This document shows, piece by piece, positions 1 to 64,000 of a DNA stretch of 64,000 nt; positions within the stretch are counted from its first letter, which is position 1; each line of letters starts with the position of its first letter. The notes below the pieces were generated by a model. The model saw only the letters and a program-made list of their open reading frames with translations, made no database searches and was not told the DNA's origin. The position numbers and the translations under genes were made by a program. The DNA lies in contig OZ244048.1 in NCBI GenBank assembly GCA_965215265.1, positions 3,520,001 through 3,584,000 on the forward strand, given 5' to 3'. This DNA comes from Candidatus Poribacteria bacterium. GTDB lineage: Bacteria; Poribacteria; WGA-4E; WGA-3G.

Positions 1-341
1 CGATAGGTGAACCAAAGCGTGGCTGTTGATAAAAGTGTATTTACGAAACGCGCCAGCAAAATGACACGAGATTCTGTGAGATGAAAGCCTACAATTGAGA
101 GTAGTTTCCCTATCAGCGCGATAAGATAGAACCAGGCTGTTCCGGGCCAGTTATAGATTTCGGGGGGTGCGGTAAAGTTGATCAAATTCAGAACTTCGTG
201 CGAGATTAGCACTTCGCGCGGGTCCGGTGAGTCAGGGAGCCCGACACCTAAGCCGAGGATGCGAATCCCGAAGCCGAAGGTGAGAATGCAGGCTATCACA
301 AAGGTCTGTTTCAACTTTAGACATTTTCTTAGACTTTGCAA
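1..341 (-). CDS. ArnT/PMT-like membrane glycosyltransferase, 5' part (runs off window)
   Basis: Manual translation from TTG 341: ...FVIACILTFGFGIRILGLGVGLPDSPDPREVL...YNWPG...LLARFVNTLLSTATLWFTY, the typical GT-C N-terminus; not in the ORF track. Confidence 0.65.
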   Translation of the reverse strand, partial: MQSLRKCLKLKQTFVIACILTFGFGIRILGLGVGLPDSPDPREVLISHEVLNLINFTAPPEIYNWPGTAWFYLIALIGKLLSIVGFHLTESRVILLARFVNTLLSTATLWFTY

Positions 342-352
342 CTTTGTTTCCG

Positions 353-949
353 TTAGCGCGAGACTTTAGTCCACAGTGCTTCAGGGAGGGTTTCTTGGAC
401 GTTCGCGATTTGCTCTATTGTCACTGGAAGGTTGAGTTTATTAAAAATGGCTTGCCACCGTTCGGGCTGTGTATATTCAACGTATACAGGCACGAATCCT
501 AAATTCAGATAAGTTTTAATTGCCGGAATGCGAAAATCGTCTGTGTCAAGCATGGCGCATTTGAATCCGTGTTTCGAGAAATAGTAGAGAACAGCCAAGG
601 ATACCCATTTTCCCAGTTTTAGACCCGTGTGTTCAGATACGACACCTACCATATGGACGTATCCGACATCCGTTTCGTCAACAGATTGCCGCCAAGCACA
701 AGCGGTGCCGACGGGTATGCTGCGATATGTTGCGAAATAGAGTCCATCACGTACAAAAACAGCTTGCCCTGTGATCTCATTGCATGCATCTTGGGCAGTG
801 CGTTGCTTCCCGCCAAAAGAGTCACTGATGATATTCGCCCAATGCTTCTCATCGCCATCTTGGTAGGTTCGCATCTCATAGTCGGTGGGAAGTTGAATTT
901 CCGGAAGTCTTTCTAAATTAGGACGTACCATTCTGAGTTGTCGTGCCAT
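353..949 (-). CDS. GNAT family N-acetyltransferase
   Basis: VHMVGV..HTGLKLGK acetyl-CoA motif A and AIKTYLNLGF motif; start moved to MARQL at 949, which has an AGGA RBS. Confidence 0.8.
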   Translation of the reverse strand: MARQLRMVRPNLERLPEIQLPTDYEMRTYQDGDEKHWANIISDSFGGKQRTAQDACNEITGQAVFVRDGLYFATYRSIPVGTACAWRQSVDETDVGYVHMVGVVSEHTGLKLGKWVSLAVLYYFSKHGFKCAMLDTDDFRIPAIKTYLNLGFVPVYVEYTQPERWQAIFNKLNLPVTIEQIANVQETLPEALWTKVSR

Positions 950-1206
950 TTTCCTATCCTTTTTTTCGTAGGAAGCAATAAAGTAGACAAAGCATGAAGG
1001 TTCTGATGCTCGTCTCGTCAGTGAAGTCTGGTAATTTCCTTTCCGGTCCCGCCTTCCAGCGTGCAATTCAATTTGTGGACTTAACTGTCAGCATCATGAT
1101 ACCATATTCCGAAATTTCTCGCAAAAAAGACTTTACAATTATTGGGGCAATTTGGTATAATAAATACACTTAAAAGCGGAAGCACATCGTGTAAGGTAGA
1201 ACACGC

Positions 1207-1749
1207 GTGAATAGAACGCTAGGCAAAAAGCCAAATATTATCCTTGTAGGGTTCATGGGAACCGGTAAAACGTCAGTTGGTAGAAGGCTTTCTACGCACC
1301 TACGGATGCGTTACGTTGATACAGATACTTTGATTGAACAAGAAAGCAGGCGAAGTATCAGCGACATTTTCGCGCAAAACGGTGAGGCTACATTTCGACA
1401 GTTAGAGAATGAAGTTGTTCGCAAAGTATCGCGGTTGCACAACCATGTTATTTCCAGCGGTGGCGGTGTTGTTTTGAAAGAAGAAAACATGGCAAATCTC
1501 AAGCGGAACGGTATCATCTTCTGCTTGACAGCCACGGCAGAAGAAATTTATCGACGCGTTGGCAGCCAAACGTTCCGACCGTTGCTTCAAACGCCTGAGC
1601 CATTGGATAAAATACGGGCGATGTTGGCAGAACGTCAGCCGTATTATGCTCAAGCGGATTATATGGTAAAAACGACGGGGTGCCCCTTTAACGAGATTGT
1701 CGCACACATCAAATCTATTTTTTACGGTGTTGTTAAGCGAAAACCGTAA
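1207..1749 (+). CDS. aroK: Shikimate kinase
   Basis: GFMGTGKT P-loop, DTD, GEATFR, SGGG, RPLL motifs. Confidence 0.95.
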   Translation: MNRTLGKKPNIILVGFMGTGKTSVGRRLSTHLRMRYVDTDTLIEQESRRSISDIFAQNGEATFRQLENEVVRKVSRLHNHVISSGGGVVLKEENMANLKRNGIIFCLTATAEEIYRRVGSQTFRPLLQTPEPLDKIRAMLAERQPYYAQADYMVKTTGCPFNEIVAHIKSIFYGVVKRKP

Positions 1750-1865
1750 TGCTTATTTTATCTCAGGATTGGGTCGCCAGAATCGTTGCAGGATGGTTGG
1801 CTAACTATTTTTTAATTCCCCACGAGGTCAAAGAAGCGATATTGCTATGGTTGGCTAATTATGCT

Positions 1866-2957
1866 ATGAAAACAAAAACGCTAAATGTTGCGCTGGGCAC
1901 AAACAGTTATTCCATCATCGTAGGTCAGGGAATTCTCGACAGAGTTGGAGAATATCTTACTGCTCATGTCAAATCAGACAAGGTCCTTATTGTTTCTGAT
2001 GCTTATGTTAACCAATGCTATTCTCCTATTGTCGAGGCAAGTTTAACGGATGCTGGATTTGCCGTAAACAGTGTTGAGGTTCCTGCTGGTGAAAGGAGCA
2101 AATCGTTGGCCCAGTTTGCTCGGATACAAGATAGCCTTGTGGAGCATCGGCTTGATCGGGGTTCCGTGCTCGTAGCATTGGGTGGAGGAGTAGTTGGCGA
2201 TTTAGGCGGCTTCGCTGCGTCGACTTACATGCGGGGGATTGGTTATGTACAAATTCCAACAACGCTACAAGCCCAAGTCGATGCCAGCGTAGGTGGAAAA
2301 ACGGCGATTAACCATCCGAAAGGTAAAAACCTGATTGGCGCGTTCCATCAGCCGAAATTAGTTTTAATCGATGTAGATACGTTGAAAACCTTGCCGCAAC
2401 GAGACATACGCGCAGGGCTAATTGAAGTGATTAAAATGGGAGTTATCCGAGACGAACTGCTCTTCAAAATGGTAGAGGATAACCTCAATGCGATTTTCGA
2501 CTTAGATGCGGCAACGTTGATGGCAATAATTGCACGCGCGTGTGCCAATAAAGCGGATGTAGTGACGAAAGATGAAAAGGAGAGCCGGTTGCGAATGGTG
2601 CTTAACTATGGGCATACATTTGGACATGCCCTGGAAGCACTGACAGATTACAGCACCTATCGGCATGGTGAGGCGGTTTCAATTGGAATGAATTGCGCAG
2701 CACAATTAGCAGTCAATTTGTCTCTGTTTTCCGAAACGGATTTCCAACGTCAACGCCAATTATTAAAGCGTGCAAAACTACCAATTAATTTCCCATCGGA
2801 GGTTTCACCGAAACGGTTATGTGATGCAATCTATTTAGACAAAAAAAATGTGGGAGGCATGCTTTGTCTAATTTTACCGACGCGCATTGGCGAAGTGGTT
2901 ATAGAAGATAACGTGGATATAAAAAAGGTTTTGAATGCCATTTCACAATGCTTTTAA
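1866..2957 (+). CDS. aroB: 3-dehydroquinate synthase
   Basis: GGGVVGDLGGF, PTTL.AQVDASVGGK, LNYGHTFGHALE, HGEAV; likely start MKTKT at 1866 (ORF is open from 1749). Confidence 0.95.
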   Translation: MKTKTLNVALGTNSYSIIVGQGILDRVGEYLTAHVKSDKVLIVSDAYVNQCYSPIVEASLTDAGFAVNSVEVPAGERSKSLAQFARIQDSLVEHRLDRGSVLVALGGGVVGDLGGFAASTYMRGIGYVQIPTTLQAQVDASVGGKTAINHPKGKNLIGAFHQPKLVLIDVDTLKTLPQRDIRAGLIEVIKMGVIRDELLFKMVEDNLNAIFDLDAATLMAIIARACANKADVVTKDEKESRLRMVLNYGHTFGHALEALTDYSTYRHGEAVSIGMNCAAQLAVNLSLFSETDFQRQRQLLKRAKLPINFPSEVSPKRLCDAIYLDKKNVGGMLCLILPTRIGEVVIEDNVDIKKVLNAISQCF

Positions 2958-3104
2958 GCCATACAACGCGAAAGACAGTAGGGACTCCGTCCTTTTTAAG
3001 GATCAGAAAACTCCCTTACAAAAATTGTAGGAGAAAGTGCTGCTTCTTATCCCAGCTGTTGTTAGTCCGTGATGCAATCAGGTGCGGACTTTGAAGGAAA
3101 ATAT

Positions 3105-4256
3105 ATGAGATTTAACAAAACTATTCTATCAATAATAAGCTGCGTGCTTTTATGCTTATTTGCTGCTACGGTGTTAGCTCAGGGGCTCGCTCCACCTACA
3201 AATGTTAAGGCAGTAGATACACCAAATGACGATGGCAAAAGCATTACCATCACGTGGGATGTGGCTGACGAAGCAAGCAGCATCAGAGGTTACCAAATTC
3301 TACGGAGTTTAGTGATAGACGAATTTGAGGAAATCGGGGGCCTGCTCCCTGCTGATACAACAGTATACACAGATTCATCCGTTGAAGAGGGAACCGCTTA
3401 TACCTATATTGTCCGCGCGGTTAGTGAAACAGAGGCAACAGTAGATTCTGAACAAACCGTGCCAGTTAAAGGGACCGGCGAATGGTTTCATACCGGCAAG
3501 TTGCCGCTGTTTATCGCCATGCTGCTTTTTTCTGCAGCGATTGTTTGGAATACCTACCATGCACGAAGTGGAAAAGAAATATTTGTTCGCCGCATTCCTG
3601 GCTTAGAAGCGGTGGATGAAGCTATCGGCAGGGCCACAGAGATGGGACGCTCGATTCTATACGTATTAGGGTTAGGGGGTGTTAGTGGAGTCGCGACAGT
3701 TGCCAGTATGACAATTCTGGCGCAAGTAGCACGGCGGACTGCCGATTATGAAACGCCCTTACGTGTGCCGTGCAATGATCCTATCGTGATGAACGTGGTA
3801 CGAGAGATGGTGAAAACCGCGTATCTTGAAGAGGGGCACCCGGATGCCTACAATGAAGATAATATCTTTTTTCTGACAGAGGACCAGTTCGCCTACGCAG
3901 CAGGCGTTGACGGTATCATGGTGCGTGAGAAACCGGCTACAGTATTTCTGCAGGGGGCTTTTGCTGCAGAATCCCTCATCCTTGCTGAAACCGGGAATTC
4001 TATCGGTGCTATTCAGATTGCGGGGACAGACTCTGAGCACCAGCTTCCATTTTTTATCGCCGCTTGTGATTACACTCTAATTGGCGAAGAGCTCTACGCC
4101 GCGAGTGCTTACCTTTCTAAAGAGCCAATGCTCCTCGGAAGTCTTAGAGGGCAAGACTGGGGGAAAGTCCTTATTTTCGCCGCTATCGCCCTCGGTGTCA
4201 TTCTTGAACTATCCGGTATTACTTGGATAACAACACTTTTACAACGGGTTAATTAG
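3105..4256 (+). CDS. Signal peptide + fibronectin type III + membrane-anchored DUF6754-like protein
   Basis: Signal peptide, FN3 pattern (PPTNV..ITW..Y.I..YTD..Y.Y.VRA), TM helix, then RRIPGLEAVDEAIGRATEMG...IGEELYAASAYLS. Confidence 0.7.
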   Translation: MRFNKTILSIISCVLLCLFAATVLAQGLAPPTNVKAVDTPNDDGKSITITWDVADEASSIRGYQILRSLVIDEFEEIGGLLPADTTVYTDSSVEEGTAYTYIVRAVSETEATVDSEQTVPVKGTGEWFHTGKLPLFIAMLLFSAAIVWNTYHARSGKEIFVRRIPGLEAVDEAIGRATEMGRSILYVLGLGGVSGVATVASMTILAQVARRTADYETPLRVPCNDPIVMNVVREMVKTAYLEEGHPDAYNEDNIFFLTEDQFAYAAGVDGIMVREKPATVFLQGAFAAESLILAETGNSIGAIQIAGTDSEHQLPFFIAACDYTLIGEELYAASAYLSKEPMLLGSLRGQDWGKVLIFAAIALGVILELSGITWITTLLQRVN

Positions 4257-4323
4257 GGAGTCTTATGAAGAATCAATTACAAGTGTGTCGGATTTTTAAT
4301 TGGGCAACACTGAGGAGATGTAT

Positions 4324-4974
4324 ATGAAACGACAAGTACCTTTAGTGCTCTGCTTTCTTTTCGGCGTTGTGATGTGCTTCACCCAGTTTAGTCCGCATTC
4401 ATATTCGCAAGCAATTTACAACGAGGTAGTTTATTGGGCATTGATTATGTCGCCCTTTGCTCTTGCAGTAGGAACGATAACGCTTATTCAAACCCATGTG
4501 ACACGCATTCGCCGCCGCACAGAGCATTGGCAATACAGTTTTGTTGTCTTTGCTGGACTTCTCGCAATGGTAGCTATAGGACTTCCCTTTGGACCGCAAT
4601 ATCCTATGTTTGAATGGTTATTTAACAACATCCAAGTACCGCTGGATGCTACAATGTTCTCACTTCTTGCTTTTTTAATTGCATCTGCGGCATTTCGCGC
4701 GTTCCGTGCTCGGACGTTTGAGGCATCTCTTCTCTTGATTACTGCTATGATTGTAGTAATCGGAAATGTTCCTGTTGGGGATCTGATCTGGAATACGGTC
4801 TTATCCTGGTTACCTTGGGACGACGGGGCCTCAGGGACAAGGCAATGGATTTTGGAAAATCCCAATCTCTCAGCACGGCGTGGAATCATCCTCGGTGTCA
4901 GTTTGGGCGTGATTTCACAAGCCATACGCCTCATCCTCGGGATTGAGCGCTCTTACATAGGTGGAGGAGATTAA
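4324..4974 (+). CDS. Conserved multi-pass membrane protein
   Basis: Several hydrophobic helices; ATMFSLLAFLIASAAFRAFRAR and ARRGIILG motifs; operonic with neighbours. Confidence 0.75.
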   Translation: MKRQVPLVLCFLFGVVMCFTQFSPHSYSQAIYNEVVYWALIMSPFALAVGTITLIQTHVTRIRRRTEHWQYSFVVFAGLLAMVAIGLPFGPQYPMFEWLFNNIQVPLDATMFSLLAFLIASAAFRAFRARTFEASLLLITAMIVVIGNVPVGDLIWNTVLSWLPWDDGASGTRQWILENPNLSARRGIILGVSLGVISQAIRLILGIERSYIGGGD

Positions 4975-4978
4975 CAAA

Positions 4979-5794
4979 ATGCTTAGTAAACTGATGAATC
5001 TCGACCGGCGCATTGTTTTTATTCTCGTCGCGTTAGCAGTCATCATTCCAACACTCTTGCCACTCAATTTGCCAATCACAGTCTCTGGACCGACAGAGAG
5101 AATCTACGATTACATTGATGCTCTTCCAGCTGGGGCAACTATCATGATCTCTTTCGATTATGGACCCTCTTCCTTACCTGAGCTCAACCCCATGGCAAAA
5201 GCTGTTTTAAGACATTGCTTCGATAAAGATGTCCGCGTTATTGGAATGACACTTTACCCCTTTGCTCCAACTCTCGCCGATACTTTGATGAAAGAGGTTG
5301 CCGATGAGGCTGGTGCGGTACGTGGTGAAGATTATGTTTTTCTTGGATTCCGACCTGGATATGAACAAGTTATGCTTCGTATGGGAACGAGTATCGCAAG
5401 CACCTTTGAGAAGGATTACACAAACACTCCACTCACAGAGATTCCGATGATGAAGAATATCACCAATTACGACCAAATTGACCTTATCTTAGACCTCGCG
5501 TCCGGAAGTACTGTTGAACTTTGGATCACCTATGTCAACGTGAAATATAGCCAAGAGGTTGCCGCTGGAGTTACTGGTGTGATTGTTTCCCAAATGTATC
5601 CTTATTTACAAACCAAGCAGTTAGTCGGATTAATGCCCGGATTTCTAGGAGCCGCCGAGTATGAGAAACTCGTCGGTGTAACTGAAAAGGGAACAGAAGG
5701 CATAAACAGTGCCTCTCTAGTACATATGTTAATTCTGGGATTAGTCGTTATGGGCAACGTCATATTCTTTATTCAGCGTAGACAGAAGGAGTAA
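4979..5794 (+). CDS. Membrane-anchored conserved hypothetical protein
   Basis: N- and C-terminal TM helices around a soluble alpha/beta domain (SFDYGPSSLPEL...GAAEYE). Confidence 0.75.
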   Translation: MLSKLMNLDRRIVFILVALAVIIPTLLPLNLPITVSGPTERIYDYIDALPAGATIMISFDYGPSSLPELNPMAKAVLRHCFDKDVRVIGMTLYPFAPTLADTLMKEVADEAGAVRGEDYVFLGFRPGYEQVMLRMGTSIASTFEKDYTNTPLTEIPMMKNITNYDQIDLILDLASGSTVELWITYVNVKYSQEVAAGVTGVIVSQMYPYLQTKQLVGLMPGFLGAAEYEKLVGVTEKGTEGINSASLVHMLILGLVVMGNVIFFIQRRQKE

Positions 5795-5798
5795 ATTT

Positions 5799-6482
5799 AT
5801 GGAAATTATAGATATTGTAGGGATCTGGATTGCAGCAGCTTTGACACTCTGTATTTATAGTTTTCTTTATCGAGATAATCCATTTTATCGATTCGCAGAG
5901 CACCTCTTTGTAGGCATGTCTGTTGGCTATAGCATTGTTATCTCTGTTCACCAAGGATTCATACCGTTCGCGTGGGAACCGTTCTGGGCAGCTGTGAAAC
6001 CGTTTTGGCCAGGGGTGCCCCGAGAAGCAGGCTGGAGCGGGTTGTGGAAACTGATCCCAATCGGAATTGGCTTACTATTTTTGGGTGGAGTGTCGCCCCG
6101 TAACACATGGTTGATTCGCTACCCTAGCTCTATCTTAATTGGGTTTGGGGCAGGTCTTTCAATCCCGAATGTATTAAGAGCAAATATTTTTGAGCAGACG
6201 CGGGGAACAGTTGAACCGTTTGCAGCTGCACATGCAGGAACTCTTTCTGGATGGGGTATTTTCGAAGCAGTCCTTATGGTTGTTGGAGTCGTTTGCACAC
6301 TTACCTATTTCTTCTTTTCTGTTGAACACCGAGGTCCCATCAAGTGGCTGTCAAAGGTCGGAATCGCTTTTTTGATGATTGGATTCGGTTCTGCATTCGG
6401 CAACACGGTGATGGGACGTGTTGCTCTCTTAATCCAACGCGTTGATTTTCTCTTAAACGATTGGCTCGGAATGCTTTTTTGA
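5799..6482 (+). CDS. Conserved multi-pass membrane protein
   Basis: YSFLYRDNPFYRFAEHLFVG and FLMIGFGSAFGNTVMGR motifs; about 6 TM helices; AGGAG RBS. Confidence 0.75.
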   Translation: MEIIDIVGIWIAAALTLCIYSFLYRDNPFYRFAEHLFVGMSVGYSIVISVHQGFIPFAWEPFWAAVKPFWPGVPREAGWSGLWKLIPIGIGLLFLGGVSPRNTWLIRYPSSILIGFGAGLSIPNVLRANIFEQTRGTVEPFAAAHAGTLSGWGIFEAVLMVVGVVCTLTYFFFSVEHRGPIKWLSKVGIAFLMIGFGSAFGNTVMGRVALLIQRVDFLLNDWLGMLF

Positions 6483-6628
6483 ACGCCGCATGTGCAACTG
6501 GACAATATATCACAAGGCCGCAAATCGTGTGAGATTCATTATTATATTCAGAGATGTCCGTTGCCGAGGCCTAGACCGCTACAAAAAATCAGGTTTATTT
6601 TTTTAGATAAGAAGGAGCGGAAAATCTC

Positions 6629-7471
6629 ATGAAACTCGGATATAGTACCTGGGGGATGCCCACAGTGCCGGTAGATGTTGCTATTCAACATCTTGCCTTC
6701 CTCGGCTTCGATGGTATAGAACTAACCATCATACCACGTTTCACAACGGAGCTTAGCACCCTTGATACCACAGAACGGAAACGAATTGCAGGTCTGCTGA
6801 AACAGCATAACTTAGCCTTACCGGCAATTGCGGCGCATTCCAGTTTGATGGAAACTGATGTTGAGATACACGAACGGAATATGTGGCGGTTAAAAGGTGG
6901 CGTAGATTTGGCGGTGGAACTCGCACAAGGTGGTGAATTGCCTGCAGTCAATACCACCCCCGGTGGAAAACCGGAACAGTGGGAATCAAAGAAACATTTC
7001 CTTGCTGACCGGGTGGGTGAATTAGTCGATTATGCTGCGACATCCGGTGTAACTATCGCTATGGAGCCGCACATTGGCGCGATTATTGATACACCGGATA
7101 AGGTACTTGAACTGCTGAACATTGTCGATTCTCCATATCTCAAAGTGAATTTTGACATCAGCCACTTTGATATAGTGGGGCTGACAATTGAGGAGACGGT
7201 CTCTGCGTTAGCGTCTGTTTCAGCACACACGCACGTCAAAGATCAGCGCGGGCTTGCCCCGGATTTTGAGTTTCTCATCCCAGGTGAAGGGCCTTTTGAT
7301 TACGTTGCCTATCTGAAGTCGATGGAGACACACGGTTATGATGGCTTCATAACGGCAGAGGTCAGTTTCATGGTGCAGGCGCGTGAAGATTACGATGCGC
7401 TTGCCGCCGCAACTTTGTCTTATGAAACATTATCGCAGGCGTTTATTGATGCCGGCATTGAAAGGGTGTAA
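6629..7471 (+). CDS. Sugar phosphate isomerase/epimerase (xylose-isomerase-like TIM barrel)
   Basis: GFDGIEL, AMEPH, NFDISH, HTHVKD, GEG, TAE metal-binding motifs. Confidence 0.85.
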   Translation: MKLGYSTWGMPTVPVDVAIQHLAFLGFDGIELTIIPRFTTELSTLDTTERKRIAGLLKQHNLALPAIAAHSSLMETDVEIHERNMWRLKGGVDLAVELAQGGELPAVNTTPGGKPEQWESKKHFLADRVGELVDYAATSGVTIAMEPHIGAIIDTPDKVLELLNIVDSPYLKVNFDISHFDIVGLTIEETVSALASVSAHTHVKDQRGLAPDFEFLIPGEGPFDYVAYLKSMETHGYDGFITAEVSFMVQAREDYDALAAATLSYETLSQAFIDAGIERV

Positions 7472-7473
7472 CG

Positions 7474-8853
7474 ATGCAGCCAAATATCCTCTTGCTCATG
7501 ACAGATCAGCAACGTTGGGACGCGATGGGATGCAGTAGCGACTGGGTTAAAACCCCGAACTTAGATCGAATTGCCAGCGAAGGGGTACGCTTCACTCATT
7601 GCGTTACCACATCGCCTGTCTGTATTCCGACTCGGCTCAGCTTAGCAACAGGATTGTACCCGCACAACACCGGCGTTTGGAACAACATGAATCATCAACT
7701 AGCACCGGAAACGCAGACGTGGATGCAGGCAGTGCGTGATGCCGGCTACCGGACCAGTCTCTTCGGCAAAACTCACCTGCACCCGCACCACGGAGATTTG
7801 CGTGAACGGGAAGGTTTGATGAATGCCTACGGATTGGACGATGTCAATGAAATCGGTGGACCGCGCGCGAGTGCGAATGTGCTATCACACATGACATCGA
7901 AATGGGAGGCAAAGGGGTTATGGGATGCTTATCGCGCAGATTATAGAGAACGTTTCAGTACGAAACCCTACCTCGTCCGGCCATCTGTGCTTGGACTAGA
8001 AAACTATGCGGATGTCTACGTTGGGCAACAAGCGAAGCGGTATCTTGAACGCTACGATCGGGCACAGCCCTGGTGCTGTTGGGTGAGTTTCGGTGGGCCG
8101 CATGAGCCGTGGGATACCCCGGAGCCCTACGCCAGCATGTACGATCCGGATGCAATGCCATCGGCAATACCGCGTCCGGTCACCGGAGAGAGGCCACGTG
8201 GGTACTTAGATCAACTCTTGGAACGCGTTAATCCCTCCTTTGAAGAGGGTGAAATCGGAAGGCTACGTGCGAACTACGCCGGCAATGTCACACTGATTGA
8301 CGCACAAATTGGCGAAATCTTGGATACCATTCAGGCTCGCGGCGAATTGGATAAGACTATAATCGTTCATACCTCCGACCATGGCGAGATGAACGGGGAC
8401 TATGGGTTAATTTACAAAAGCAATTTCCTGAATGGCGCGGTGCGAGTGCCTCTGTTGGTTAGAACCCCTGAAACATTAAAAACTAAAATTGCAGGAAGTC
8501 TCTGTGATAGTCTTGTTGAATGGATTGATATCGGCCCAACGCTTGTTGACTCCGCAGGTGGCGAGCTAAAACACCGTCAATTTGGCAAGTCACTATGTCC
8601 GGTTTTGGACAGTCCAGAGGTAACACACAGGGACTTCGCTATCTCTGAAATAGAAGGCGAAGTGATGTTGTTAAATCGCGAATGGAAAATCGCACTCAAT
8701 GCAAACGGAGAAACATACCTCCTCTTTGACGTTCAAAAAGACCCGGCGGAGACGCATAACCTTGCTGGCTCTACCGACATGACAGATGTCGAAACGGAAC
8801 TCCGGCTGCAAATTTTAGAACGGCTTGTGCAGACACAAACGAGACATGCTTGA
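7474..8853 (+). CDS. Cys-type sulfatase (choline-sulfatase-like)
   Basis: PNILLLMTDQQR, CIPTR formylglycine motif, GKTH, PHEP, SDHG. Confidence 0.92.
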   Translation: MQPNILLLMTDQQRWDAMGCSSDWVKTPNLDRIASEGVRFTHCVTTSPVCIPTRLSLATGLYPHNTGVWNNMNHQLAPETQTWMQAVRDAGYRTSLFGKTHLHPHHGDLREREGLMNAYGLDDVNEIGGPRASANVLSHMTSKWEAKGLWDAYRADYRERFSTKPYLVRPSVLGLENYADVYVGQQAKRYLERYDRAQPWCCWVSFGGPHEPWDTPEPYASMYDPDAMPSAIPRPVTGERPRGYLDQLLERVNPSFEEGEIGRLRANYAGNVTLIDAQIGEILDTIQARGELDKTIIVHTSDHGEMNGDYGLIYKSNFLNGAVRVPLLVRTPETLKTKIAGSLCDSLVEWIDIGPTLVDSAGGELKHRQFGKSLCPVLDSPEVTHRDFAISEIEGEVMLLNREWKIALNANGETYLLFDVQKDPAETHNLAGSTDMTDVETELRLQILERLVQTQTRHA

Positions 8854-9102
8854 TTGGAAATCGCACTCCTTAAATAGTTCAACGAGAATTAAGAAGAATA
8901 TGAACGTTGAAGGATGGCTGTCAAACTGACATGCGCGAACCTTTGAAAATGTTCGCTACGGTTCCATCTCCGGTTATTCAAGATGTGTGCCGGAAAACAG
9001 ATTAACAGAACGGCCACTTATGAGGTGCTCGCCCTAAGCTGCGAGAATTGGAGCCGTTGAATAGAAATTTTTGGGGTGAGGATAATGGTTAGTGAATTAT
9101 CG

Positions 9103-9144
9103 AATCTCCGTAGGCAAGGAGTGGTACGCTCGCCTACGGAGATT
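9103..9144. repeat. REP-like hairpin between convergent genes
   Basis: Perfect 13-bp stem AATCTCCGTAGGC / GCCTACGGAGATT. Confidence 0.65.
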
Positions 9145-9175
9145 TTTATATCCAATAGAACAGAGACCGGCGACT

Positions 9176-10959
9176 TTATATGGATGCGGTATCGTTCAGT
9201 TGTTTCAGGTGGTTTGCATGACGTACCAACTCGATCAATTCATCCAGCTGTGGCGTTTGCAAGTTGAGACCTTTCAGCATCTTCTGGACAGTTTCTAAGG
9301 AGCCTTTCCTTGCCCAATAACTGTCTCGAAGGATTTCCGCGTAGTGAGCAACAGCGGTAGCGAGTTGAAAAGCGGGTGATGCCTCCTCAAAAGTGCGATG
9401 TAGGGCTTCTAGGGAGAGAGCCTCCTGAATCTCCGTCACCTGCTCGGTGTCCGGATCTTCGTGCCGGATGAATACAGTTGCGAGGGTACCGACAGCATTT
9501 TCATGAAGTTTAATCTCATAGAGTGCGGTGACACTATGGCCTGCACCGACTTCGCCAGCATCCACTGCGTCATTGCGGAAGTCTTTATGCGCAAGCCACC
9601 GGTTCTCATAGCCGAGGAGCCGGAACCGGCTGACTGTCTTAGGATTGAACTCAACCTGAATTTTGGAATCTTTGGCGATGAGCTGCAACGTGCCGGTCAA
9701 ATTTTCGACAAAGATGCGCTTCGCCTCCTTCAAGGTATCAACATAGGCGTACATACCGTTGCCTTTATTGGCAAGTTGCTCCATGAGCTCGTCGTTGTAG
9801 TTACCCATGCCGAAACCGACGGTCGTCAGCATAATCCCTTCCTTGACATAGGTTTCAATCTCTTTGAGAATACCCGAGGCACTCGTAATCCCTTCATTTG
9901 CAACGCCATCGGAGCAGAGAATCACGCGGTTGATGCAATCCTTTTGGAAATTCTGAAGTGCGAGCTCGTATCCCTTCCGGAGGCCATCCTCGGCATTTGT
10001 CACGCCAGAGGTGTGAAGGGATTCAATTGTTTCTAAGATATGCTCACGGTTGCTAATGCGGGTATGGGGTAGCACGACCTCGGCATCGGTGCCATAAATG
10101 ACGATACCGACTTCGTCTTTCGGTCGCAGCTGCTCAACTAAAAGTCTCAAAGCGCGTTTGACTAACCCTAACCGGCTTTCCATAGACATAGAGCCGGAAA
10201 CATCAATCACGAACGTCAGGATTGCGTTCTTCCGTTCATCCGCTTCAACAACGCGCCCTTGAATACCGATGCGCAGCAATTGAAGCCGCTTGCCCTCCCC
10301 GAACTTGGAAGGCGCGGCTTCAAGATGAATAGCGAATGCCTCTTCCATTGGAGGAGTGTAACCGTAATCAAAGGCGTTCACAAATTCCTCAACGCGCACT
10401 GCATCTTTCGGGGGTAAGTGTCCATCTCGGAAGTAGCGTCGCGCCACAGCATAGGACGCAGTATCCACGTCCATAGCGAATGTCGAAAAGGGGTCATCTT
10501 CTGTATCGATAAACGGATTGGTGCCGTGATGCTGAAAATAGACATCAGGATAGGCGGCATCGTTAGGGGGTTCAAACCTTGGGCTTGAGGGTTTGCAACA
10601 TCAAAGGATGCCGCTGCTCCCGCGTATTTTGCTTTGATGGAGCGGCGTTGCACATGTCTGTTTTCAACGACAGTGCTGCTATGCAAAGTCCCCTTAATGA
10701 CAGGTTTTCGTACCATCGGTTCCGGGGGTGCCAAGGGGTTAATAATATCAGCAGTTACTAAATTCCGATTCGTATATTGATGCTGAGTGTTCCCGGGATA
10801 ATAAAGCCCGGCAATAACCGCAACGATTAAGTGGAACGTCAGCGAAATTACAAGGGATCCTGGAAGTTTTTGTCTCCTAAAACGTTCAAGTGTTTTTGAC
10901 GTGAAAGGGAGTGTGCCCATCTCGCCAGAGATTTTTTTGTGAGTTCCTTTAATACGCAT
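9176..10959 (-). pseudogene. YfbK-like VWA domain protein, frameshifted near 10570-10600
   Basis: DVSGSM MIDAS motif, SDG, EFNP..FRLLGYENR..DAGEVGAG. The conserved PPND..Y..HGTNPF..FSTFAMDVDTASY segment is in a different frame from the upstream TM-containing ORF 10378..10959. Confidence 0.75.
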
Positions 10960-11189
10960 TGCTTTATACCTCCAAAAAATTTTACCTGTTTTGGACAGTA
11001 TAGCGCAATTTTCGTGCCACTTTCGGAAACGCGATAAATGGACAGATATCGGGTATTCGCGGAGAGGTCCTGCACGAAAAAGGGCAAATCTGTTTTCAAA
11101 TTGTACAAAATCGTGCAGCGCGGTGTACGCCTTTTACGGCAGCTCAGAGGCTATGTTCTCTGATATTCCGGGCATCCGTTAGACAGTGC

Positions 11190-13862
11190 TTATCCATCTG
11201 TCTGCTGTAAGAACTGTCGAAGTCCGTGTAACGATTGCCCACTGAAAAATCGCCACTCGTTTTGGTGAACGAAGAGGTAGTGCCACGGCACAGCGGATTC
11301 GGACGCTGCACGACACCATGAACGTCCTGCGATCGCTTTTTGCCCGGCGTTCTCATCAGGCATTCCCTTCGTCTCGATGAGGAAATGCGCACCGCGGCTG
11401 TCACAAACGACGAAGTCGGGGATATAACGTGCAATGCGCCCTTTTTCTGTTAGATAGTCAATCCGGAGGGCTTCAGGTCCTGCATTCTTCGCGAAGGCTT
11501 TAACATCAGTAGCAGCGTCCAGCCACCGGGTGAACTCTGCCTCAAAATGGCGATGACATGGTACTAAATTGAACATCGTCTTATTTGCAGTAACGACGGG
11601 GTTTCGTTCACTCGCCGTGAACGGGTACGGTTGCCATGTAGACAACCGCATCGGTGCCGTTTCAAAGGCACGCCTCTTGCGCGTCTCCGTTAGTCGCTCT
11701 AAAATTAAGGGGGCAAACACAGCATGGATACGTTGGACAACATCGTCATCGCTGAGGCGCTGAATGAGGCGCGCGTCAGTCAGTGTTACTTTTTCTTCAA
11801 AGAGCATCTCTGTGAGAAATTGTGCCAAGAGCGGTGCAATAATCGGGTGTAGTATCGGCGGGAGACAACAGACACGCTCTAACTGTTTGACGAAATAAGA
11901 GATGGCTGTCCAACCGTTTTCAAGGAGCGGCAGGTGAAACGGCATCCATTCAACGAGCTGATTGGTGATGAGGTGGCGCCCTATGTATTCAGCGGTTTGT
12001 GGGTTTGCTAATGAGAGTTTGGGCAGCTCAGCACACCGCCCTTCAACATCCCGGCGGTTGATAGCGTCAAGTGCGACAAGATTTAGCCAGTGTGCATCGG
12101 AGATGCACGGGATTTCGATATCAAGTGCAGGAATCTGTTCCGGGTAGATTGAAACAACGGTGGATTTGATGGTAGTCGGCTCTTGGATAATTGGGGTGAC
12201 TCCTTCTATTCCGAGTGCCTCTTGATATAAAGTGTTAAACGCCGGATGCTCAATGACGACAACTGTCTCAGCGACTTCCGTCGTGTCGGGGTGTGTGATT
12301 CTGCGTAAGCCTCTACCGAGTGTCTGTTCCGGCAAGATTTTGGAGTCGGCTGTAAACGGCCGAAGCGGCACAATTACTGTGACGTTTTTGACATCCCATC
12401 CTTCTCGTAACATGAGTACAGAGACGATGCAAGCATAGGGGTTCTGATTGCTATCCAGTTCTCTGCTCAGCTTGCGGAGGGCCTTCAAATCCGCGTTGCT
12501 CATCTGTTTTTCGTTTTCAATGAACTCGCCGTGCTTGTTGATTTTTCCTTTTAGGTTTGTATGGAGATTAAGCGTCTTCCCGTTGAGTTTCTCAAAGTGT
12601 GGGTCGGTGTTGAGAAGTTTTGTAATTTGATCTGCGGCTTGCGTATTCTCACACATGACAAACAGCAACACTTTTTTTCCAACCTTTTCCCATTCAAAAA
12701 AACTCGCCTTCCATCTTTTGTAACCGAGTTCCAAATGTGCACGATACTTTTCGGCAGCGTTATCGGAAGAGTTTTGTTGCAGCGCCGCAGAACCGATAAC
12801 TGGGACTTTCACAATGCCTGCATCGACAGCTTCGCCCAAGGGTGTGTCGCAGACGATATGTTTTAGGGGGGTGCCGCTTCTGTCGCGCGGGGTAGCAGAG
12901 AAGTCGAGCTGCGCCACAAGGCCGCTCCTGTGCCGGTTCTCCGCTTCCTGATGGAAGAATTGGATGGCTTGACTCCACGCCAGATCCGGGTGCCAGATGT
13001 GATGTGCCTCATCGTTCAGGACCATCAGCCGCGATTCACTGGCGATGCGCTCGCGGAGTGCTGCCCCGATGTCTATGGACGAAGTAGGGGTGACAGCCGG
13101 GCCCATAAATGTATAATACTGATTCGCCTTTTCCTGTTGCTTCGGATACAACTTTTGGATGTTGGTGAGGTAAAGCACACCATTCCCTGCACCACCGGGT
13201 TCGTTTTGATGGATGACGTTGAGGTGCCAGTCCTTTTTCCACGCTGGAGGGATTAATGGATCGTTATCAAAGATTTCTCCGTCTCCGAAATCTTCTAAAA
13301 GCCGCTCTGTAACAGTAAGTCCTGGGGCGATTACTAGAAATCGTGTTGTTAGTTCAGAATTGGGCTCTCGGCGTGCGTGGAAGTAACTCCAGACAATGGC
13401 GAGACTCATGCACTTCGTTTTGCCGGTGCCGGTTGCGAGTTTAAAGGCGTACTTCGGCCACGCATTGTCCGTGCGCGGCACCCCCGCCGCTACCAATTCG
13501 GCATTAAGCGAATAATCATATTTGGCGATGAGGCCAGAAACGCTCCGAATCTGCGCAACTTCATACAAGTAAATGAGCGTTTCGATGGCTTCTTGTTGAC
13601 AAAAGTAGTATCGGAATTCACGTTCGCCGATTAGATGCTCGCCGCCGAACCAGTGCGTTAGTAGTACACGCGATGTCTCGCTCGCACCCTCATACCCGGC
13701 TTCACGCCACGTTCCAACGGCACGGCGCAGCGCGTTAGGCACAGCAAGGTGCGATGGGCGGCGCCCCGCTGCTATATTGCCTGCTTGACGATGCCGATTC
13801 GGTTCTTCCCATGGTGCGTGCAGTCGCGAAAGTTCTTGTCGGTCAACATGCAATGTTGTCAT
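11190..13862 (-). CDS. Type III restriction Res-like SF2 helicase/nuclease
   Basis: ATGTGKT, DEAHH, SATP, MLREGWDV, QTLGRGLR helicase motifs; C-terminal YIPDF..IETKG PD-(D/E)xK nuclease. Confidence 0.88.
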   Translation of the reverse strand: MTTLHVDRQELSRLHAPWEEPNRHRQAGNIAAGRRPSHLAVPNALRRAVGTWREAGYEGASETSRVLLTHWFGGEHLIGEREFRYYFCQQEAIETLIYLYEVAQIRSVSGLIAKYDYSLNAELVAAGVPRTDNAWPKYAFKLATGTGKTKCMSLAIVWSYFHARREPNSELTTRFLVIAPGLTVTERLLEDFGDGEIFDNDPLIPPAWKKDWHLNVIHQNEPGGAGNGVLYLTNIQKLYPKQQEKANQYYTFMGPAVTPTSSIDIGAALRERIASESRLMVLNDEAHHIWHPDLAWSQAIQFFHQEAENRHRSGLVAQLDFSATPRDRSGTPLKHIVCDTPLGEAVDAGIVKVPVIGSAALQQNSSDNAAEKYRAHLELGYKRWKASFFEWEKVGKKVLLFVMCENTQAADQITKLLNTDPHFEKLNGKTLNLHTNLKGKINKHGEFIENEKQMSNADLKALRKLSRELDSNQNPYACIVSVLMLREGWDVKNVTVIVPLRPFTADSKILPEQTLGRGLRRITHPDTTEVAETVVVIEHPAFNTLYQEALGIEGVTPIIQEPTTIKSTVVSIYPEQIPALDIEIPCISDAHWLNLVALDAINRRDVEGRCAELPKLSLANPQTAEYIGRHLITNQLVEWMPFHLPLLENGWTAISYFVKQLERVCCLPPILHPIIAPLLAQFLTEMLFEEKVTLTDARLIQRLSDDDVVQRIHAVFAPLILERLTETRKRRAFETAPMRLSTWQPYPFTASERNPVVTANKTMFNLVPCHRHFEAEFTRWLDAATDVKAFAKNAGPEALRIDYLTEKGRIARYIPDFVVCDSRGAHFLIETKGMPDENAGQKAIAGRSWCRAASESAVPWHYLFVHQNEWRFFSGQSLHGLRQFLQQTDG

Positions 13863-14338
13863 CAGGACACCTCCACTCGGACGGTAATATCGGTATCGCA
13901 GCCGAACACGTCCACGACACGCACGCAGGCAAAGTGCTCACCCGGTGCCGCGTATTTGTGGCACGCAGTGCTGACGGGGCTGAGGGACCTGTCTTTGTTG
14001 GTGCGATAGTCCTGCCAGTGATGCGTAAACGGCTTATCGCAGGCCCATTCAAAATCCACCGCCCAAAAGTCTATAAAGTCAAACGGCTTTTTGGCGGCAA
14101 GGTCCTTATTTTTTTCTAATTGGTTGGCTGGGATTTCCGCAAAATCTGGGACGAAGTCGGTGAGGCGGATGTCAACGGTGCCGTCTTTGTGATAGACGGG
14201 CTCAGCTTGCAAATAGGCGGGGGCAAGAAACAGCGCGGATGTCCGGTTTTTCTCCATCACCTCGCGCGGGATGCGGATGGGTTGTAAGGTGATACCGTGC
14301 GAGGCTTTGATCGCTTCCACCGTTTGGTGGAATTCCAT
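13862..14338 (-). CDS. C-terminal segment of the adjacent DNA methyltransferase (out of frame)
   Basis: IPREVME, IDFWAVDF, HWQDYRT, VVDVFG resemble Mod C-termini; the frame is open back to the G9 tract (LYCLAWEFEM). Confidence 0.75.
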   Translation of the reverse strand: MEFHQTVEAIKASHGITLQPIRIPREVMEKNRTSALFLAPAYLQAEPVYHKDGTVDIRLTDFVPDFAEIPANQLEKNKDLAAKKPFDFIDFWAVDFEWACDKPFTHHWQDYRTNKDRSLSPVSTACHKYAAPGEHFACVRVVDVFGCDTDITVRVEVS

Positions 14339-14373
14339 CTCGAACTCCCAAGCGAGACAGTATAATTTCTGAT

Positions 14374-15777
14374 TTACCCCCCCCCTTGATTGTTGTTAAG
14401 TATAGTTCCCATCATTTCTGCCACGGTCGCCTTGCCGAAGATGGTATCTATCGGAGCAACGTAACAGTAGGCACCGTCCTTGATACCGTGCAGGTCCGGA
14501 GAGGGTTGGTGTTTTGGTGCGAGCACTTCTGCCCCGAAGAGTTCCAAGACGACGCGGCGGTGTTCGGTTTCTGCACCTTTGAGGTGTGCCTTCTGCCACC
14601 ACTGCCGTTCATATCTACCGGCATTATAGACATCGAAGGAACGGTACGGTTTCTCCGCAGTGTGCAGTTCGCGTTGCAGCTCAATCATCCGTTTGCGGGT
14701 GGTGTGGATGGCAAACCGGCCTAAATCCGACAGAATCCACCGTCTGCCCAGCTGCTCAGCAACGGCTCCGGTGGTGCCGCTGCCACAGAAGGGATCTAGC
14801 ACAATATCGCCTTCGTTAGAGGACACTTTAATGATACGTTCAAGCAGCTTCACCGGTTTTTGCGTAGGATAACCAAGACGTTCTTTTGATTGTGTTGCGG
14901 TGCCGAATCCTTTTATATCTGTCCACCATGAAAGAACAGGTACACCTTTAGCTTCATCCAAATAGATTCGTCGTTCCGAGCCATCAGCTCTTTTTGAATG
15001 CTTACGGTACAACCGTCCATCTTCGTCTGTATGACGGTACGCTGTTGCGATACGTTCTTGTGAATACGGAGTGTATTGTGGATTAAAAACTGCGTCGGTT
15101 CCAGAGTAGAACAGAATTACGTCATGTTTTCGCGGAAATCTGTTAGTTATCGGACTATTGCTTGCCTTATAACTCCAAACCAACTCATTCCTAAAATACT
15201 GCACACCAAAAATCTCATCCATAAGCAACTTCAGATAGTGGCTCATCGTCGGGTCGCAGTGGAGATAGATGGAGCCGTCTTCTGCGAGTAGGTCCCGCAT
15301 TAGGGTTAAGCGTTCGGACATAAAGTGGAGATAGGAGGCCGTGCCTTTTCCCCACATATCGCAATACGCGACGGTTTCCAACGGAGACTGCCCTTTGGCA
15401 ACCTTTGTTTTTTCCTCGCCTATTGGCAATGCCATTTTAAAGTTAGCCCCGACGTTGAAGGGCGGGTCTGCGTAGATGAGGTTCACCTTCCCGCGGAACT
15501 CCGAGAGCAGACTTGCCATCACCACCTTATTATCGCCCCATATCAGTCGGTTTCGGAAGTCATCTTGACGCTGGGTTTGCCTCTCAAAGAGTTCAATTTG
15601 TCCACTGGCGAATGCCTCGCTGCGTGGCTGGTCAACCTGTTCGATGTGTTGGAGGGGTAGCGTTGCGGCGTTGATGTCAATGGGCCGTCTGTTGCCCTGT
15701 TCGTCGTATTTGCCCTCCCAGATCAGCTCGGTTTTGCGAGTGGAGAGCGGATGCGGGTGGTCTGCGGTGTATTTCAT
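14374..15777 (-). CDS. Adenine-specific DNA methyltransferase (Mod-like, beta class), ends at a G9 tract
   Basis: LIYADPPF, YPTQKP, LDPFCGSGTT; ORF ends CAA GGG GGG GGG TAA. Confidence 0.9.
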   Translation of the reverse strand: MKYTADHPHPLSTRKTELIWEGKYDEQGNRRPIDINAATLPLQHIEQVDQPRSEAFASGQIELFERQTQRQDDFRNRLIWGDNKVVMASLLSEFRGKVNLIYADPPFNVGANFKMALPIGEEKTKVAKGQSPLETVAYCDMWGKGTASYLHFMSERLTLMRDLLAEDGSIYLHCDPTMSHYLKLLMDEIFGVQYFRNELVWSYKASNSPITNRFPRKHDVILFYSGTDAVFNPQYTPYSQERIATAYRHTDEDGRLYRKHSKRADGSERRIYLDEAKGVPVLSWWTDIKGFGTATQSKERLGYPTQKPVKLLERIIKVSSNEGDIVLDPFCGSGTTGAVAEQLGRRWILSDLGRFAIHTTRKRMIELQRELHTAEKPYRSFDVYNAGRYERQWWQKAHLKGAETEHRRVVLELFGAEVLAPKHQPSPDLHGIKDGAYCYVAPIDTIFGKATVAEMMGTILNNNQGGG

Positions 15778-15936
15778 GCATGGTGCCTTTCTGTTGTGGG
15801 TTGATGTATTATACCATTTTTCAGATATTGTATTTCATAAGCAGGTTTTATGGAATATGAGAATGCCGTGTGCCGGACGATAAATTGCTCTGTTCCAAGT
15901 TGGTTATTTCTGCAGAGAAAGCAAAAATAAGTCGTT

Positions 15937-16638
15937 TTACGCTCTGCCGTAAACTGGTATTGCGGCACCGTTGATGACAGAGGCCTCTTCTGAGGTAAGA
16001 AAGCAGATGACTTTAGCGATGTCTGCGGGTGCGACCCACCGGGAGTGGTCTTCGTCTGGCATGGATTCGCGATTAGCGGGGGTGTCGATGACGCTGGGCA
16101 TGATGGCGTTAACGTTGACCCCGGCATCCATAACTTCTGCGGCTAAAGCTTCGGTCAAGGTTCGGACTCCGCCTTTTGAGACGCAGTATGCACTGAGTCC
16201 GGCTTCGCCTTTTAGGCCGGCACGTGCAGAAACGTTGACAATTTTGCCGTTGCCGCGCGCGGTCATCTGTGGGAGTGCGGTTTTGCAGCAGAGGAAAACG
16301 GATTTGAGATTCAGGTTCATCATGAAATCCCATTTCTCTATGTCTAGTTCAGCGGCAGGGGTTCCGCCGACGAAGCCGCCGACGATGTTCACCAGTACGT
16401 CGATCTGTCCGAATGTTGAGAAGCATTTCTTAACGTTGGCTTCCTCGGTAACGTCTGCGAACAAGAAAGTAACATCTTCGCTGATGTCCGGGTTGTAGTG
16501 TTTGAAACGTTCGACCTCATTTTCAAAGAGGTAGGTAACGGCGACATTGTCGCCTTGGGCGATGTATGCTTTTGTGACAGCACTGCCTAGGATGCCGGTG
16601 CCGCCGGTGATAAGGACGTTACGTTTTTGTTCAGCCAT
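15937..16638 (-). CDS. SDR family oxidoreductase
   Basis: TGGTGILG, YCVSK catalytic motif. Confidence 0.9.
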   Translation of the reverse strand: MAEQKRNVLITGGTGILGSAVTKAYIAQGDNVAVTYLFENEVERFKHYNPDISEDVTFLFADVTEEANVKKCFSTFGQIDVLVNIVGGFVGGTPAAELDIEKWDFMMNLNLKSVFLCCKTALPQMTARGNGKIVNVSARAGLKGEAGLSAYCVSKGGVRTLTEALAAEVMDAGVNVNAIMPSVIDTPANRESMPDEDHSRWVAPADIAKVICFLTSEEASVINGAAIPVYGRA

Positions 16639-16711
16639 TTTTTAGGCTCCTCCTCGGTTTTTCAATTAGTGTGTTAGTTTAGTGCAATGATAACACGTAT
16701 CGGAAAAGGTG

Positions 16712-17728
16712 TCAAGCGAATTTCGTGTCAGCGGGTAGTACCCCGATGCCGGGGCGGTTGGGCAAAATGAGTTTTCCTTTATCGAGCGTAACGCCGGCGT
16801 ACGGGTCATCTTCGATGAGCAGGTTCCCATCCAGATCTGCGTAATCAACGAGCGGGGTCAGGTGCGCGGCGGCGGTAATAGCGAGCGAGCTCTCTATCAT
16901 ACACCCGATCATGACAAGTAAGCCGTGTGCACGAGCAACGTGTATCATCTTGAGAGCCTCAATCAAGCCGCCACACTTTACCAGTTTGATGTTGATGCCG
17001 TCGACGCATTCAGCGAGCGCTGGGATATCAGCTGCCCGTTTGACGGATTCATCGGCAATGATAGGGAGTTCGGTATGTTCTTGAACGAATTTGAGTGCGT
17101 TCAAGTCGTTAGGGTTTGTGGGTTGTTCAATCAGTTCAATGTTGTATTGTGTGAGTTGTTGAATTTTTTTTACAGCTTCTTTGGGTTTCCATGCGGTGTT
17201 TGCATCGACATAGATGGGTTTGTCCGTAATCTGACGGATTGCTTGGATGATCTCGATATCGCGCGGTGTCCCGAGTTTTACCTTTAGAATGGGAAATGCT
17301 TGTGCATGGCGTGTTTTCTTGGCCATCACTTCGGGCTCGTCCAGTCCGATGGTGAAGGAAGTATTGGGTGTTTTCTCTGGGTTAAGTCCGCAGAGTTGAT
17401 AGAGTGGGGCCCCCAATTTTTTGCCGAGCCGGTCGTGCAGTGCGATATCAATGGCGGCTTTGGCGGCGTAATTTCCACCGAGTGTTGTTTCGAGGCGTGC
17501 CATGACATCATGAATTGCGTCAAGATTGCCATCAAGCTGAGGCTCCAGGATTTCCAATGCGGTTGTGACTGTCTGGACAGTTTCTCCGTAGAATTGCGCA
17601 GGTGCTGCTTCACCGATGCCGCCATCGATTTGTACAGACAGTATTTCTCTATATGTATCCACGGTGCGGCGGGCAATTTTGAAAGGATGCTGTAGTTTGA
17701 GTTGCGTGATCGTTGTAGCGATATGCAT
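16712..17728 (-). CDS. Dipeptide (L-Ala-D/L-Glu) epimerase, enolase superfamily
   Basis: KVKLG, DAN, EQP, ADES, NIKLVKCGG, GCMIES, DLDG. Confidence 0.88.
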   Translation of the reverse strand: MHIATTITQLKLQHPFKIARRTVDTYREILSVQIDGGIGEAAPAQFYGETVQTVTTALEILEPQLDGNLDAIHDVMARLETTLGGNYAAKAAIDIALHDRLGKKLGAPLYQLCGLNPEKTPNTSFTIGLDEPEVMAKKTRHAQAFPILKVKLGTPRDIEIIQAIRQITDKPIYVDANTAWKPKEAVKKIQQLTQYNIELIEQPTNPNDLNALKFVQEHTELPIIADESVKRAADIPALAECVDGINIKLVKCGGLIEALKMIHVARAHGLLVMIGCMIESSLAITAAAHLTPLVDYADLDGNLLIEDDPYAGVTLDKGKLILPNRPGIGVLPADTKFA

Positions 17729-17743
17729 GTTGTTCTATTGCAT

Positions 17744-19933
17744 CTATCTCTTTCTCTGTAAGTAGTCCAGGAAACGTTTCTGTTTTTCCGCGTCGATTTG
17801 CCGTTCGCCATTTAAAGCTGCCCATGCACCGAAGAAAATGGCGGATGCCTCTTGTGCGTGGGATGCCTTGGCGTGATTTAGTGACGTAATTTCGAGAGTC
17901 ATCGCGATTTTGTTAGTCTGTTGGATTTCCGGTGTTATCCTATCGTGGATGGTTTCGATGGGTGTCTTAAAAAGGGTAGCGTTAAATTGCTGGAGTATCT
18001 GCTTTAGAAAAGTTTCGGCTGTGTGATTTCCTCGGTAATGTGCGGCGATAACGGTGGGTTCAGTTTTCCGCGCCGGTGTGTGGTGAATTCGCAGGTAGTA
18101 TCCATCTTCAGGAATCGCATTAACGTTGGCGATGCGTTTTTCGAGGGGTAGTTTTTGTCCGGGTGGCTGAATCAGATAGACCTTTGCGCCTGCGAGTGTT
18201 AGCATCTCTTTCAGTGTTGCAATGAGTTTTGCAGTGGCGTGTTCGTTGCCTTGTGAATCCAGAACAAAGACGTTTTCAGCGAATATGCCGTCCGCTATCG
18301 CTTGTAGTTTAGGATGGACAACCGTCGCGCTACTGAGGTGGAGAGAAATCTGACGTTTGTATGGATAATATCCGGCTGCAGTGAGGTGGAGTATTACTTC
18401 GCCCTCAAATTCTGTCATCAAGAAGAAATGGCCGGCGGCATCGGTGACAGCGGTTAATGCGGGTTGGGCGTGTAATTGGACGTTCGGAATCGGTTCGCCG
18501 GTATCAGCATCAGTGACGTGTCCTTGGAGGAGTGCGCTGTCGATTTCTGCAAAACGGATTTTAACCGATTTGCGTTTCTGTCGGTAGGCAGCCTGCACCG
18601 TTGCTGTGCCAGGTTGTGTGGTTGCATGTAGATAGAAGCGTGCGGTCCCATTTTTGGAGGATCCGACAGTTTGGTATGGTTTATGCGGGGAGCGCGCAGA
18701 TGATAGAGAAAAAGCGTTTGCTGCGACGATGTGGCCTTCTGATGTTGTGGCGTGGATCGGCTCCCCGTCGGCAATTGGCATTCCTTCCGCATCTAGTGCT
18801 GTAACGGTAATACGGGCGTAACTTTTCCCGTCAAATGGTAGGGTATCCGTCCATGTGTTCATGCTGAGTTTGGCTGCAGGTGGTGCCACCTTAAACCATT
18901 GCATGAAAGGTAGGCTGTGATTTCCGTAGTAGTTGACGAGTTCGGTTTCGACAAAATGGATGCCGTTTGATAGCGGTGCTTTGATGAGAATGTCAATTAA
19001 ATCCTCGTCACGGCGATAGTGGAAGGGAACGTCCACGTTATCAATTTTGACTCGTATAGAGTTTGTGAAAACTTGTTGTCGTTTTAGCATCCATGCGCCT
19101 CGTTCGTGGAGTCCATCTGTGATTTGGATTTGGATATTGGGGGTTTTGGTTTCGATAACGGCCTCGTGTAGGGGTTTGACGAGTGTGCCTTTAGGGAATC
19201 CGGCGGCGACGTACCGTGCGATGCCGAGAAAATAGCCGTAAGCTTCCTGTTTGAGGTACTCTGCAGATTTGAGTCTGGCTTCTTCCTCAGGATTAGAGTA
19301 GAAAGATGCCTCGCACACAACTGCAGGGCATTTGGTTAAGCGCAAAACGCCAAAGCCTGTGGAGACAACTAACTTATCAGAATAGAGTCCGGTTGCAGGG
19401 GCTGTGGGCAGACGGAGTGCGTCGGCGACAGCTTGTTGGATATATCGTCCGAGGTCGAGACTGGTGCGCGATTCGTCTGCATCGCCGTGGTACCACGTGG
19501 AGGTATAGTTGGTTTCAGAGTTACTAATTGCGTTATGGTGTAGGGAGATGAAAAAATCGGCACCGTTTTCATTGGCAATCCGGCTACGTTCAGGTAGACT
19601 GACGTAGGAATCATCGATGCGTGTCATGATGACTGTAGCACCGACCTGCTGCAAGAGTTCGCGGAGGTAAAGCGCAACCTGTAGGTTGACCTCTGCTTCG
19701 CGAAGTCCGGTTGGACCTCGCTTATAATTGGGGACGTGTGCTTGTCCGCCGTGTCCCGGGTCTAGGCAAATTGTGAATTCCTTGAGATGGCGAGCGTAGG
19801 GTGGGACTTCAGGCGCAGCAGATTCTTCTTGTTGCTCAATAACGTCTGGATATTGGGTACAGTTGCTAAACAACAAAAGGAATAGCGTGACGGCGGCAAA
19901 TTGATAAAAAAGTTTTTTTGTATAGTTCAGCAT
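17744..19933 (-). CDS. N-acetylmuramoyl-L-alanine amidase (Amidase_3) with Ig-like and carboxypeptidase-regulatory domains
   Basis: LDPGHGG, REAEVNL, SLHHNA, VCE; probable lipoprotein signal (FSNC); start likely MLNYT. Confidence 0.85.
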   Translation of the reverse strand: MLNYTKKLFYQFAAVTLFLLLFSNCTQYPDVIEQQEESAAPEVPPYARHLKEFTICLDPGHGGQAHVPNYKRGPTGLREAEVNLQVALYLRELLQQVGATVIMTRIDDSYVSLPERSRIANENGADFFISLHHNAISNSETNYTSTWYHGDADESRTSLDLGRYIQQAVADALRLPTAPATGLYSDKLVVSTGFGVLRLTKCPAVVCEASFYSNPEEEARLKSAEYLKQEAYGYFLGIARYVAAGFPKGTLVKPLHEAVIETKTPNIQIQITDGLHERGAWMLKRQQVFTNSIRVKIDNVDVPFHYRRDEDLIDILIKAPLSNGIHFVETELVNYYGNHSLPFMQWFKVAPPAAKLSMNTWTDTLPFDGKSYARITVTALDAEGMPIADGEPIHATTSEGHIVAANAFSLSSARSPHKPYQTVGSSKNGTARFYLHATTQPGTATVQAAYRQKRKSVKIRFAEIDSALLQGHVTDADTGEPIPNVQLHAQPALTAVTDAAGHFFLMTEFEGEVILHLTAAGYYPYKRQISLHLSSATVVHPKLQAIADGIFAENVFVLDSQGNEHATAKLIATLKEMLTLAGAKVYLIQPPGQKLPLEKRIANVNAIPEDGYYLRIHHTPARKTEPTVIAAHYRGNHTAETFLKQILQQFNATLFKTPIETIHDRITPEIQQTNKIAMTLEITSLNHAKASHAQEASAIFFGAWAALNGERQIDAEKQKRFLDYLQRKR

Positions 19934-20052
19934 GGTCGATTTCCTGACACAATGCCGCTGCATGCTTGTGCTGGTTGCAAAGGCGTGCGTTCCGGAATTT
20001 GCCTCTACAAATTGAGTGGTCTGCAATCTCATCTGACTTTTTTCAGAATCGT

Positions 20053-20514
20053 TTAGCGTTCTTCTGGGTTATACCTTTGCCGCGCTCTGCGTGACTTTGG
20101 GGGCCCGAGAATTTCTGCGAGAATGATGCCTTGTCGGAATGTTTGTGAGGAAAAATCGCCAATTGAAATTGCTGGTATCGGCTTCGGTGCAGGTCTGCGC
20201 GTTGGACGTGAGCTGTCAACCGGAACCGGCGATGGTTCTGCAGGTGGCTCTTTAGGCGTTTCTGCAGCGATCGGTGCCTCCATTTGTTCTTCGGTTTGTG
20301 CTTCTTCAGTGCCAAGAAAGTCAGGCATCGTCTCTGTATCAAACGGAAAATTTTCCATGAAGGGCGGTAAGGCTGTTTCACTGCTTGCGTGATCCGTTGT
20401 ATGGCTTTCGTCTTGAGTTTTTCGTTGTTCAGGTTTTTTCCGGCGGACGTTACCGAGAAAGAGCGTTGCAATAACAATAATAAGCGCGATAATTGGCTGG
20501 ATAAGTTCGTCCAT
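20053..20514 (-). CDS. Membrane-anchored hypothetical protein (YqfB-like position after floA)
   Basis: N-terminal TM, Pro/Glu-rich linker, C-terminal FRQGIILAEILGPP motif. Confidence 0.65.
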   Translation of the reverse strand: MDELIQPIIALIIVIATLFLGNVRRKKPEQRKTQDESHTTDHASSETALPPFMENFPFDTETMPDFLGTEEAQTEEQMEAPIAAETPKEPPAEPSPVPVDSSRPTRRPAPKPIPAISIGDFSSQTFRQGIILAEILGPPKSRRARQRYNPEER

Positions 20515-20638
20515 CAATTTTCTCCTTTTTCTGTTTGTTTCATCACCGTCTTCTGCGTTAAGCAAAAGGTAGCCGGGGGCTCGTTTGGACACTCGTCAGT
20601 AAAACTGTAGATGAGTCAGTTTTTCTGTGCGGGCGTGT

Positions 20639-21667
20639 TTACGAGAACCCGAGTGAATGTGCGGAGCGTGTTGTGTCAACTTCTTGTGTCCCGCCGGGTG
20701 ATGCGATGGATTGGCGCATCTCGGTATCCGCGAGGATATTCCGGAGTTCGTAATATGCCATGACCGCCATTGTTTGAGAATCGAAAGCATCTGCGATAGC
20801 GAGTGGTACTTCTGCTTCAGCTTCAATGAGTTTGATAGTCATCTCTTCGACAAGTGCTTTGTTCTCTTCTTCTTCTGCTTCAGCGCGTGCACGTCGTTCT
20901 TCGGCCTTGGCACGTGCGATTTTGAGTTCTGCTTCCGCCTGGTCGGTTTGGAGTTTTGCGCCGACGTTTTCTCCGACATTGATATCGGCGATATCAATGG
21001 AGAGTATCTCAAAGGCAGTTCCCGCTGAGAGTCCTTTTGCAAGTACTGTCTCAGAAATGAGAACAGGGTTTTCGAGAACCTGTTTGTGACTTACTGATGA
21101 GCCGATAGTTGTGATAATTCCTTCTCCGACTCTGGCGCGGATGGTATCCTCTGTAGCACCGCCGACGAGGCGGTCAATGTCGGCTCTGACGGTGACGCGT
21201 GCTTTGACAATGAGTTGGATTCCGTCACGTGCAACGGCGGTGATGCCGCTAGTAGAATCACTGCCTTCGGGTATATCAATAATTTTGGGTGTTACACTGA
21301 CTTGTACGGCTTGTAGTACATCTCGCCCGGCGAGGTCAATGGCGGCGGCTTGTGCGAATCCGAGTTCAATATTGGCTTTATCCGCTGCGATGAGTGCTGC
21401 AACGACACTTGCGACGCGCCCCCCGGCGAGGTAGTGTGCCTCAAGTTCGTCCAAGGAAAGGGTTAATCCTGCTTTAGTAGCGTTAATCTGTGGTTCGACG
21501 ATGGCTTTGGGTGGTACACGTCTGAGGCGCATTGCGACAAGATCAAAAATTCCGACCTTTACGCCTGCAGCGATAGCGGTAATCCAGAGTCCTATTGGGA
21601 CGAGCCATGAGATGATGATGATAAATAGGACGATACAGACAGCAATAATTGCAATAATTGGTTGCAT
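20639..21667 (-). CDS. floA: Flotillin-like protein FloA/YqfA, paralog 2
   Basis: [38 protein letters not shown]. Confidence 0.9.
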
Positions 21668-21677
21668 TGGATTCTCC

Positions 21678-22571
21678 TTAGTTTTCAGTATTTAGATTTC
21701 CGGTTCGGAATGCGCCTGCGAGTGCGCGTGGTACATTGGCTTCGGCTTCAACGACTCCGGCACGTTTTTCTTGAACGCTGGCGGTCATTTCTTGTTTTCG
21801 TGCAACTGCCATAGCACGGCGTTCTTCTGCTTTAGCTTGTGCTACGACGAGGTCTGCTTCGGCTTGTTCGGCTTGCAATTCGGCACCGATATTTTTTCCG
21901 ACGTTGACATCGGCGATATCAATAGAGAGGATTTCAAAAGCAGTGCCTGCATCGAGTCCGCGATCCAGCACGGTTTTAGAGATAATGTCCGGGTTTTCCA
22001 GCACATCTTCGTATGTTTCAGATGCACCGATTGCACTAATAATACCTTCCCCGACGCGTGCGATGATCGTTTCTTCCCCTGCACCGCCGACGAGGCGGTT
22101 AATATTTGTGCGCACGGTAATCCGGACAGTGGTGATTAATTCGACACCATCTAATGCGAGCGCGCTGATGCGTGGCGTTGTAATGACACGTGGGTTAACG
22201 CTCACCTGTACAGCTTCAAAGACATCTCGCCCAGCTAAATCGATTGCAGATGAGCGTTGGAAGCTGAGCTCAATTCGTGCTTTATCAGCGGCAATGAGAG
22301 CACTGACAACGTTAAGTACGTTCCCGCCGGCGAGATAGTGTGCTTCTAATTCAGCAGTTGCGACTTTCAATCCAGCCTTGTGGGCACTGATGAGCCCTTT
22401 GACAATGATGTTGGGATCGACCCTGCGGAGGCGCATTCCAATCAGGTCTAAAATTCGGAGAGGGACCCCCGCGGCGATAGCGGCAATCCAGAGTCCGACT
22501 GGGACGAACCAAAAGAAAGCGATTAGAACAATTAAAATCGCGAGAGCAATAATACCTGTAAAGGCATCCAT
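21678..22571 (-). CDS. floA: Flotillin-like protein FloA/YqfA, paralog 1
   Basis: Same motifs as paralog 2; shorter C-terminus. Confidence 0.9.
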
Positions 22572-22650
22572 AAGTTCCTTCCTTCTTCAAATGTTGTGAT
22601 GAGTCCTCGGCTAGCCTTTATGAGTGTGGCTTGCGAGGCTATATTGCGAG

Positions 22651-23130
22651 TTACAAACTTCGAACGACGACACGATTTCCTTCAACCAAAATGACTTCGA
22701 CCTCTGCTTCTGCTTCAATAAATTCACCGCGTGTGACGATATCGATGCGGTGGCCATTGATGATGGCAATGCCGGCTGGACGTAATGGCGTGACGGTCTT
22801 CCCAGATTTGCCAACCAGAGTTGTTAGTTCTTGGGGCATCGCTTGGAATCCTGCTTCGCTCCTTTGGGTAGTTCTGAGGATAAAAGCGTCGCCGACACGG
22901 GTGTCACGAATCATTGATAGGCCGATAATAGCAATAGGTATAACAAAAACGAGCACGACACTTCCATAGATAAGTGCTATGTAAAAACCGAGTTTCCACC
23001 AGATAATACCTAGCCCGGTTAGAAGCAGCACGATTCCGGGGGCACCAGCGGCTCCGAACCCCGGTAGAATTAGGATTTCAATGAACACCAATAGCACGCC
23101 AAGTACTATGAGAACAGTTGGAAACCACAT
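22651..23130 (-). CDS. Short NfeD family protein
   Basis: EILILPGFG TM region and TPLRPAG OB-fold. Confidence 0.85.
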   Translation of the reverse strand: MWFPTVLIVLGVLLVFIEILILPGFGAAGAPGIVLLLTGLGIIWWKLGFYIALIYGSVVLVFVIPIAIIGLSMIRDTRVGDAFILRTTQRSEAGFQAMPQELTTLVGKSGKTVTPLRPAGIAIINGHRIDIVTRGEFIEAEAEVEVILVEGNRVVVRSL

Positions 23131-23193
23131 AACTCTTCTCCCAAATTTCCGACAAAGTCGGATTGGACTGTTGTTTCGCCCGTAATTATTGCA

Positions 23194-24726
23194 TTAATCC
23201 TCGATGGCCTCTACAAAAATCTTAGAACCTTCAACTTCTAGAACTTTAATAGTGGTGTTGCTTGCAATAAAATCGCCCTCAGTGATGACATCGACGCGTT
23301 TGTTATTAATGCGGGCAGTGCCTGCTGGCCGGAGCGGTGTCAAGGCGATACCAGTTTCTCCAAGGTAGTTCTGAAAATCTTCAGAGCCTGCGGAATGGTA
23401 GCCCATATTAGTGTCCATCACTATAGGGAGCGCAAACCGCTGAAAGCTTTCTGTCTTAGGTAGCATCCATACGGCGAGGATTGCTAAGGTGCAGGTTAAA
23501 ATGACAGAAATGGAGAGCCATTGGACAGCGGTGCCGAGCTCGTATGCTCCTTTAAATACGAAAAACACACTGCCAATCATGAGTGTGATACCGAGTATCC
23601 CGGAGACCCCGAACCCGGGTATGACGAACACTTCCAAGACGATTAAAGCCAGCCCGAGGACAAAAGCGAGTGCTGCCCATTCTGCTTCAAGTTGATTGAG
23701 CATGTGTCCTCCAAAAAACAGCCCGATGCACAAGAGCCCAAGGAAACCGGGGATGCCGAATCCCGGTGTCCGAATTTCGATAAAGATGCCCAATACACCT
23801 AACGAAAGGAGGAGTGAACTGATGATGGGGCTGGTAAGAAAAAAGACTATACGATCTGCGAGGGTTACAGCGAACGCTTGGACAGTGGCATCCGCCAATG
23901 ATTTAATGCGCGTAACTTGGTTTACGCCTAATTCACTCTGTTTCTGTAGGATTTTCTCTTCCAATAAAGCCATTTTGATTCCGTCAATTTCAACAATCTG
24001 ATATTGGGCTAAAAGTGCCGTCAAGTTTTCAGCGCGAGCGTCAACGAATTCGTATTCAAGTGCTTGTTGGGTTGTCATAGTGAGCAATTTCCCTTGTGCA
24101 CAAAGAATTTCCATTTGTTCTCCGGCTTCTTCTTGAACGATGTATTCTTCGGGTAGGAGTTTAACGATCTGTCCATCAGGGTATCTGACGAGAACGAGTT
24201 CTTTGTCAACCATCGCTTCGGCAATATCGGGGTTTCTGTTTTGACGTTCGGCAGTAGCTCGGATGGTAGCTCGGATGTAAGAAATGGCTTTTTCGCCAGC
24301 TTCATTTCCTTGAATGTCGACGGGTGCGGAATCCCCGATGGTTCCGCCGGATGTCATGGCGATCTGTGTACATGCAGCGGATATCATGGCCCCAGCAGAG
24401 ATGGCTTGTCGATTGACAAACGCGATGGTAGGGATGTCTGTTTCCTGAATGGAGCGAATAATTTGAACGGCCGAGTCAACGCGGCCACCAGGGGTATCCA
24501 CATCAAAAACGATTGCATCGGCTTTGGCATTTTCAGCATTCTCAATACCTTGGCTGATATAAGAGCTGACACCACTTCCAATTTCGGTCCGGATGTCAAT
24601 GACGTACACCAATGCGTCATCTTGTGCAGTTGCATTCAGGATTATGAAAAGGCTTGCAATTAGAATAGAGACGTGGTAGAGTCTTGCCTTCCTTGCGGGC
24701 GGGTCTGAAAATATAGCGCGTTTCAT
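23194..24726 (-). CDS. Long NfeD protein with ClpP-like protease domain (YqeZ-like)
   Basis: DTPGG, AISAGA, IGDSAP, AEAMVD; TM region; TPLRPAG. Confidence 0.88.
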   Translation of the reverse strand: MKRAIFSDPPARKARLYHVSILIASLFIILNATAQDDALVYVIDIRTEIGSGVSSYISQGIENAENAKADAIVFDVDTPGGRVDSAVQIIRSIQETDIPTIAFVNRQAISAGAMISAACTQIAMTSGGTIGDSAPVDIQGNEAGEKAISYIRATIRATAERQNRNPDIAEAMVDKELVLVRYPDGQIVKLLPEEYIVQEEAGEQMEILCAQGKLLTMTTQQALEYEFVDARAENLTALLAQYQIVEIDGIKMALLEEKILQKQSELGVNQVTRIKSLADATVQAFAVTLADRIVFFLTSPIISSLLLSLGVLGIFIEIRTPGFGIPGFLGLLCIGLFFGGHMLNQLEAEWAALAFVLGLALIVLEVFVIPGFGVSGILGITLMIGSVFFVFKGAYELGTAVQWLSISVILTCTLAILAVWMLPKTESFQRFALPIVMDTNMGYHSAGSEDFQNYLGETGIALTPLRPAGTARINNKRVDVITEGDFIASNTTIKVLEVEGSKIFVEAIED

Positions 24727-24926
24727 GACAAATGCTCCTTTTTAGCACTGCTGCGGCAGGCAGCATATCCGATTCAAGTCTTTTTAAGGTAGAAAGTATC
24801 TTAATTATTATATACCGAGGTAGCCCTGTGTGTCAAGCCAATTTCGCTTTTTACAAGGAGAATTCTGTTTTTCGTTTACAACTATTAAAGAATCTAAAAA
24901 AACGCAATAGTTCTATTTTGGGAGCA

Positions 24927-25496
24927 TCATTTTTGCTCGGTATTGAATTCGGCTTTAATCCATGCATGAAGCACATGGTTTAAAATGAGATGTACATCTT
25001 CAACCGGTCCGTACTCGTTGCTATCGACAACAACAGAGACATCACAGATTTCGGATAATTTTCCACCGCCGAACCCACACCATCCGACTGTTTTGCATCC
25101 GATTTCAGTGGCGTACTGCATGGCACGGAGGACATTTTCAGAATTACCACTTGCGCTGATACCGAGAACCAGATCACCAGGGCTGACAAGGTTTTTGAGT
25201 TGTTCAAGAAAAACATCTTCGTAAGAGACATCGTTCGACCATGCTGTGATGGTTGCCACGTTATCGGTTAAGCTGATAACCCGGAAACGTGGTTTTCCAG
25301 GTGTGCTGGTGCCTTTGCCTAAGTCACAAGCGATGTGTGAGGCGGTTGATGCACTGCCGCCATTCCCGATGACAAAAATCTGCTTTTCGTGGTAATAGGC
25401 ATCCATAATGGCATCGATGGAGCGGCGTACTTCTGTCAAAGGTAAACGTGCCAAGGTGTCTTGTAGGTGTGAAATATAGTGTTGAATTCTTTCCAA
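24927..25496 (-). CDS. SIS-domain phosphoheptose isomerase (GmhA-like)
   Basis: GNGGSA, SND, ISASGNS, EDVH. Confidence 0.85.
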   Translation of the reverse strand: MERIQHYISHLQDTLARLPLTEVRRSIDAIMDAYYHEKQIFVIGNGGSASTASHIACDLGKGTSTPGKPRFRVISLTDNVATITAWSNDVSYEDVFLEQLKNLVSPGDLVLGISASGNSENVLRAMQYATEIGCKTVGWCGFGGGKLSEICDVSVVVDSNEYGPVEDVHLILNHVLHAWIKAEFNTEQK

Positions 25497-25516
25497 AACA
25501 GGTATTCTCCTTTTTC

Positions 25517-26470
25517 CTATACGACTAAAGCAACGGCGGCGAGATCTCCTAAATTTTCGCCGAGCTGCGCAGGCTGAATTTTAACGATTTCTGCGGGGCG
25601 TGTCATTGCCATCTGCCTCACCGTTTTCCGCAGTGGCTGAAGCAACAAATCGCCGGCGGCGATAGCAATTGTGCCAATTAAAATGATGTCAGGATTCAAA
25701 ATGTTAACCAGATTTGCGATGCCCCATCCCATGTAATAAGCGGTTTCTTGAACCAATTGCAGTGCCACGGCATCACCTGTCTGTGCTGCTTCAAACACAT
25801 GTTCTGATTTAATAGCGTCAATGTTGCCATCAACGAGGGTTAGGAGCGTAGTGTGTGGATGAGTTTGTAATGCTTTTTTCGCTCTTCGTGCAATTGCAGG
25901 TCCGGAGCAGAGCGCCTCAAGACATCCGCGCTTACCGCATCCACAAGGCGGTCCACCTGGGAGCAGTATCTGATGTCCGACTTCGCCTGCACTGTCATTA
26001 GCCCCGTGATAGATTTTTCCATTAAGCACCAGTCCACCGCCGATGCCGGTGCTCATGGTGATATAAAGTAAATTTTGGTAGCCGCGCCCACCGCCGAATC
26101 GCCATTCGGCGAGAGCAGATGCATTGGCATCGTTTTCAATAGTTACCGGCATTTCGAATTCTGCGACAAGGACATCTTTGAGTGGGAGAGCATCCCATCC
26201 CGGCAGATTTGGTGGCGAATAGACAATGCCGGTATTGGTGTCCACTGGTCCGCCGCAGCTGACACCGATTGCTGATATTTCTTGGCGTTTCAATCCAGCG
26301 GCAGCAATAGTTTCATTCACCATGTCCAAAAGGAGCTGAATGGCGTAATCAGGACCTTTTTCAGCGTGCGTGAGTCTGCGTGTCTTGTAGAGAATATTTG
26401 CGTTCTCATCAGCCACAACGGTTGCAAGTTTCGTGCCGCCAATGTCAATGCCAACAACGTGTCTGTTCAT
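25517..26470 (-). CDS. ROK family sugar kinase
   Basis: DIGGTK, ENDAN, TGIGGG, GEVGH, CGCGKRGCLE. Confidence 0.92.
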   Translation of the reverse strand: MNRHVVGIDIGGTKLATVVADENANILYKTRRLTHAEKGPDYAIQLLLDMVNETIAAAGLKRQEISAIGVSCGGPVDTNTGIVYSPPNLPGWDALPLKDVLVAEFEMPVTIENDANASALAEWRFGGGRGYQNLLYITMSTGIGGGLVLNGKIYHGANDSAGEVGHQILLPGGPPCGCGKRGCLEALCSGPAIARRAKKALQTHPHTTLLTLVDGNIDAIKSEHVFEAAQTGDAVALQLVQETAYYMGWGIANLVNILNPDIILIGTIAIAAGDLLLQPLRKTVRQMAMTRPAEIVKIQPAQLGENLGDLAAVALVV

Positions 26471-26514
26471 ATTTTTCTATCATATCCAAAAGGCGTTGTC
26501 GTCTCGAGTCCGCC

Positions 26515-28023
26515 TTAACCAATTTTGTAATTAAGTGGACGTAGTGCCTGATAAATTTGGGCGTACGTTGATAGTTTTTCATCGTAATGCTGTGCGATAT
26601 CCGGGCGCGGGTAGTAAATCGCCCCCGGTGTAACCAATTGTTCAACAGCTTGGGCGACAGAATGGTATTTACCAATGGCAGTGCCGGATAAAATGGCGGT
26701 GCCGAGGCAAACACCTTCGGAGATGTCAAGTGCGACGACTTTTTTTCCAAACATATCCGCTTTAAGTTGCAACCATTTTTCAGATTTTGCGCCGCCGCCT
26801 ATAGCTCGAATTTCGTTTATGGCGACTCCTGCATCCTGTAACATAGCGAGATTCTGTTTTATTTCGTAACTAATACCTTCCAGAATCGCTTTGACAAATT
26901 CGCCTTTTGTAGTTGAAAGCGTTAATCCGACAAGTGCCCCTTTTGATTCTAGGTCTAAGTGGGGTGTTCCTGATCCGGTGAAATGCGGGAGTAGCATGGC
27001 GGTGGCGGGCGTGTTTGGCATCTCATCAAGTAGGATATCATAAACATCGCGTTGGGTTGCTTCCGCTTGCGCGATTTCTGCTTGCGCGAACGTATCCCGA
27101 AACCATCGCAGTACAACACCGCCACTGGAGACAAAACCTAGGGTTACGTATAAGCCATTCACCACATGCGGGTAACATGCAAAATTGCCATCTATCATCT
27201 GTTGATTGATAACAGGTTGCGTGAAGGCCGGGGCAATACACTCAACGGTGCCGGTTGCATCCATTACTTCGCCGCTGCGAATGATGCCTGCCCCTAACGC
27301 GCCACACGGCTGATCGTGTCCCCCAGTCACACCGACTACGTCGTGGGGCAGGCCGAGTTCGTCGGCGACCTGTGAAGAAAGTTTTCCGATGATAGTTCCG
27401 GAGGGTGCAGTCTCTGGGAAGAGGTCGGCATCAATGTTTCCCAGACTAAGCATTTTTTCGGACCAGGTTTTGTGAATAATATCAAAGGCCATGGTGCGAG
27501 CAGCGAGGGAATAGTCAACGACAGGTGGCAGGCCGAGTTTGAAATAGACGAAATCCTCAAACCCGAGGAATTTCCACACGTGCCGATAAATATCGGGTTG
27601 ATTCCGTTGCATCCAGATGAGTTTTGGCAGTGTGTGAATATCACTGAGTGGCATGCCGGTAATCTGCATCACTTCCAAAGGACTAACGTGTTGCTTTAGT
27701 TCTTCACAGATTCCGGATGTCCTATCGTCAAAAGTGGTAATTGCGTTTGATAAGATGTTCCCGTTAGAGGTAACCGGTGTCACGGCCTCGCCTTGTGACG
27801 CAACGCTGATGGCTTCAACCGGATCTGTTTGTGTTTGTGCCGCGACCTGTTGAATGCCAATTGCTATTTTATCCCAAACGACCTGGGCATTGAGCTCCGA
27901 CCGGCCGGGTTGTGGATGTATCAACGGGTATTCGCCATAAGCTTGTGCGAGAATCTCACCATCCTCGCGAAAGGCGATGACTTTGCATCCAGTTGTGCCG
28001 ACATCGATACCTAAAAGACTCAT
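26515..28023 (-). CDS. FGGY carbohydrate kinase (xylulokinase-like)
   Basis: GIDVGTT, GGHDQ, GGGAKS. Confidence 0.88.
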   Translation of the reverse strand: MSLLGIDVGTTGCKVIAFREDGEILAQAYGEYPLIHPQPGRSELNAQVVWDKIAIGIQQVAAQTQTDPVEAISVASQGEAVTPVTSNGNILSNAITTFDDRTSGICEELKQHVSPLEVMQITGMPLSDIHTLPKLIWMQRNQPDIYRHVWKFLGFEDFVYFKLGLPPVVDYSLAARTMAFDIIHKTWSEKMLSLGNIDADLFPETAPSGTIIGKLSSQVADELGLPHDVVGVTGGHDQPCGALGAGIIRSGEVMDATGTVECIAPAFTQPVINQQMIDGNFACYPHVVNGLYVTLGFVSSGGVVLRWFRDTFAQAEIAQAEATQRDVYDILLDEMPNTPATAMLLPHFTGSGTPHLDLESKGALVGLTLSTTKGEFVKAILEGISYEIKQNLAMLQDAGVAINEIRAIGGGAKSEKWLQLKADMFGKKVVALDISEGVCLGTAILSGTAIGKYHSVAQAVEQLVTPGAIYYPRPDIAQHYDEKLSTYAQIYQALRPLNYKIG

Positions 28024-28163
28024 TGTTTGTTTTCTCCTTGATACATGATGCTAAGATATTACAACAAATCACGTTTTAACGCAACAAACTTATAAATGCA
28101 GGTGGTTTTGAGGTTGGAGTAGAAAAAGTCGTATCGGAATCTGGAGATTTTTCAGAAACGGGG

Positions 28164-29024
28164 TTAGAGTATTTCACGTGTGAAGGTATAGACATGTCTT
28201 AGCCACGATGCGTAATAGATGCCATGCGCGTAACAGAAATAGAGAGTCTTTAAGATGACGATGCTGATGAGGCATGTGGCGAGCCCTGCAAGGATAATAA
28301 CATCCAACGTGCGGCATTTTGTGGTATGAAGAGAGGTGCGCGTTACAGCGGTGTCCGGGGAAAAGCCGCGGCTTTCTACGGATTCGCCCAAGTGAGTTGC
28401 CCGGCGGATGTTACTGGCTAAGATTGGACGGAAACTATTGAGGATACCCCGTGCAGTGGTTAAAAGATTGAGACGGAGGTAGCGGAAGCCGCGCAATCTC
28501 TGTGAACGGAGCACGATGGCGGTTTCATTAGCGATACCGGGGAGGAAATGAAGGGCAGTTGTTACCATGAATGCTAAAGGGGCAGGGACGCGGAGCTGCC
28601 CGAGTGCGATGAGCAGCTCACGTGGTGCGGTACTCCAGACGATGAAACAGCCGACGGTTAACGTGGTGTTAAAACGGATGGATTGGAGAATACCGTGGAA
28701 TAAACCTTCGCGGTAAAGCCGGATGCCTCCCGTCAGTTTCCCTAAAAATGGGAATTCTGGGGAAATGAAGGTAAGCAGCACGGTGCGCGGCGATTCGTTG
28801 TAGAAAATGCCTTGGCTGTAAACGATACCCCAGGTCGTAAAAAAGAGGATGCCGAATAGGAATTTCAATTGGCGGCGTGTCGGTTTTGAGACAGCGATGA
28901 GTGTTAAGCTAGCAAGGAAACCGGTGAGCAGTGCACTGGGGCTGTCGAGTATAATGACAACGCATCCTGTTATCGTCATGATGCCGATTTTTGTACGGGC
29001 ATCGAGCGTTGTTTTTTTGTGCAT
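28164..29024 (-). CDS. ECF transporter transmembrane T component
   Basis: SQRLRG and SVESRG conserved X-R-X motifs; multiple TM helices. Confidence 0.85.
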   Translation of the reverse strand: MHKKTTLDARTKIGIMTITGCVVIILDSPSALLTGFLASLTLIAVSKPTRRQLKFLFGILFFTTWGIVYSQGIFYNESPRTVLLTFISPEFPFLGKLTGGIRLYREGLFHGILQSIRFNTTLTVGCFIVWSTAPRELLIALGQLRVPAPLAFMVTTALHFLPGIANETAIVLRSQRLRGFRYLRLNLLTTARGILNSFRPILASNIRRATHLGESVESRGFSPDTAVTRTSLHTTKCRTLDVIILAGLATCLISIVILKTLYFCYAHGIYYASWLRHVYTFTREIL

Positions 29025-29187
29025 AGTGTTTTTTTTACCTCCTGTTGCATGCTATAACTGTGGGAATGGACTGCTGAGCACAATACCTAAAAGCCTCCGG
29101 TAGACGAGGTGCCAACCTCACCGGTCACAAGATTTAAATCATAGTAACTCTACTATAATCCCATAAGATGAGCGATAAGTCGTCCGC

Positions 29188-30756
29188 CTATAAATTCTGT
29201 AGTTTGTGATGTTCAGGGGTGCCGTCAAAAATTAATTGTCCTTTGTGTAGGCATAGTACCCGGTGTGCATATTTCAGAGTAAGTTCCGGATCGTGTGTTG
29301 TGAAGATTAGCGTTCTCTTATCTCGTTGGATGTGTTGGCAGAGCTCGTTCATTAATTGGTGGCTGTGCTGGGTGTCCTGCCCGGTTGTGGGTTCGTCAAG
29401 CAGCAAAAGGTCTGGCTGTAGTGCAGAAATTGCGGCGACGGCGACGCGTTGGCGTTGCCCGCGTGAGAGCGCGTATGGTGGTTCGTAGGCGAAAGTGTAT
29501 ATGTCAAATTGAGAGAGTGTGTCCTTGAGGCGGTGTTGGACAGTTTTGGGGTGTAATTTTAGGTTTTTGAGTCCAAATGCGACTTCATCGCCGACGGTTT
29601 CGGCTTGTAACAGGAGATCAGGATTCTGAAAGACAATGCCGACTTTCCCTACGAATTGGTGGAGTTTGTTAGTCTTTATAGTTTCGCCGTTCAGTAGAAT
29701 TTCACCGGCTGTTGGGCGTAGGAGTCCTGTGATGAGGTGGATTAACGTTGTCTTACCGGAGCCGTTTTCACCCATGATGGCGATAACTTCCGCGCGGTTG
29801 ACTTCGCAAGAGATTGACTTTAGCACCTCAGATTTAGCATTCGGGTAGGTGAAGGTGAGATTTTGGGTTTTGAGGATGGTTGCTTGCGTAGTGGACTTAA
29901 CGCCGCCATCCTCACTTGTCAAGCCGGAATGTACTTTAATCTTACTATGCTTCGTTGTCAGCGGGGGGCTCACGGCATCCGTGCTATCCTGCCTTATTAG
30001 AGGTGTGGATTGAGGTGGTTGTACACCTAGACGGCGGTATGGTTCTAGGTAGAGAAATGCCTTCCGTCTGGGTAGATTCAATGTGAGCGTCCCGTTGTGG
30101 AGGAGCCAGACACGGTTACATAGAGACGCGACTGCGGCGGTTCTGTGGGTTGCAAGGAGGACAGTGATTCCGCGTTGAAGGTTCAATTTTTTGACAATAT
30201 CGAGAATGTTTTTGGCAGCGCGAGGGTTAAGGTAGCTTGTAGGTTCGTCAAGGAGAAGTACCCTCGGTTGCATTGCGCAGAGGCATGCGAGAGCGACTCG
30301 CTGTTTTTCGCCGCTGGAAATTTCTGCGGTGCGCCGGTTACGGAATCCGGGTAAGCCGACCTGTTGCAGTGCTGCGTCGATGCGATGCGAAATTTGCGCA
30401 GGTGCGGTGCCGAGGTTTTCGAGTCCAAAGGCGATTTCATCTTCAACGTGCGTGCAAAATAGCTGCCGGTCGGGTTCTTGGAATAAGAGGCTGACGTGTC
30501 TGCAAGTTTGCACGAGGGGTTGTTCAGAGACGTTTTGTCCGTCTACCTGCACGTTGCCGGTGAGAGAGCCTGCGGATGCATGGGGTATTAATCCGTTGAT
30601 GGTTCGCAAGAGTGTGGATTTGCCTGAGCCAGTCGGTCCGGTGAGCAGCACGAAGTCTCCGGGCGCGACGGTGGCGGTGATGTTCCGGAGCGTGGGGCTG
30701 TCGCGGCTCGGGTAGGTAAAAGAGAGATTATCTAAGCGTATTTCTCCCATAGACAT
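29188..30756 (-). CDS. ECF transporter ATPase with two fused ABC domains
   Basis: Two Walker A (GPTGSGKS, GENGSGKT) and two LLDEPT motifs. Confidence 0.9.
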   Translation of the reverse strand: MSMGEIRLDNLSFTYPSRDSPTLRNITATVAPGDFVLLTGPTGSGKSTLLRTINGLIPHASAGSLTGNVQVDGQNVSEQPLVQTCRHVSLLFQEPDRQLFCTHVEDEIAFGLENLGTAPAQISHRIDAALQQVGLPGFRNRRTAEISSGEKQRVALACLCAMQPRVLLLDEPTSYLNPRAAKNILDIVKKLNLQRGITVLLATHRTAAVASLCNRVWLLHNGTLTLNLPRRKAFLYLEPYRRLGVQPPQSTPLIRQDSTDAVSPPLTTKHSKIKVHSGLTSEDGGVKSTTQATILKTQNLTFTYPNAKSEVLKSISCEVNRAEVIAIMGENGSGKTTLIHLITGLLRPTAGEILLNGETIKTNKLHQFVGKVGIVFQNPDLLLQAETVGDEVAFGLKNLKLHPKTVQHRLKDTLSQFDIYTFAYEPPYALSRGQRQRVAVAAISALQPDLLLLDEPTTGQDTQHSHQLMNELCQHIQRDKRTLIFTTHDPELTLKYAHRVLCLHKGQLIFDGTPEHHKLQNL

Positions 30757-30971
30757 GTTAAGATGCTGCCGCGTATCGTGCTCGCGAGCTCATTGCCGAC
30801 GCACGGAGAGTGTACTAAAGTGCCTAAAGTTGTTTGATGTCTGCGACCTGTCTGTTCGTAGTAGCGCGATTGATTGTGCGTCTCTATAAACAAACCGGCC
30901 GCGTGCGGCACACTAAGTGGGTGGACGGCTACAAACCTTTGCAGCGGATATCGCGAACTAGAGATGCATTG

Positions 30972-32954
30972 CTATTCTAATCCTTCGATGCGGACTGGTA
31001 CAGATCCGAAGAGCTGCTCCAAGTGTCGCGTAACGGCATCTTGGAATGCTGCGAAGGTGTCTTGGGCACCGTGCTTGAAATCGTCATGAAGCTGCGCGTG
31101 CTGGGCTCGGACTCTGTTGAAGAGGTTTTGCACGTAGTTCTGTACTTCATTGAGCCGGTCACTCTGTGCCTTGGCGAATTTGGCGATAGCGGTTTTGAAG
31201 GCATCCAGTTCGGCGGCGAGGTATTGCTTGAAGACGGAATTCTGGAATCCGGCTAATGCCTCGTATGCGGCGTACTTGAAATCTTCGTGAATTTTGTCGT
31301 ACTCTGCCTTCACCCGTTTAAAGAGTTGATGGGCGTACTGATTGATATCAGCGATGCGTTCGCCCTGGGTTGTTGCAAACTGCTCGACGCGTGCTTTAAA
31401 GGCATCCATCTCTTGGTTTAAGAGGTTTCTGAAATCGGCAACAGCGACGGTGTAGCGGGTTGTCTTCTCCAAGTGGTATCCCATGACAGCGAGGCGTACG
31501 GCTTCAGGGAACATGCTTCGGTGATTCTTGAGGACTTTGACGAGATATCGGAAGTATGCTGGCCCCTGTTTAGAAAAGAGCTGCCGTTGCATTGATCGGA
31601 AGAAAGCGAAGAGTTCTTCGGTGCCGACGCTCCTGACGTTGTGGCCTGTGGGGCGCATGTGCTGTAAAAGCGTTAAGCAGCGTTCAAAATAGTTTTCCAA
31701 TTTGGAATCGTAAAGGGTTGAGACGACGCGGCGGTATTCTGCCATGAGTTTGTCACGTGGCATTTCTGGTATGAAATTGAGGCTCATATCGGTATTGTTG
31801 CCGCTGGATTCCTCTAAGAGTCGATTTTCGCGCTTTAATCGGTACCAGAGATCAGTCTCCTTTAAGGCAGTGAGGAGTCCTGCCATTGCCATAGGAATGC
31901 CTGCATCCTGAATAAATTTGATGTGCGAATCGAATTCGGTGTCTCCATCTAATCCGACAATAAAGCCGCCTGTGACTTCTAGGCCTTTGTTCTGTATCTT
32001 TCTGACGGCATTGAGTAAGTAGCTACCGGCATCTTCGTCCTTGCTAGTATTCTGCCCCTTGGAGGTGCTGAGTAACGCGGTTTCGTTTGGGCTTTCGATG
32101 CCGAGGAATACCATGTTGAACCCTGCATCGCTCATTGCGTCGAGCATTTCTGGTATTTCTACGAGGTTGACGCTGGCTTCGGTGTAAAGTGCGAAAGGGT
32201 ACTGGCGTTTTTCTTGCCATTCTTGGACGGCAGGTAGGAGCCGCATGGCATCGCGCTTATTCCCTATGAAGTTATCGTCAACGACGAACATGGCACCGGA
32301 CCAGCCGAGCTGGTATAGCATCTCAAATTCAGCCAGCATCTGCTCATTGGTTTTCGTGCGCGGAACTCTGCCGAAGAGTTTAGTGATGTCACAGAATTCA
32401 CAGTTGAAGGGGCATCCGCGTGAAAATTGGAGTGCCATAGAACCATAGGCGTTGATATTAATCAGATCGTAGCGTGGTAAGGGTGCAATAGTAATAGATG
32501 GCTTGCGTTTTTCGGGGTAAACGTCTTTAGCATTCCCGCTCTCGAAATCGGTTAAGAATTCTTCAAAGGTCTCCTCGACTTCCCCGAAAAGAAAGTGATC
32601 TACGGTTCCGTTGCACTCTTCTCGAATGTTATCATGGTAAGAGGTCGGGTGTGGTCCGCCTGCGATGATCGGAATTCCGGCACGGTTGCATCGCTGCACG
32701 ACCCCGTAGAAGGAGTCTTTCTGAACGATCATGGTTGAGGTAAGCACAACATCTGCCCACTCAAGGTGCGTGTCGGTGAGCGGTTCTATGTTCATATCAA
32801 CGACTTTGAGCCGGTAGTTGTTGGGGAACATGCCGGCGATAGTTAATAAGCCGAGGGGTGGCATTGAGGATTTCTTTCCCAAAAATTCTAAGGCGTATTT
32901 AAAGCCCCAATATGATGGTGGGAACTTCGGATAAACAAATAGGGCATTTGGCAT
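30972..32954 (-). CDS. B12-binding radical SAM protein (DUF4070-type) with duplicated C-terminal helical domain
   Basis: PPLGL, GGP, RGCPFNCEFC (CxxxCxxC), VDDNF. Confidence 0.88.
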   Translation of the reverse strand: MPNALFVYPKFPPSYWGFKYALEFLGKKSSMPPLGLLTIAGMFPNNYRLKVVDMNIEPLTDTHLEWADVVLTSTMIVQKDSFYGVVQRCNRAGIPIIAGGPHPTSYHDNIREECNGTVDHFLFGEVEETFEEFLTDFESGNAKDVYPEKRKPSITIAPLPRYDLININAYGSMALQFSRGCPFNCEFCDITKLFGRVPRTKTNEQMLAEFEMLYQLGWSGAMFVVDDNFIGNKRDAMRLLPAVQEWQEKRQYPFALYTEASVNLVEIPEMLDAMSDAGFNMVFLGIESPNETALLSTSKGQNTSKDEDAGSYLLNAVRKIQNKGLEVTGGFIVGLDGDTEFDSHIKFIQDAGIPMAMAGLLTALKETDLWYRLKRENRLLEESSGNNTDMSLNFIPEMPRDKLMAEYRRVVSTLYDSKLENYFERCLTLLQHMRPTGHNVRSVGTEELFAFFRSMQRQLFSKQGPAYFRYLVKVLKNHRSMFPEAVRLAVMGYHLEKTTRYTVAVADFRNLLNQEMDAFKARVEQFATTQGERIADINQYAHQLFKRVKAEYDKIHEDFKYAAYEALAGFQNSVFKQYLAAELDAFKTAIAKFAKAQSDRLNEVQNYVQNLFNRVRAQHAQLHDDFKHGAQDTFAAFQDAVTRHLEQLFGSVPVRIEGLE

Positions 32955-33302
32955 AATCTGTGTGCATCTCCAATTTTAATCACTCTGAATTCTATAATAT
33001 CATTGGTTAAGATGGTATTACCTATAAATAAAAATAGATTTTAACACCCCGACCTCGTCACTTACCCTCGGGGTATTCCATGTTCAAGAACGAATTACAA
33101 TTGCACTTTATTCTTCACGACAGTACAAAGGGGTTCAATTCTCTTAAAGACAGTTTGTCAGAACCCAATGTGCTTAATAGGATACCACAATTTCCGTTTT
33201 TTTGCAATTCTTTTTGACGTTTACTTGTCTAGAACGTTTACGAAATAAGTTGGGTTCACGTTTCAAGCTGCTAAGATGTTAAAGTGAAATAGCTAATTAC
33301 TA

Positions 33303-34418
33303 ACCTAAGTTGCCAGCTATAAAAAAGTTGTAAATCCATGGGTTCTCCTTTATAGTGTTTATATCACAATAAAACCAAAGGAGCCCCCATGGACTTAACT
33401 ATTGTAGCAGTTTATACCCTTTGTGACGCTCCTTTACTCTCACTCGGACATCAAGAACATCTACAAACACAGATGACAGATGCAGAAGTGATGACTACCG
33501 CCCTTGTCGCCGCCAGAGACTTCGCAGGCACTCATCAAAATGCATGTTCTGCTTTGAAGACGCTCGGCTATATTCCAAATAGGCACCGAGCGTCTCGATA
33601 CAATCGTAGACTTCATCGAATCACACCGCTGTTTGAGGCACTCTTTGAACATCTCGCTCAAACCGCCAAAACGGAGAACGACAATAACATCTATTCGGTG
33701 GATACCTTTGCTGTCGCAGTCTGTGATAATATCCGTTTTTGTATATCTCCGTAAAGAATTGTCCCTGCTTGCAGGGTGAATTCTTGTCCGTCAACGCTTA
33801 TGATTTTGTTAAATCGTGTGTAAATTTCGTAGGAGATTCCCTTAGGCATAGCATAAAGCAAGCGGCTCTGGCGAGATTTTCACAGGGTTGTAAATAGCAG
33901 CAGCCTTTATTGGGCTGAAATATACGACATTTCTCGGTTTCGCAGGTATCAAGGCGAAGCCTACCTAGGGAAGATTGCCAGCAAACGGCGGCATTTCTAT
34001 GGGCTCAAAGTCCATCTGATGGTGTCTGAATCAGGGGCTATCGTTGAAGCTTTCTTCACACCGGGGAGCAGTAACGATGTGCTTGGCATGCGGTGTTATC
34101 GTTTTTACCTGCCTGCGGGTTCCGTGATGGACACCGATAAAGCATATTGCAACTATGCCATTGAAGATGCCCTGGGGGATATAGAGATTATGTTCAAACC
34201 GTTACGGAAGAAGAATGCCAAACGGCAGTATCCGCCGCCTGAAGTCTATCTACACCAGTCTTACAGAAAACGCGTTGAAGTGACAAAGAGTCTTGTTGAA
34301 AAACTCTTACCGAAGTCTATCCACGCGGTGGCGGCCCACGGATTTGAACTGAAACTTCTTTTATTTCTCATCGCCATAAATATAAAAATGCGATTTAAAG
34401 ATTCGTGGCAATCTAGGT
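33303..34418 (+). mobile_element. IS982-family element with its transposase interrupted by a 192-bp repeat insertion
   Basis: Imperfect terminal inverted repeats ACCTAAGTTGCCA / TGGCAATCTAGGT; MTDAEVMT, SRYNRR, VDTF, ASKRRHFYGLKVH, DKAY, RKRVE motifs; ORFs 33389 and 34019 are in one frame. Confidence 0.85.
33737..33928. repeat. Two back-to-back family-A repeats inserted in the transposase
   Basis: Minus-oriented unit from 33741 (with a nested hairpin) and plus-oriented 54-bp core 33872-33925; removing them restores VCDNIR-ISRFRRYQG. Confidence 0.85.
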
Positions 34419-34493
34419 TAATTTAATGTAAAAGGACACATAGCACAACGCTTAGCGTCTCAAAATCAGGATACGGAAGATAAAATCACAACG

Positions 34494-34567
34494 ATGTTAA
34501 CAATTGGTAACCTCCACATCCCCATTTTCCCCTCCTCCTTGCACCGATGGAAGATGTAAGCGATACG
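34494..34567 (+). pseudogene. 5' fragment of a tRNA-dihydrouridine synthase (dusB-like)
   Basis: MLTIGNLHIP[1-nt frameshift]FPLLLAPMEDVSD; similarity ends abruptly after that. Confidence 0.7.
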
Positions 34568-34762
34568 ATACGGCTGCGCACTCCTATTGTCCAATCGCAT
34601 CATAGAATTTCATCAGAATTTCTCCGATTGATTGCGGGTGCATTTGTTGTAACCTTAATGATACTTTTTATCTGTTAAGATTGCAAGAAAAAAAATGAGC
34701 AAACGTTGACTTTTTTGCATACGCGCCCCCAATTCGCATTTTTTTGCAGAAAATGTTAAAAA

Positions 34763-34900
34763 ATGATGATTTCTCCGAAAAAAAAGGATCTTTTGTTCGA
34801 CCCGGCTTGCATTTTTTTACGTCTTGTTCAGAAAAATGATCATTTTTCTGAAAAAACGGGTCTTTTGTTCGACCCGGCTTGCATTTTCCTACGTCTTGTT
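34763..34900 (+). repeat. Two-copy 72-bp tandem repeat upstream of the ECF sigma gene
   Basis: TCTTTTGTTCGACCCGGCTTGCATTTT..TACGTCTTGTT at 34789 and 34861. Confidence 0.85.
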
Positions 34901-35033
34901 ATTATGAAAGGCGCAGGAAAATACGAGCGAAAAATCGCCAAATGTGAAAAAACGGTGACTTCCTGCGACAAATTTAATCACTTGTAAGGTGGCGGGACAT
35001 ATTTCACTTTTTCCGACACCTTAAGAATAGCAC

Positions 35034-35618
35034 ATGGAACCTGAAACTTTGACAACGAATTCAGACACTCACTTACTTGAACGCATCCAAAAAGGGGACG
35101 ATACCGCCCTCGTAGCACTCATTGAAAGGTATAAACCTTTGATGATGACTATCGTGCGCGGTGAAGTCCCGGCTTATGCGGTAGAGGATGTGTATTTAGA
35201 TGCGCGTGCGGCGATGGTGGTTCGGTTTCGCAGGAATCCCGACGGCATCCGCACCGTGGACAAGTGGGTGAAGCAGGTGACGCGGAGCAAATGTCTCGAG
35301 TTCGGGCGGCAGCTTGCCAAAGAACAGGATGTGCGTGCTATTGCCGAAGACCTCTATAAAGCCGCAGAGGAGCGAGAGTTGCACCGGCATCTGTCTCGGG
35401 ACGTGCCTGATGAAGAAGAGGCGATGGCGGTTATCAAGGCACTAGGTTCCAAGTCTGTAGAAGTAGCCGTATTGCGTGCGGCGGGTTACACGTTGTCGGA
35501 GATAGGCAAACGGCTGAGAATTCCGAAGGACACGGCGAAGTCACGCTGGTGGAAGATTCGTGAGCGTGTTCATGAACATTTCGGATTGCCGTTTCCACCG
35601 AAAAACGAGAAGTCCTAA
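35034..35618 (+). CDS. ECF-type sigma-70 factor
   Basis: LLERIQKGD..ALVALIERY, VEDV, KW region 2; YTLSEIG..L.IP..TAKSR region 4. Confidence 0.8.
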   Translation: MEPETLTTNSDTHLLERIQKGDDTALVALIERYKPLMMTIVRGEVPAYAVEDVYLDARAAMVVRFRRNPDGIRTVDKWVKQVTRSKCLEFGRQLAKEQDVRAIAEDLYKAAEERELHRHLSRDVPDEEEAMAVIKALGSKSVEVAVLRAAGYTLSEIGKRLRIPKDTAKSRWWKIRERVHEHFGLPFPPKNEKS

Positions 35619-35785
35619 CGCGATTCAGGCTGCTTCCGGTTTATCCCTTTTTTGGATTCAAAAGGGGGAATGTATATTCACTTTCGTTGATTTATTTTGA
35701 TGCAGTGGACGTGTTATACTGAGTCACGGCGCCTCCTAATCAAAATGAGCGCTCTCATCTTTACCGTCCACAAGGAAAATCACTC

Positions 35786-36472
35786 ATGTTAAAGAACTAT
35801 TGGAAAACCGTCGCTGGTATGCTTCTCGTGCTGGTCCTCGGAGCGACAGGATATTTCCTCTGGTACCAACATCGGATGGCGCAGCTCCATGCGAACCCTG
35901 TCAAAATCTACAAGGGTACGATACGAGAAGCGACCGTGGTGCCAACCGCCACACCCTCTGCCGAGGCAGAGACTGTGCAAGGCGGGCATTGGCCTGGCGA
36001 GGAATGGCAGAGTGAATCACACACGATATCGCAACAGACAGATACTGTTGACACCATCGATACAACTGATGACACGATCGATACAGAGGAGATCGTTCCT
36101 TTTGAACCAACGGTTGAGGCGGATGTGCCTTGGGAAGAAACCGCAGAAGCCGAGCGGCTTTCACAGACATTGCTTCAGGATTGGAATGATTACTCCCAAA
36201 CTTTACTAGAGAAGTATCCAGCGATTTTTGATCCGGATGTACTTGAAAGAATGGCTCAGACTCAGGAGGGAAGAGCCTCGCTCAAATTACAAGCTGAATC
36301 TATGATAGAGGAGACTTTAGGTGAATTTGAGCGTCTGTTTAATCAACTTCCGAGAGAATTTGCACACGAAGTGCTTGATGTTTTGGAAGTTGAATTTCAA
36401 CAAAACCCACAAGGATTGCCCCCAGAATATATTCACCGAGCGCTAGGTAGAATGCGGGCAAGACTGAATTAA
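35786..36472 (+). CDS. Membrane-anchored or secreted acidic hypothetical protein
   Basis: N-terminal TM, low-complexity Thr/Asp/Glu linker, helical C-terminus; AAGGA RBS. Confidence 0.7.
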   Translation: MLKNYWKTVAGMLLVLVLGATGYFLWYQHRMAQLHANPVKIYKGTIREATVVPTATPSAEAETVQGGHWPGEEWQSESHTISQQTDTVDTIDTTDDTIDTEEIVPFEPTVEADVPWEETAEAERLSQTLLQDWNDYSQTLLEKYPAIFDPDVLERMAQTQEGRASLKLQAESMIEETLGEFERLFNQLPREFAHEVLDVLEVEFQQNPQGLPPEYIHRALGRMRARLN

Positions 36473-36482
36473 TGGAGGTTAT

Positions 36483-36956
36483 ATGATGATTAGAGATTTT
36501 CATAAGACAAAAACACGAAGAAGCCTGGGAGTCGGTCTGCTGATGGTTTTCATGATAATGATAACACTGTCCCCCGTTTTTTCCGACGACTGGAGAGATT
36601 GGGTGGGTCACGGCGTAGCGGTTGTTGGCCTAGGGGTGGCTGTCGCCGGTACAGCTGTGACATCCCCTGTATGGGGACCTGCACTTACTGTTGGTGGATT
36701 TTGTGCGGCCGCGGTCGGTATAGGTATAGGTATCTTGGATACAATGGATGACTCCGATGAGGATGAGACTTGTAGTCGTTGTAATGTGACATATGCACGA
36801 GGGACGGATCATTATTGTATATATGATCATATAGATGAAGAGCATGGCGGTGATGAGTCTTCCGAAGGCTCTTACGGTTATAGTACTGGGGGTTACGGCT
36901 ATTGCCCCAATGGTCATTATTATTCTGGAGTACATTCCTGTTACAGTAGTGATTAA
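36483..36956 (+). CDS. Secreted protein with a Gly/Ala-rich hydrophobic hairpin and a Cys/His-rich tail
   Basis: GGAGG RBS; signal peptide; GHGVAVVGLGVAVAG..GGFCAAAVGIGIG; CxxC..HxC and C..H..HxC motifs. Confidence 0.65.
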   Translation: MMIRDFHKTKTRRSLGVGLLMVFMIMITLSPVFSDDWRDWVGHGVAVVGLGVAVAGTAVTSPVWGPALTVGGFCAAAVGIGIGILDTMDDSDEDETCSRCNVTYARGTDHYCIYDHIDEEHGGDESSEGSYGYSTGGYGYCPNGHYYSGVHSCYSSD

Positions 36957-37047
36957 AGTCGTGAATAGTCGTGAGTTTACCTAGGTCGGGATGATTGCAC
37001 TTTTGGCTGCTTGTGCAAGTGACTTCGCCTGTACTCTTGCATCTATT

Positions 37048-37124
37048 GGCAGAAAAGAAAGATTTAAAAGTATACCTCTAAACATTTTCTTTAATGTTTA
37101 GAGGTATACTTTTTCTTTTTTGCC
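37048..37124. terminator. Long inverted repeat, probable bidirectional terminator
   Basis: Perfect 21-bp stem AAAAGTATACCTCTAAACATT / AATGTTTAGAGGTATACTTTT with flanking A and T runs. Confidence 0.7.
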
Positions 37125-37206
37125 TGGCTCAGTATATTACATTATTTATTCGGGCGGATTTCAGGTGACGCGGAGCAAGTGTCTCGATTTCGGGCGGCAT
37201 CTTGCC

Positions 37207-37326
37207 AATGGCACCATCGGCATAAACAACGCAGCGTAGGTACATGTCTTAATTATCGGGCTAGTGGTACTAGGCAACATCGTCTTCTTCATTCAGAAAG
37301 GACGACAGAAAAAGCAAAAACCTTGA
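37207..37326 (+). pseudogene. Diverged 3' remnant of a homolog of the gene at 4979-5794
   Basis: GTIGINNAA*VHVLIIGLVVLGNIVFFIQK versus GTEGINSASLVHMLILGLVVMGNVIFFIQR. Confidence 0.8.
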
Positions 37327-37409
37327 ATCGGCAGGAACGGATTGGGGCTTTACGGGGATGAGGCTTTCTGCGGTGATATTAACATCGTGTGCCTCTTTTC
37401 TTTTTAATA

Positions 37410-37464
37410 TGCTATAATTGCTATGTTTAATAAGATAGCAAAATAGTGTTTTTAAATTATAGCA
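37410..37464. promoter_or_regulatory. Nested palindromic operator/promoter upstream of the double-HTH gene
   Basis: TGCTATAATT...AATTATAGCA enclosing TTGCTAT...ATAGCAA; contains TG-n-TATAAT (extended -10). Confidence 0.5.
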
Positions 37465-37479
37465 GAATGGGGGTTTGAC

Positions 37480-38202
37480 ATGGCTCGCTTATCCATGATT
37501 GGAAATCATATTGAAAGTTTATTGTCTTTGTGTAAGAAGACACAAAAAATTGCGACGTTGTCGCGTGCGACGGGAGTCTCTGTGCATACGCTTTATCGCT
37601 GGCGTGATCGTGGGAAGTTAGAGGTATCAGGTCTTTATAGGGCTTTTTATGATGCGTTGACTTCGCCAGTAGGTGGCAGTAGCGGTGATGGCAAACTTGT
37701 AGAGCCGACGACGGCGAAAATTACATTAGAGCGAATAGATGCAATACTTGAAAAAGTCAAAATTGGCATGAGCTGGGATGCTATCGCACATGCTGTTGGG
37801 GTTTCGGCGGCGACGTTGTATCGGTGGATGCAGCGTGAGGGAACCGAACAGGCGGGGCTCTATCGCGAATTTTATGATAGGCTTGCTGAGTTGAAAATGA
37901 GTACAGAGTTATCTTTGATTGATTCGGTTATGAATAATGCTGTAGAAAGACAGGAGACTTTTACGAACAAGACGGTTACTAAAACAAAAGAGGGGAGGGT
38001 TGAATTTACATCAACCTCGAAGCCACCTAATGCTGAAATGGCTTTGAAAATGATGGAACGTATTAATCCTGTATTCTGGGCACCGATTGTGCCTCATCGT
38101 GTTGATGTTGATTGGGAGAAGACTGTGCGCGAGCAAGGTGGGGATCCGCGTGAGATTGAGGAGTTTGTTCGGTCGGAATTGGAGAAGGAGGGTTTAATTT
38201 AG
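37480..38202 (+). CDS. Double helix-turn-helix protein, terminase-small-subunit-like
   Basis: Two repeats (SRATGVSVHTLYRW..GLYRAFYD and AHAVGVSAATLYRW..GLYREFYD); beta hairpin, then PPNAEMALKMMERINPVFW. Confidence 0.6.
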   Translation: MARLSMIGNHIESLLSLCKKTQKIATLSRATGVSVHTLYRWRDRGKLEVSGLYRAFYDALTSPVGGSSGDGKLVEPTTAKITLERIDAILEKVKIGMSWDAIAHAVGVSAATLYRWMQREGTEQAGLYREFYDRLAELKMSTELSLIDSVMNNAVERQETFTNKTVTKTKEGRVEFTSTSKPPNAEMALKMMERINPVFWAPIVPHRVDVDWEKTVREQGGDPREIEEFVRSELEKEGLI

Positions 38203-38447
38203 AGTCAATGCATCGAACGGCTCAGACGAGATTTACACACGAGCTATCAAAACATAGATGTTGATGGTACGGAGATATAGAAATAAGCGTTGATTGGGAG
38301 AAAACGGTGCGGGATCAGGGTGGGGATCCTGCGGAGATTGAGGAGCTTGCGAGGAAGGTGATTGAGGAATCATAACCTAGTGAGGCTCAGACGAGATTTA
38401 CACACGAGTACCCACGACATAAGCGTTGATGGTACGGAGATATACGA
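38190..38447 (+). repeat. Two family-A repeats (cores 38227-38280 and 38392-38445) flanking a diverged duplicate of the HTH gene 3' end (38289-38375)
   Basis: VDWEKTVRDQGGDPAEIEELARKVIEES* versus VDWEKTVREQGGDPREIEEFVRSELEKEGLI*. Confidence 0.85.
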
Positions 38448-38453
38448 GAAGTC

Positions 38454-41400
38454 TTACTTAAGAACGACTATCTTCCCAACCTTTTGTTTTCGCTTATCGT
38501 CTTTACGTGCTGTGAACTTATAGAGATATACACCGTTTGCGAGCGGTTCTCCATCTGCATCTATGCCATCGTAGTGGAATTCGTTGTAAGAGACAGATGC
38601 ATCCAAGGTATCAATGGTAGAGATGAGGCGTCCGGTGAGGGTATAAATCTTGAGGCTGACCTGGTCAGCCCTTTCGGTGAGGTAATAGGCGAAATCAGTG
38701 CCGCGCCCGGGTCGGAAAGGATTGGGGAAATTCGCTATATTTTTAATTGCGAACTCGCCGGCTACGTTAGCTGTGTGCTCTGTGGAGGCGGGATTTCCGT
38801 TTGCATCTTGTGCTTGCAACCGGATGCGATATTCGCCTGCTTCTAAAACAGGTGTATAGGTTACGAGCAACACCCGGCTATTGACAGGTGACGAAGCGAT
38901 AACATACTCATCTTGTGGTACGCGCGCGCCGTTCTTCGTGATGAGAAGGTTTTCAGTCCGTGGATCTATTCCATTCGCATCCTCAATCCTCGCAGAGATA
39001 GTGGGGCTTTTGGAGACATAATCCCCATCAATAAAACCTTGATGTTCAACGGTCATCTCAAGTATGGGGGGGCGGGAATCTGCGTGGGATAACAGGGCAA
39101 ACGTCCCTGGCAGTGTAACTTGAGTTGAGATCTTCTCATCCGTGAGGGTTTCATTGCCGATGCGAATCCAATTGCGTGTCTCGGCATGGAGCATATAGAT
39201 GTGCGCGTCTGAATTTGCAGGTTTTATGAAGGAGGCTGTTGCCTTCAATTCGGCTGGCTCATTCACCGAAAAATGATAGGCTACGGAAGCATCTGCGACT
39301 GTTTCCCCGGAAGCATTTATCTCCACGATGGGAAAAATATCCGGCTGATTTGCAATGGATAATTCTCTTTGTTCAAACGTCATGACGGTGCTACTTTGAA
39401 GGCTTTCAGGCGAAACAGAGAGGTGCAAGGCCCCATCTACGCTTGTGATTTCGCGGTGTTTGGGTGTGAGCAGGATGCGATTGTTTTTAAACTGTCGTGC
39501 TGCGATGTTATTAAGTTCCCTGCGTTCAATAATATTCCCTTTTGGATGTGCTTGAGACGGCAGGTCAATAACAACCGTGACGAGGTAGTTTCCGAGTGGC
39601 GGCTGCCAGGGTACACTGACGATAACATGAGTCTCTGGTAGTACTTCCGCGAGCATCTGAACCTCGCCAATTTGAGTAGCATTTTGAAGTGCTTCAAGAG
39701 TCGGCGTGGTGGTTCCGGTATCTGCTTGTGTAGGCATTTGAAAAAAGTGCACCGATACATCTCGTGCGGGCATAGTGGCTCGGTTGCGGATTTGCGCCGA
39801 AAGTGTAAAGGGAGGTTCTATGTTCCAAGCAATCGTTTCCTGCAAAATCGTTAAGTCAACGTCAATCAAACCGAATTCATAAGTTTCTATTTCTGTTTGA
39901 AAGGTTTTCCCGCCGCGCACTTCGACTTCCAAGTAGTAGTCAATCAATTCTCTTGCCGGATAACCAGGGATCGGCTGCTCGCTTCTATAGGTTGAACCCG
40001 TGTGTTGGACAACCGGGATTGTTTCAAATTCAAAACCATCTAAGCTCCAAAAGAGTGTCATTGCTTCAATATCATTCTTGTTTCGCACCTCTGTGTAAAG
40101 ATGTACAGGTTGTTCTGGTTCAACGGGGTAAGGGACAATTCGGACGTTATCAAGGTATCGTTGTAGTGCATTATAATTTGCGTAACCGATGGCATCTTCC
40201 TCAGTGTTCCATGCGTAGGCTTGTATGTTTCCGTTATCAAATTGGCTATTCGCTGGCAGTAGGATTTCCGTGGTGAATTGTCCATTTACGACAGGGACAG
40301 TTTCTCGTTCTGGGGGTGGAGGTTCTATTTCTGTATCTCTTGAAGACTGGAGCGATCTTGGGAAGACAACAATTTCTGCGTTTCCGGTAAAATTGTGGTT
40401 GGCGAGTGCGCCGGAAACCATCATCGAGGTTTGATCTATATCTGCTGTTAGCTTCATCTGTGTATGCGGCAATCTGAGCTGAGTTGCGGGATCCCCGAAG
40501 AGTGTGAAAACTTCGGCGAGGTCAAAATAACTCGGTGCGTTAATAAGAAATAGCGTTTTGGCTTCGGCGAGGATGGCCCCAATATGCGATGTCTTATCCT
40601 TAAAGATAACGTCAAAAATAGCGCGATTGAGAATATAGTCTCCATCTAGCAATCCGATGCTGGTTCCGCCAATGACTGCAATAGCACCTCCATTTTGTGA
40701 GCGTAGCAATTCCTCAGCAAGGCAGCTGCTGTTACCATCAAAGTGAGCTGTGTAACAAGTCATACTGATAACAAAGGGGAGTTGCGCGATATTGGTTAGG
40801 TTCTGTTCAGGATCTTCCAGATCTAGCATGCGAGAAGATGACCAGACACCGCCGGCGCCATGGCCGATATAGTTAACAATGCTGACACCGTCATTGAATG
40901 CATCAATCACTTGTCTACCAACAAACAGATTGTTCTGCTCGCTAGCCGTTTCGGTTTGTGTAATTGGGGCATAGATGGGCGTAATTTCATATTTGGAACG
41001 GATCTCATTCTGTTTAAGCAGCCCCTCGGTTTGGCTGTGAAACCGCCAATCTGTGCCGGCGAGCATGAGGAGTCGCTTCTGCCAGGGGCCGATCTCGGCG
41101 TTGGTTTCATAGTTAATGGCATGCTCAACGAATGTCCGCACGTCAACGCGATTGGTTGCAGGTATCCTTCCAATGAGCATATCAGGAAAACTATCGTCGC
41201 CTCTGAAGGTTACGAATTGATGGTCGCTGGCACTTGAGCCGTATCCTGGAATTTGCACTTGTATCGTGGGTACAAAATTAGGGTGTGTTTTGGGACTGTT
41301 ATGCGTATCTCCTACCAGAAACACGTAGGTTGGCGCAGGGGGCTGCCAATTTTGGTAGGCATATTTAAGGAATTCTCTAACGGCGTACGGATTGACAATA

Positions 41401-43481
41401 CCGTAGTTGAACTCATCGTAAATGTTTTGAACATCAACAACTTTAGTGCGCATGCCGTTTTGTGCCCGGAAGTTAGCGAGCGCTTGTACGTCTGGAATAA
41501 AAAGCGTATCTGTAATGATGATGTAATCTGCGCCGTTGTGTGTACTGCGTAAGTTGGCGGGTCTATCTTTTTGTATTTCCGGTTTTAGAAATTGTTCCCG
41601 CGTCAGCGCGATGTATTGAATTGTTGTATTCTGTGGATGCGTGTTACCGGTTTGTGTGGTATCAAAAGCGAGTTTGTAGGTGCCTGCTGCTTCCTCATTG
41701 TCCACAATAGGATAGCCGATATAGCGGGTCCCATCAACACCGTAAATCTCAATGTTGGGAGTAGAAAAGTTTTTCAACCACTTTCTGGTGTTAGTCTGTT
41801 CCGGAAAAGGGGTGATTGAAAATGGGAGGACATCCGCTTTTGCCTCAAACGTTCGCCAGTATTCGACTTCAAACCAGTTAAACATGACTCTATCCAAGGT
41901 GCCATCTGAAGCGTCTCGGAGACTGACACGAAGCGTATTTGTTCCTTCTTGCAAAAAGGAGAGTGGGATTTCCTGATTCTCAAATTGGAATTCAATTTGT
42001 CCGTTCCATAGTGGGACTTCAAACCTGCGTTTGTCATTTAACCATAAGTTGACTTGATGTGGAGTGTTAGATCTTCCGTAGAACTGCACGCGTAGTGTTG
42101 CAAATAACCCGGTGCGTGCAACGCCGGGGAGCTCGAAAGGTAACGTTTTTGAACGTGTCGGTGGTACGGATATTGCCGGTAGAGGTGTCCAGAACCAACT
42201 GTCGCTTGGAAGTTCGGGTAGCTCTGTTAGGGTAAAGAAACGTTCCTGTAGTCCTGCACCAATTTGTAAGTACTCACTTCCTTCTGCGAGGTTTGCTTCC
42301 TCAAACCTTGCAAAATGCTGATCTTTCTCAAAATGCGCGCGTGTGAGAAAGCGTTGATAGAAGGGTGGAGGTGCCCCTGTTTCTGTTAACGCATCTCCTA
42401 TATCTGCTGGGGCTGTTTTCGTCCCCATTCGGATTCCGGGGGTGCCACTCCAAGTAAGCCAATAGATGTTTTCATCAGAAAAGGGATCGAAGTAAGTGGT
42501 TTCTCCGCGGTTCCGCTGGCCATAGAAAACAATCTCATCGTCTGGGTCAAAACTTCCATCGCTTTCGCCTCGCACAAAAATAGGTATCTGTCTACCTTTG
42601 TTTGACAGTTTAAACGTAGCTGGTACGATAGAGTCAATATCTTCTACGATGGCTTTTGCCAGGTCTCGTCCGGTGATGTGGTACATTCCATCTTGGCTGA
42701 TAACTATTTTATAGTGCGGGGTGACGGGTAAAACGGTTGTAGGGGCACCAGGTGCCGGTAGGGAAGCAGCACGCCACTGTTTTGCTGTGTGTGGATTGAT
42801 AAGCATATTCTCTAACATTGCGTCGTAAACAGGCGATTCGGGGCGTAGAAACCGGTGCATCGCAGGTGGCGCGCTTCCTGAGCGGTGAAACTGCACTTCA
42901 ACGATGAGCCGATGATAGAACTTAACCTCTCCAGTTACAGGGTTATACTGTACTGGGTTCAGTTGAATTGGGAGGACTCTATTCTCTCGAATCCAGCCTG
43001 CTGCTTTGATTTCAACGGCTCTGTCAGGAAAAAAACGGTTCTTAGAAGTTGTACGTGTTCTATGTTCTAGCGCAGCTACAGTGCGTATGCGAAAGTCACT
43101 TTGAACGATGCGGAGTGTAAAATCCGCGTCAGGTGGTACCCCGATTAACGCTGATTTTACGGGCATCGGCGGCATGCCCGGCTGGGTTGTGAAATCGGCA
43201 CCGGGGAACGAAAATGGAGAAATCGGAGATGGCGGGGAAAAGGTATTCTTCTCTGTCCTCGAGGACAGAGAAGGAAAACCGAACCCCGCTAATTGTGCAT
43301 CCGGTAGTGCAGCAACATTAAAATCAGTTTCCGGGATAATGAGTTGAATTTTTATGCTGTGCACGGTCGCACTGAGCAGTTCAATCTCTCCGCTTGACCG
43401 TGCAGTTTTTTTTCCATGTACACCGAACGTGGCTATGCCTAAGAGTAATAGAATCGTCGTGAATAAAAAGGTCTGTTTCAT
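38454..43481 (-). CDS. Large secreted C25 (gingipain/PorU-like) cysteine peptidase with C-terminal FlgD-Ig/T9SS-like domain
   Basis: Propeptide, DYIII, IYDEF, IGRIP, NYIGHG (His), MTCYT (Cys), LFGDP; NFPNPF..IYTLTG..LANGVYLY C-terminus. Confidence 0.88.
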   Translation of the reverse strand: MKQTFLFTTILLLLGIATFGVHGKKTARSSGEIELLSATVHSIKIQLIIPETDFNVAALPDAQLAGFGFPSLSSRTEKNTFSPPSPISPFSFPGADFTTQPGMPPMPVKSALIGVPPDADFTLRIVQSDFRIRTVAALEHRTRTTSKNRFFPDRAVEIKAAGWIRENRVLPIQLNPVQYNPVTGEVKFYHRLIVEVQFHRSGSAPPAMHRFLRPESPVYDAMLENMLINPHTAKQWRAASLPAPGAPTTVLPVTPHYKIVISQDGMYHITGRDLAKAIVEDIDSIVPATFKLSNKGRQIPIFVRGESDGSFDPDDEIVFYGQRNRGETTYFDPFSDENIYWLTWSGTPGIRMGTKTAPADIGDALTETGAPPPFYQRFLTRAHFEKDQHFARFEEANLAEGSEYLQIGAGLQERFFTLTELPELPSDSWFWTPLPAISVPPTRSKTLPFELPGVARTGLFATLRVQFYGRSNTPHQVNLWLNDKRRFEVPLWNGQIEFQFENQEIPLSFLQEGTNTLRVSLRDASDGTLDRVMFNWFEVEYWRTFEAKADVLPFSITPFPEQTNTRKWLKNFSTPNIEIYGVDGTRYIGYPIVDNEEAAGTYKLAFDTTQTGNTHPQNTTIQYIALTREQFLKPEIQKDRPANLRSTHNGADYIIITDTLFIPDVQALANFRAQNGMRTKVVDVQNIYDEFNYGIVNPYAVREFLKYAYQNWQPPAPTYVFLVGDTHNSPKTHPNFVPTIQVQIPGYGSSASDHQFVTFRGDDSFPDMLIGRIPATNRVDVRTFVEHAINYETNAEIGPWQKRLLMLAGTDWRFHSQTEGLLKQNEIRSKYEITPIYAPITQTETASEQNNLFVGRQVIDAFNDGVSIVNYIGHGAGGVWSSSRMLDLEDPEQNLTNIAQLPFVISMTCYTAHFDGNSSCLAEELLRSQNGGAIAVIGGTSIGLLDGDYILNRAIFDVIFKDKTSHIGAILAEAKTLFLINAPSYFDLAEVFTLFGDPATQLRLPHTQMKLTADIDQTSMMVSGALANHNFTGNAEIVVFPRSLQSSRDTEIEPPPPERETVPVVNGQFTTEILLPANSQFDNGNIQAYAWNTEEDAIGYANYNALQRYLDNVRIVPYPVEPEQPVHLYTEVRNKNDIEAMTLFWSLDGFEFETIPVVQHTGSTYRSEQPIPGYPARELIDYYLEVEVRGGKTFQTEIETYEFGLIDVDLTILQETIAWNIEPPFTLSAQIRNRATMPARDVSVHFFQMPTQADTGTTTPTLEALQNATQIGEVQMLAEVLPETHVIVSVPWQPPLGNYLVTVVIDLPSQAHPKGNIIERRELNNIAARQFKNNRILLTPKHREITSVDGALHLSVSPESLQSSTVMTFEQRELSIANQPDIFPIVEINASGETVADASVAYHFSVNEPAELKATASFIKPANSDAHIYMLHAETRNWIRIGNETLTDEKISTQVTLPGTFALLSHADSRPPILEMTVEHQGFIDGDYVSKSPTISARIEDANGIDPRTENLLITKNGARVPQDEYVIASSPVNSRVLLVTYTPVLEAGEYRIRLQAQDANGNPASTEHTANVAGEFAIKNIANFPNPFRPGRGTDFAYYLTERADQVSLKIYTLTGRLISTIDTLDASVSYNEFHYDGIDADGEPLANGVYLYKFTARKDDKRKQKVGKIVVLK

Positions 43482-43487
43482 ACTTTT

Positions 43488-43766
43488 ATATATTTCCGTA
43501 CCATAAAGGGTTATGTTGTGTTAAATCCGATGTAGATCTCGTCGGAGGTTCCTGATGTAATGAATCTAAACCTAGAAGAGCTCAGACGAGTGGCAGGATA
43601 GGTAAGTTTACGAAACGAAATTGAGGGTGGTGCCCGCCCACCCGAATCCTTCTTTGTTTCTCCTGAAACCTGAGGTCAATACCTTACCCGTCAACCCAAT
43701 GGGTGGCGAGTAAAAGGTAGTGATAGCGTGTCCTTCAGGACTCGCGATACTACCTATCTCGCCACT
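43488..43766. repeat. Family-A core (43488-43541) followed by a nested family-B palindrome cluster
   Basis: 54-bp core plus extension; GTGGCAGGATAGGTA, CCCACCCGAATCC, CCCAATGGG, GCGTGTCC..GGACTCGC motifs. Confidence 0.8.
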
Positions 43767-44370
43767 AATTTCGGGCGAGGTGGTAAACTTCAATCTCCCG
43801 GAGTTGGGCGATTGCAGGCTGTACGACTCGATAGTGCGGGTAGTACTGGCCGGCAAGTGTTGTGCGCCGGTCTAATACTTTATCGCCGGGCTCGGCAATA
43901 ATTTTGTTAACGATGATATCATCCACAGTGCGAGTGACGGTTACCCGAAGCATCTGGGTTTGAAAGTTCAATCGATCAAAGACGAACGTCGGTTGGGCAC
44001 TTTCTCCATCGAGATTGCGTCGCTGGATGATGGAATCAAAGGTTTCCCATTCACCGGTCTCCTCATTCAAATAGTCCATCTCGAACCGGAACAAGTTTCC
44101 GTTGTGGATGATAATTTTTCGTACTGGCTTGATTTCAGCAAATCGAATGATAAAGTTCCGATCATTTCGAGCTGGGAGAGTCGCTAAAGTTTCAACATTA
44201 CCGTCGTTTAAGCCGGGGTGGTTCGCTTCTGTGCCGTAATTTGTGAGGGCCATGTTTTCGCTGTACCGGGTTGATAAAACCTCAACGATTCTACAAGCGT
44301 TGAGTTGTAAGCAGATAATTAGAAGCCACAAAAGTATCACGGACTGGTATGCACTGCTACGGGGTACCAT
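43765..44370 (-). CDS. Putative lipoprotein with a discoidin/galactose-binding-like fold
   Basis: LNAC lipobox, N.AL..LNDG, LREIEVY; GAGGAG RBS before ATG 44370. Confidence 0.6.
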   Translation of the reverse strand: MVPRSSAYQSVILLWLLIICLQLNACRIVEVLSTRYSENMALTNYGTEANHPGLNDGNVETLATLPARNDRNFIIRFAEIKPVRKIIIHNGNLFRFEMDYLNEETGEWETFDSIIQRRNLDGESAQPTFVFDRLNFQTQMLRVTVTRTVDDIIVNKIIAEPGDKVLDRRTTLAGQYYPHYRVVQPAIAQLREIEVYHLARN

Positions 44371-44384
44371 TTTTTTCTCCTCTA

Positions 44385-44645
44385 TTTTCGTATACTGGAG
44401 CCCCATCAACGTCTCTGTTTTGATAACTCGTGTGTAAATCTCGCCAGAGCCATTCTAGGTTATGATTCTTCAATAACTTTTTTATTTTCGTATACTGGAG
44501 CCCCATCAACGTCTCTGTTTTGATAACTCGTGTGTAAATCTCGCCTTTTTCGTATATCTCCGTACCATCAACGCTTAGGTATTGACAGCTCGTGTGTAAA
44601 TCTCGTCGGAGATTCCTTAGGTTATGATTCTTCAATAACTTTTCT
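44385..44645 (-). repeat. Three tandem family-A units (cores 44390, 44490, 44552)
   Basis: The first two cores are identical at 100-bp spacing; the third is diverged; extensions GGTTATGATTCTTCAATAAC. Confidence 0.9.
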
Positions 44646-44797
44646 ATTTTTAGTCACGGTCGGGTTGGTGTGAATGTTCCATCGATTCATCGTGTTAGAG
44701 ACTTTAAACAGATTACGTTTTTCTGTATCTCTCCGTAAAGAAGTTCTCCCTGCAAGTGGCAGGATAGGTATGGCTCCCACCCACCCAAATCCTTGAG

Positions 44798-45070
44798 TTA
44801 GCCTGCAACATCAAACCGGTCTACGATACCCATCACAAGTTCACGGATAGGGGCATTCTCAACCCCGAAGACTTCTTGTGCAACGCCGGGGCCTGCTCCA
44901 ACAATTACCGTGTCACCTTCACCGGCACCAACGTAATCAACAGCAATCGTTGGCGTACGGACTACCTCGGATTTTAGGCTTAGTGGTTGGATGAGCAGCA
45001 GTGTGCGATTTTGATACGCAGAATGCTTAATAACTGAAACAACTTTGCCAATGACTTTTGCTAGGTACAT
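44798..45070 (-). CDS. EutN/CcmL bacterial microcompartment vertex protein
   Basis: MYLAKVIGKVVS..K..LLIQP..AVD.VGAG.GD.V..GIVD. Confidence 0.9.
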   Translation of the reverse strand: MYLAKVIGKVVSVIKHSAYQNRTLLLIQPLSLKSEVVRTPTIAVDYVGAGEGDTVIVGAGPGVAQEVFGVENAPIRELVMGIVDRFDVAG

Positions 45071-45115
45071 GTTTAGAATTTAGTTAATCGGATTGGACAG
45101 CATTTCTTCGTTTCT

Positions 45116-45198
45116 GTATATCTCCGTACCATCATCACTTATGTCACGATGTCTTATATGTAAATCTCGTCAGAGCCATTTGATGTATTGACTCTAAA
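45116..45198 (-). repeat. Family-A unit (core 45116-45169)
   Basis: GTATATCTCCGTACCATC...TGTAAATCTCG plus extension. Confidence 0.85.
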
Positions 45199-45236
45199 CA
45201 TCATCCGTTGGTTGAAGGTGGTATTGGTTCAGTCTC

Positions 45237-45515
45237 CTATGGTGTATCATGCAAGGAGATAGAATCTACAATGCCAACAATTGCGACATCTACCGGCATC
45301 CGTTTACCAGGTAAAACCCCTGCAGCATCACCGCCGGTGACTATGTAGACTGTTTCGCCGATTCCTGCATCTTGTAAGGTATCCACTGCAACAATTGGTG
45401 TCGAAATGGGGTTGCGTTTTTGGTCCAAAGGTTGCACGAGGAGGAGACGGGTCCCCTCTAAGCTAGGATGTTTTCGGGTTGCAATGACGGTGCCGATGAC
45501 TTTTGCTATATCCAT
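45237..45515 (-). CDS. EutN/CcmL bacterial microcompartment vertex protein
   Basis: AKVIGTVIATRKH..LLVQP..AVD..AGIGE.V..PVDVAIVGIVD. Confidence 0.92.
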   Translation of the reverse strand: MDIAKVIGTVIATRKHPSLEGTRLLLVQPLDQKRNPISTPIVAVDTLQDAGIGETVYIVTGGDAAGVLPGKRMPVDVAIVGIVDSISLHDTP

Positions 45516-45583
45516 TAGTGTTATCTTCCAATGATATAATTCATTTTTTATCTGCTTTGCTTCAGTCTATCTGGAGAAAATTT

Positions 45584-45727
45584 GTATATCTCCGTACCAT
45601 CACGCTTTATGCTTTGTTAATGACAGTGTAAATCTCGTCTTTTTGTATATCTCCGTACCATCAACGTCTGTGTTTTGATGAGCCGTGTGTAAATCCCGTC
45701 GGAGATATCTTAGGTATAGCATAAAAA
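45584..45727 (-). repeat. Two tandem family-A cores (45584-45637, 45645-45698)
   Basis: Two diverged 54-bp cores joined by a T-run. Confidence 0.88.
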
Positions 45728-45751
45728 TGTATCTGGGATAGGCGATAGCGA

Positions 45752-47194
45752 TTAGGTGAGTTCATATTCAATCAATTTTGTATGGAGCGTATTTCGGTTA
45801 ATGCCGAGTAGTTTTGCGGCCTTGCTCTGATTTTTTTTCGTATGTTCAAGTACAATTTTGAAGAGTGGTTTCTCAAAAATGGCGCGAATTTCAGCATAAA
45901 GTTCGCCATCTTCTGTTTCACGTTCTAGGTAGCGTTCAACTTGTGCGTAGAGAAGGGCATAAACCTGTTCGTCAAAATCGGCATCCTGCATGAAGGTACT
46001 GAGCTGTTCTGCCGTATCCCTTTGTGAGCTGCGTCCTACATGAGTGAAATGTTCGGGGAGTAACATCTGCCCGGAGCACATAACGAGTGAACGTTTGATG
46101 GCATTTTCTAGCTCGCGTACGTTGCCCGGCCACTCATAAACAGTGAGCTGCTCCATAGCGGCTGTTGAGATTCCGATGTGTGGTAATTTGTATTCTTCAA
46201 CAAACCTGCTGGTAAAAAGATCTACTAATTCGGGTATATCTTCTTTCCGTTCTCGGAGTGGTGGAATGACGATAGGAACAACATTCAAGCGATAATAGAG
46301 ATCTTCTCGAAATTCTTTCTGTTCGACTGCTGCTTTAAGGTGCCGGTTGGTTGCAGCAATAATCCGTACATTGACAGTGCGCAGTTCGTTTGAACCAACG
46401 GGCTCAACCTCTCGTTCTTGAAGAACACGTAAGAGTTTCATCTGTACTTCAGCAGGAAGTTCGCCGATTTCATCAAGAAAAATTGTGCCTCCATCTGCTT
46501 GTTCAAATTTCCCTGTCCGCGCTGTCCGTGCATCCGTATAAGCCCCTTTTACATGTCCAAAGAGAGCACTTTCAATGAGGGTTGGTGGGATAGCCCCACA
46601 ATCAACAATGACAAAGGGATTGTCGGCGCGCGGGCTATTGCGGTGAATCAGTTGCGACACCAATTCCTTGCCTGTTCCGCTTTCGCCAAGAATGAGCACA
46701 GTCTCGTCACTCACAGCGGCTCTACCTATCAGTTGGTAAACTGCCTGCATCGCGCTGCTCTGTCCGACTATCTTGCCTTGCCGCTCGATTTCAACAGGGA
46801 GCTGCGAAGTTTGTGCGTGCTTAGTTTGGTTTGAAGCCGATGCAGCACGTCCTACTAAATCCAGCAGTTGCTTTGTATCGACGGGTTTGGTAAGATATCC
46901 ATAAGCACGTTGCTTTGCTGCATCTATCGCGGTTTGCGTAGTGCCGTGGGCAGTGACGATAATAATTGAGGCACTCTTATTGTACTTCTGAATCTCCGTG
47001 ATTAATTCTAGTCCGTTCGCATCGCCCAAAAAGATGTCAAGTAGAATCACATCTGCATCCACTTTTTGAACAACGGCGAGTGTCTCTTTTCCATTTCGGG
47101 CTTTGACTGTATGGTAACCTGCCTTCTCAAGGACGGCAGCAAAGACGCGGCGGAGACTCTCATCGTCATCAGCAATAAGCACTAAGTTTTCCAT
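45752..47194 (-). CDS. Sigma-54-type response regulator (REC-AAA-Fis HTH, NtrC-like)
   Basis: IADDD, LLD, GESGTGKE, FLDEIGE, WPGNVREL, GINRNTL; true start MENL at 47194 (the upstream ORF extension is repeat-derived). Confidence 0.92.
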   Translation of the reverse strand: MENLVLIADDDESLRRVFAAVLEKAGYHTVKARNGKETLAVVQKVDADVILLDIFLGDANGLELITEIQKYNKSASIIIVTAHGTTQTAIDAAKQRAYGYLTKPVDTKQLLDLVGRAASASNQTKHAQTSQLPVEIERQGKIVGQSSAMQAVYQLIGRAAVSDETVLILGESGTGKELVSQLIHRNSPRADNPFVIVDCGAIPPTLIESALFGHVKGAYTDARTARTGKFEQADGGTIFLDEIGELPAEVQMKLLRVLQEREVEPVGSNELRTVNVRIIAATNRHLKAAVEQKEFREDLYYRLNVVPIVIPPLRERKEDIPELVDLFTSRFVEEYKLPHIGISTAAMEQLTVYEWPGNVRELENAIKRSLVMCSGQMLLPEHFTHVGRSSQRDTAEQLSTFMQDADFDEQVYALLYAQVERYLERETEDGELYAEIRAIFEKPLFKIVLEHTKKNQSKAAKLLGINRNTLHTKLIEYELT

Positions 47195-47200
47195 TTTTTT

Positions 47201-47345
47201 GTATATCTCCGTACCATCAACGTCTAGGTAATGATAGCTCGTGTGTAAATCTCGTTTTTTTGTATATTTCAGCCCGATAACGCCTGATGTATTGTCAATG
47301 ACTGTGTAAATCTCGTCGGAACCGTTCGATGTATTGTCTCTAAGA
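47201..47345 (-). repeat. Two tandem family-A cores (47201-47254, 47262-47315) between the kinase and the regulator
   Basis: 54-bp cores; GGAGATATACAAAAAA runs straight into the regulator ATG. Confidence 0.9.
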
Positions 47346-47357
47346 TGCAACTTCATC

Positions 47358-48971
47358 TTACCTGCCACCCATTGGGCGGGCTTCAATTCCGGGCAGTGTA
47401 ATAATAAATGCTGCGCCAACTGCCAGCCCGGCTTTTACGTCAATGCTACCGTTGTGTTCCTCAAGAATTTTTCGACTGATATAGAGCCCAAGTCCAGTGC
47501 CTTTCTGTTTTGTTGTATAGAAAGGATGGAAGAGCTGTGGCACCTCATCGGGCAAAATCCCGGGTCCCGTGTCTTGAACGCTAATGTATACTAATTTTTC
47601 CGCCTTTCGGTACTCTGTTCGAAGCGTCAGCGTTCCCCCCGCTTCCATAGCTTCTATCGCATTGTAGAATAGATTCAGGAGAACCTGCGTTATTCCATCA
47701 GGGTTAACGTTCACCTTCGGATAGGGCGACTGATATTTAGTCACTACCTGAATGGCGTACCGTTGCAATTCTGTTTCACAAATTGAGAGGCTGTCGGTAA
47801 GCAATTCGTGTATATCACAAGGTTTCGCGAATTCCATCGCTGGTTTACTGAAAGCAAGCAGCTGCTCAATAAACCGGTTGAGCCGGTCAACCTCTTTGAT
47901 AATAATTTCGGCATATTCGTCTGATTCGGATTCCGTTGTCTGCTGGAGGAGCTGCGTTCCCAAGCGTATACTGCTGAGTGGGTTACGAACCTCGTGAGCA
48001 ATTGTCCGGACTAACCTTCCGAGCGTTGCCAGACGTTCAGATTCAACAAGCGCTTCAATAGTCTGCTGGATTTTGACGCGCTGTGCGATGATGGATGCAA
48101 CAATCGTCAGTAGCTGCTGGTCATCTTCCGCTGAAAATTCGTCCGATGCCTTATCAATAGTCAAGGTTCCCACAACTTGTTCTTCGACGATAACAGGTAT
48201 ACACCAGAACGCGATTGCATCCTTTCCTCTTTTTTTTATTTCAGAGTTCCCATTTTCTGATATTTTCGTGATAACACTTGAATCTTCATCAGAAATTTCA
48301 GATCCGAGTTCGAAGAGTTTAACATAACTTCTTGGGAGTCGGGCGTGTGGGACTCCAACGGCTTTACCTGTTGCCAGTACACGTTTCTGAATATCCCCAA
48401 TCAGCCCATCAGTTCCACGTTTGAGTTCCGCCGGGGTTAGTCCGAGAACTACCTCAGCCGATGTAACAACTTTTTTCTCGTTGTAGAGATGCAAAGCTCC
48501 TCGGTAGATACCGAGGCGATTGGAGAGAATTTCAATAATCCGCTGAAAGAGTTCAGCGAGCTCAAGATTAGCATTCGCGGCTTGACTCACTTCAAAAAGC
48601 GTCGACAAATCTCTTACGCGCTTTTCTAAATCTGCATTGATATTATTTATCTGTTTCAACTGTTCTCCGTGAACGCCGCGCTCGGTTCGTAGTTGTCGGA
48701 TAATATGAATGACTCCGAGGACAAGAAACGGATAAAAAAAGGCAACGACAATGCTTTGTATTTGGATTGGCTGGTGAAAAGCATAGATTAAATTGGCTGC
48801 TGCTGTCAGCGTGAGCAAGAATTTCTGTCCCCATTCTCGATCGTATATCACAGCGAGCATCATCACGCCGTAGTAACTGTGGCTCAGTATTTGATAGTAC
48901 TGTGGCACGTGAAGTAGATATACCAGCAGATTTGAACCAAGCACTAAAAGTGCCAGCAGAAATGTTATCAT
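47358..48971 (-). CDS. Membrane GAF-domain sensor histidine kinase
   Basis: TM helices, GAF domain, AHEVRNPL, NAIEA, DTGPG, PFYTTK..GTGLGL. Confidence 0.92.
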   Translation of the reverse strand: MITFLLALLVLGSNLLVYLLHVPQYYQILSHSYYGVMMLAVIYDREWGQKFLLTLTAAANLIYAFHQPIQIQSIVVAFFYPFLVLGVIHIIRQLRTERGVHGEQLKQINNINADLEKRVRDLSTLFEVSQAANANLELAELFQRIIEILSNRLGIYRGALHLYNEKKVVTSAEVVLGLTPAELKRGTDGLIGDIQKRVLATGKAVGVPHARLPRSYVKLFELGSEISDEDSSVITKISENGNSEIKKRGKDAIAFWCIPVIVEEQVVGTLTIDKASDEFSAEDDQQLLTIVASIIAQRVKIQQTIEALVESERLATLGRLVRTIAHEVRNPLSSIRLGTQLLQQTTESESDEYAEIIIKEVDRLNRFIEQLLAFSKPAMEFAKPCDIHELLTDSLSICETELQRYAIQVVTKYQSPYPKVNVNPDGITQVLLNLFYNAIEAMEAGGTLTLRTEYRKAEKLVYISVQDTGPGILPDEVPQLFHPFYTTKQKGTGLGLYISRKILEEHNGSIDVKAGLAVGAAFIITLPGIEARPMGGR

Positions 48972-49669
48972 AGCGTTAAGAAATTGTTTAGCATTTTTAA
49001 ACCGACCTGACCGCTTTTTTCCAAGTGAAACTGAGTTGCGATAAGGTTATCGTGGGCGAGTGCGCTACAAAATTCGAGCCCGTACGTTGTCTGCCCGATC
49101 ACAACATCTGTTGCCTTTGGAACAGGATAATAGGAGTTGACGAAGTAGAAATGCGCGGGGTTTGGAATTCCTTCAAAAACCGGATGCGATCGGGTTTGAT
49201 GTACTTGATTCCAGCCGATTTGTGGGACCTTTAGTGCAAATCTTTTTTCCATTTCGAACCCGAGCGTTTTTGCTAGTGATGCTCCAGATTGTGGAGATAT
49301 TTTTTTGGTGCCCACCCACCCTTTTCCAGTCTCTCCTTTCAGGTTGGGGAATTTTTTCACGTGCCCTGGCAAGAATCCGAGGCAAGTAGTATCCTCCTCG
49401 TTACTGTGTTCAAAGAGGATCTGGATACCGATGCAGATGCCGAGCATCGGTTTACCGGTCTGATAAAAGTTCTCCAAAGTTTGGTCAAGTCCACGCTTCT
49501 GTAGCGTTTGCATCGTCGCTTTTGCTGCACCGACTCCAGGGAAGATGACCCGGTCGGCGGCTAAAATTGTTTCGGTTGCGTCTGTGATTTCATTTTCATA
49601 ACCGAGATGCGTTAAAGCGCGAGCAACACTCGTGAGGTTTCCAGCCTCATAGTCTATAATTGCAACCAT
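48968..49669 (-). CDS. hisH: Imidazole glycerol phosphate synthase glutaminase subunit (with an in-frame insertion)
   Basis: GNL.SV, PGVG, GICIG.Q, VPQIGWN, YFVNSY, QFHLEKS. Confidence 0.92.
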   Translation of the reverse strand: MVAIIDYEAGNLTSVARALTHLGYENEITDATETILAADRVIFPGVGAAKATMQTLQKRGLDQTLENFYQTGKPMLGICIGIQILFEHSNEEDTTCLGFLPGHVKKFPNLKGETGKGWVGTKKISPQSGASLAKTLGFEMEKRFALKVPQIGWNQVHQTRSHPVFEGIPNPAHFYFVNSYYPVPKATDVVIGQTTYGLEFCSALAHDNLIATQFHLEKSGQVGLKMLNNFLTL

Positions 49670-49675
49670 GATTGA

Positions 49676-50158
49676 TTAAAACCCACCTGATTCAGACATT
49701 TGTTTATAAAGATTCGCCATCTCAATTCCAGCGACAGCGGCTTCAAAACCTTTGTTCCCGGCTTTTATGCCAGCCCGTTCAAGTGCTTGTTCTATCGTAT
49801 CCGTGGTGATAACACCATAGATGACCGGAGTGCTTGTATCCATAGCGGCGTGGGCAATACCTTTAGCACTTTCGCCGGCGACATAATCAAAATGCGGTGT
49901 TTGGCCGCGAATCACTGCCCCGATACAAAGAACCGCGTCGTAACGTCCGCTTTTTGCGAGCCGTTTCGCGATGCCGGGTATCTCAAAAGCGCCGGGTATC
50001 CAAAAGACATCAACTGTGTCTAAGTTAACCCCATGGCGCTGCAGTGCATCAAGCGCGCCTGCCAAGAGTTTTTCGGTAACAAAGCTATTGAATCGGCTTA
50101 CAACGATACCGAATGTCAAACCATCGCCGTTAAGGTGTCCTTCATAAACGTTAGGCAT
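49676..50158 (-). CDS. ribH: 6,7-dimethyl-8-ribityllumazine synthase
   Basis: [27 protein letters not shown]. Confidence 0.96.
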
Positions 50159-50250
50159 GATTTGTCTCCGCCCACCCGCCCAATTCCTTCAAGTGTTTAA
50201 TATGTTTTAGTACTGTGAGCTGCTGATGTTTTTGTACTAAACCGCTTTTT

Positions 50251-50279
50251 GTATATTTCAGCCCGATAACGCCTGATGT
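50251..50279 (-). repeat. Truncated family-A unit (3' end only)
   Basis: GTATATTTCAGCCCGATAACGCCTGATGT, identical to the starts at 47262 and 63362. Confidence 0.8.
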
Positions 50280-50307
50280 TCAGTTTCGTATAGTCTCGTG
50301 CTATAAT

Positions 50308-51591
50308 TCACTCTTCTTCAGCATGCAAGAGTAGGTGTCCGAGTTTTGAACGTTTCGTTTGTAAATAAGCCCGGTTAAAACGGTTCGGGTTCGTCTGCAA
50401 CGGAATCCGCTCCACAATTTCCAATCCATATCCGGACAACCCTTTTACCTTTTGTGGGTTATTTGTCATCAACCGCATTCTTTTAACGCCTAGATCTACT
50501 AAGATTTGTGCACCGATGCCGTAATCGCGCAAATCAGCCGCGAAACCGAGGCGTTCGTTTGCCTCAACGGTATCCAAACCTTCCTTGTCTTGGAGCTGGT
50601 AGGCACGAAGTTTTTCTGTGAGTCCCATGCCCCTGCCTTCTTGTCGCATGTAGAGCAGTACACCCCTACCTTCCTTTTCAATCCTTTCAAGAGCGAGCTC
50701 CAACTGTTCTCCGCAATCACACCGTAGCGAGCCGAATACATCACCTGTTAAGCATTGCGAGTGTACCCTCACCAACAGAGGTGTTGCCTCTTCAAGGTTG
50801 CCCTTCGCTAAAGCGATGTGAGTCTTAGTCTCTTCACGCCCGCCCACCCGAATCCTCTCTCCTTTCAGGAGAGACGTGCTCGAGTCGCTGTTTGTTGTGT
50901 TGGTATAACGGCTTTCATAAGCATAGAGTTTAAATTGACCATGCGCGGTCGGAATATTGGCAGTTGCGACCTTTTTGACAAGGGTTTCAGTTCGCCGGCG
51001 GTACGCGATTAGATCTGAAATTGTAATAATCTTGAGATTGTGTTTTTGGGCAAACGCTATCAATTCGGGTACACGTGCCATAGTGCCATCATCGTTGAGG
51101 ACTTCACAAAGTACTCCGGCTGGATAGCAGCCGGCGAGTCTGGCTAGGTCTACGGTAGCTTCTGTATGTCCAGCGCGGCGAAGTACCCCGCCGGGTTTCG
51201 CTTCTAAAGGGAAGATGTGCCCTGGGCGTACAAAGTCTGAGGGTCTGGCTGTTTTATCCACAAATTTGCGAATTGTAAAAGCACGCTCTTGTGCGGAAAT
51301 GCCGGTGGTCACTTCTTTTGCGTCAATGGTTACCGTAAACGCTGTTTGCATTTGTGCAGTATTATCAATCACCATGGGGTGCAGCTCAAGTTCCGCAAGA
51401 CGTTCTGGACAGGTAGGCAGGCATATCAAACCACGTCCATGTTTCGCCATGAAATTAATAGCTTCTGCTGTCACGTTTTCGGCGGCCATAATCAGATCGC
51501 CTTCGTTTTCGCGATGCGGTTCATCAACGACGATAATCATCTCACCGTTTCGGATAGCTGAAAGCGCCTCTGGAATTGTGCTAAATGCCAT
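50308..51591 (-). CDS. ribBA: Bifunctional DHBP synthase / GTP cyclohydrolase II (with an in-frame insertion)
   Basis: [37 protein letters not shown]; start MAFS at 51591. Confidence 0.95.
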
Positions 51592-51598
51592 TTTTTCT

Positions 51599-51840
51599 GT
51601 ATATCTCCGTACCGTCAACACCCAGTCGGTTGCGAGATCCCCGCCATCTATAGATAAAAGGTAGTGCAAGCGTGTCCTGAAGGACACGCGATGGGGATTC
51701 ATCCCCGCAAGCGGGGAGTTGCGAGATAGGTATTCAGTGTCTCTCCTGAAAGGAGAGACAAAGAATTCCTTTTACTCGCAACCCATTGGGAACTTCCCCT
51801 ACCTATCCTGCCACTCGTCAGGGCCTTCCTAGGTTCAGTT
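51599..51840. repeat. Family-A unit split by a family-B palindrome cluster
   Basis: GTATATCTCCGTACCGTCAAC at the left, CTCGTCAGGGCC..CTAGGTT at the right; hairpins GCGTGTCC/GGACACGC, CCCCGC/GCGGGG and GTCTCTCCT/AGGAGAGAC in between. Confidence 0.8.
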
Positions 51841-51952
51841 CCTGATAGTTGTCTCAAAAAATTTAAATTTCCAAAGTTTTTGATGTCTTCGGTTGATAGA
51901 TGCACAATTGAGGTACCTAGATCTAATGTCCCTCGTACCAACGTGCACCGTT

Positions 51953-52624
51953 TTAATAGAATCCATGTTGTGCTAAGAACGCCATATCAAGCTGTCCGGA
52001 TTGATTTCGGTTTTTCTTCTGGCTGGAGAGTTCTGTTCTTGCTAACAACAGCGCCTCGACGTAGCGTGCAATCACATCTACTTCAAGATTGACACGTGCC
52101 CCTTCTCTTTTTGTCCCCAAAGTTGTAACCGACTTTGTGTGTGGAATTAAAGCGACTTCAAAGGTGTCGGCGAATACGTTCGCTATTGTTAAACTCACGC
52201 CGTCAACGGAAACAGAACCTTTATAGGCTATGTAAGGCTTAACATCTGCGTTCATTGTCACCTGCATAAGAGAGGAATCGCCTTCATCCTTCCATCCACT
52301 AATTACAACGACTGCATCAACATGCCCGAGGACGAGATGGCCTCCTAACCGCTGGCTCAACTGTAGAGAACGTTCTAAGTTAGCCCGGTCGCGAGGTTTT
52401 CGGTCTCCCAATGTTGTCCGACGTAGCGTTTCGGCAGAAATATCGGAGATGAATCCATCTGCCAACAATGCACGAATAGTAAGGCAGGCACCATCAACGG
52501 CAATGCTATCCCCTACTTTCGCGTCTGCGAGTACTTCAGTTGCCCTAATGTGAAGGGTCGCGCTTTGGGATGTACGTTTGATGTTAACAATAGTACCAAT
52601 CTCTTCAACGATTCCGGTAAACAT
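51953..52624 (-). CDS. ribE: Riboflavin synthase alpha chain
   Basis: MFTGIVEE, GACLT, GGHLVLGHVD, NLEVD. Confidence 0.95.
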   Translation of the reverse strand: MFTGIVEEIGTIVNIKRTSQSATLHIRATEVLADAKVGDSIAVDGACLTIRALLADGFISDISAETLRRTTLGDRKPRDRANLERSLQLSQRLGGHLVLGHVDAVVVISGWKDEGDSSLMQVTMNADVKPYIAYKGSVSVDGVSLTIANVFADTFEVALIPHTKSVTTLGTKREGARVNLEVDVIARYVEALLLARTELSSQKKNRNQSGQLDMAFLAQHGFY

Positions 52625-52691
52625 TTTTGTCTCTGGCTTAGCTCATGCGGGTTTGGCATAAATAGTTTAGGCACCACTCATTTTGATACAA

Positions 52692-52797
52692 AGTGGCAGG
52701 ATAGGTAGGGGAAGTTCTCCCCGCTTGCGGGGATGAATCCCCATCGCGTGTCCTCGAGGACACGCGATACTACCTTTTACCTGCCACCCACTGGGTA
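52692..52797. repeat. Family-B palindromic element overlapping the ribD stop
   Basis: GTGGCAGGATAGGTA...TACCTTTTACCTGCCAC arms; perfect 26-bp palindrome ATCGCGTGTCCTCGAGGACACGCGAT at 52743-52768. Confidence 0.85.
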
Positions 52798-53895
52798 CCC
52801 TTCAATTAGCAGATCGCCATCGCCACTTTGCACGTGTTGTACTGTTAGTCTTTGTAGCTGTGGTGCGGCTGCCAAGGGGTGTATTCCTGCACCGCCAAGT
52901 GGACCTGGAGCATGCGCACCGCCGATAAACTTAGGTGCAACAAAGCACATGAACTTATCAACAACTCCTGCTGTAACGGCCGAGGCATTCACTTCTGCGC
53001 CGCCTTCTATTAAGACGCTCGTTATATCGTGTGCCCCTAACATATCCATCAAGGTTTTGATACAGAGGTGTCCTTGATTTATAGGGAGCGTTATGACTTT
53101 CGCGCCGGCCGTTGTAAGAGCGTAGACGTTTTTGGCAGGTGCGTCTGGTCCAACTGCGATGATAACCTCAGCACGGCTTGAAGTGTTGAAAATTCGAGCA
53201 TCTGCCGGGGTTCTACCTTGTGAATCTAGTACGACTCGAACTGCATCCTTGCCTGAACGATGCAGGAGGCGCGTTGTTAATCGAGGATTGTCCCGGATAA
53301 CCGTGCCTATGCCGACAAGAATTGCATCGACTCCATCTCGTATCTCATGCACCAACTGTCGTGATGCAGTTGAGGTAATCCATTGTGATTCCCCCGAAGA
53401 AGTTGCAATTTTTCCATCCAGACTCATCGCAGTCTTCAATATGACAAAAGGTCTTCCTGTCCGGATGTATTTCCTATGAACCTCATTTAGGTGTGCGGCA
53501 TCTTCAGCACACACGCCTACATTGACGTAAATGCCAGCTGCCTCAAGTTGACGAATCCCCTTGCCTGCAACTTGTGGATTTACGTCTAGCTCCGCCACAT
53601 AAACCGCTGATATGCCTGCCTCAATGAGTGCATCGGTACAAGGAGGTGTGCGTCCCCAATGACAACACGGTTCCAGGTTTGTATAAAGCGTCGCCCCTTT
53701 AGCGGCCTCCCCTGCTGCTTGGAGTGCATGAATTTCTGCATGCGCGCCGCCTGCTCTCTGATGGTACCCTTCACCTATGCACTTACCGGCTTTAACAATG
53801 ACTGCGCCCACGAGAGGATTCGGACTTGTCCGTCCCTTTCCTTTCTTTGCCAAAGCCAGCGCGCGTTGCATAAACGCCACATGTCTCTCGTTCAT
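52777..53895 (-). CDS. ribD: Riboflavin biosynthesis deaminase/reductase
   Basis: PNPLVGA, HAE, LEPCCH..TPPC, SLDGK, EGG; start MNERH. Confidence 0.95.
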   Translation of the reverse strand: MNERHVAFMQRALALAKKGKGRTSPNPLVGAVIVKAGKCIGEGYHQRAGGAHAEIHALQAAGEAAKGATLYTNLEPCCHWGRTPPCTDALIEAGISAVYVAELDVNPQVAGKGIRQLEAAGIYVNVGVCAEDAAHLNEVHRKYIRTGRPFVILKTAMSLDGKIATSSGESQWITSTASRQLVHEIRDGVDAILVGIGTVIRDNPRLTTRLLHRSGKDAVRVVLDSQGRTPADARIFNTSSRAEVIIAVGPDAPAKNVYALTTAGAKVITLPINQGHLCIKTLMDMLGAHDITSVLIEGGAEVNASAVTAGVVDKFMCFVAPKFIGGAHAPGPLGGAGIHPLAAAPQLQRLTVQHVQSGDGDLLIEGYPVGGR

Positions 53896-54012
53896 CACCT
53901 TTGGCTCACTAAATAATAGTATATCATATTTCAACCGGAAATCAAAACCATTTTTTTTCGGCAAAACCGACGATCCGGAATTACACAAAAATTCATACAT
54001 CGCGTTTTCGTA

Positions 54013-54507
54013 TTATTTAGAACTCGCGACTAATTTCAGAGACTCAAGAATTTCTGTCTGCACTACCAAATCAAATTGGTGTGAACCAATGTACATATAC
54101 CTGATAATGCCGAGTTTGTCAATGATAAATGTCGCGGGCCGTGCAATATTGTAAGCCTCAAGACTGAGCCAGTGGTAGACACCGTAACTTTTGATAACAT
54201 TCCGCTCCTTATCTACTAATAAAGGATAGGTAATGCCGTTCTGTTTTGTATATCCACGGAGTTCACGGGGCCACTGTCCTGCAATGGCGAGGGGTATCGC
54301 ACTGTACGTTGTGTACTCGTCAACGTGCCCTTGGACTGCCGCCAACTGGCGACGGCTATTTGGTCACCAGGTCCCTCGAAAAAATGTTAAGATGACATGG
54401 TATTTCTCCCGATAAGATACCAGCGATACTTCTTGCCGCTGATGTGAAGGCAATGTGAACAAAGGCGCGGTATCACCGATGTTGAGGATTTTGTTTTTCC
54501 GTGGCAT
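54013..54507 (-). CDS. Peroxiredoxin/AhpC-like selenoprotein (in-frame UGA at codon 48)
   Basis: MPRK..GDTAPLFTLP..FFRGTW-UGA-PNSRRQL..YPLLVD..ARPATFIID; UGA at 54364-54366 sits where the redox Cys belongs; SECIS-like hairpin follows. Confidence 0.85.
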
Positions 54508-54554
54508 ACACCAATTTTCTCAAAAGTTGTGAGTTCTGTCAAGTACGAAAGGCT

Positions 54555-55679
54555 TTATAACAGTTCCATGAATAGTTCATTGGCTATAAAAAGCCCGCGA
54601 GCCGTCAGACGCAGATGAGTTGTCGAGCATTCCAGCAACTTCAAACTTTTCCATTTCTCGAGGAGTTCACCAAACTCCACTTTAGGTAGTTCACCAAAAC
54701 GGGTCCGGTAAGCGACAAGAGAAATGCCTTCCCGTTTACGGAACCCGAGCATGAGTGTTTCGGCTTTTTCTGCCCGGCCAGTGAGTTTCTCGGAATCCGC
54801 AATCGGTTTTATGCCTTGACGTAGTGCATCCATGTAATTAATAATGCCCCTCATGTTTGAATAGCGGACTCCGTCAATGTAACCGTAAGCGCCGGCACCC
54901 AATCCAATGTGGGCCTGATTGTTCCAATAGACAAGGTTATGCCTTGCAAAACGGTTCGGACGTGCAAAGTTACAGATTTCATAGTGTTCGTATCCGTGTC
55001 TGGTTAGTGTGTCAATCGCATACTGGAACATATCCGCCTCAGTGTCTTCTGTAGGGAGGTGCAGTGTGCCGGACTTCCACCACTCATAAAACGGTGTTGC
55101 CTCCTCCATGACGAGATTATAGACGGAAATATGCGCGGGCTTGAGTGCAAGTACTGCGGTTAAGGTATGCTGCCATGTTTCCAGTGTCTGCTTAGGGAGT
55201 GCGAAGATCAGATCGATGTTGATATTCTCAAAACCACACTCATGAGCAAGGTGATAACTCTGAAGAAAGTCAGCGACGGTGTGAATCCTGCCCAGCTGCG
55301 TCAATGTTTCATCTTGCATCGCTTGTACACCGAAACTGAGACGATTCACGCCTGCACCTTGCAAGATCTTTAGCTTCTCTCTATCAACCGTGCCAGGGTT
55401 ACATTCCACAGTGATTTCCGTGTCGGACTGTCTATCGAAATATGTCTGTAGATTGGCGAATATCTGAGTTAAGTCACTCGTAGAAAGAATGGAAGGTGTG
55501 CCACCCCCAATAAAGATTGTCCGTAAAGGGGCAGCCATCGGTGCATAGAGTTCCATCTCTATCTGGAGTGCTTGTAGATATGCCATCGCTTGTACTTTAT
55601 GAAACGTGTACGTATTGAAAGCACAATAGTAGCATTTTGTAGTACAAAACGGGATATGTATGTATAAAGAAGAAGCCAT
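54555..55679 (-). CDS. hemW: Radical SAM heme chaperone HemW
   Basis: YIHIPFC..KCYYCAFN, GGGTPS, YEICN, HNLVYW. Confidence 0.88.
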   Translation of the reverse strand: MASSLYIHIPFCTTKCYYCAFNTYTFHKVQAMAYLQALQIEMELYAPMAAPLRTIFIGGGTPSILSTSDLTQIFANLQTYFDRQSDTEITVECNPGTVDREKLKILQGAGVNRLSFGVQAMQDETLTQLGRIHTVADFLQSYHLAHECGFENINIDLIFALPKQTLETWQHTLTAVLALKPAHISVYNLVMEEATPFYEWWKSGTLHLPTEDTEADMFQYAIDTLTRHGYEHYEICNFARPNRFARHNLVYWNNQAHIGLGAGAYGYIDGVRYSNMRGIINYMDALRQGIKPIADSEKLTGRAEKAETLMLGFRKREGISLVAYRTRFGELPKVEFGELLEKWKSLKLLECSTTHLRLTARGLFIANELFMELL

Positions 55680-55693
55680 ATCCGGTTATCTCT

Positions 55694-56794
55694 TTAGTCA
55701 AATTCTAAGCCGACTCTGATTGCATTCCCGGTGTTGGCGTAAGCAAATGCCTCGTTAATCTGCTCAAACGGGAAGGTATGCGAGATAATTTTATGGAAAG
55801 GATACTTGTGTTGTGTTCGGCTTAGAAAATCAAGTGCGCGAGGGATAACCCAAGGTTCATAAACGATGACACCGCGAATCATCTTACTACATCGGACAAT
55901 ATTGCCTGGGTCGATTTGCGTAGGAAATCCGAGGTTAATGTTGCCTATCCAGAGGTACCGTCCACCCCAACGTAGCATTTCTATGCCTTCAGAGAGAACA
56001 CGCGGTGAACCGACAAACTCAGCGACAAGGTCGGCACCGAGTCCACCGGTCAGTTCGAGCACGTAAGAGACACGCTCATCAAGCTCGGCGGTGTCAACAT
56101 TGATAACATAGTCTGCGCCAAATTCACGTGCGAGCTGCAGACGCGCCGGGTGCCGCTCTAAGACAATAATTTTGCCTGCACCCATTTCCTTTGCAACGGC
56201 AGTCGCATAAAGTCCAAGTCCCCCGGCACCTTGGATAACGACTGTATCCCCGAGCGTAATACCAATCTGGTTGAGCCCGTAAATGACTTCGGATAACGCA
56301 CAGTTGATAGGTGATACGAGCACGTCCGGTAGTTCATCCGGAACCTTGAAAATCCAATGTCCCGGTTTCATGTAGTAGTACTCTCCGTAGGCACCGTGGA
56401 AGTGAGGAGTTTGCTCACTGGATACGCCGAGCCAATCCCGATAACGGTTTGGGCATCCGGGCGTACTATTGAGGCACATCCAGCAGTGCTGACATGGTTT
56501 GAAATAGGAATACGCGATCCGGTCGCCTTCAGTCAAAGGCCGCCCAGTACTGTCGATTCCGATATTTTTCCCTAATTCCGCGATTGTACCAACCATTTCA
56601 TGCCCAAGTACTTGTGGAATACCACTAGCGATTTTGGGACCGTGTCCACGCCAGAAATGTAAATCGGAGCCACAGATGTTCGCCATACGGATGTGTACGA
56701 GCATGTCATCACTACTGACAGATGGTACCGGATACTCCCGGAATTCCATGGGTGCTTGTGGTTGTGTAAAAACAGCGACTTTTCCAGTTTTCAT
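55694..56794 (-). CDS. Zinc-binding alcohol dehydrogenase
   Basis: CGSD, GHE, CxxCxxC, GAGGLG. Confidence 0.9.
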   Translation of the reverse strand: MKTGKVAVFTQPQAPMEFREYPVPSVSSDDMLVHIRMANICGSDLHFWRGHGPKIASGIPQVLGHEMVGTIAELGKNIGIDSTGRPLTEGDRIAYSYFKPCQHCWMCLNSTPGCPNRYRDWLGVSSEQTPHFHGAYGEYYYMKPGHWIFKVPDELPDVLVSPINCALSEVIYGLNQIGITLGDTVVIQGAGGLGLYATAVAKEMGAGKIIVLERHPARLQLAREFGADYVINVDTAELDERVSYVLELTGGLGADLVAEFVGSPRVLSEGIEMLRWGGRYLWIGNINLGFPTQIDPGNIVRCSKMIRGVIVYEPWVIPRALDFLSRTQHKYPFHKIISHTFPFEQINEAFAYANTGNAIRVGLEFD

Positions 56795-56913
56795 AGTTCC
56801 GATCTTTTTCTTATTCTGATATAAGAGCGAGCTAGTACAGTCAGATTTCTGTGAGTATGGATTTTAGGAGTCACTCCACCGGAACTATCCGTTGCGTCGT
56901 CCTCGCCCTGTTA

Positions 56914-57309
56914 TCAATACTCATCAAAGTTAGTAACCTTCCACTTTCCCTCAACGTTTTCGGTGTAAATCACCACGTTTCGCGAAGATGTTGCAATCCC
57001 AGGATTTTCGATAGTCAACTTGTAGTTAAATATTGCTTGTCCCTTACCTCTGTTTTCTTGTGCGACACGTTCGTATTTAATCTGTGGAATTTGGTCAATA
57101 GGTTGTCCTGGCATCCGCACCTCAAGTAAACGGGCAATTTCATCTTCCAATTTCTCAGACGCGAGTCCATAGCTGAGCATGAGTGCCGCCTGCTGATCAG
57201 CCCGTTGATAGTAGTTATAGATAAAGTCTTCGCTCACTGCTTGTGGTGTATTTCTATTTGAACAAGCGAGTAGCGTTAACATGAATACGAGGACGTATTC
57301 TATTTTCAT
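56914..57309 (-). CDS. Putative lipoprotein (NTF2-like)
   Basis: LLAC lipobox; GKWKV C-terminal strand. Confidence 0.6.
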   Translation of the reverse strand: MKIEYVLVFMLTLLACSNRNTPQAVSEDFIYNYYQRADQQAALMLSYGLASEKLEDEIARLLEVRMPGQPIDQIPQIKYERVAQENRGKGQAIFNYKLTIENPGIATSSRNVVIYTENVEGKWKVTNFDEY

Positions 57310-57386
57310 TTGGAAAGGTACCGCCTTTACAGGTACTTGTATTGTAGTGAATCTATCCTGTTATAAGCCTTTTACCTTTATCAAGT

Positions 57387-58685
57387 TTACGGTTGCTGTG
57401 TAACTGCCCGAATCATTGCGATGTTGAAGATGCGCCGTTCGTAACCGTGTGACGGATTGTTGACAACTTCGCCCAATGCCCATAAGGTTGAGGAGCTTCC
57501 GCCGTCAAAGTTAATAGCATTCTTGATGCCGAGTTCTCGAAAGAATTGAGCCATTTGGTAGAGCGTCATTCCCATGCTATATCCGGGTTGCCGTCCATCG
57601 ACAGCGATGAGAAAGAGTTTTTCATCGTTAAAACCTAAGGCACTCCGTGGATTGCGACGGGCAGCGTTGCGATGACTTGAGCCCGTTCTCCCACGTGATG
57701 CGTTAAATTGTAGCAGTTCAGGTTCAATGTTACCATGCCGTAAAAGCCGTAGATTTCCGCCGATTCCGGAATGGACAGACTGCCATTTTTGTGGTGTGAG
57801 CGCGATTTCAAGTTCTCCTGTTGTAGATTCGGCGAACCTATCTTGCCAGGACCTTGCGATGTTTGAAGTTATTGCAACGACAACGCCACGTGGCGGGATG
57901 AGGCTGTTACCACGTGAAGATACAGAAGTGATGACAAAACGGCTGCGATATTTCCCTGTGAGCGGAAGTTCCAATTTCATTAAAGTGATTTCATAGCACC
58001 GGCGAGTCAATGTGCGCTTGCCAAAGCGCGGTGTGTATATTACAACTGGACACAACGAATCACAGATTTGGTTAATACCGTTTATCGTGAGTTTTTTTTC
58101 GCCAATCTGAAGTATCCCGTTTAACTGTACGGTATCCAAGAGGAACTCACCATCAGAAGTTACACCGAAACTGGTTTCGCCCCAAGGTGAAGGCGGTGAA
58201 TAGCCCCATCTATTGAGTTGTGTAGGAATGCTAACGAGTTCTCTATTTTGGATATGGAGGTTGAAAATCATTCCGCCTCGTCCGCGCCCGTCTTCGCGAA
58301 TCCCGAAACTTCCATTGACTCCGGCTAAGGGCAGCATCTGTTTTTGCATCAGTCTTTTGGCGGCGCGACTGATGGTTTCACGTCCCAAGATACGGGTGTT
58401 GGCGAGTTCTACATCAAATCTTATATTTTTTGCGGCGCGTTCCATCTCCGCAACGTAAACCGCAGCACCCCCTTTCCACCAATACCGATGCAGACGAAAG
58501 CCCTTCGGCCAACGTGCGCCTTTCAGTTTATCACGCCGTTTGACAGATTCAGGGAGCTTGTCTATTTTTCCGACAAGCGATGGACGTTCCAAACCACGCA
58601 GCGCACTAACAACCAATATAAAAAAAACAAGTAAACTGCAAATCGTGATAAGTCTGCGGATATGAAAACTATTTTCTTTCAACAT
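57387..58685 (-). CDS. Phosphodiester glycosidase (NAGPA/DUF2233) family protein
   Basis: VNGSF, NPRSALG, VDGRQ..S.GMT, NFDGGSS. Confidence 0.85.
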   Translation of the reverse strand: MLKENSFHIRRLITICSLLVFFILVVSALRGLERPSLVGKIDKLPESVKRRDKLKGARWPKGFRLHRYWWKGGAAVYVAEMERAAKNIRFDVELANTRILGRETISRAAKRLMQKQMLPLAGVNGSFGIREDGRGRGGMIFNLHIQNRELVSIPTQLNRWGYSPPSPWGETSFGVTSDGEFLLDTVQLNGILQIGEKKLTINGINQICDSLCPVVIYTPRFGKRTLTRRCYEITLMKLELPLTGKYRSRFVITSVSSRGNSLIPPRGVVVAITSNIARSWQDRFAESTTGELEIALTPQKWQSVHSGIGGNLRLLRHGNIEPELLQFNASRGRTGSSHRNAARRNPRSALGFNDEKLFLIAVDGRQPGYSMGMTLYQMAQFFRELGIKNAINFDGGSSSTLWALGEVVNNPSHGYERRIFNIAMIRAVTQQP

Positions 58686-58688
58686 TTT

Positions 58689-59864
58689 CTATAATGCCTT
58701 TAAGCCGATACCTGTGAGGATTGAAACCGTCAATTCACCCTCGCTAATGATACCGGTGTCGCGAAACTTTTCAGACGCTTTGACGACTACAGCGGAAGTT
58801 GGTTCAACGTAAAGCCCCCGGGTTGCAAGGATTTTCAGTCCAGACTTGATGTCGGCTTCGTCAACAGTGATAAATGCCCCGTTCGTGTCACGGATTGCGT
58901 CCATAATCATTTTCCTGCGAATAGGCAGTTCCGCTGTAATTCCTTCAGCAAGCGTCGTCCGCGTTTGTACCATCCGAGAAATATCAGATGTTTTACTAAG
59001 GTAAGCGTTATAAATCGGACAACACGCTGCGGATTGAACACCGAGTAAGTGGGGGAACTGTTCAATAACACCTTGTACGTGCAATTCGCGAAATCCGAGG
59101 TACAAACCCAGGTAAATACTGCCGAATCCGACAGGACAGATAACGTGAACCGGTGCCTTTCCGCCTAATTGCTCAACAATCTCAAATGCTAAGGTCTTTG
59201 TGCCTTCTAAGAAGAACGGGTGCCAATTATGAGAAGCATAACATGTCGTTTCTGCTGCATACTTTACTGCTTCTGTTGTTGCCATGCGATTGCCTTCTAC
59301 TAGCTCCAATTCAGCACCATACGCGGAGATCTGGGTTAATTTGCTTTTTGAAGTAGTTTTCGGACAGTAAATAGTACACCGGATGCCCGCACGGGCACTG
59401 TAGGCAGCTATTGCTGCGCCGGCATTTCCGGACGAATCCTCAACAATCTCTTCAACGCCGAGTGCCTTCAAATGGGTTAGTAACACAGAAGCCCCCCGGT
59501 CTTTATAGGAACCTGTGGGGCAGAGGTAGTCCAGTTTCACATAGTGTTCTGCAGTATTCGTTCCTACTGTGGAACGTAGGCTTGCGTTTTGTCCATAACT
59601 TGCTGCATCAAAGGGTATCAACGGTGTCATTCCTTCGCCGAGTGTTACGATTTCGGCATCCGTAGGAATTGGGAGTGCTTCACGATACCGCCACATGCTG
59701 TGTTCATGGGGTGCCTCTTGTTTTCGGAATATGGGTTTGGAGGTTTCGTATTCCGGCTTTTCAAGCGTCAACGGTGAACTACAGTCACACTGATAGCGTA
59801 ATGCCGACACTGGATATGTTTGAGCACATTGGCTGCAGATATTTCGCAAAACGTATTTTTCCAT
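58689..59864 (-). CDS. thrC: Threonine synthase-like PLP enzyme
   Basis: TLGEGMTPL, PTGSYKDRG, SSGNAG, EG.KT, EPTSA, TG.GLK. Confidence 0.8.
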   Translation of the reverse strand: MEKYVLRNICSQCAQTYPVSALRYQCDCSSPLTLEKPEYETSKPIFRKQEAPHEHSMWRYREALPIPTDAEIVTLGEGMTPLIPFDAASYGQNASLRSTVGTNTAEHYVKLDYLCPTGSYKDRGASVLLTHLKALGVEEIVEDSSGNAGAAIAAYSARAGIRCTIYCPKTTSKSKLTQISAYGAELELVEGNRMATTEAVKYAAETTCYASHNWHPFFLEGTKTLAFEIVEQLGGKAPVHVICPVGFGSIYLGLYLGFRELHVQGVIEQFPHLLGVQSAACCPIYNAYLSKTSDISRMVQTRTTLAEGITAELPIRRKMIMDAIRDTNGAFITVDEADIKSGLKILATRGLYVEPTSAVVVKASEKFRDTGIISEGELTVSILTGIGLKAL

Positions 59865-59916
59865 ACTGCCTTATTCAGGACTATGGGACCCCAAAAGTCG
59901 AAAATTCATGAATTGG

Positions 59917-60939
59917 CTAGACAGACGCGACCTTCTCCTCATCCCAAGGTAAAGGAATACCGAGTCTTTCACTAACAGCCCGCGCCGACGCTTGTTCCAT
60001 CTCCCCGTATCGGATTCCGTCCTGTCTGTGAAGTTCTGTCTGCTCCAGTTCGATGGCACCTGGAAGAAGTGCCTTATCTGTCCCGGGCATCGGTTCATAG
60101 GTATTGCGTACATCACGTACCAGTCGATCGACTTCAGCATGAAAGAGACCTGGAGAGACAACCGATGCAATATCTATCGCTAATACCATTCCGCCCATGC
60201 GTCCTCCGCTCCACTGGGCGGTGTCTTCCGGGGGTGCTTCCGTGAATCCGGTCAGTGCGCCGCCGAGGAGGCACGCGATAGCGGTGTAACCGATACTCTT
60301 GAAAAAAGCTGCAGGAATAAGTGAAAGCAAGGCATCAAAATCGGGGCCGCGCTGGTAGTCTGCCATGATACATGTCGCTGCATCAAGTACAACAGGCGGT
60401 TCATCTCCGGAGGGGATAGCGAAACAGATCGGCGGGTTCCCGTAGTAGCCGAGTTGCGGCTTCGGTTCTTGATTTTGGGCGTTGCCGTGCTTCTGATAAC
60501 CTTGTACCGAGAAACCGATGCATCCGGCTTCATTGCAGATTCGTGCATAATGTCCGGCGGAGCCGTAATGCCCAATATAGCGTACCAAGCCCATCCCAAT
60601 GCCGACTTCTTTGGCTTTAGCAATAGCGTGTTCGGTTGCGCGTACCATCGGAAGATAGCCAAGTGTCCCGTTTCCATCAAGTACAACAGTCGTTGGAGTT
60701 TCATGGAGAGTCCGGATATCAGGGCGCGGATTGTGGCTCCCGTTTTCAAAGCCGCTACAATAACCGCTCACTGTCCGTGTACCGTGACTACGGACACCAC
60801 GCAAATCGGAATTTACCAGCAGACGGCTAATAAGGGTGGCGTGCGCCTGCGTGAGCCCTACTTTTTCAAAGCAAGCTGTGCTGAAGTTGAGCAGCCGTTC
60901 TTCGTCGACACGAACAAAGGTTTCTGGCGGTTTATTCAT
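59917..60939 (-). CDS. Ldh_2 family (malate/L-lactate/ureidoglycolate) dehydrogenase
   Basis: DLRGVRSHG, LDG...G, HYG, GNPP, LDAAT, LPG. Confidence 0.85.
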   Translation of the reverse strand: MNKPPETFVRVDEERLLNFSTACFEKVGLTQAHATLISRLLVNSDLRGVRSHGTRTVSGYCSGFENGSHNPRPDIRTLHETPTTVVLDGNGTLGYLPMVRATEHAIAKAKEVGIGMGLVRYIGHYGSAGHYARICNEAGCIGFSVQGYQKHGNAQNQEPKPQLGYYGNPPICFAIPSGDEPPVVLDAATCIMADYQRGPDFDALLSLIPAAFFKSIGYTAIACLLGGALTGFTEAPPEDTAQWSGGRMGGMVLAIDIASVVSPGLFHAEVDRLVRDVRNTYEPMPGTDKALLPGAIELEQTELHRQDGIRYGEMEQASARAVSERLGIPLPWDEEKVASV

Positions 60940-61278
60940 CTTTGTCTCCTTTTCTGTCTCTGCGAGCGATAAGACAAGATTGACATGCGTGTCCCGCTGC
61001 CCATCTCATCAGAGACATTTCGGCTCATACGTTTATGGCTCCAGATTTAGTTCTTTCTTTTATTTAACGTTTCTGCTACAATTTATCAGAACTGTTAGGA
61101 AATATTAACAGACATATTCCGGTGTATTAGGTTAACGCCGCCGTAAAGCAAACAACTTTTAGTCAGGTTACCGGACTAATCTATTATTATTATCCTTTAA
61201 TTCGTAAGGATTGTCAAGAAATTTTACAAGATCTGACATAGAGCGAAACTTGCAAGTTTTCCATTATTGAAAAAAACT

Positions 61279-62034
61279 ATGGCATTAATCACAGTAATAG
61301 GGCGAGGTCACTCGGGGACGCGTGCCATTTCTCATACATTATACGCGAGCGGGGTCTTCATGGGCAATCAGTTGAATCCGTCCGGAGATAAGATTCCACC
61401 GCATGAGATGTACGATGCTTGCCGTGTCATCGCACAATACGTCACTTGGAAGGGTGGACTCTGTTGGGATTTTGATGCACTGTTTACTATGCCGATCGAT
61501 CCAGAATTTAAGCGTCTAATCAATGCATATTTATCAGATGTCTTCCGGAGTTCATCTGCTAACAAAGGCTGGAAGATTCCAGAAACGACGCTTGTCTACC
61601 CGTGGATAGCCCGGATGTTTCCGCAGATAAAGTTTATCCATTGGATTCGCGATCCGAGGGATTGTATCCGTGGTGCACACAAAACGGACGATTTGCGTAA
61701 ATTTGGTATTAATTACCCGCGAACTGATAATGTCTATGAAATGCGGGCGATTTCTTGGTACTATCAATATCAGTTGATGAAAGCAACACTGACTCCTGAA
61801 AACGTCATTCAAATCCGATTTGAAGATTTTGTTTTGAAACAGGAAGAGACGCTCAAACGGCTCGAGACATTTCTAGGGATTCCGCTGGGACGGATTGTCG
61901 TGCGGCAAGACGCTGTCGGGCGCTGGAAAGGTGATCTTGTTGATGGAGCATTTTTACTTCCCTACGATTTTGAATTCCTTGAACCAGCAATCGTGGAAAA
62001 TGGCTATCCAACCACAGCCAATTTTACCGCGTAG
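61279..62034 (+). CDS. Sulfotransferase family protein
   Basis: GRGHSGT PAPS-binding loop, WKIP, IRDPRD, RFEDF. Confidence 0.8.
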   Translation: MALITVIGRGHSGTRAISHTLYASGVFMGNQLNPSGDKIPPHEMYDACRVIAQYVTWKGGLCWDFDALFTMPIDPEFKRLINAYLSDVFRSSSANKGWKIPETTLVYPWIARMFPQIKFIHWIRDPRDCIRGAHKTDDLRKFGINYPRTDNVYEMRAISWYYQYQLMKATLTPENVIQIRFEDFVLKQEETLKRLETFLGIPLGRIVVRQDAVGRWKGDLVDGAFLLPYDFEFLEPAIVENGYPTTANFTA

Positions 62035-62054
62035 CGAGAAAAGAAGGACGAAAC

Positions 62055-63080
62055 ATGTCAAAAAACAGTAATTACCGTGTTGGACTTGTCGGCACCGGCG
62101 GTATCGCCCGGGCACACGGCAAGGCATGTCAATTGGCAGAACATGCCGAATTGGCTGCGATTTGTGATGTATCGGAGCAGGCATTAGCCAATTTCGGTGA
62201 GCAGTTTGAAGTGGCTACTGATAACCGGTACCTCTGTTTAGATGAGATGTTGGCATCTGAAAATTTGGACATTGCAATTATCTGTACTTGGGGTGCCTAT
62301 CACGCTGAAACCGGTATTCAGATAGCTGAGTCCAGAGCGGTTAAGGCGATTTTGTGTGAAAAACCGTTCACTTCAACAGCAGCAGAAGCAGAGGCTTTTG
62401 TAGATGCGGCACAGGCCAATGGAGTGCTCGTCGCGGAGGCCTTCAAGTTCCGGCACCATCCGATGCACCTCAAAGCGAAGGAACTCATCGATTCAGGTGC
62501 AATCGGTGATTTTATGACGCTGCGCAGTACTTTCTGTACAGGTGGTGGTGGCGGCGGTCCAGAGAAACGTCGACCTGAGGCGAATTGGCGGTTCAACAAA
62601 GCAAAAGGGGGCGGTAGTATCTACGACCTCGGTTGTTACTGCATCCACCATGCACGTTTTATGTTTGATGCTGAACCGATTCGGGTTTCGGGTGCGTCGC
62701 AAGCCGGATTAGAAGTCGACGATGCGGCGTATCTACTCTTAGTTTTCCCCGGTAACCGCACTGCGCAGCTCTCTGTCGGCTTTAATTGCGCCGGAGGACA
62801 GTACGTGGAAATGTCCGGTACCGGTGGCATGTGCAGGCTCGACCGGGTGTGGAACAATGAAGATTCTCCTGTTAACATAGAATTGACCACGCGAAATGGA
62901 CACGAAGTCATTGATATTGAACCATGTTTTCAGTTTGCATTACAATTAGAGCATATGTGTGAATGTCTCGCGACAGGAAAACCACATCGTATTTCACCAG
63001 AGAGTTGTGTAAATCAGATGCGGGTCATTGATGCTGCCTTTGAAGCCATGGCAACAGGCAGAACGGTCGAATTGGGTTAG
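62055..63080 (+). CDS. Gfo/Idh/MocA oxidoreductase
   Basis: GTGGIA, CEKP, GGGSIYDLGCY. Confidence 0.9.
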   Translation: MSKNSNYRVGLVGTGGIARAHGKACQLAEHAELAAICDVSEQALANFGEQFEVATDNRYLCLDEMLASENLDIAIICTWGAYHAETGIQIAESRAVKAILCEKPFTSTAAEAEAFVDAAQANGVLVAEAFKFRHHPMHLKAKELIDSGAIGDFMTLRSTFCTGGGGGGPEKRRPEANWRFNKAKGGGSIYDLGCYCIHHARFMFDAEPIRVSGASQAGLEVDDAAYLLLVFPGNRTAQLSVGFNCAGGQYVEMSGTGGMCRLDRVWNNEDSPVNIELTTRNGHEVIDIEPCFQFALQLEHMCECLATGKPHRISPESCVNQMRVIDAAFEAMATGRTVELG

Positions 63081-63148
63081 GTTCCCCAGAACTATGGTAG
63101 TCGGCGAGTGAGCACGTCAGAGCTCACCCACGGAAAATATGTCTATTC

Positions 63149-63231
63149 GTATATCTCCGTACCATCAACCTCTATGTTTTGATAGCTCGTGTATAAATCT
63201 CGTCTGAGCCTCTTGATGTTTTGTCTCTAAA
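63149..63231 (-). repeat. Family-A unit (core 63149-63202)
   Basis: Near-identical to the reverse complement of 38200-38280. Confidence 0.88.
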
Positions 63232-63258
63232 TAGAGAGAAGAGAGAGATGAACAGATT

Positions 63259-64000
63259 ATGGCACATTTTTCTGATATTAAAGTCCTTACGTTTGACTTA
63301 TTCGGAACGATTTTAGACCTCGGTAGTAGCCTTACACCGTTTATTGAAGAATCATTTTTTTGTATATTTCAGCCCGATAACGCCTGATGTATTGTCAATG
63401 ACTGTATAAATCTCGTCTGAGCTTCTTGATGTTTTGACTCTAAATTAAACCCGCCTTAACTGTGCGCGGGGCCAACGTATCGCCGGGTACATTTTGGGAA
63501 CAGTGGCGGTACCGTCAGCGGATTGAGCAATATCAGGACACGATTACGATGCTTGGGCATAGCGGTTATTTAGAAACAGTGCGTCGTGCCTTGCACTATA
63601 CACTGAGAGGCAACGGTGTTGATGCCTCCCCCGAGACTGTAGAAGAATTTATGCAAGGTTGGCATCACCTTTCTCCATTTCAAGAAGTTTTAGTAGCCCT
63701 CAAACGTTTGCAAATTCGCTATCAGTTAGTCGTGCTCTCCAACGGGGATGCGGATTTTTTAGCTTACCTCGTTAGCGAAAGGGTTGATTGGCAATTTGAT
63801 CAGGTAATTTCGGTTACATCCTTCGGCGCGTTTAAACCGCATCCGGCTGTCTACCGCGGTGCTGCTGGAAAACTTGGTGTTGATGTCAACGCGTGCATGA
63901 TGGTATCGGCAAATTCGTTTGACATCATGGGGGCGCGGGCGTGTGGGTACAAAGGTGCATTTGTAAACCGCTATCGCCTACCCTATGAGGATACCCTTTA
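63259..64000 (+). pseudogene. Haloacid dehalogenase type II, interrupted by a family-A insertion (about 63355-63455); runs off window
   Basis: FDLFGTILD motif I, then after the insert WEQWRYRQ..LSNG..FKPHPAVY..VSANSFDIMGA; removing 101 bp restores the frame. Confidence 0.85.

Follow-up and report, generated by a model that had tools for sequence, protein, structure and literature searches.

A lineage-specific, modular dispersed repeat of a poribacterium, probably mobile and non-autonomous, with a 3' end that may serve as a translation leader

A stretch of 64,000 nucleotides from the chromosome of a Candidatus Poribacteria bacterium (the window) contains many copies of a short repeat, family A, some of which end directly in front of a start codon. 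Is this repeat a selfish element spreading through the genome, or a signal which the host maintains for the expression of its genes? Poribacteria are uncultured sponge-associated bacteria, and to our knowledge nothing has been described of their mobile DNA and gene-expression signals. No paper naming Poribacteria was among the matches listed in the top-ranked part of our literature results.

All 14 intact cores reported by a sequence-only reading of the window are present, three on the plus strand (33872, 38227, 38392) and 11 on the minus strand (Table 1). Twelve were located by regex, the cores at 44390 and 44490, which have a variant 3' box, by repeat search and nhmmer. The partial copies were recovered, too: the one at 33741 is interrupted by a palindromic insert of about 32 nt, those at 44725, 50251 and 51599 are 3'-terminal fragments. 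Allowing at most one mismatch, CGAGATTTAC was matched 18 times (4.0 expected) and GGAGATATAC 16 times (2.4 expected), and these counts were reached in 0 of 100 shuffles in either case.

Table 1. Family A units and associated features in the window.
Feature	Coordinates	Strand	Remarks
Family A unit, left arm of head-to-head doublet	33736..33853	-	core interrupted by ~32-nt palindromic mini-insert
Family A unit, right doublet arm, GCTGAAATATAC subfamily	33851..33927	+	regex, nhmmer
Small-terminase-like double-HTH gene, 240 aa	37480..38202	+	stop TAG inside leader of next family A unit
Full family A unit, leader + core	38197..38283	+	regex, nhmmer
Duplicated 3' fragment of terminase-like gene, 'long form' 5' extension	38285..38361	+	
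Full family A unit	38362..38449	+	regex, nhmmer
Full family A unit	43484..43571	-	6 nt past core: ATG 43481, 1675-aa surface-protein gene
Full family A unit, CTCCAGTATAC variant	44385..44473	-	19 nt upstream of ATG 44370
Core-only family A unit, tandem	44485..44545	-	nhmmer
Full family A unit, first in three-unit tandem group	44546..44635	-	regex, nhmmer
3'-terminal family A fragment	44720..44740	-	abuts another repeat family
Full family A unit between two EutN/CcmL genes	45111..45199	-	site empty in congener
Core-only family A unit	45581..45639	-	nhmmer
Full family A unit, tandem with 45581..45639	45639..45728	-	nhmmer
Core-only family A unit	47195..47255	-	6 nt past core: ATG 47194, NtrC-like regulator gene
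Full family A unit directly after histidine-kinase stop codon	47256..47345	-	42-nt internal repeat visible
3' family A fragment, model positions 55-92	50246..50283	-	nhmmer
3'-terminal family A fragment	51592..51619	-	7 nt upstream of ribBA ATG 51591
Full family A unit, antisense to both flanking genes	63145..63233	-	nhmmer
Full family A unit, antisense to both flanking genes	63356..63445	-	nhmmer

The complete unit comprises about 88 nt, i.e. a leader of 28-29 nt, which starts with TTWAGA and contains TCAAAACATA, a core of 54 nt and the tail RAAAA. The core is locked in length, as the first reading had claimed: of 77 cores sampled in the window and at six further loci, 76 fit an ungapped alignment of 54 columns, and in the genome-wide nhmmer comparison with the model 564 of 701 matches exhibited zero net length difference, while 98 were off by 1 nt. 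Conservation reaches upstream to -29/-28, in line with the gap-free extension of about 30 bp noted before. RAAAA occupies positions 55-59 and nothing is conserved past 60, which agrees with the proposed fixed 3' end followed by an A-run. In 116 isolated units the boundaries are sharp, and the flanks contain neither a conserved target nor a common repeat. The 5' extent varies as described, with 360 full matches, 86 core-only and about 130 otherwise 5'-truncated ones; about 100 are 3'-truncated. The 3' end is the portion common to all copies.

The internal periodicity is visible as well, the GAGATWTAC boxes lying 44 nt apart and GACAATACATC recurring at 42 nt. Four WTACA motifs are spaced at about 22 nt, and box 1 is the best-conserved and least mutated segment. 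Judged from this sequence pattern, the unit goes back to an old duplication of a segment of about 44 nt. Leader subtypes combine freely with core subtypes; relative to the subfamily consensus, the mismatch amounts to 0.26-0.30 for leaders and 0.04-0.08 for cores. The variable core middles group into a few recurring subfamilies, and many copies are near-identical. A single unit has no terminal inverted repeats and no hairpin, as had been stated; the RNAalifold consensus structure is empty, and folding of 40 units gave a mean z of -0.28 (sense) and +0.04 (antisense). Within the core, covariation was detected for the pairs 14:34 and 15:33, at which 82% of cells are able to pair compared to 61.5% after shuffling; 0 of 500 shuffles matched this share. 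Rfam covariance models had no match at gathering score in the 64-kb window, and a scan of 4 kb with E up to 1 yielded one chance match only (E=1).

Genome-wide, 701 copies were detected with an nhmmer profile HMM, 590 of them at E<1e-5. They are dispersed across the whole chromosome and total 52.5 kb, i.e. 1.09% of a genome of 4.83 Mb, and account for 6.6% of the crude non-coding DNA; crude ORFs hold only 14.5% of the family A bases in a genome that is 86% coding. Some copies stand alone, others are repeated in tandem with a period of 61, 87/88 or 122 nt, and still others form head-to-head doublets. Among adjacent opposed pairs 103 are head-to-head compared to 6 tail-to-tail. In a head-to-head doublet the two 3' ends face outward, giving inverted outer ends, and the arms usually belong to different subfamilies. 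Doublets are fewer than single units and tandem arrays; one of them, as single-stranded DNA, folds around a stem of 14 bp (z = -2.8). The roughly 700 copies and the 103 doublets go beyond what had been seen in the window. Contigs from four runs of four studies extend into the same copies and cover the copy edges, thereby supporting them independently, and family A breaks short-read assemblies at each copy.

The family is confined to a single lineage. The core pattern occurs 172 times in this genome and 5 times in a sister species of the same genus (G001), there in one 61-nt array; among 157 other genomes of the order 152 had no match and 5 a single one, and the family as such was found in none of them. 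BLAST of 30 relatives gave just 2 weak matches, both in the sister species. Its diverged array keeps the 61-nt phase and the frame CGAGATT...CTGAAA...AC. At the syntenic locus, five intergenic spacers of the sister species are shorter than their counterparts, and the four which were read directly contain no family A unit, compared to 11 units in our genome.

Insertions were observed at paralogous sites. A single unit is cleanly inserted at 2303314 (one empty paralog), a doublet at 817242-817395 (two empty paralogs) and another single unit at 1693467 (five empty paralogs). In the window, the doublet listed first in Table 1 splits an IS982-like transposase ORF (33389-34426). Target-site duplications (TSDs) were looked for at 2303314, 817242, 1693467 and the IS982 site, and none was found. 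At two of the 'filled' sites, 7 nt and about 40 nt have been replaced, and the insertion is not a pure one. An internally deleted doublet with an identical junction is present at 3 loci with different flanks. Taken with the 701 copies facing one diverged array in the sister species, these sites support the earlier proposal of a non-autonomous element which has spread and may still do so.

The transposase searches covered a genome in one contig that is 95% complete by marker genes. There were 0 matches to the Y1 transposase PF01797 in this genome (control positive in 6 of 14 genomes), and IS110 (PF01548) and TnpB (PF07282) are absent from it. No IS91-type Y2 (PF04986) was detected, but the control was without a match, too. 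The sole reverse transcriptase sits in a canonical DGR cassette. Among 226 repeat regions examined we found no long multi-copy element with family A termini at its ends. The only long element with a family A doublet encodes a DNA methylase and no transposase.

Family A units often lie directly in front of start codons. Past the 3' end of 125 out of 581 units an ORF of at least 80 aa begins within 20 nt, compared to 22 of 581 in the antisense control. Co-directional spacers contain 389 sense and 182 antisense units and convergent spacers 84 units, while 46 of 701 units (6.6%) lie in divergent spacers, which make up 12% of all spacers. Out of 76 close ATGs, 36 are located exactly 6 nt past the core (d=6), about 8-9 times the per-position baseline. 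By manual count from the listing, 26 of these 36 starts (72%) read ATGA, compared to 45% A at +4 genome-wide. Native genes carry GGAG-type Shine-Dalgarno sequences with an optimum at -11. At d=6 the GGAG of family A starts at -16, a spacing 5 nt longer than this optimum.

We consider family A to be a mobile repeat that is modular, dispersed, non-autonomous and restricted to one lineage, with a 3' end co-opted as a translation leader, and assign a probability of about 0.6 to this reading. A small selfish element would have multiplied through intergenic DNA and would integrate without target-site duplication, and the outward-facing 3' ends of doublets may serve like the inverted ends of a MITE. 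Single units lack inverted ends, so that a classical MITE mechanism cannot move them. The 3' end, with GGAG, ATATAC and the A-run in an AU-rich spacer, may have been recruited as ribosome-binding leader of some 60-75 genes. Such a co-option, which we infer from the position of the ATGs, would account for the 2:1 excess of copies in gene orientation as well as for those abutting start codons.

The start-codon data may also be read the other way round, family A being primarily a cis-acting 5'-UTR RNA module of the host, with a role in translation initiation, coupling or stability, that is kept by selection and spreads only secondarily. The ATG is fixed at 6 nt despite unrelated genes, different subfamilies and different 5' truncations, and random insertion followed by purifying selection cannot give such a spike, which counts against the selfish-element reading. 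The ATGA preference, the sense bias, the little mutated box 1, the covarying core pairs and the 61-nt frame conserved in the sister species fit a host leader, too. This reading does not account, however, for the antisense copies in co-directional spacers and the copies in convergent ones, for about 450 of 581 units lying away from any start codon, for the many near-identical copies, as after recent bursts, or for the doublet within a transposase gene, and orthologous genes of the sister species have no unit. Furthermore, neither a consensus RNA fold nor an Rfam match was obtained, covariation for a Shine-Dalgarno-sequestering helix was looked for but not found, and the GGAG spacing at d=6 exceeds the native optimum. 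We regard a primary host function as rather unlikely; the ATG spike, the frame in the sister species and the covarying pairs hint at a constraint beyond selfish spread. Alternatively it might be that family A is a promoter module in which ATATAC acts as a -10-like box for mRNAs that begin at the ATG with a short leader or none. Leaderless genes typically have a fixed distance between -10 box and ATG, and the spike places TATACR at -11 to -6. Nevertheless, a consensus scan of the units revealed no sigma-70-like site, the box lacks the final T, there is no TTG-like -35 at proper distance, and TATAC shows no positional enrichment ahead of 2082 unit-free genes. As the family is also depleted in divergent spacers and the native Shine-Dalgarno signal indicates that leaderless starts are not the rule, a promoter is the least credible of the readings considered here.

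Other alternatives start from the small-terminase-like gene of the window, of which the genome contains no second full copy. Fragments of its 3' part occur at 12 further loci with variable 5' ends (starts 1-32 of a 78-nt probe), and at 10 of these 12 a full co-oriented family A unit follows within 60 nt downstream. Copies might thus be made from a master locus, consisting of this gene and the downstream unit, by a 3'-anchored process such as transposition of the rolling-circle or one-ended type, or reverse transcription of the 3' end of a transcript. The series of 5' truncations, the fixed RAAAA tail and the missing TSDs (none flanks the 12 long forms) would agree with this. Yet the lack of TSDs is not what target-primed reverse transcription predicts, the tail is fixed at 5 nt and no variable poly(A), the only reverse transcriptase belongs to the DGR cassette, and there is no Y1 gene; an IS91-type Y2 was not detected either, though its control also gave none. 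The gene fragments differ mainly at third codon positions, as read from the alignment, which fits equally well decayed paralogous genes each with its own unit, and the 3'-truncated matches are not predicted. We consider the master locus improbable. Small terminases bind repeats that lie within their own gene or beside it, and the conserved boxes may instead be phased sites for a DNA-binding protein. Candidates would be a nucleoid protein or the small-terminase-like HTH protein encoded nearby, for which the unit would be a pac/cos-like site. The regular spacing of the GAGATWTAC boxes and WTACA motifs, the strong conservation of box 1 and the unit found always directly 3' of the terminase-like gene are consistent with this, but no large terminase or other phage gene adjoins, compensatory changes at 14:34 and 15:33 are not predicted, and orientation bias and ATG spacing are left unexplained; we regard a binding site as very unlikely. 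A bolder proposal, which we likewise think improbable, is an undescribed TSD-less, 3'-end-anchored mechanism inserting family A in gene orientation 0-2 nt before start codons; its master would be the 3' end of a small-terminase-like gene that has been domesticated, the HTH protein encoded there would recognise the box CTCCGACGAGATTTAC, and family A would be a start-codon-seeking mobile leader cassette.

The mobile repeat favoured here resembles several known systems in part. BOX of Streptococcus pneumoniae (boxA-boxB(n)-boxC), BIMEs and ERIC are mosaic intergenic repeats, and BOX-type repeats are transcribed together with adjacent genes, on which they can have an influence. Like these, family A is short, non-coding, modular and intergenic, has a tandem-capable module and hundreds of copies, and is without an own transposase. 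It differs by the lack of sequence similarity, by single units without complementary ends, by the length-locked 54-nt core with a 61-nt tandem phase kept in the sister species, by a 3' end at fixed distance from start codons and by its host phylum, Poribacteria. REPINs consist of two inverted REPs and are mobilised by Y1 transposases of the RAYT type. The doublets of family A share with them the inverted arrangement, a long imperfect hairpin, the lack of TSDs, the intergenic position and a species-specific expansion, and the clean insertion at 817242 and the deleted doublet at three loci indicate that inverted doublets are a replicating form. In contrast to REP and REPIN, the single unit contains no palindrome of 20-40 nt and stays unfolded (z ~0), the genome has no RAYT/Y1 gene, the doublet arms usually come from different subfamilies and doublets are the minority form.

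MITEs are likewise small, non-autonomous and of high copy number, and the inverted outer ends of the doublets, the copied deletion derivative and the insertions in intergenic DNA and one transposase gene would suit such an element. Unlike MITEs, family A has no TSD at the filled and empty sites examined and no parent IS with matching ends was found, and single units with non-inverted ends still insert cleanly. The earlier statement that the repeat matches neither MITE nor REP architecture thus holds for single units, but not for the 103 doublets, which are MITE/REPIN-like though without TSD or a cognate transposase found. With IS200/IS605 and IS91 types family A shares asymmetric ends, the absence of TSDs, a defined orientation and one fixed and one variable end, and the covarying core pairs may hint at a relevant single-stranded form as in these elements. 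Strong subterminal hairpins and a conserved target tetranucleotide are, however, missing in family A, and its host lacks the TnpA(Y1)/TnpB genes of IS200/IS605 hosts; an IS91-type gene was not detected, its control being negative as well. A CRISPR array, already dismissed in the sequence-only reading, is ruled out by the chromosome-wide dispersal and by middles that are recurring subfamilies instead of unique spacers. The fixed tail, the missing TSDs at the 12 long forms and a reverse transcriptase restricted to the DGR speak against a SINE-like retroposon, and the lack of folding together with the dispersed distribution speaks against integron attC sites.

The family A profile provides a species marker, and the repeat calls for caution with gene callers and binning tools. 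In dozens of genes the bases directly before the start codon come from family A. Should the ATG spacing stem from integration specificity, the element would choose its targets in a new way; should it stem from selection, family A would be a clear example, from nature, of a selfish repeat turned into a translation leader.

Family A is a real, abundant and lineage-specific dispersed repeat. All 14 intact cores listed in the sequence-only reading were found again, 11 on the minus and 3 on the plus strand, so that most copies read in the window as the reverse complement of the CGAG...ATAC orientation used there. The boxes CGAGATTTAC and GGAGATATAC are over-represented with 18 and 16 matches (4.0 and 2.4 expected, respectively), each reached by 0 of 100 shuffles. 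A 54-nt core without indels had been claimed as well, and 76 of 77 cores, collected in the window and at six further loci, align gap-free in 54 columns. The profile scan suggested at that stage, performed with an HMM of 94 positions built from 290 regex hits, detected 701 copies (590 at E<1e-5, 344 full length) in the genome of the window (G000; a single contig of 4.83 Mb, 48% GC); 564 of them show no net length change. The cores comprise 337 distinct sequences. Family A covers 52.5 kb, i.e. 1.09% of the genome and 6.6% of the crude non-coding DNA. The closest relatives of the RibBA encoded in the window come from Candidatus Poribacteria MAGs (68-80% identity).

The copies are largely intergenic, with 14.5% of the element bases inside crude ORFs compared to 86% coding sequence genome-wide. 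Divergent spacers are depleted, holding 46 of the 701 units compared to 12% of all spacers. Between co-directional genes, 389 units are in sense and 182 in antisense orientation. The density along the chromosome, which has no clear GC-skew replichores, is uneven, and no copy lies in the initial 33 kb of the window.

Both the upstream extension and the fixed 3' end proposed from the sequence are real. In 116 isolated units conservation starts at -29/-28 (TTWAGAnTCAWAACAT...GGCTCYGA), continues through the 54-nt core and stops after RAAAA (positions 55-59), with uninformative flanks. These limits therefore define a unit of about 88 nt. Leader and box 1, the best-conserved segment, are similar to a large part of the core (positions 17-54: TCAAAACATA and, 12-14 nt further on, CGRAGATWTAC). 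The unit therefore goes back to an ancient duplication of about 44 nt, which accounts for the periodicities of 44 and 42 nt noticed before. Units occur singly, as same-strand tandems (106 adjacent pairs at a gap of at most 5 nt, repeating every 61, 87/88 or 122 nt) and in 103 overlapping head-to-head pairs, or doublets, compared to only 6 tail-to-tail pairs. Core and leader subtypes assort independently. Furthermore, chimeric or truncated units are numerous, and some are fused to other repeat families. A palindromic insert nested in units of the window appears to represent a further repeat family, of the hairpin type.

Single units do not fold, in agreement with the earlier statement that there is no unit hairpin. 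RNAalifold gave no consensus structure for 129 diverse units on both strands or for 77 cores. A search of Rfam yielded nothing at gathering score over 64 kb and one chance match only when 4 kb were searched with E relaxed to 1. A helix between leader CTCCG and core CGGAG, hiding the Shine-Dalgarno sequence, was rejected: the leader base at -3 varies without regard to base 45 of the core. The scan for sigma-70 promoters and terminators gave 0 sites within the units, and TATAC showed no positional signal upstream of 2082 genes lacking a unit. As single-stranded DNA, one doublet folds around a 14-bp stem of AAATCTCGTCGGAG and its complement (z = -2.8). The core pairs 13:35, 14:34 and 15:33 are paired in 82% of the cells compared to 61.5% in shuffles (reached by 0 of 500), and 18-55% in slid controls; pair 14:34 alternates between CG (30) and GC (20). 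The covarying changes, a weak sign of a single-stranded form, track subfamilies and therefore stand for few independent events.

The core pattern matches 172 times in G000 and 5 times in G001, the only other genome of the genus. Of the 157 further genomes of the order, 152 contain no match and five a single one; these single matches look like chance or coding matches. The matches of G001 form one tandem array with the 61-nt period exactly kept; its units have CGAGATT, CTGAAA and AC plus an A-run in common and are diverged in the remainder. Family A is therefore older than the species split, with a burst only in G000. In the 43-52 kb locus, where G001 is syntenic at about 80% DNA identity, five of its spacers fall short of their G000 counterparts in length. 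Four of them were read directly and have no unit where G000 has eleven. The ATATAC leader of the G001 ribBA gene may be a remnant older than the split. The plasmid and phage collections searched contained no match. An NtrC-like protein reached at best 45% identity in metagenome contigs, where no close strain was found, and the terminase-like protein had no relative in genome contigs. Among the matches listed there was neither an RNA run with window sequence nor, in the literature search, a publication on Poribacteria repeats. Nine runs contain at least half of the words sampled from the stretch of the window that was searched. Contigs from four DNA runs end at family A repeats.

Both flanks of 448 element clusters were compared with the rest of the genome. 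The filled and empty paralogous pairs include clean insertions of a single unit and of a doublet, both without target duplication, a single unit with five empty paralogs, and two replacements. The doublet of the window interrupts an IS982-like transposase gene between the codons for ...CDNIR and ISRF..., also without duplication. Target-site duplications, a check named in the sequence-only reading, were absent from 116 isolated units and 12 long forms. The position of the unit 5' end is unrelated to stop codons lying before it (flat distribution). A shortened doublet with an identical internal junction is present at three loci with unrelated flanks, indicating that a piece with an outward-facing 3' end on either side was copied as a unit.

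In 125 of 581 units, the start of an ORF of 80 aa or more lies no further than 20 nt from the 3' end, compared to 22 of 581 in the antisense control. Where an ATG lies within 12 nt and opens an ORF of at least 100 aa (76 units), it follows the core by exactly 6 nt in 36 cases, by 5 and 7 nt in 7 and 6 cases, with a trough at 9-10 nt. The 36 genes are unrelated, and their units belong to several subfamilies, some being 5'-truncated. The ATG belongs to the target, because the NtrC-like and the 1675-aa genes use the same ATGs in G001 without any unit. Native genes have a GGAG-type Shine-Dalgarno sequence starting mostly at -11; the distance of 6 nt moves the GGAG of the unit to -16, a position that can be used although it is short of the optimum. 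If insertions were random, purifying selection on them could account for the trough, whereas it cannot produce a peak of 8-9 times the baseline. Either insertions at this distance are favoured or integration is targeted.

The 240-aa terminase-like gene encodes two HTH motifs, and its residues 79-236 match a broad family of proteins of 160-190 aa that were scored as small terminase subunits of phages. G000 has no full copy besides that of the window. 3' fragments with differing 5' ends occur at 12 more loci, at 10 of which a full co-oriented unit lies within 60 nt downstream. The differences between the fragments are mostly at third codon positions, as read by eye from the alignment, and no duplication flanks them. 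Two explanations fit: the fragments may be decayed paralogs, each having carried a unit, or they may be products of 3'-anchored copying from a master locus.

Features of the window, of other G000 loci (G000 positions) and of G001
Feature	Position	Remark
IS982-like transposase gene	window 33389-34426	split by doublet; no intact copy of this IS in G000
IS982-like fragments	3346865; 4468099	only remains of this IS in G000
Palindromic insert, ~32 nt	window 33755-33786; similar at 44735-44770	AAGAATT..CCCTGC..GCAGGG..AATTCTT
Doublet junction	window 33856	4-nt indel in other strains (4 runs)
A/T-run between tandem units	window 44544-44545	1-nt difference in other strains (4 runs)
47-nt piece of ECF sigma-factor gene	window 35274-35320; 37162-37208	duplicated (94%) upstream of terminase-like gene
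Terminase-like gene	window, end at 38202	
Hairpins GCGTGTCC..GGACACGC	window 43711; 51655; 52731	related to the 49-nt inverted repeat
49-nt inverted repeat	window 51670-51718 / 52717-52765	96% complementary; brackets riboflavin synthase gene
Riboflavin synthase gene	window 51953-52624	
EutN/CcmL microcompartment vertex genes	window 44798-45070; 45237-45515	two in tandem; short upstream ORF (7, 8 codons; by eye) between family A unit and each ATG
Single-unit insertion	2303314	clean
Doublet insertion	817242-817395	clean
Single unit	1693467	five empty paralogs
Replacements	795086; 1416028	~40 and 7 nt, respectively
DGR	L019:4738-8945 (G000:C1:1416737-1420944)	Avd-like 118-aa gene, 354-aa reverse transcriptase; targets at L019: two paralogous genes of formylglycine-generating-enzyme type
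~2.5-kb element	L117:901-3122 (G000:C1:547900-550121); ~9 other loci	apparently frameshifted N6/N4 DNA methyltransferase
ribBA leader of G001	L014 (G001:C1:919070-919260)	ATATAC, 4 nt, ATG; resembles 3'-terminal family A fragment before G000 ribBA

Genes for Y1/RAYT, IS110-type DEDD enzymes or TnpB were not found in G000, and IS91-type enzymes (PF04986) were detected neither there nor in control genomes. The only reverse transcriptase gene of G000 belongs to a textbook DGR cassette. None of 226 long repeat regions ends in the termini of the family A unit, and 12-mer motifs of the unit ends, searched loosely in order to find an IS with the same termini, occurred about as often as expected by chance. 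The 2.5-kb element, present in about ten copies, merely carries a doublet inside, near one end. The claim that family A matches neither MITE nor REP architecture holds only for single units, as the doublets resemble BOX, REPIN and MITE elements. Family A is best filed with these small non-autonomous intergenic elements, although it fails the defining tests of each of them (no target-site duplication, parent IS, RAYT or unit hairpin). Its unusual features are the length lock preserved between species, the constant spacing to the ATG and the link to a terminase-like gene.

Follow-up and report, generated by a model that had tools for sequence, protein, structure and literature searches.

REP and REPIN units are about 35–40 nt long, BOX elements contain a variable number of internal modules, BrickBuilt is always intergenic, and IS91/ISCR elements, Helitrons and 5′-truncated retrocopies have one fixed end and a variable other end which takes up flanking gene sequence, leave no target duplication and form tandem copies. 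Rickettsia palindromic elements (RPEs) are described in PMC10969869 as repeats which lie within genes and are translated in frame, REPINs with their RAYT transposase are treated in PMC3116915, and in BrickBuilt, according to PMC4596501, a leader and a tail enclose a tandem minisatellite.

We analysed a 64,000-nt stretch of DNA from a Candidatus Poribacteria bacterium (the window; all positions are those of the window unless stated otherwise) which carries many copies of a repeat family. Our overall reading, which we hold with a probability of roughly 0.8, is that a HAD hydrolase gene was broken, between its codons 32 and 33, by a single-unit copy of a mosaic repeat specific to this species, and that a 15-nt match beside the insert is coincidental.

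The family resembles RPEs in that both are short non-coding repeats limited to one lineage, both occur in protein-coding genes as translated in-frame insertions, and no transposase is known for either. It should be noted that this likeness rests on layout and not on sequence; Rfam gave no match on the elements found here. In contrast to RPEs, the copies described here are mostly intergenic, at operon junctions, their units form tandems and convergent pairs whose members differ in type, and the HAD copy, a single one, lacks a notable fold and is out of frame. With REP/BIME mosaics and REPINs the family shares short units in alternating orientation between operon genes and the lack of a target duplication. 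Doublets are common here (186 +/− pairs), and their arms are of unlike types. However, the unit is 61 nt long, single units insert alone (HAD, c94 and c95), copies sit inside genes, and the search for a Y1 (RAYT/IS200) gene gave 0 matches.

MITEs (Correia/NEMIS, ERIC, BOX and BrickBuilt) are, like this family, small, non-coding, modular, present in high copy number and able to supply expression signals to neighbouring genes. The family differs from them in having no target-site duplication, arms which are only ~65% alike, no related full-length IS with matching ends among the Pfam families searched, and a variable distal end containing pieces of a neighbouring gene; unlike BrickBuilt, it is also found inside genes. 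A resemblance to one-ended elements and retrocopies would lie in the fixed end, the variable end, the tandems and the absence of a target duplication. There is, however, no fixed short target sequence here, the search for a Y2 transposase gave 0 matches with a silent control and is therefore uninformative, and the sole reverse transcriptase which could be set beside 5′-truncated retrocopies is a gene at 1.42 Mb. By analogy, the family would work most like BIME/REP mosaics in its junction arrays, like RPEs in its in-frame copies and like modular MITEs such as BrickBuilt. It lies outside the definitions of a MITE (no duplication and no parent IS found) and of a REPIN/RAYT system (no Y1 gene found).

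Insertion into the HAD hydrolase gene

The HAD gene is split between codons 32 and 33 by a 101-nt insert on the + strand (63355..63455, bounds ambiguous by 2 nt, TT). The N-terminal fragment of the gene (63259..63354, +; HAD type II), 32 native codons long, holds the nucleophile motif FDLFGT, which the insert severs from the rest of the enzyme. As 101 mod 3 = 2, the reading frame is shifted and a stop is reached ten codons on: the broken ORF (63259..63387, +) runs from the ATG at 63259 to a premature TGA inside the insert (63385..63387) and encodes 42 aa, the last 10 of which are insert-derived. The C-terminal fragment (63456..64000, +) belongs to a second open frame of 199 codons which starts at 63456 and ends at window position 64055, past the window end. 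Apart from the insert, both halves are free of stops and frameshifts, as would be the case if the insertion were young or if the gene were still under some constraint.

Against the NCBIfam model TIGR01428 (haloacid dehalogenase type II), the intact orthologue of the same-genus genome G001 scored 135.7 bits and passed the cut-off of 125.4, and the C-fragment of the window alone scored 123.1 bits over profile positions 32–194 only; the positions absent from it fall in the N-fragment. Pfam Hydrolase/HAD_2 was also matched in this gene. "Dehalogenase" is used here as a family name only and does not imply a substrate. When 40 relatives were searched with the C-terminal frame, a match was found in every genome, and the best 30 matches outside this genome (E-value ≤ 1.6e−52) were open frames without internal stops.

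In a DNA alignment, all 11 aligned orthologous loci were uninterrupted at the insert site (...GAATCN/YTN..., the slash marking the site), with the 101 nt as the sole gap, and the orthologous proteins follow the pattern ...PFIxES/Lxx.... G001 reads PFIAES/LIARGANVSP where this genome reads PFIEES/LTVRGANVSP; at greater length, the two read ...SLTPFIAES/LIARGANVSPATFWEQW... in G001 against ...SLTPFIEES/(101 nt)/LTVRGANVSPGTFWEQW... here. No target duplication of more than 2 nt was found, the junction being ambiguous by two T's (TT). A reading made from the letters alone (the sequence-only reading) had proposed that a family member of about 101 bp adds a stop to this gene and that its removal restores the frame FIEES-LTVRG; the position of the TGA and the clean empty site in 11/11 orthologues, with no duplication beyond 2 nt, bear this out. 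Its further proposal, that the gene has been inactivated, is supported by the frameshift, the stop and the severed nucleophile motif. We infer that the gene is a pseudogene which has lost its function, because the N-terminal codons with FDLFGT are cut off from the rest, and that the loss was tolerated since the gene is dispensable; a paralogue, 36% identical, is present in the genome. The break is an ordinary insertional inactivation and a routine event.

The insert is a single-unit copy of the family and runs in the same direction as the gene, which is opposite to the family's usual orientation before genes. It comprises a 61-nt unit (63356..63416, +) with a T-run head followed by GTATATTTCAGCCCGATAACG...GTATAAATCTCGT, a tail arm CTGAGCTTCTTGATGTTTTGACT (63417..63439, +) and a distal end (63440..63455, +) which, in reverse complement, matches the final codons and stop of a TerS-like gene with one mismatch (partner positions 38185–38202, ...KEGLI-stop). 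At position 63453, sequencing runs X3 and X8 (described below) have a T, which removes this mismatch and is the state of related long-tail copies. The nearest unit in the window is the second of a tandem pair (47256..47316, +) and is 60/61 identical, differing only at 63406 (A vs G), and the single-base difference from the core at 47262 which had been reported is thereby confirmed. A second family copy, consisting of unit and tail (63143..63236, +; cluster 292), lies in the spacer upstream of the HAD gene, which measures 160 nt here vs 69 nt in G001.

Folding of the HAD copy gave nothing notable (z −0.1 and −1.7), and inverted ends are absent from single copies such as this one. A search of window positions 43000–64000 with Rfam 15 returned 3 sub-threshold matches, none of them on a family copy. 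A hairpin or structured-RNA reading of the HAD copy was rejected on these z values and the lack of an Rfam match.

The repeat family and the TerS-like gene

A profile built from the window copies gave 736 unit-plus-tail matches in the genome, and a unit-only profile gave 852 units in the 4.83-Mb single-contig genome. The units alone account for ~52 kb, and 79.5 kb were masked when 60 nt of tail was added, so that the family makes up 1.1–1.6% of the genome. The units were grouped in 394 clusters, including 157 singles and 77 convergent pairs with spacers of 37–57 nt; the other clusters are tandem runs with a 61–62-nt period and mixed arrays. Adjacent +/− unit pairs numbered 186, vs 18 −/+ pairs. 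The arms of 108 convergent pairs had a median identity of 65%, with none reaching 80%, against 68% for shuffled pairs, and the self-complementarity of the spacers was 64% vs 53% for shuffles. As judged from these alignments, the convergent arrangement appears to be a mosaic of unlike unit types and not a palindrome. A fold-back (self-primed) origin of the pairs was rejected, as the arms are no more alike than random pairs.

The head of the family is fixed and consists of a T-run of 3–8 T's; repeated head fragments were also seen, for example at G000 position 1632644 (G000 being this genome). No strong head-flank consensus or target motif was found across 489 flanks, taken from the 525 of 834 unit heads which could be anchored. 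Beyond the ambiguity of the T-run or of 2 nt (TT), there was no target duplication at HAD, c94 or c95. The family was not found in any of the 25 relatives searched, including the closed genome G001, and a scan of public genomes with a 20-nt core (the window's own record excluded) gave 9 single, chance-like hits in unrelated taxa.

We compared the ORF pieces flanking every cluster with bases 1–2,800,000 of the 4,001,648 of G001 (70%), and 335 of the 425 clusters had some match. At 121 clusters both flanks lie ≤ 90 nt apart in G001, with a median gap of 226 nt here vs 47 nt there, and in 102 of these the unit head faces the start of the downstream gene. The reverse complement of the head, GGAGATATAC-A(n), is often found just 5′ of the start codon.

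Matches to G001 which span a copy were found thirteen times, in 12 clusters, and all seven of those examined were in-frame inserts of 21–37 aa relative to G001. Together with one UvrA-like ORF, these seven would represent in-frame translation in conserved genes, as in RPEs. The UvrA-like ORF carrying a family copy reads ...PPKDENVNQNRERIWVGGRRDLHTNQQNISDDGTEIYEKSDLRGRDELF...; its region of G001 lies outside the compared part, and it was set against solved structures, in which UvrA chains align on both sides of the insert and ~35–40 middle residues have no counterpart. By the ORF criterion alone there were 26 read-through candidate rows in 24 clusters.

Four clusters have flanks which are contiguous in one G001 ORF and separate here, namely HAD, c95, c401 and c366. 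The c95 copy (G000 position 1275684) is 84 nt with a TGA, in a gene which also carries the in-frame copy c94, and the c401 copy (G000 position 4517609) is 93 nt with a TAA, in a gene broken relative to G001. The candidate c366 (G000 position 4339099) was rejected as an in-gene insertion, the flank identities being too low (46% and 32%). Another in-gene insertion of the window is a convergent family pair of 193 nt (33737..33929) which breaks an IS4/IS5-like transposase gene. From the reading frames, the family is predicted to be read through in at least eight genes, including the UvrA-like one, while a few others are broken. Destructive insertions such as that in HAD are few beside the many which are tolerated.

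The window also contains a species-specific gene of 240 aa (37480..38202, +) with two HTH motifs which resembles a terminase small subunit; among PHROG families it matches terminase small subunits best (E-value 1.4e−11). Of 40 relatives, 39 gave no match to this TerS-like gene and one gave a marginal hit. It lies on a ~10-kb stretch (28.1–38.45 kb of the window) which has no counterpart in the compared 70% of G001 and sits at a break in synteny with that genome. The last ~25–50 residues of the gene recur at 7 other places in the genome, beside family tails. Immediately downstream, two reverse-oriented family copies (38203..38449, −) have between them a duplicated piece of the TerS-like 3′ end, which ends ...ARKVIEES-stop.

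The intact TerS-like gene ends ...EKEGLI-stop and not KVIEES-stop, and 13 remnants ending ...KVIEES-stop are nested truncations of its 3′ end. In a large protein database, the only outside homologue was P0002 (199 aa, 32% identity), which shares ...DWERTVREQGGDPREIEEIVLKAITEP (aligned end ...EIEEIVLKAITEP). The ...EIEELARKVIEES end, being present in P0002, is thus native to the TerS-like protein family and not made by the repeat. The reverse complement of the EKEGLI-stop codons forms a "long tail" ...CTAAATTAAACCCTCCTT... which is present in five copies close to the HAD insert; the insert itself has it in truncated form (63440–63455, its last 16 nt). The amount of reverse-complemented TerS-like 3′ sequence which the family tails take in thus varies, with the head end fixed, and the TerS-like locus is the probable place of origin of the family. 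The TerS-like gene was also considered as the family's own enzyme and rejected, since beyond the HTH motifs and the PHROG matches to terminase small subunits no catalytic domain was seen in it.

Target choice and age of the HAD insertion

The 15-mer TTATTGAAGAATCAT at the left junction (63341..63355, +) consists of the native codons F-I-E-E-S and the first T of the insert; G001 has TTTATTGCAGAATCT in its place. This 15-mer is exact at three window sites, where none is expected (100 shuffles). The other two are the last codons (..KVIEES) of a TerS-like 3′ remnant wedged between family copies (44462..44476, −) and a second copy of the same remnant (..NRKVIEES-stop; 44624..44638, −). The exact 15-nt match which the sequence-only reading had pointed out therefore exists, its coordinates having been one base off; the matched 15-mer, which had been taken for the element's own extension, is actually the 3′ end of a TerS-like gene remnant (...KVIEES-stop). 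As a null, random 15-mers from outside the family matched family DNA exactly in 277 of 200,000 draws, and the match is unusual, about 1e−3 per fixed position, but a single instance.

The 12-mer ATTGAAGAATCA occurs 15 times in the genome: once in HAD, once at an unrelated site (G000 position 3718522, next bases CTGT) and 13 times in association with the family. These 13 are short remnants ending ...(GGDPxEIxEL)ARKVIEES-stop, then TAA/CCTAG..., and their next bases, TAACCTAG, are the reverse-complemented tail. The bases which follow the 12-mer in the HAD gene are the unit head TTTTTTTGTATA. None of the 15 occurrences offers a donor which runs from the match into the insert.

A 12-mer in common with family DNA was found in 21 of the 171 head flanks which lie outside it (null 0.7%). 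Truncated unit pieces, visibly from nested or stuttered copies, account for the majority of the 21, and no flank besides that of HAD matches the KVIEES module. There was also no common flank sequence among nine insertion sites with known or inferred junctions. The HAD flank is native, and orthologues retain F-I-x-E/K-S. In our reading the 15-nt identity is coincidental, although a slight preference for sites like GA(A/T)TCA may have contributed. It should also be noted that in HAD and in the TerS-like gene, both of them native, ATTGAAGAATCA lies directly beside a family copy, which we cannot fully explain.

Such a preference could amount to weak self-like targeting, in which the near-palindromic GA(A/T)TCA, resembling the tail end of the element, is preferred and the GAATCA of HAD attracted the copy; resident tails would likewise draw new heads and give rise to tandem and nested arrays. 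Of 489 flanks, 17 had GA[AT]TCA in the 12 nt preceding the head, vs 0.47–0.49% in two controls, and 10 had GA[AT]TC right at the junction, vs 0.3–0.6%. Arrays with a period of ~87 place the head directly after ...GATTCAATC, and single copies end at or near the motif (...TGATTCTAAT in c94 and ...ATGAATCAT in c12). However, the motif is absent from more than 90% of heads, many of the positives are nested in other copies and hence non-independent, and HAD is the one junction of the nine with a head-side motif. The modest enrichment upstream of heads may reflect some target bias, while we regard targeting of this kind as rather unlikely to account for the HAD copy.

We consider it improbable that integration was primed by the 15-nt match or guided by it, whether through annealing, through template switching or through recombination at short homologies, as in the homology-primed or self-targeting insertion that had been proposed. 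The rarity of the 15-mer, both in the window and under the genome-wide null, and the fact that the match ends exactly at the junction would fit such guidance. The partner is, however, a gene remnant and not the element, and the reversed tail follows the 12-mer in 13 occurrences where the forward head follows it in HAD, so that priming or crossover would give the opposite orientation. The arrangement needed is found in none of the 15 genome occurrences, and the same microhomology was looked for at other sites, where no comparable match was found (171 head flanks and nine junctions). The match does not explain the insertion, because its orientation is wrong, other sites have no equivalent and the flank is native, as the retained F-I-x-E/K-S of orthologues indicates.

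Under our reading of a chance match beside an ordinary insertion, the gene would be dead. It is very improbable that it still works, with the insert being cut out or skipped in the RNA or during translation, or with the halves acting as a split enzyme. The absence of further stops and frameshifts in either half and the in-frame read-through of the family in other genes are in keeping with a functional gene. However, the HAD-type subfamily of copies has stops in all three forward frames (by eye), the first start of the C-fragment (GTG at 63462) is not preceded by a Shine-Dalgarno-like sequence, the nucleophile motif would be on a separate 42-aa peptide, and the insert has neither a notable fold nor an Rfam match.

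Contigs from 4 runs of 4 studies (X1, X3, X7 and X8, of which X1 is possibly the window's own source sample) were placed on positions 62900–63900. The right junction was bridged in 4/4 runs with 31–80 nt on the insert side, the contigs of X1, X7 and X8 beginning at 63376 and that of X3 at 63425. The X3 contig has 5 differences from the window in 476 positions and represents another strain. Contigs of X1 and X3 reach across the left junction by 30 nt and 27 nt, respectively, just under our 31-nt bridging rule. X7 and X8 have no contig cover over 63240–63341, a gap which says nothing either way. An assembly artefact, in which a repeat copy was mis-placed into the HAD gene, is scarcely credible: short-read contigs do break in this abundant family, but contigs from four studies independently show the right junction, and the left junction is crossed in two runs, one of them from a diverged strain.

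No contig in the 4 runs joins 63354 to 63456, although contigs drop rare variants and rare alleles lacking the insert could be missed. The insert is clearly widespread and predates the divergence of these strains. Recent movement, which had been suggested from the near-identical core, is not supported: the insertion is not demonstrably recent because it is present in 4 runs from 4 studies, including the diverged strain, with no empty allele seen.

Movement of the family and its significance

We searched the genome for nine transposase and reverse-transcriptase Pfam families and found no plausible partner. Y1_Tnp (PF01797; RAYT/IS200) had 0 matches in the 4.83-Mb genome, with a control which was positive in 6 of 14 genomes, and TnpB, IS110 and rve also had 0 matches. 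The control for Y2_Tnp (IS91) was silent in every genome, as was the search here. For DDE_3 there were only fragments, the hits to DDE_Tnp_1 were marginal (≤ 24 bits), with one such gene itself broken by the family, and RVT_1 matched only the gene at 1.42 Mb.

The repeat is a non-coding element which is probably copied and not cut. Each copy has a fixed T-run head, the 61-nt unit and a tail of variable length, and the tail of longer copies enters the reverse complement of the TerS-like 3′ end, the family having probably arisen beside the TerS-like gene. Copies pile up at operon junctions, with the head mostly toward the next start codon. Those inside genes seem mostly to have survived at places which allow in-frame reading; the HAD copy belongs to the few for which this is not so. 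We infer that the pattern resembles one-ended replicative copying more than DDE cut-and-paste.

In a specific form of this, the family would have come from amplification of the sequence downstream of a phage-type TerS-like gene, which arrived on the ~10-kb species-specific island, and would have been spread by one-ended replicative (rolling-circle-like or RNA-mediated) copying by an enzyme outside the searched families; taken as a whole, we hold this as distinctly unlikely. Copying would proceed from the fixed T-run end to a variable distal end and take up to ~50 TerS-like codons, and the product would enter operon junctions and also genes, often in frame, with no duplication of the target. 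If this were true, ATTGAAGAATCA at the HAD and TerS-like junctions would be a real recognition site.

A limited full-text search, which is a weak basis, found no literature on such repeats in Poribacteria. The interest lies in the family and not in the HAD copy, and is moderate. The family combines BIME-like mosaic units, RPE-like translated copies and a one-ended variable end with gene fragments, in the genome of an uncultivated sponge symbiont and with no recognisable transposase. It forms a natural data set on repeat movement and protein tolerance, and it is also a warning for the annotation of Poribacteria, in which the family can give rise to split genes, false start sites and extra peptide segments.

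A probable island of about 10 kb

A stretch of about 10 kb (window 28100-38450) was found to have no counterpart in G001, a closed genome of the same genus, in the 70% of that genome which was compared (bases 1-2,800,000 of 4,001,648). Its flanks map apart in G001, with the left neighbours at ~1.42 Mb and the right neighbours at ~0.91 Mb. The stretch is probably an acquired island lying at a rearrangement point, and it contains a broken transposase gene, a sigma-factor-like gene, small unknown ORFs and the gene resembling a terminase small subunit (TerS-like).

The 3′ end of the TerS-like gene (~60 nt or more) and the repeat copy after it form a tandem duplication whose period is 182 nt (window 38107-38167 and 38289-38349), and the two copies of this 3′ end finish differently (...EKEGLI* vs ...ARKVIEES*). 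Upstream of this gene a 47-nt piece of the sigma-factor-like gene reappears at 94% identity (window 35274-35320 and 37162-37208). The spacer before the sigma-factor-like gene holds a 50-nt unit twice in tandem, the two being 92% alike (window 34779-34900).

First-family copies within genes

The transposase gene, of IS4/IS5-like DDE type (window 33389-34426), is divided by a 193-nt convergent pair of units of the first repeat family (window 33737-33929). The left unit of the pair bears an extra hairpin insert of ~35 nt, AAAGAATTGTCCCTGCTTGCAGGGTGAATTCTTGT, the beginning of which is also found after the unit head at positions 477165 and 484642 of G000, the genome containing the window.

Elsewhere on the single contig (C1) of G000, several first-family copies, among them those of the four-unit cluster at 1078389-1078648, are crossed by open UvrA-like reading frames (1078000-1083300). 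Here the insert at 1082433 was compared with solved UvrA structures and the remaining inserts were assessed by the ORF criterion only. Another gene (C1 1275052-1276161) carries two copies: c94, which is 87 nt and in frame, and c95, which is 84 nt with an internal TGA.

A second hairpin family and repeated head fragments

A second family of hairpin repeats, GGCAGGATAGGTA...loop...TACCTTTTACCTGCC, whose ends are CCAGTGG/CCACTGG, was found at window 43711-43748, 51655-51692 and 52731-52768, and also at 47350-47388 and 52769-52807. In many cases it is inserted within first-family tails, for example at G000 1595320, 1612173 and 4515604.

Around C1 1632644 a 16-nt head fragment, TTTTTGTATATTTCAG, occurs three times in tandem ahead of a complete first-family unit, and truncated unit pieces precede many other heads of this family. 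These tandem fragments and truncated pieces look like stutter from repeated restarts of copying.
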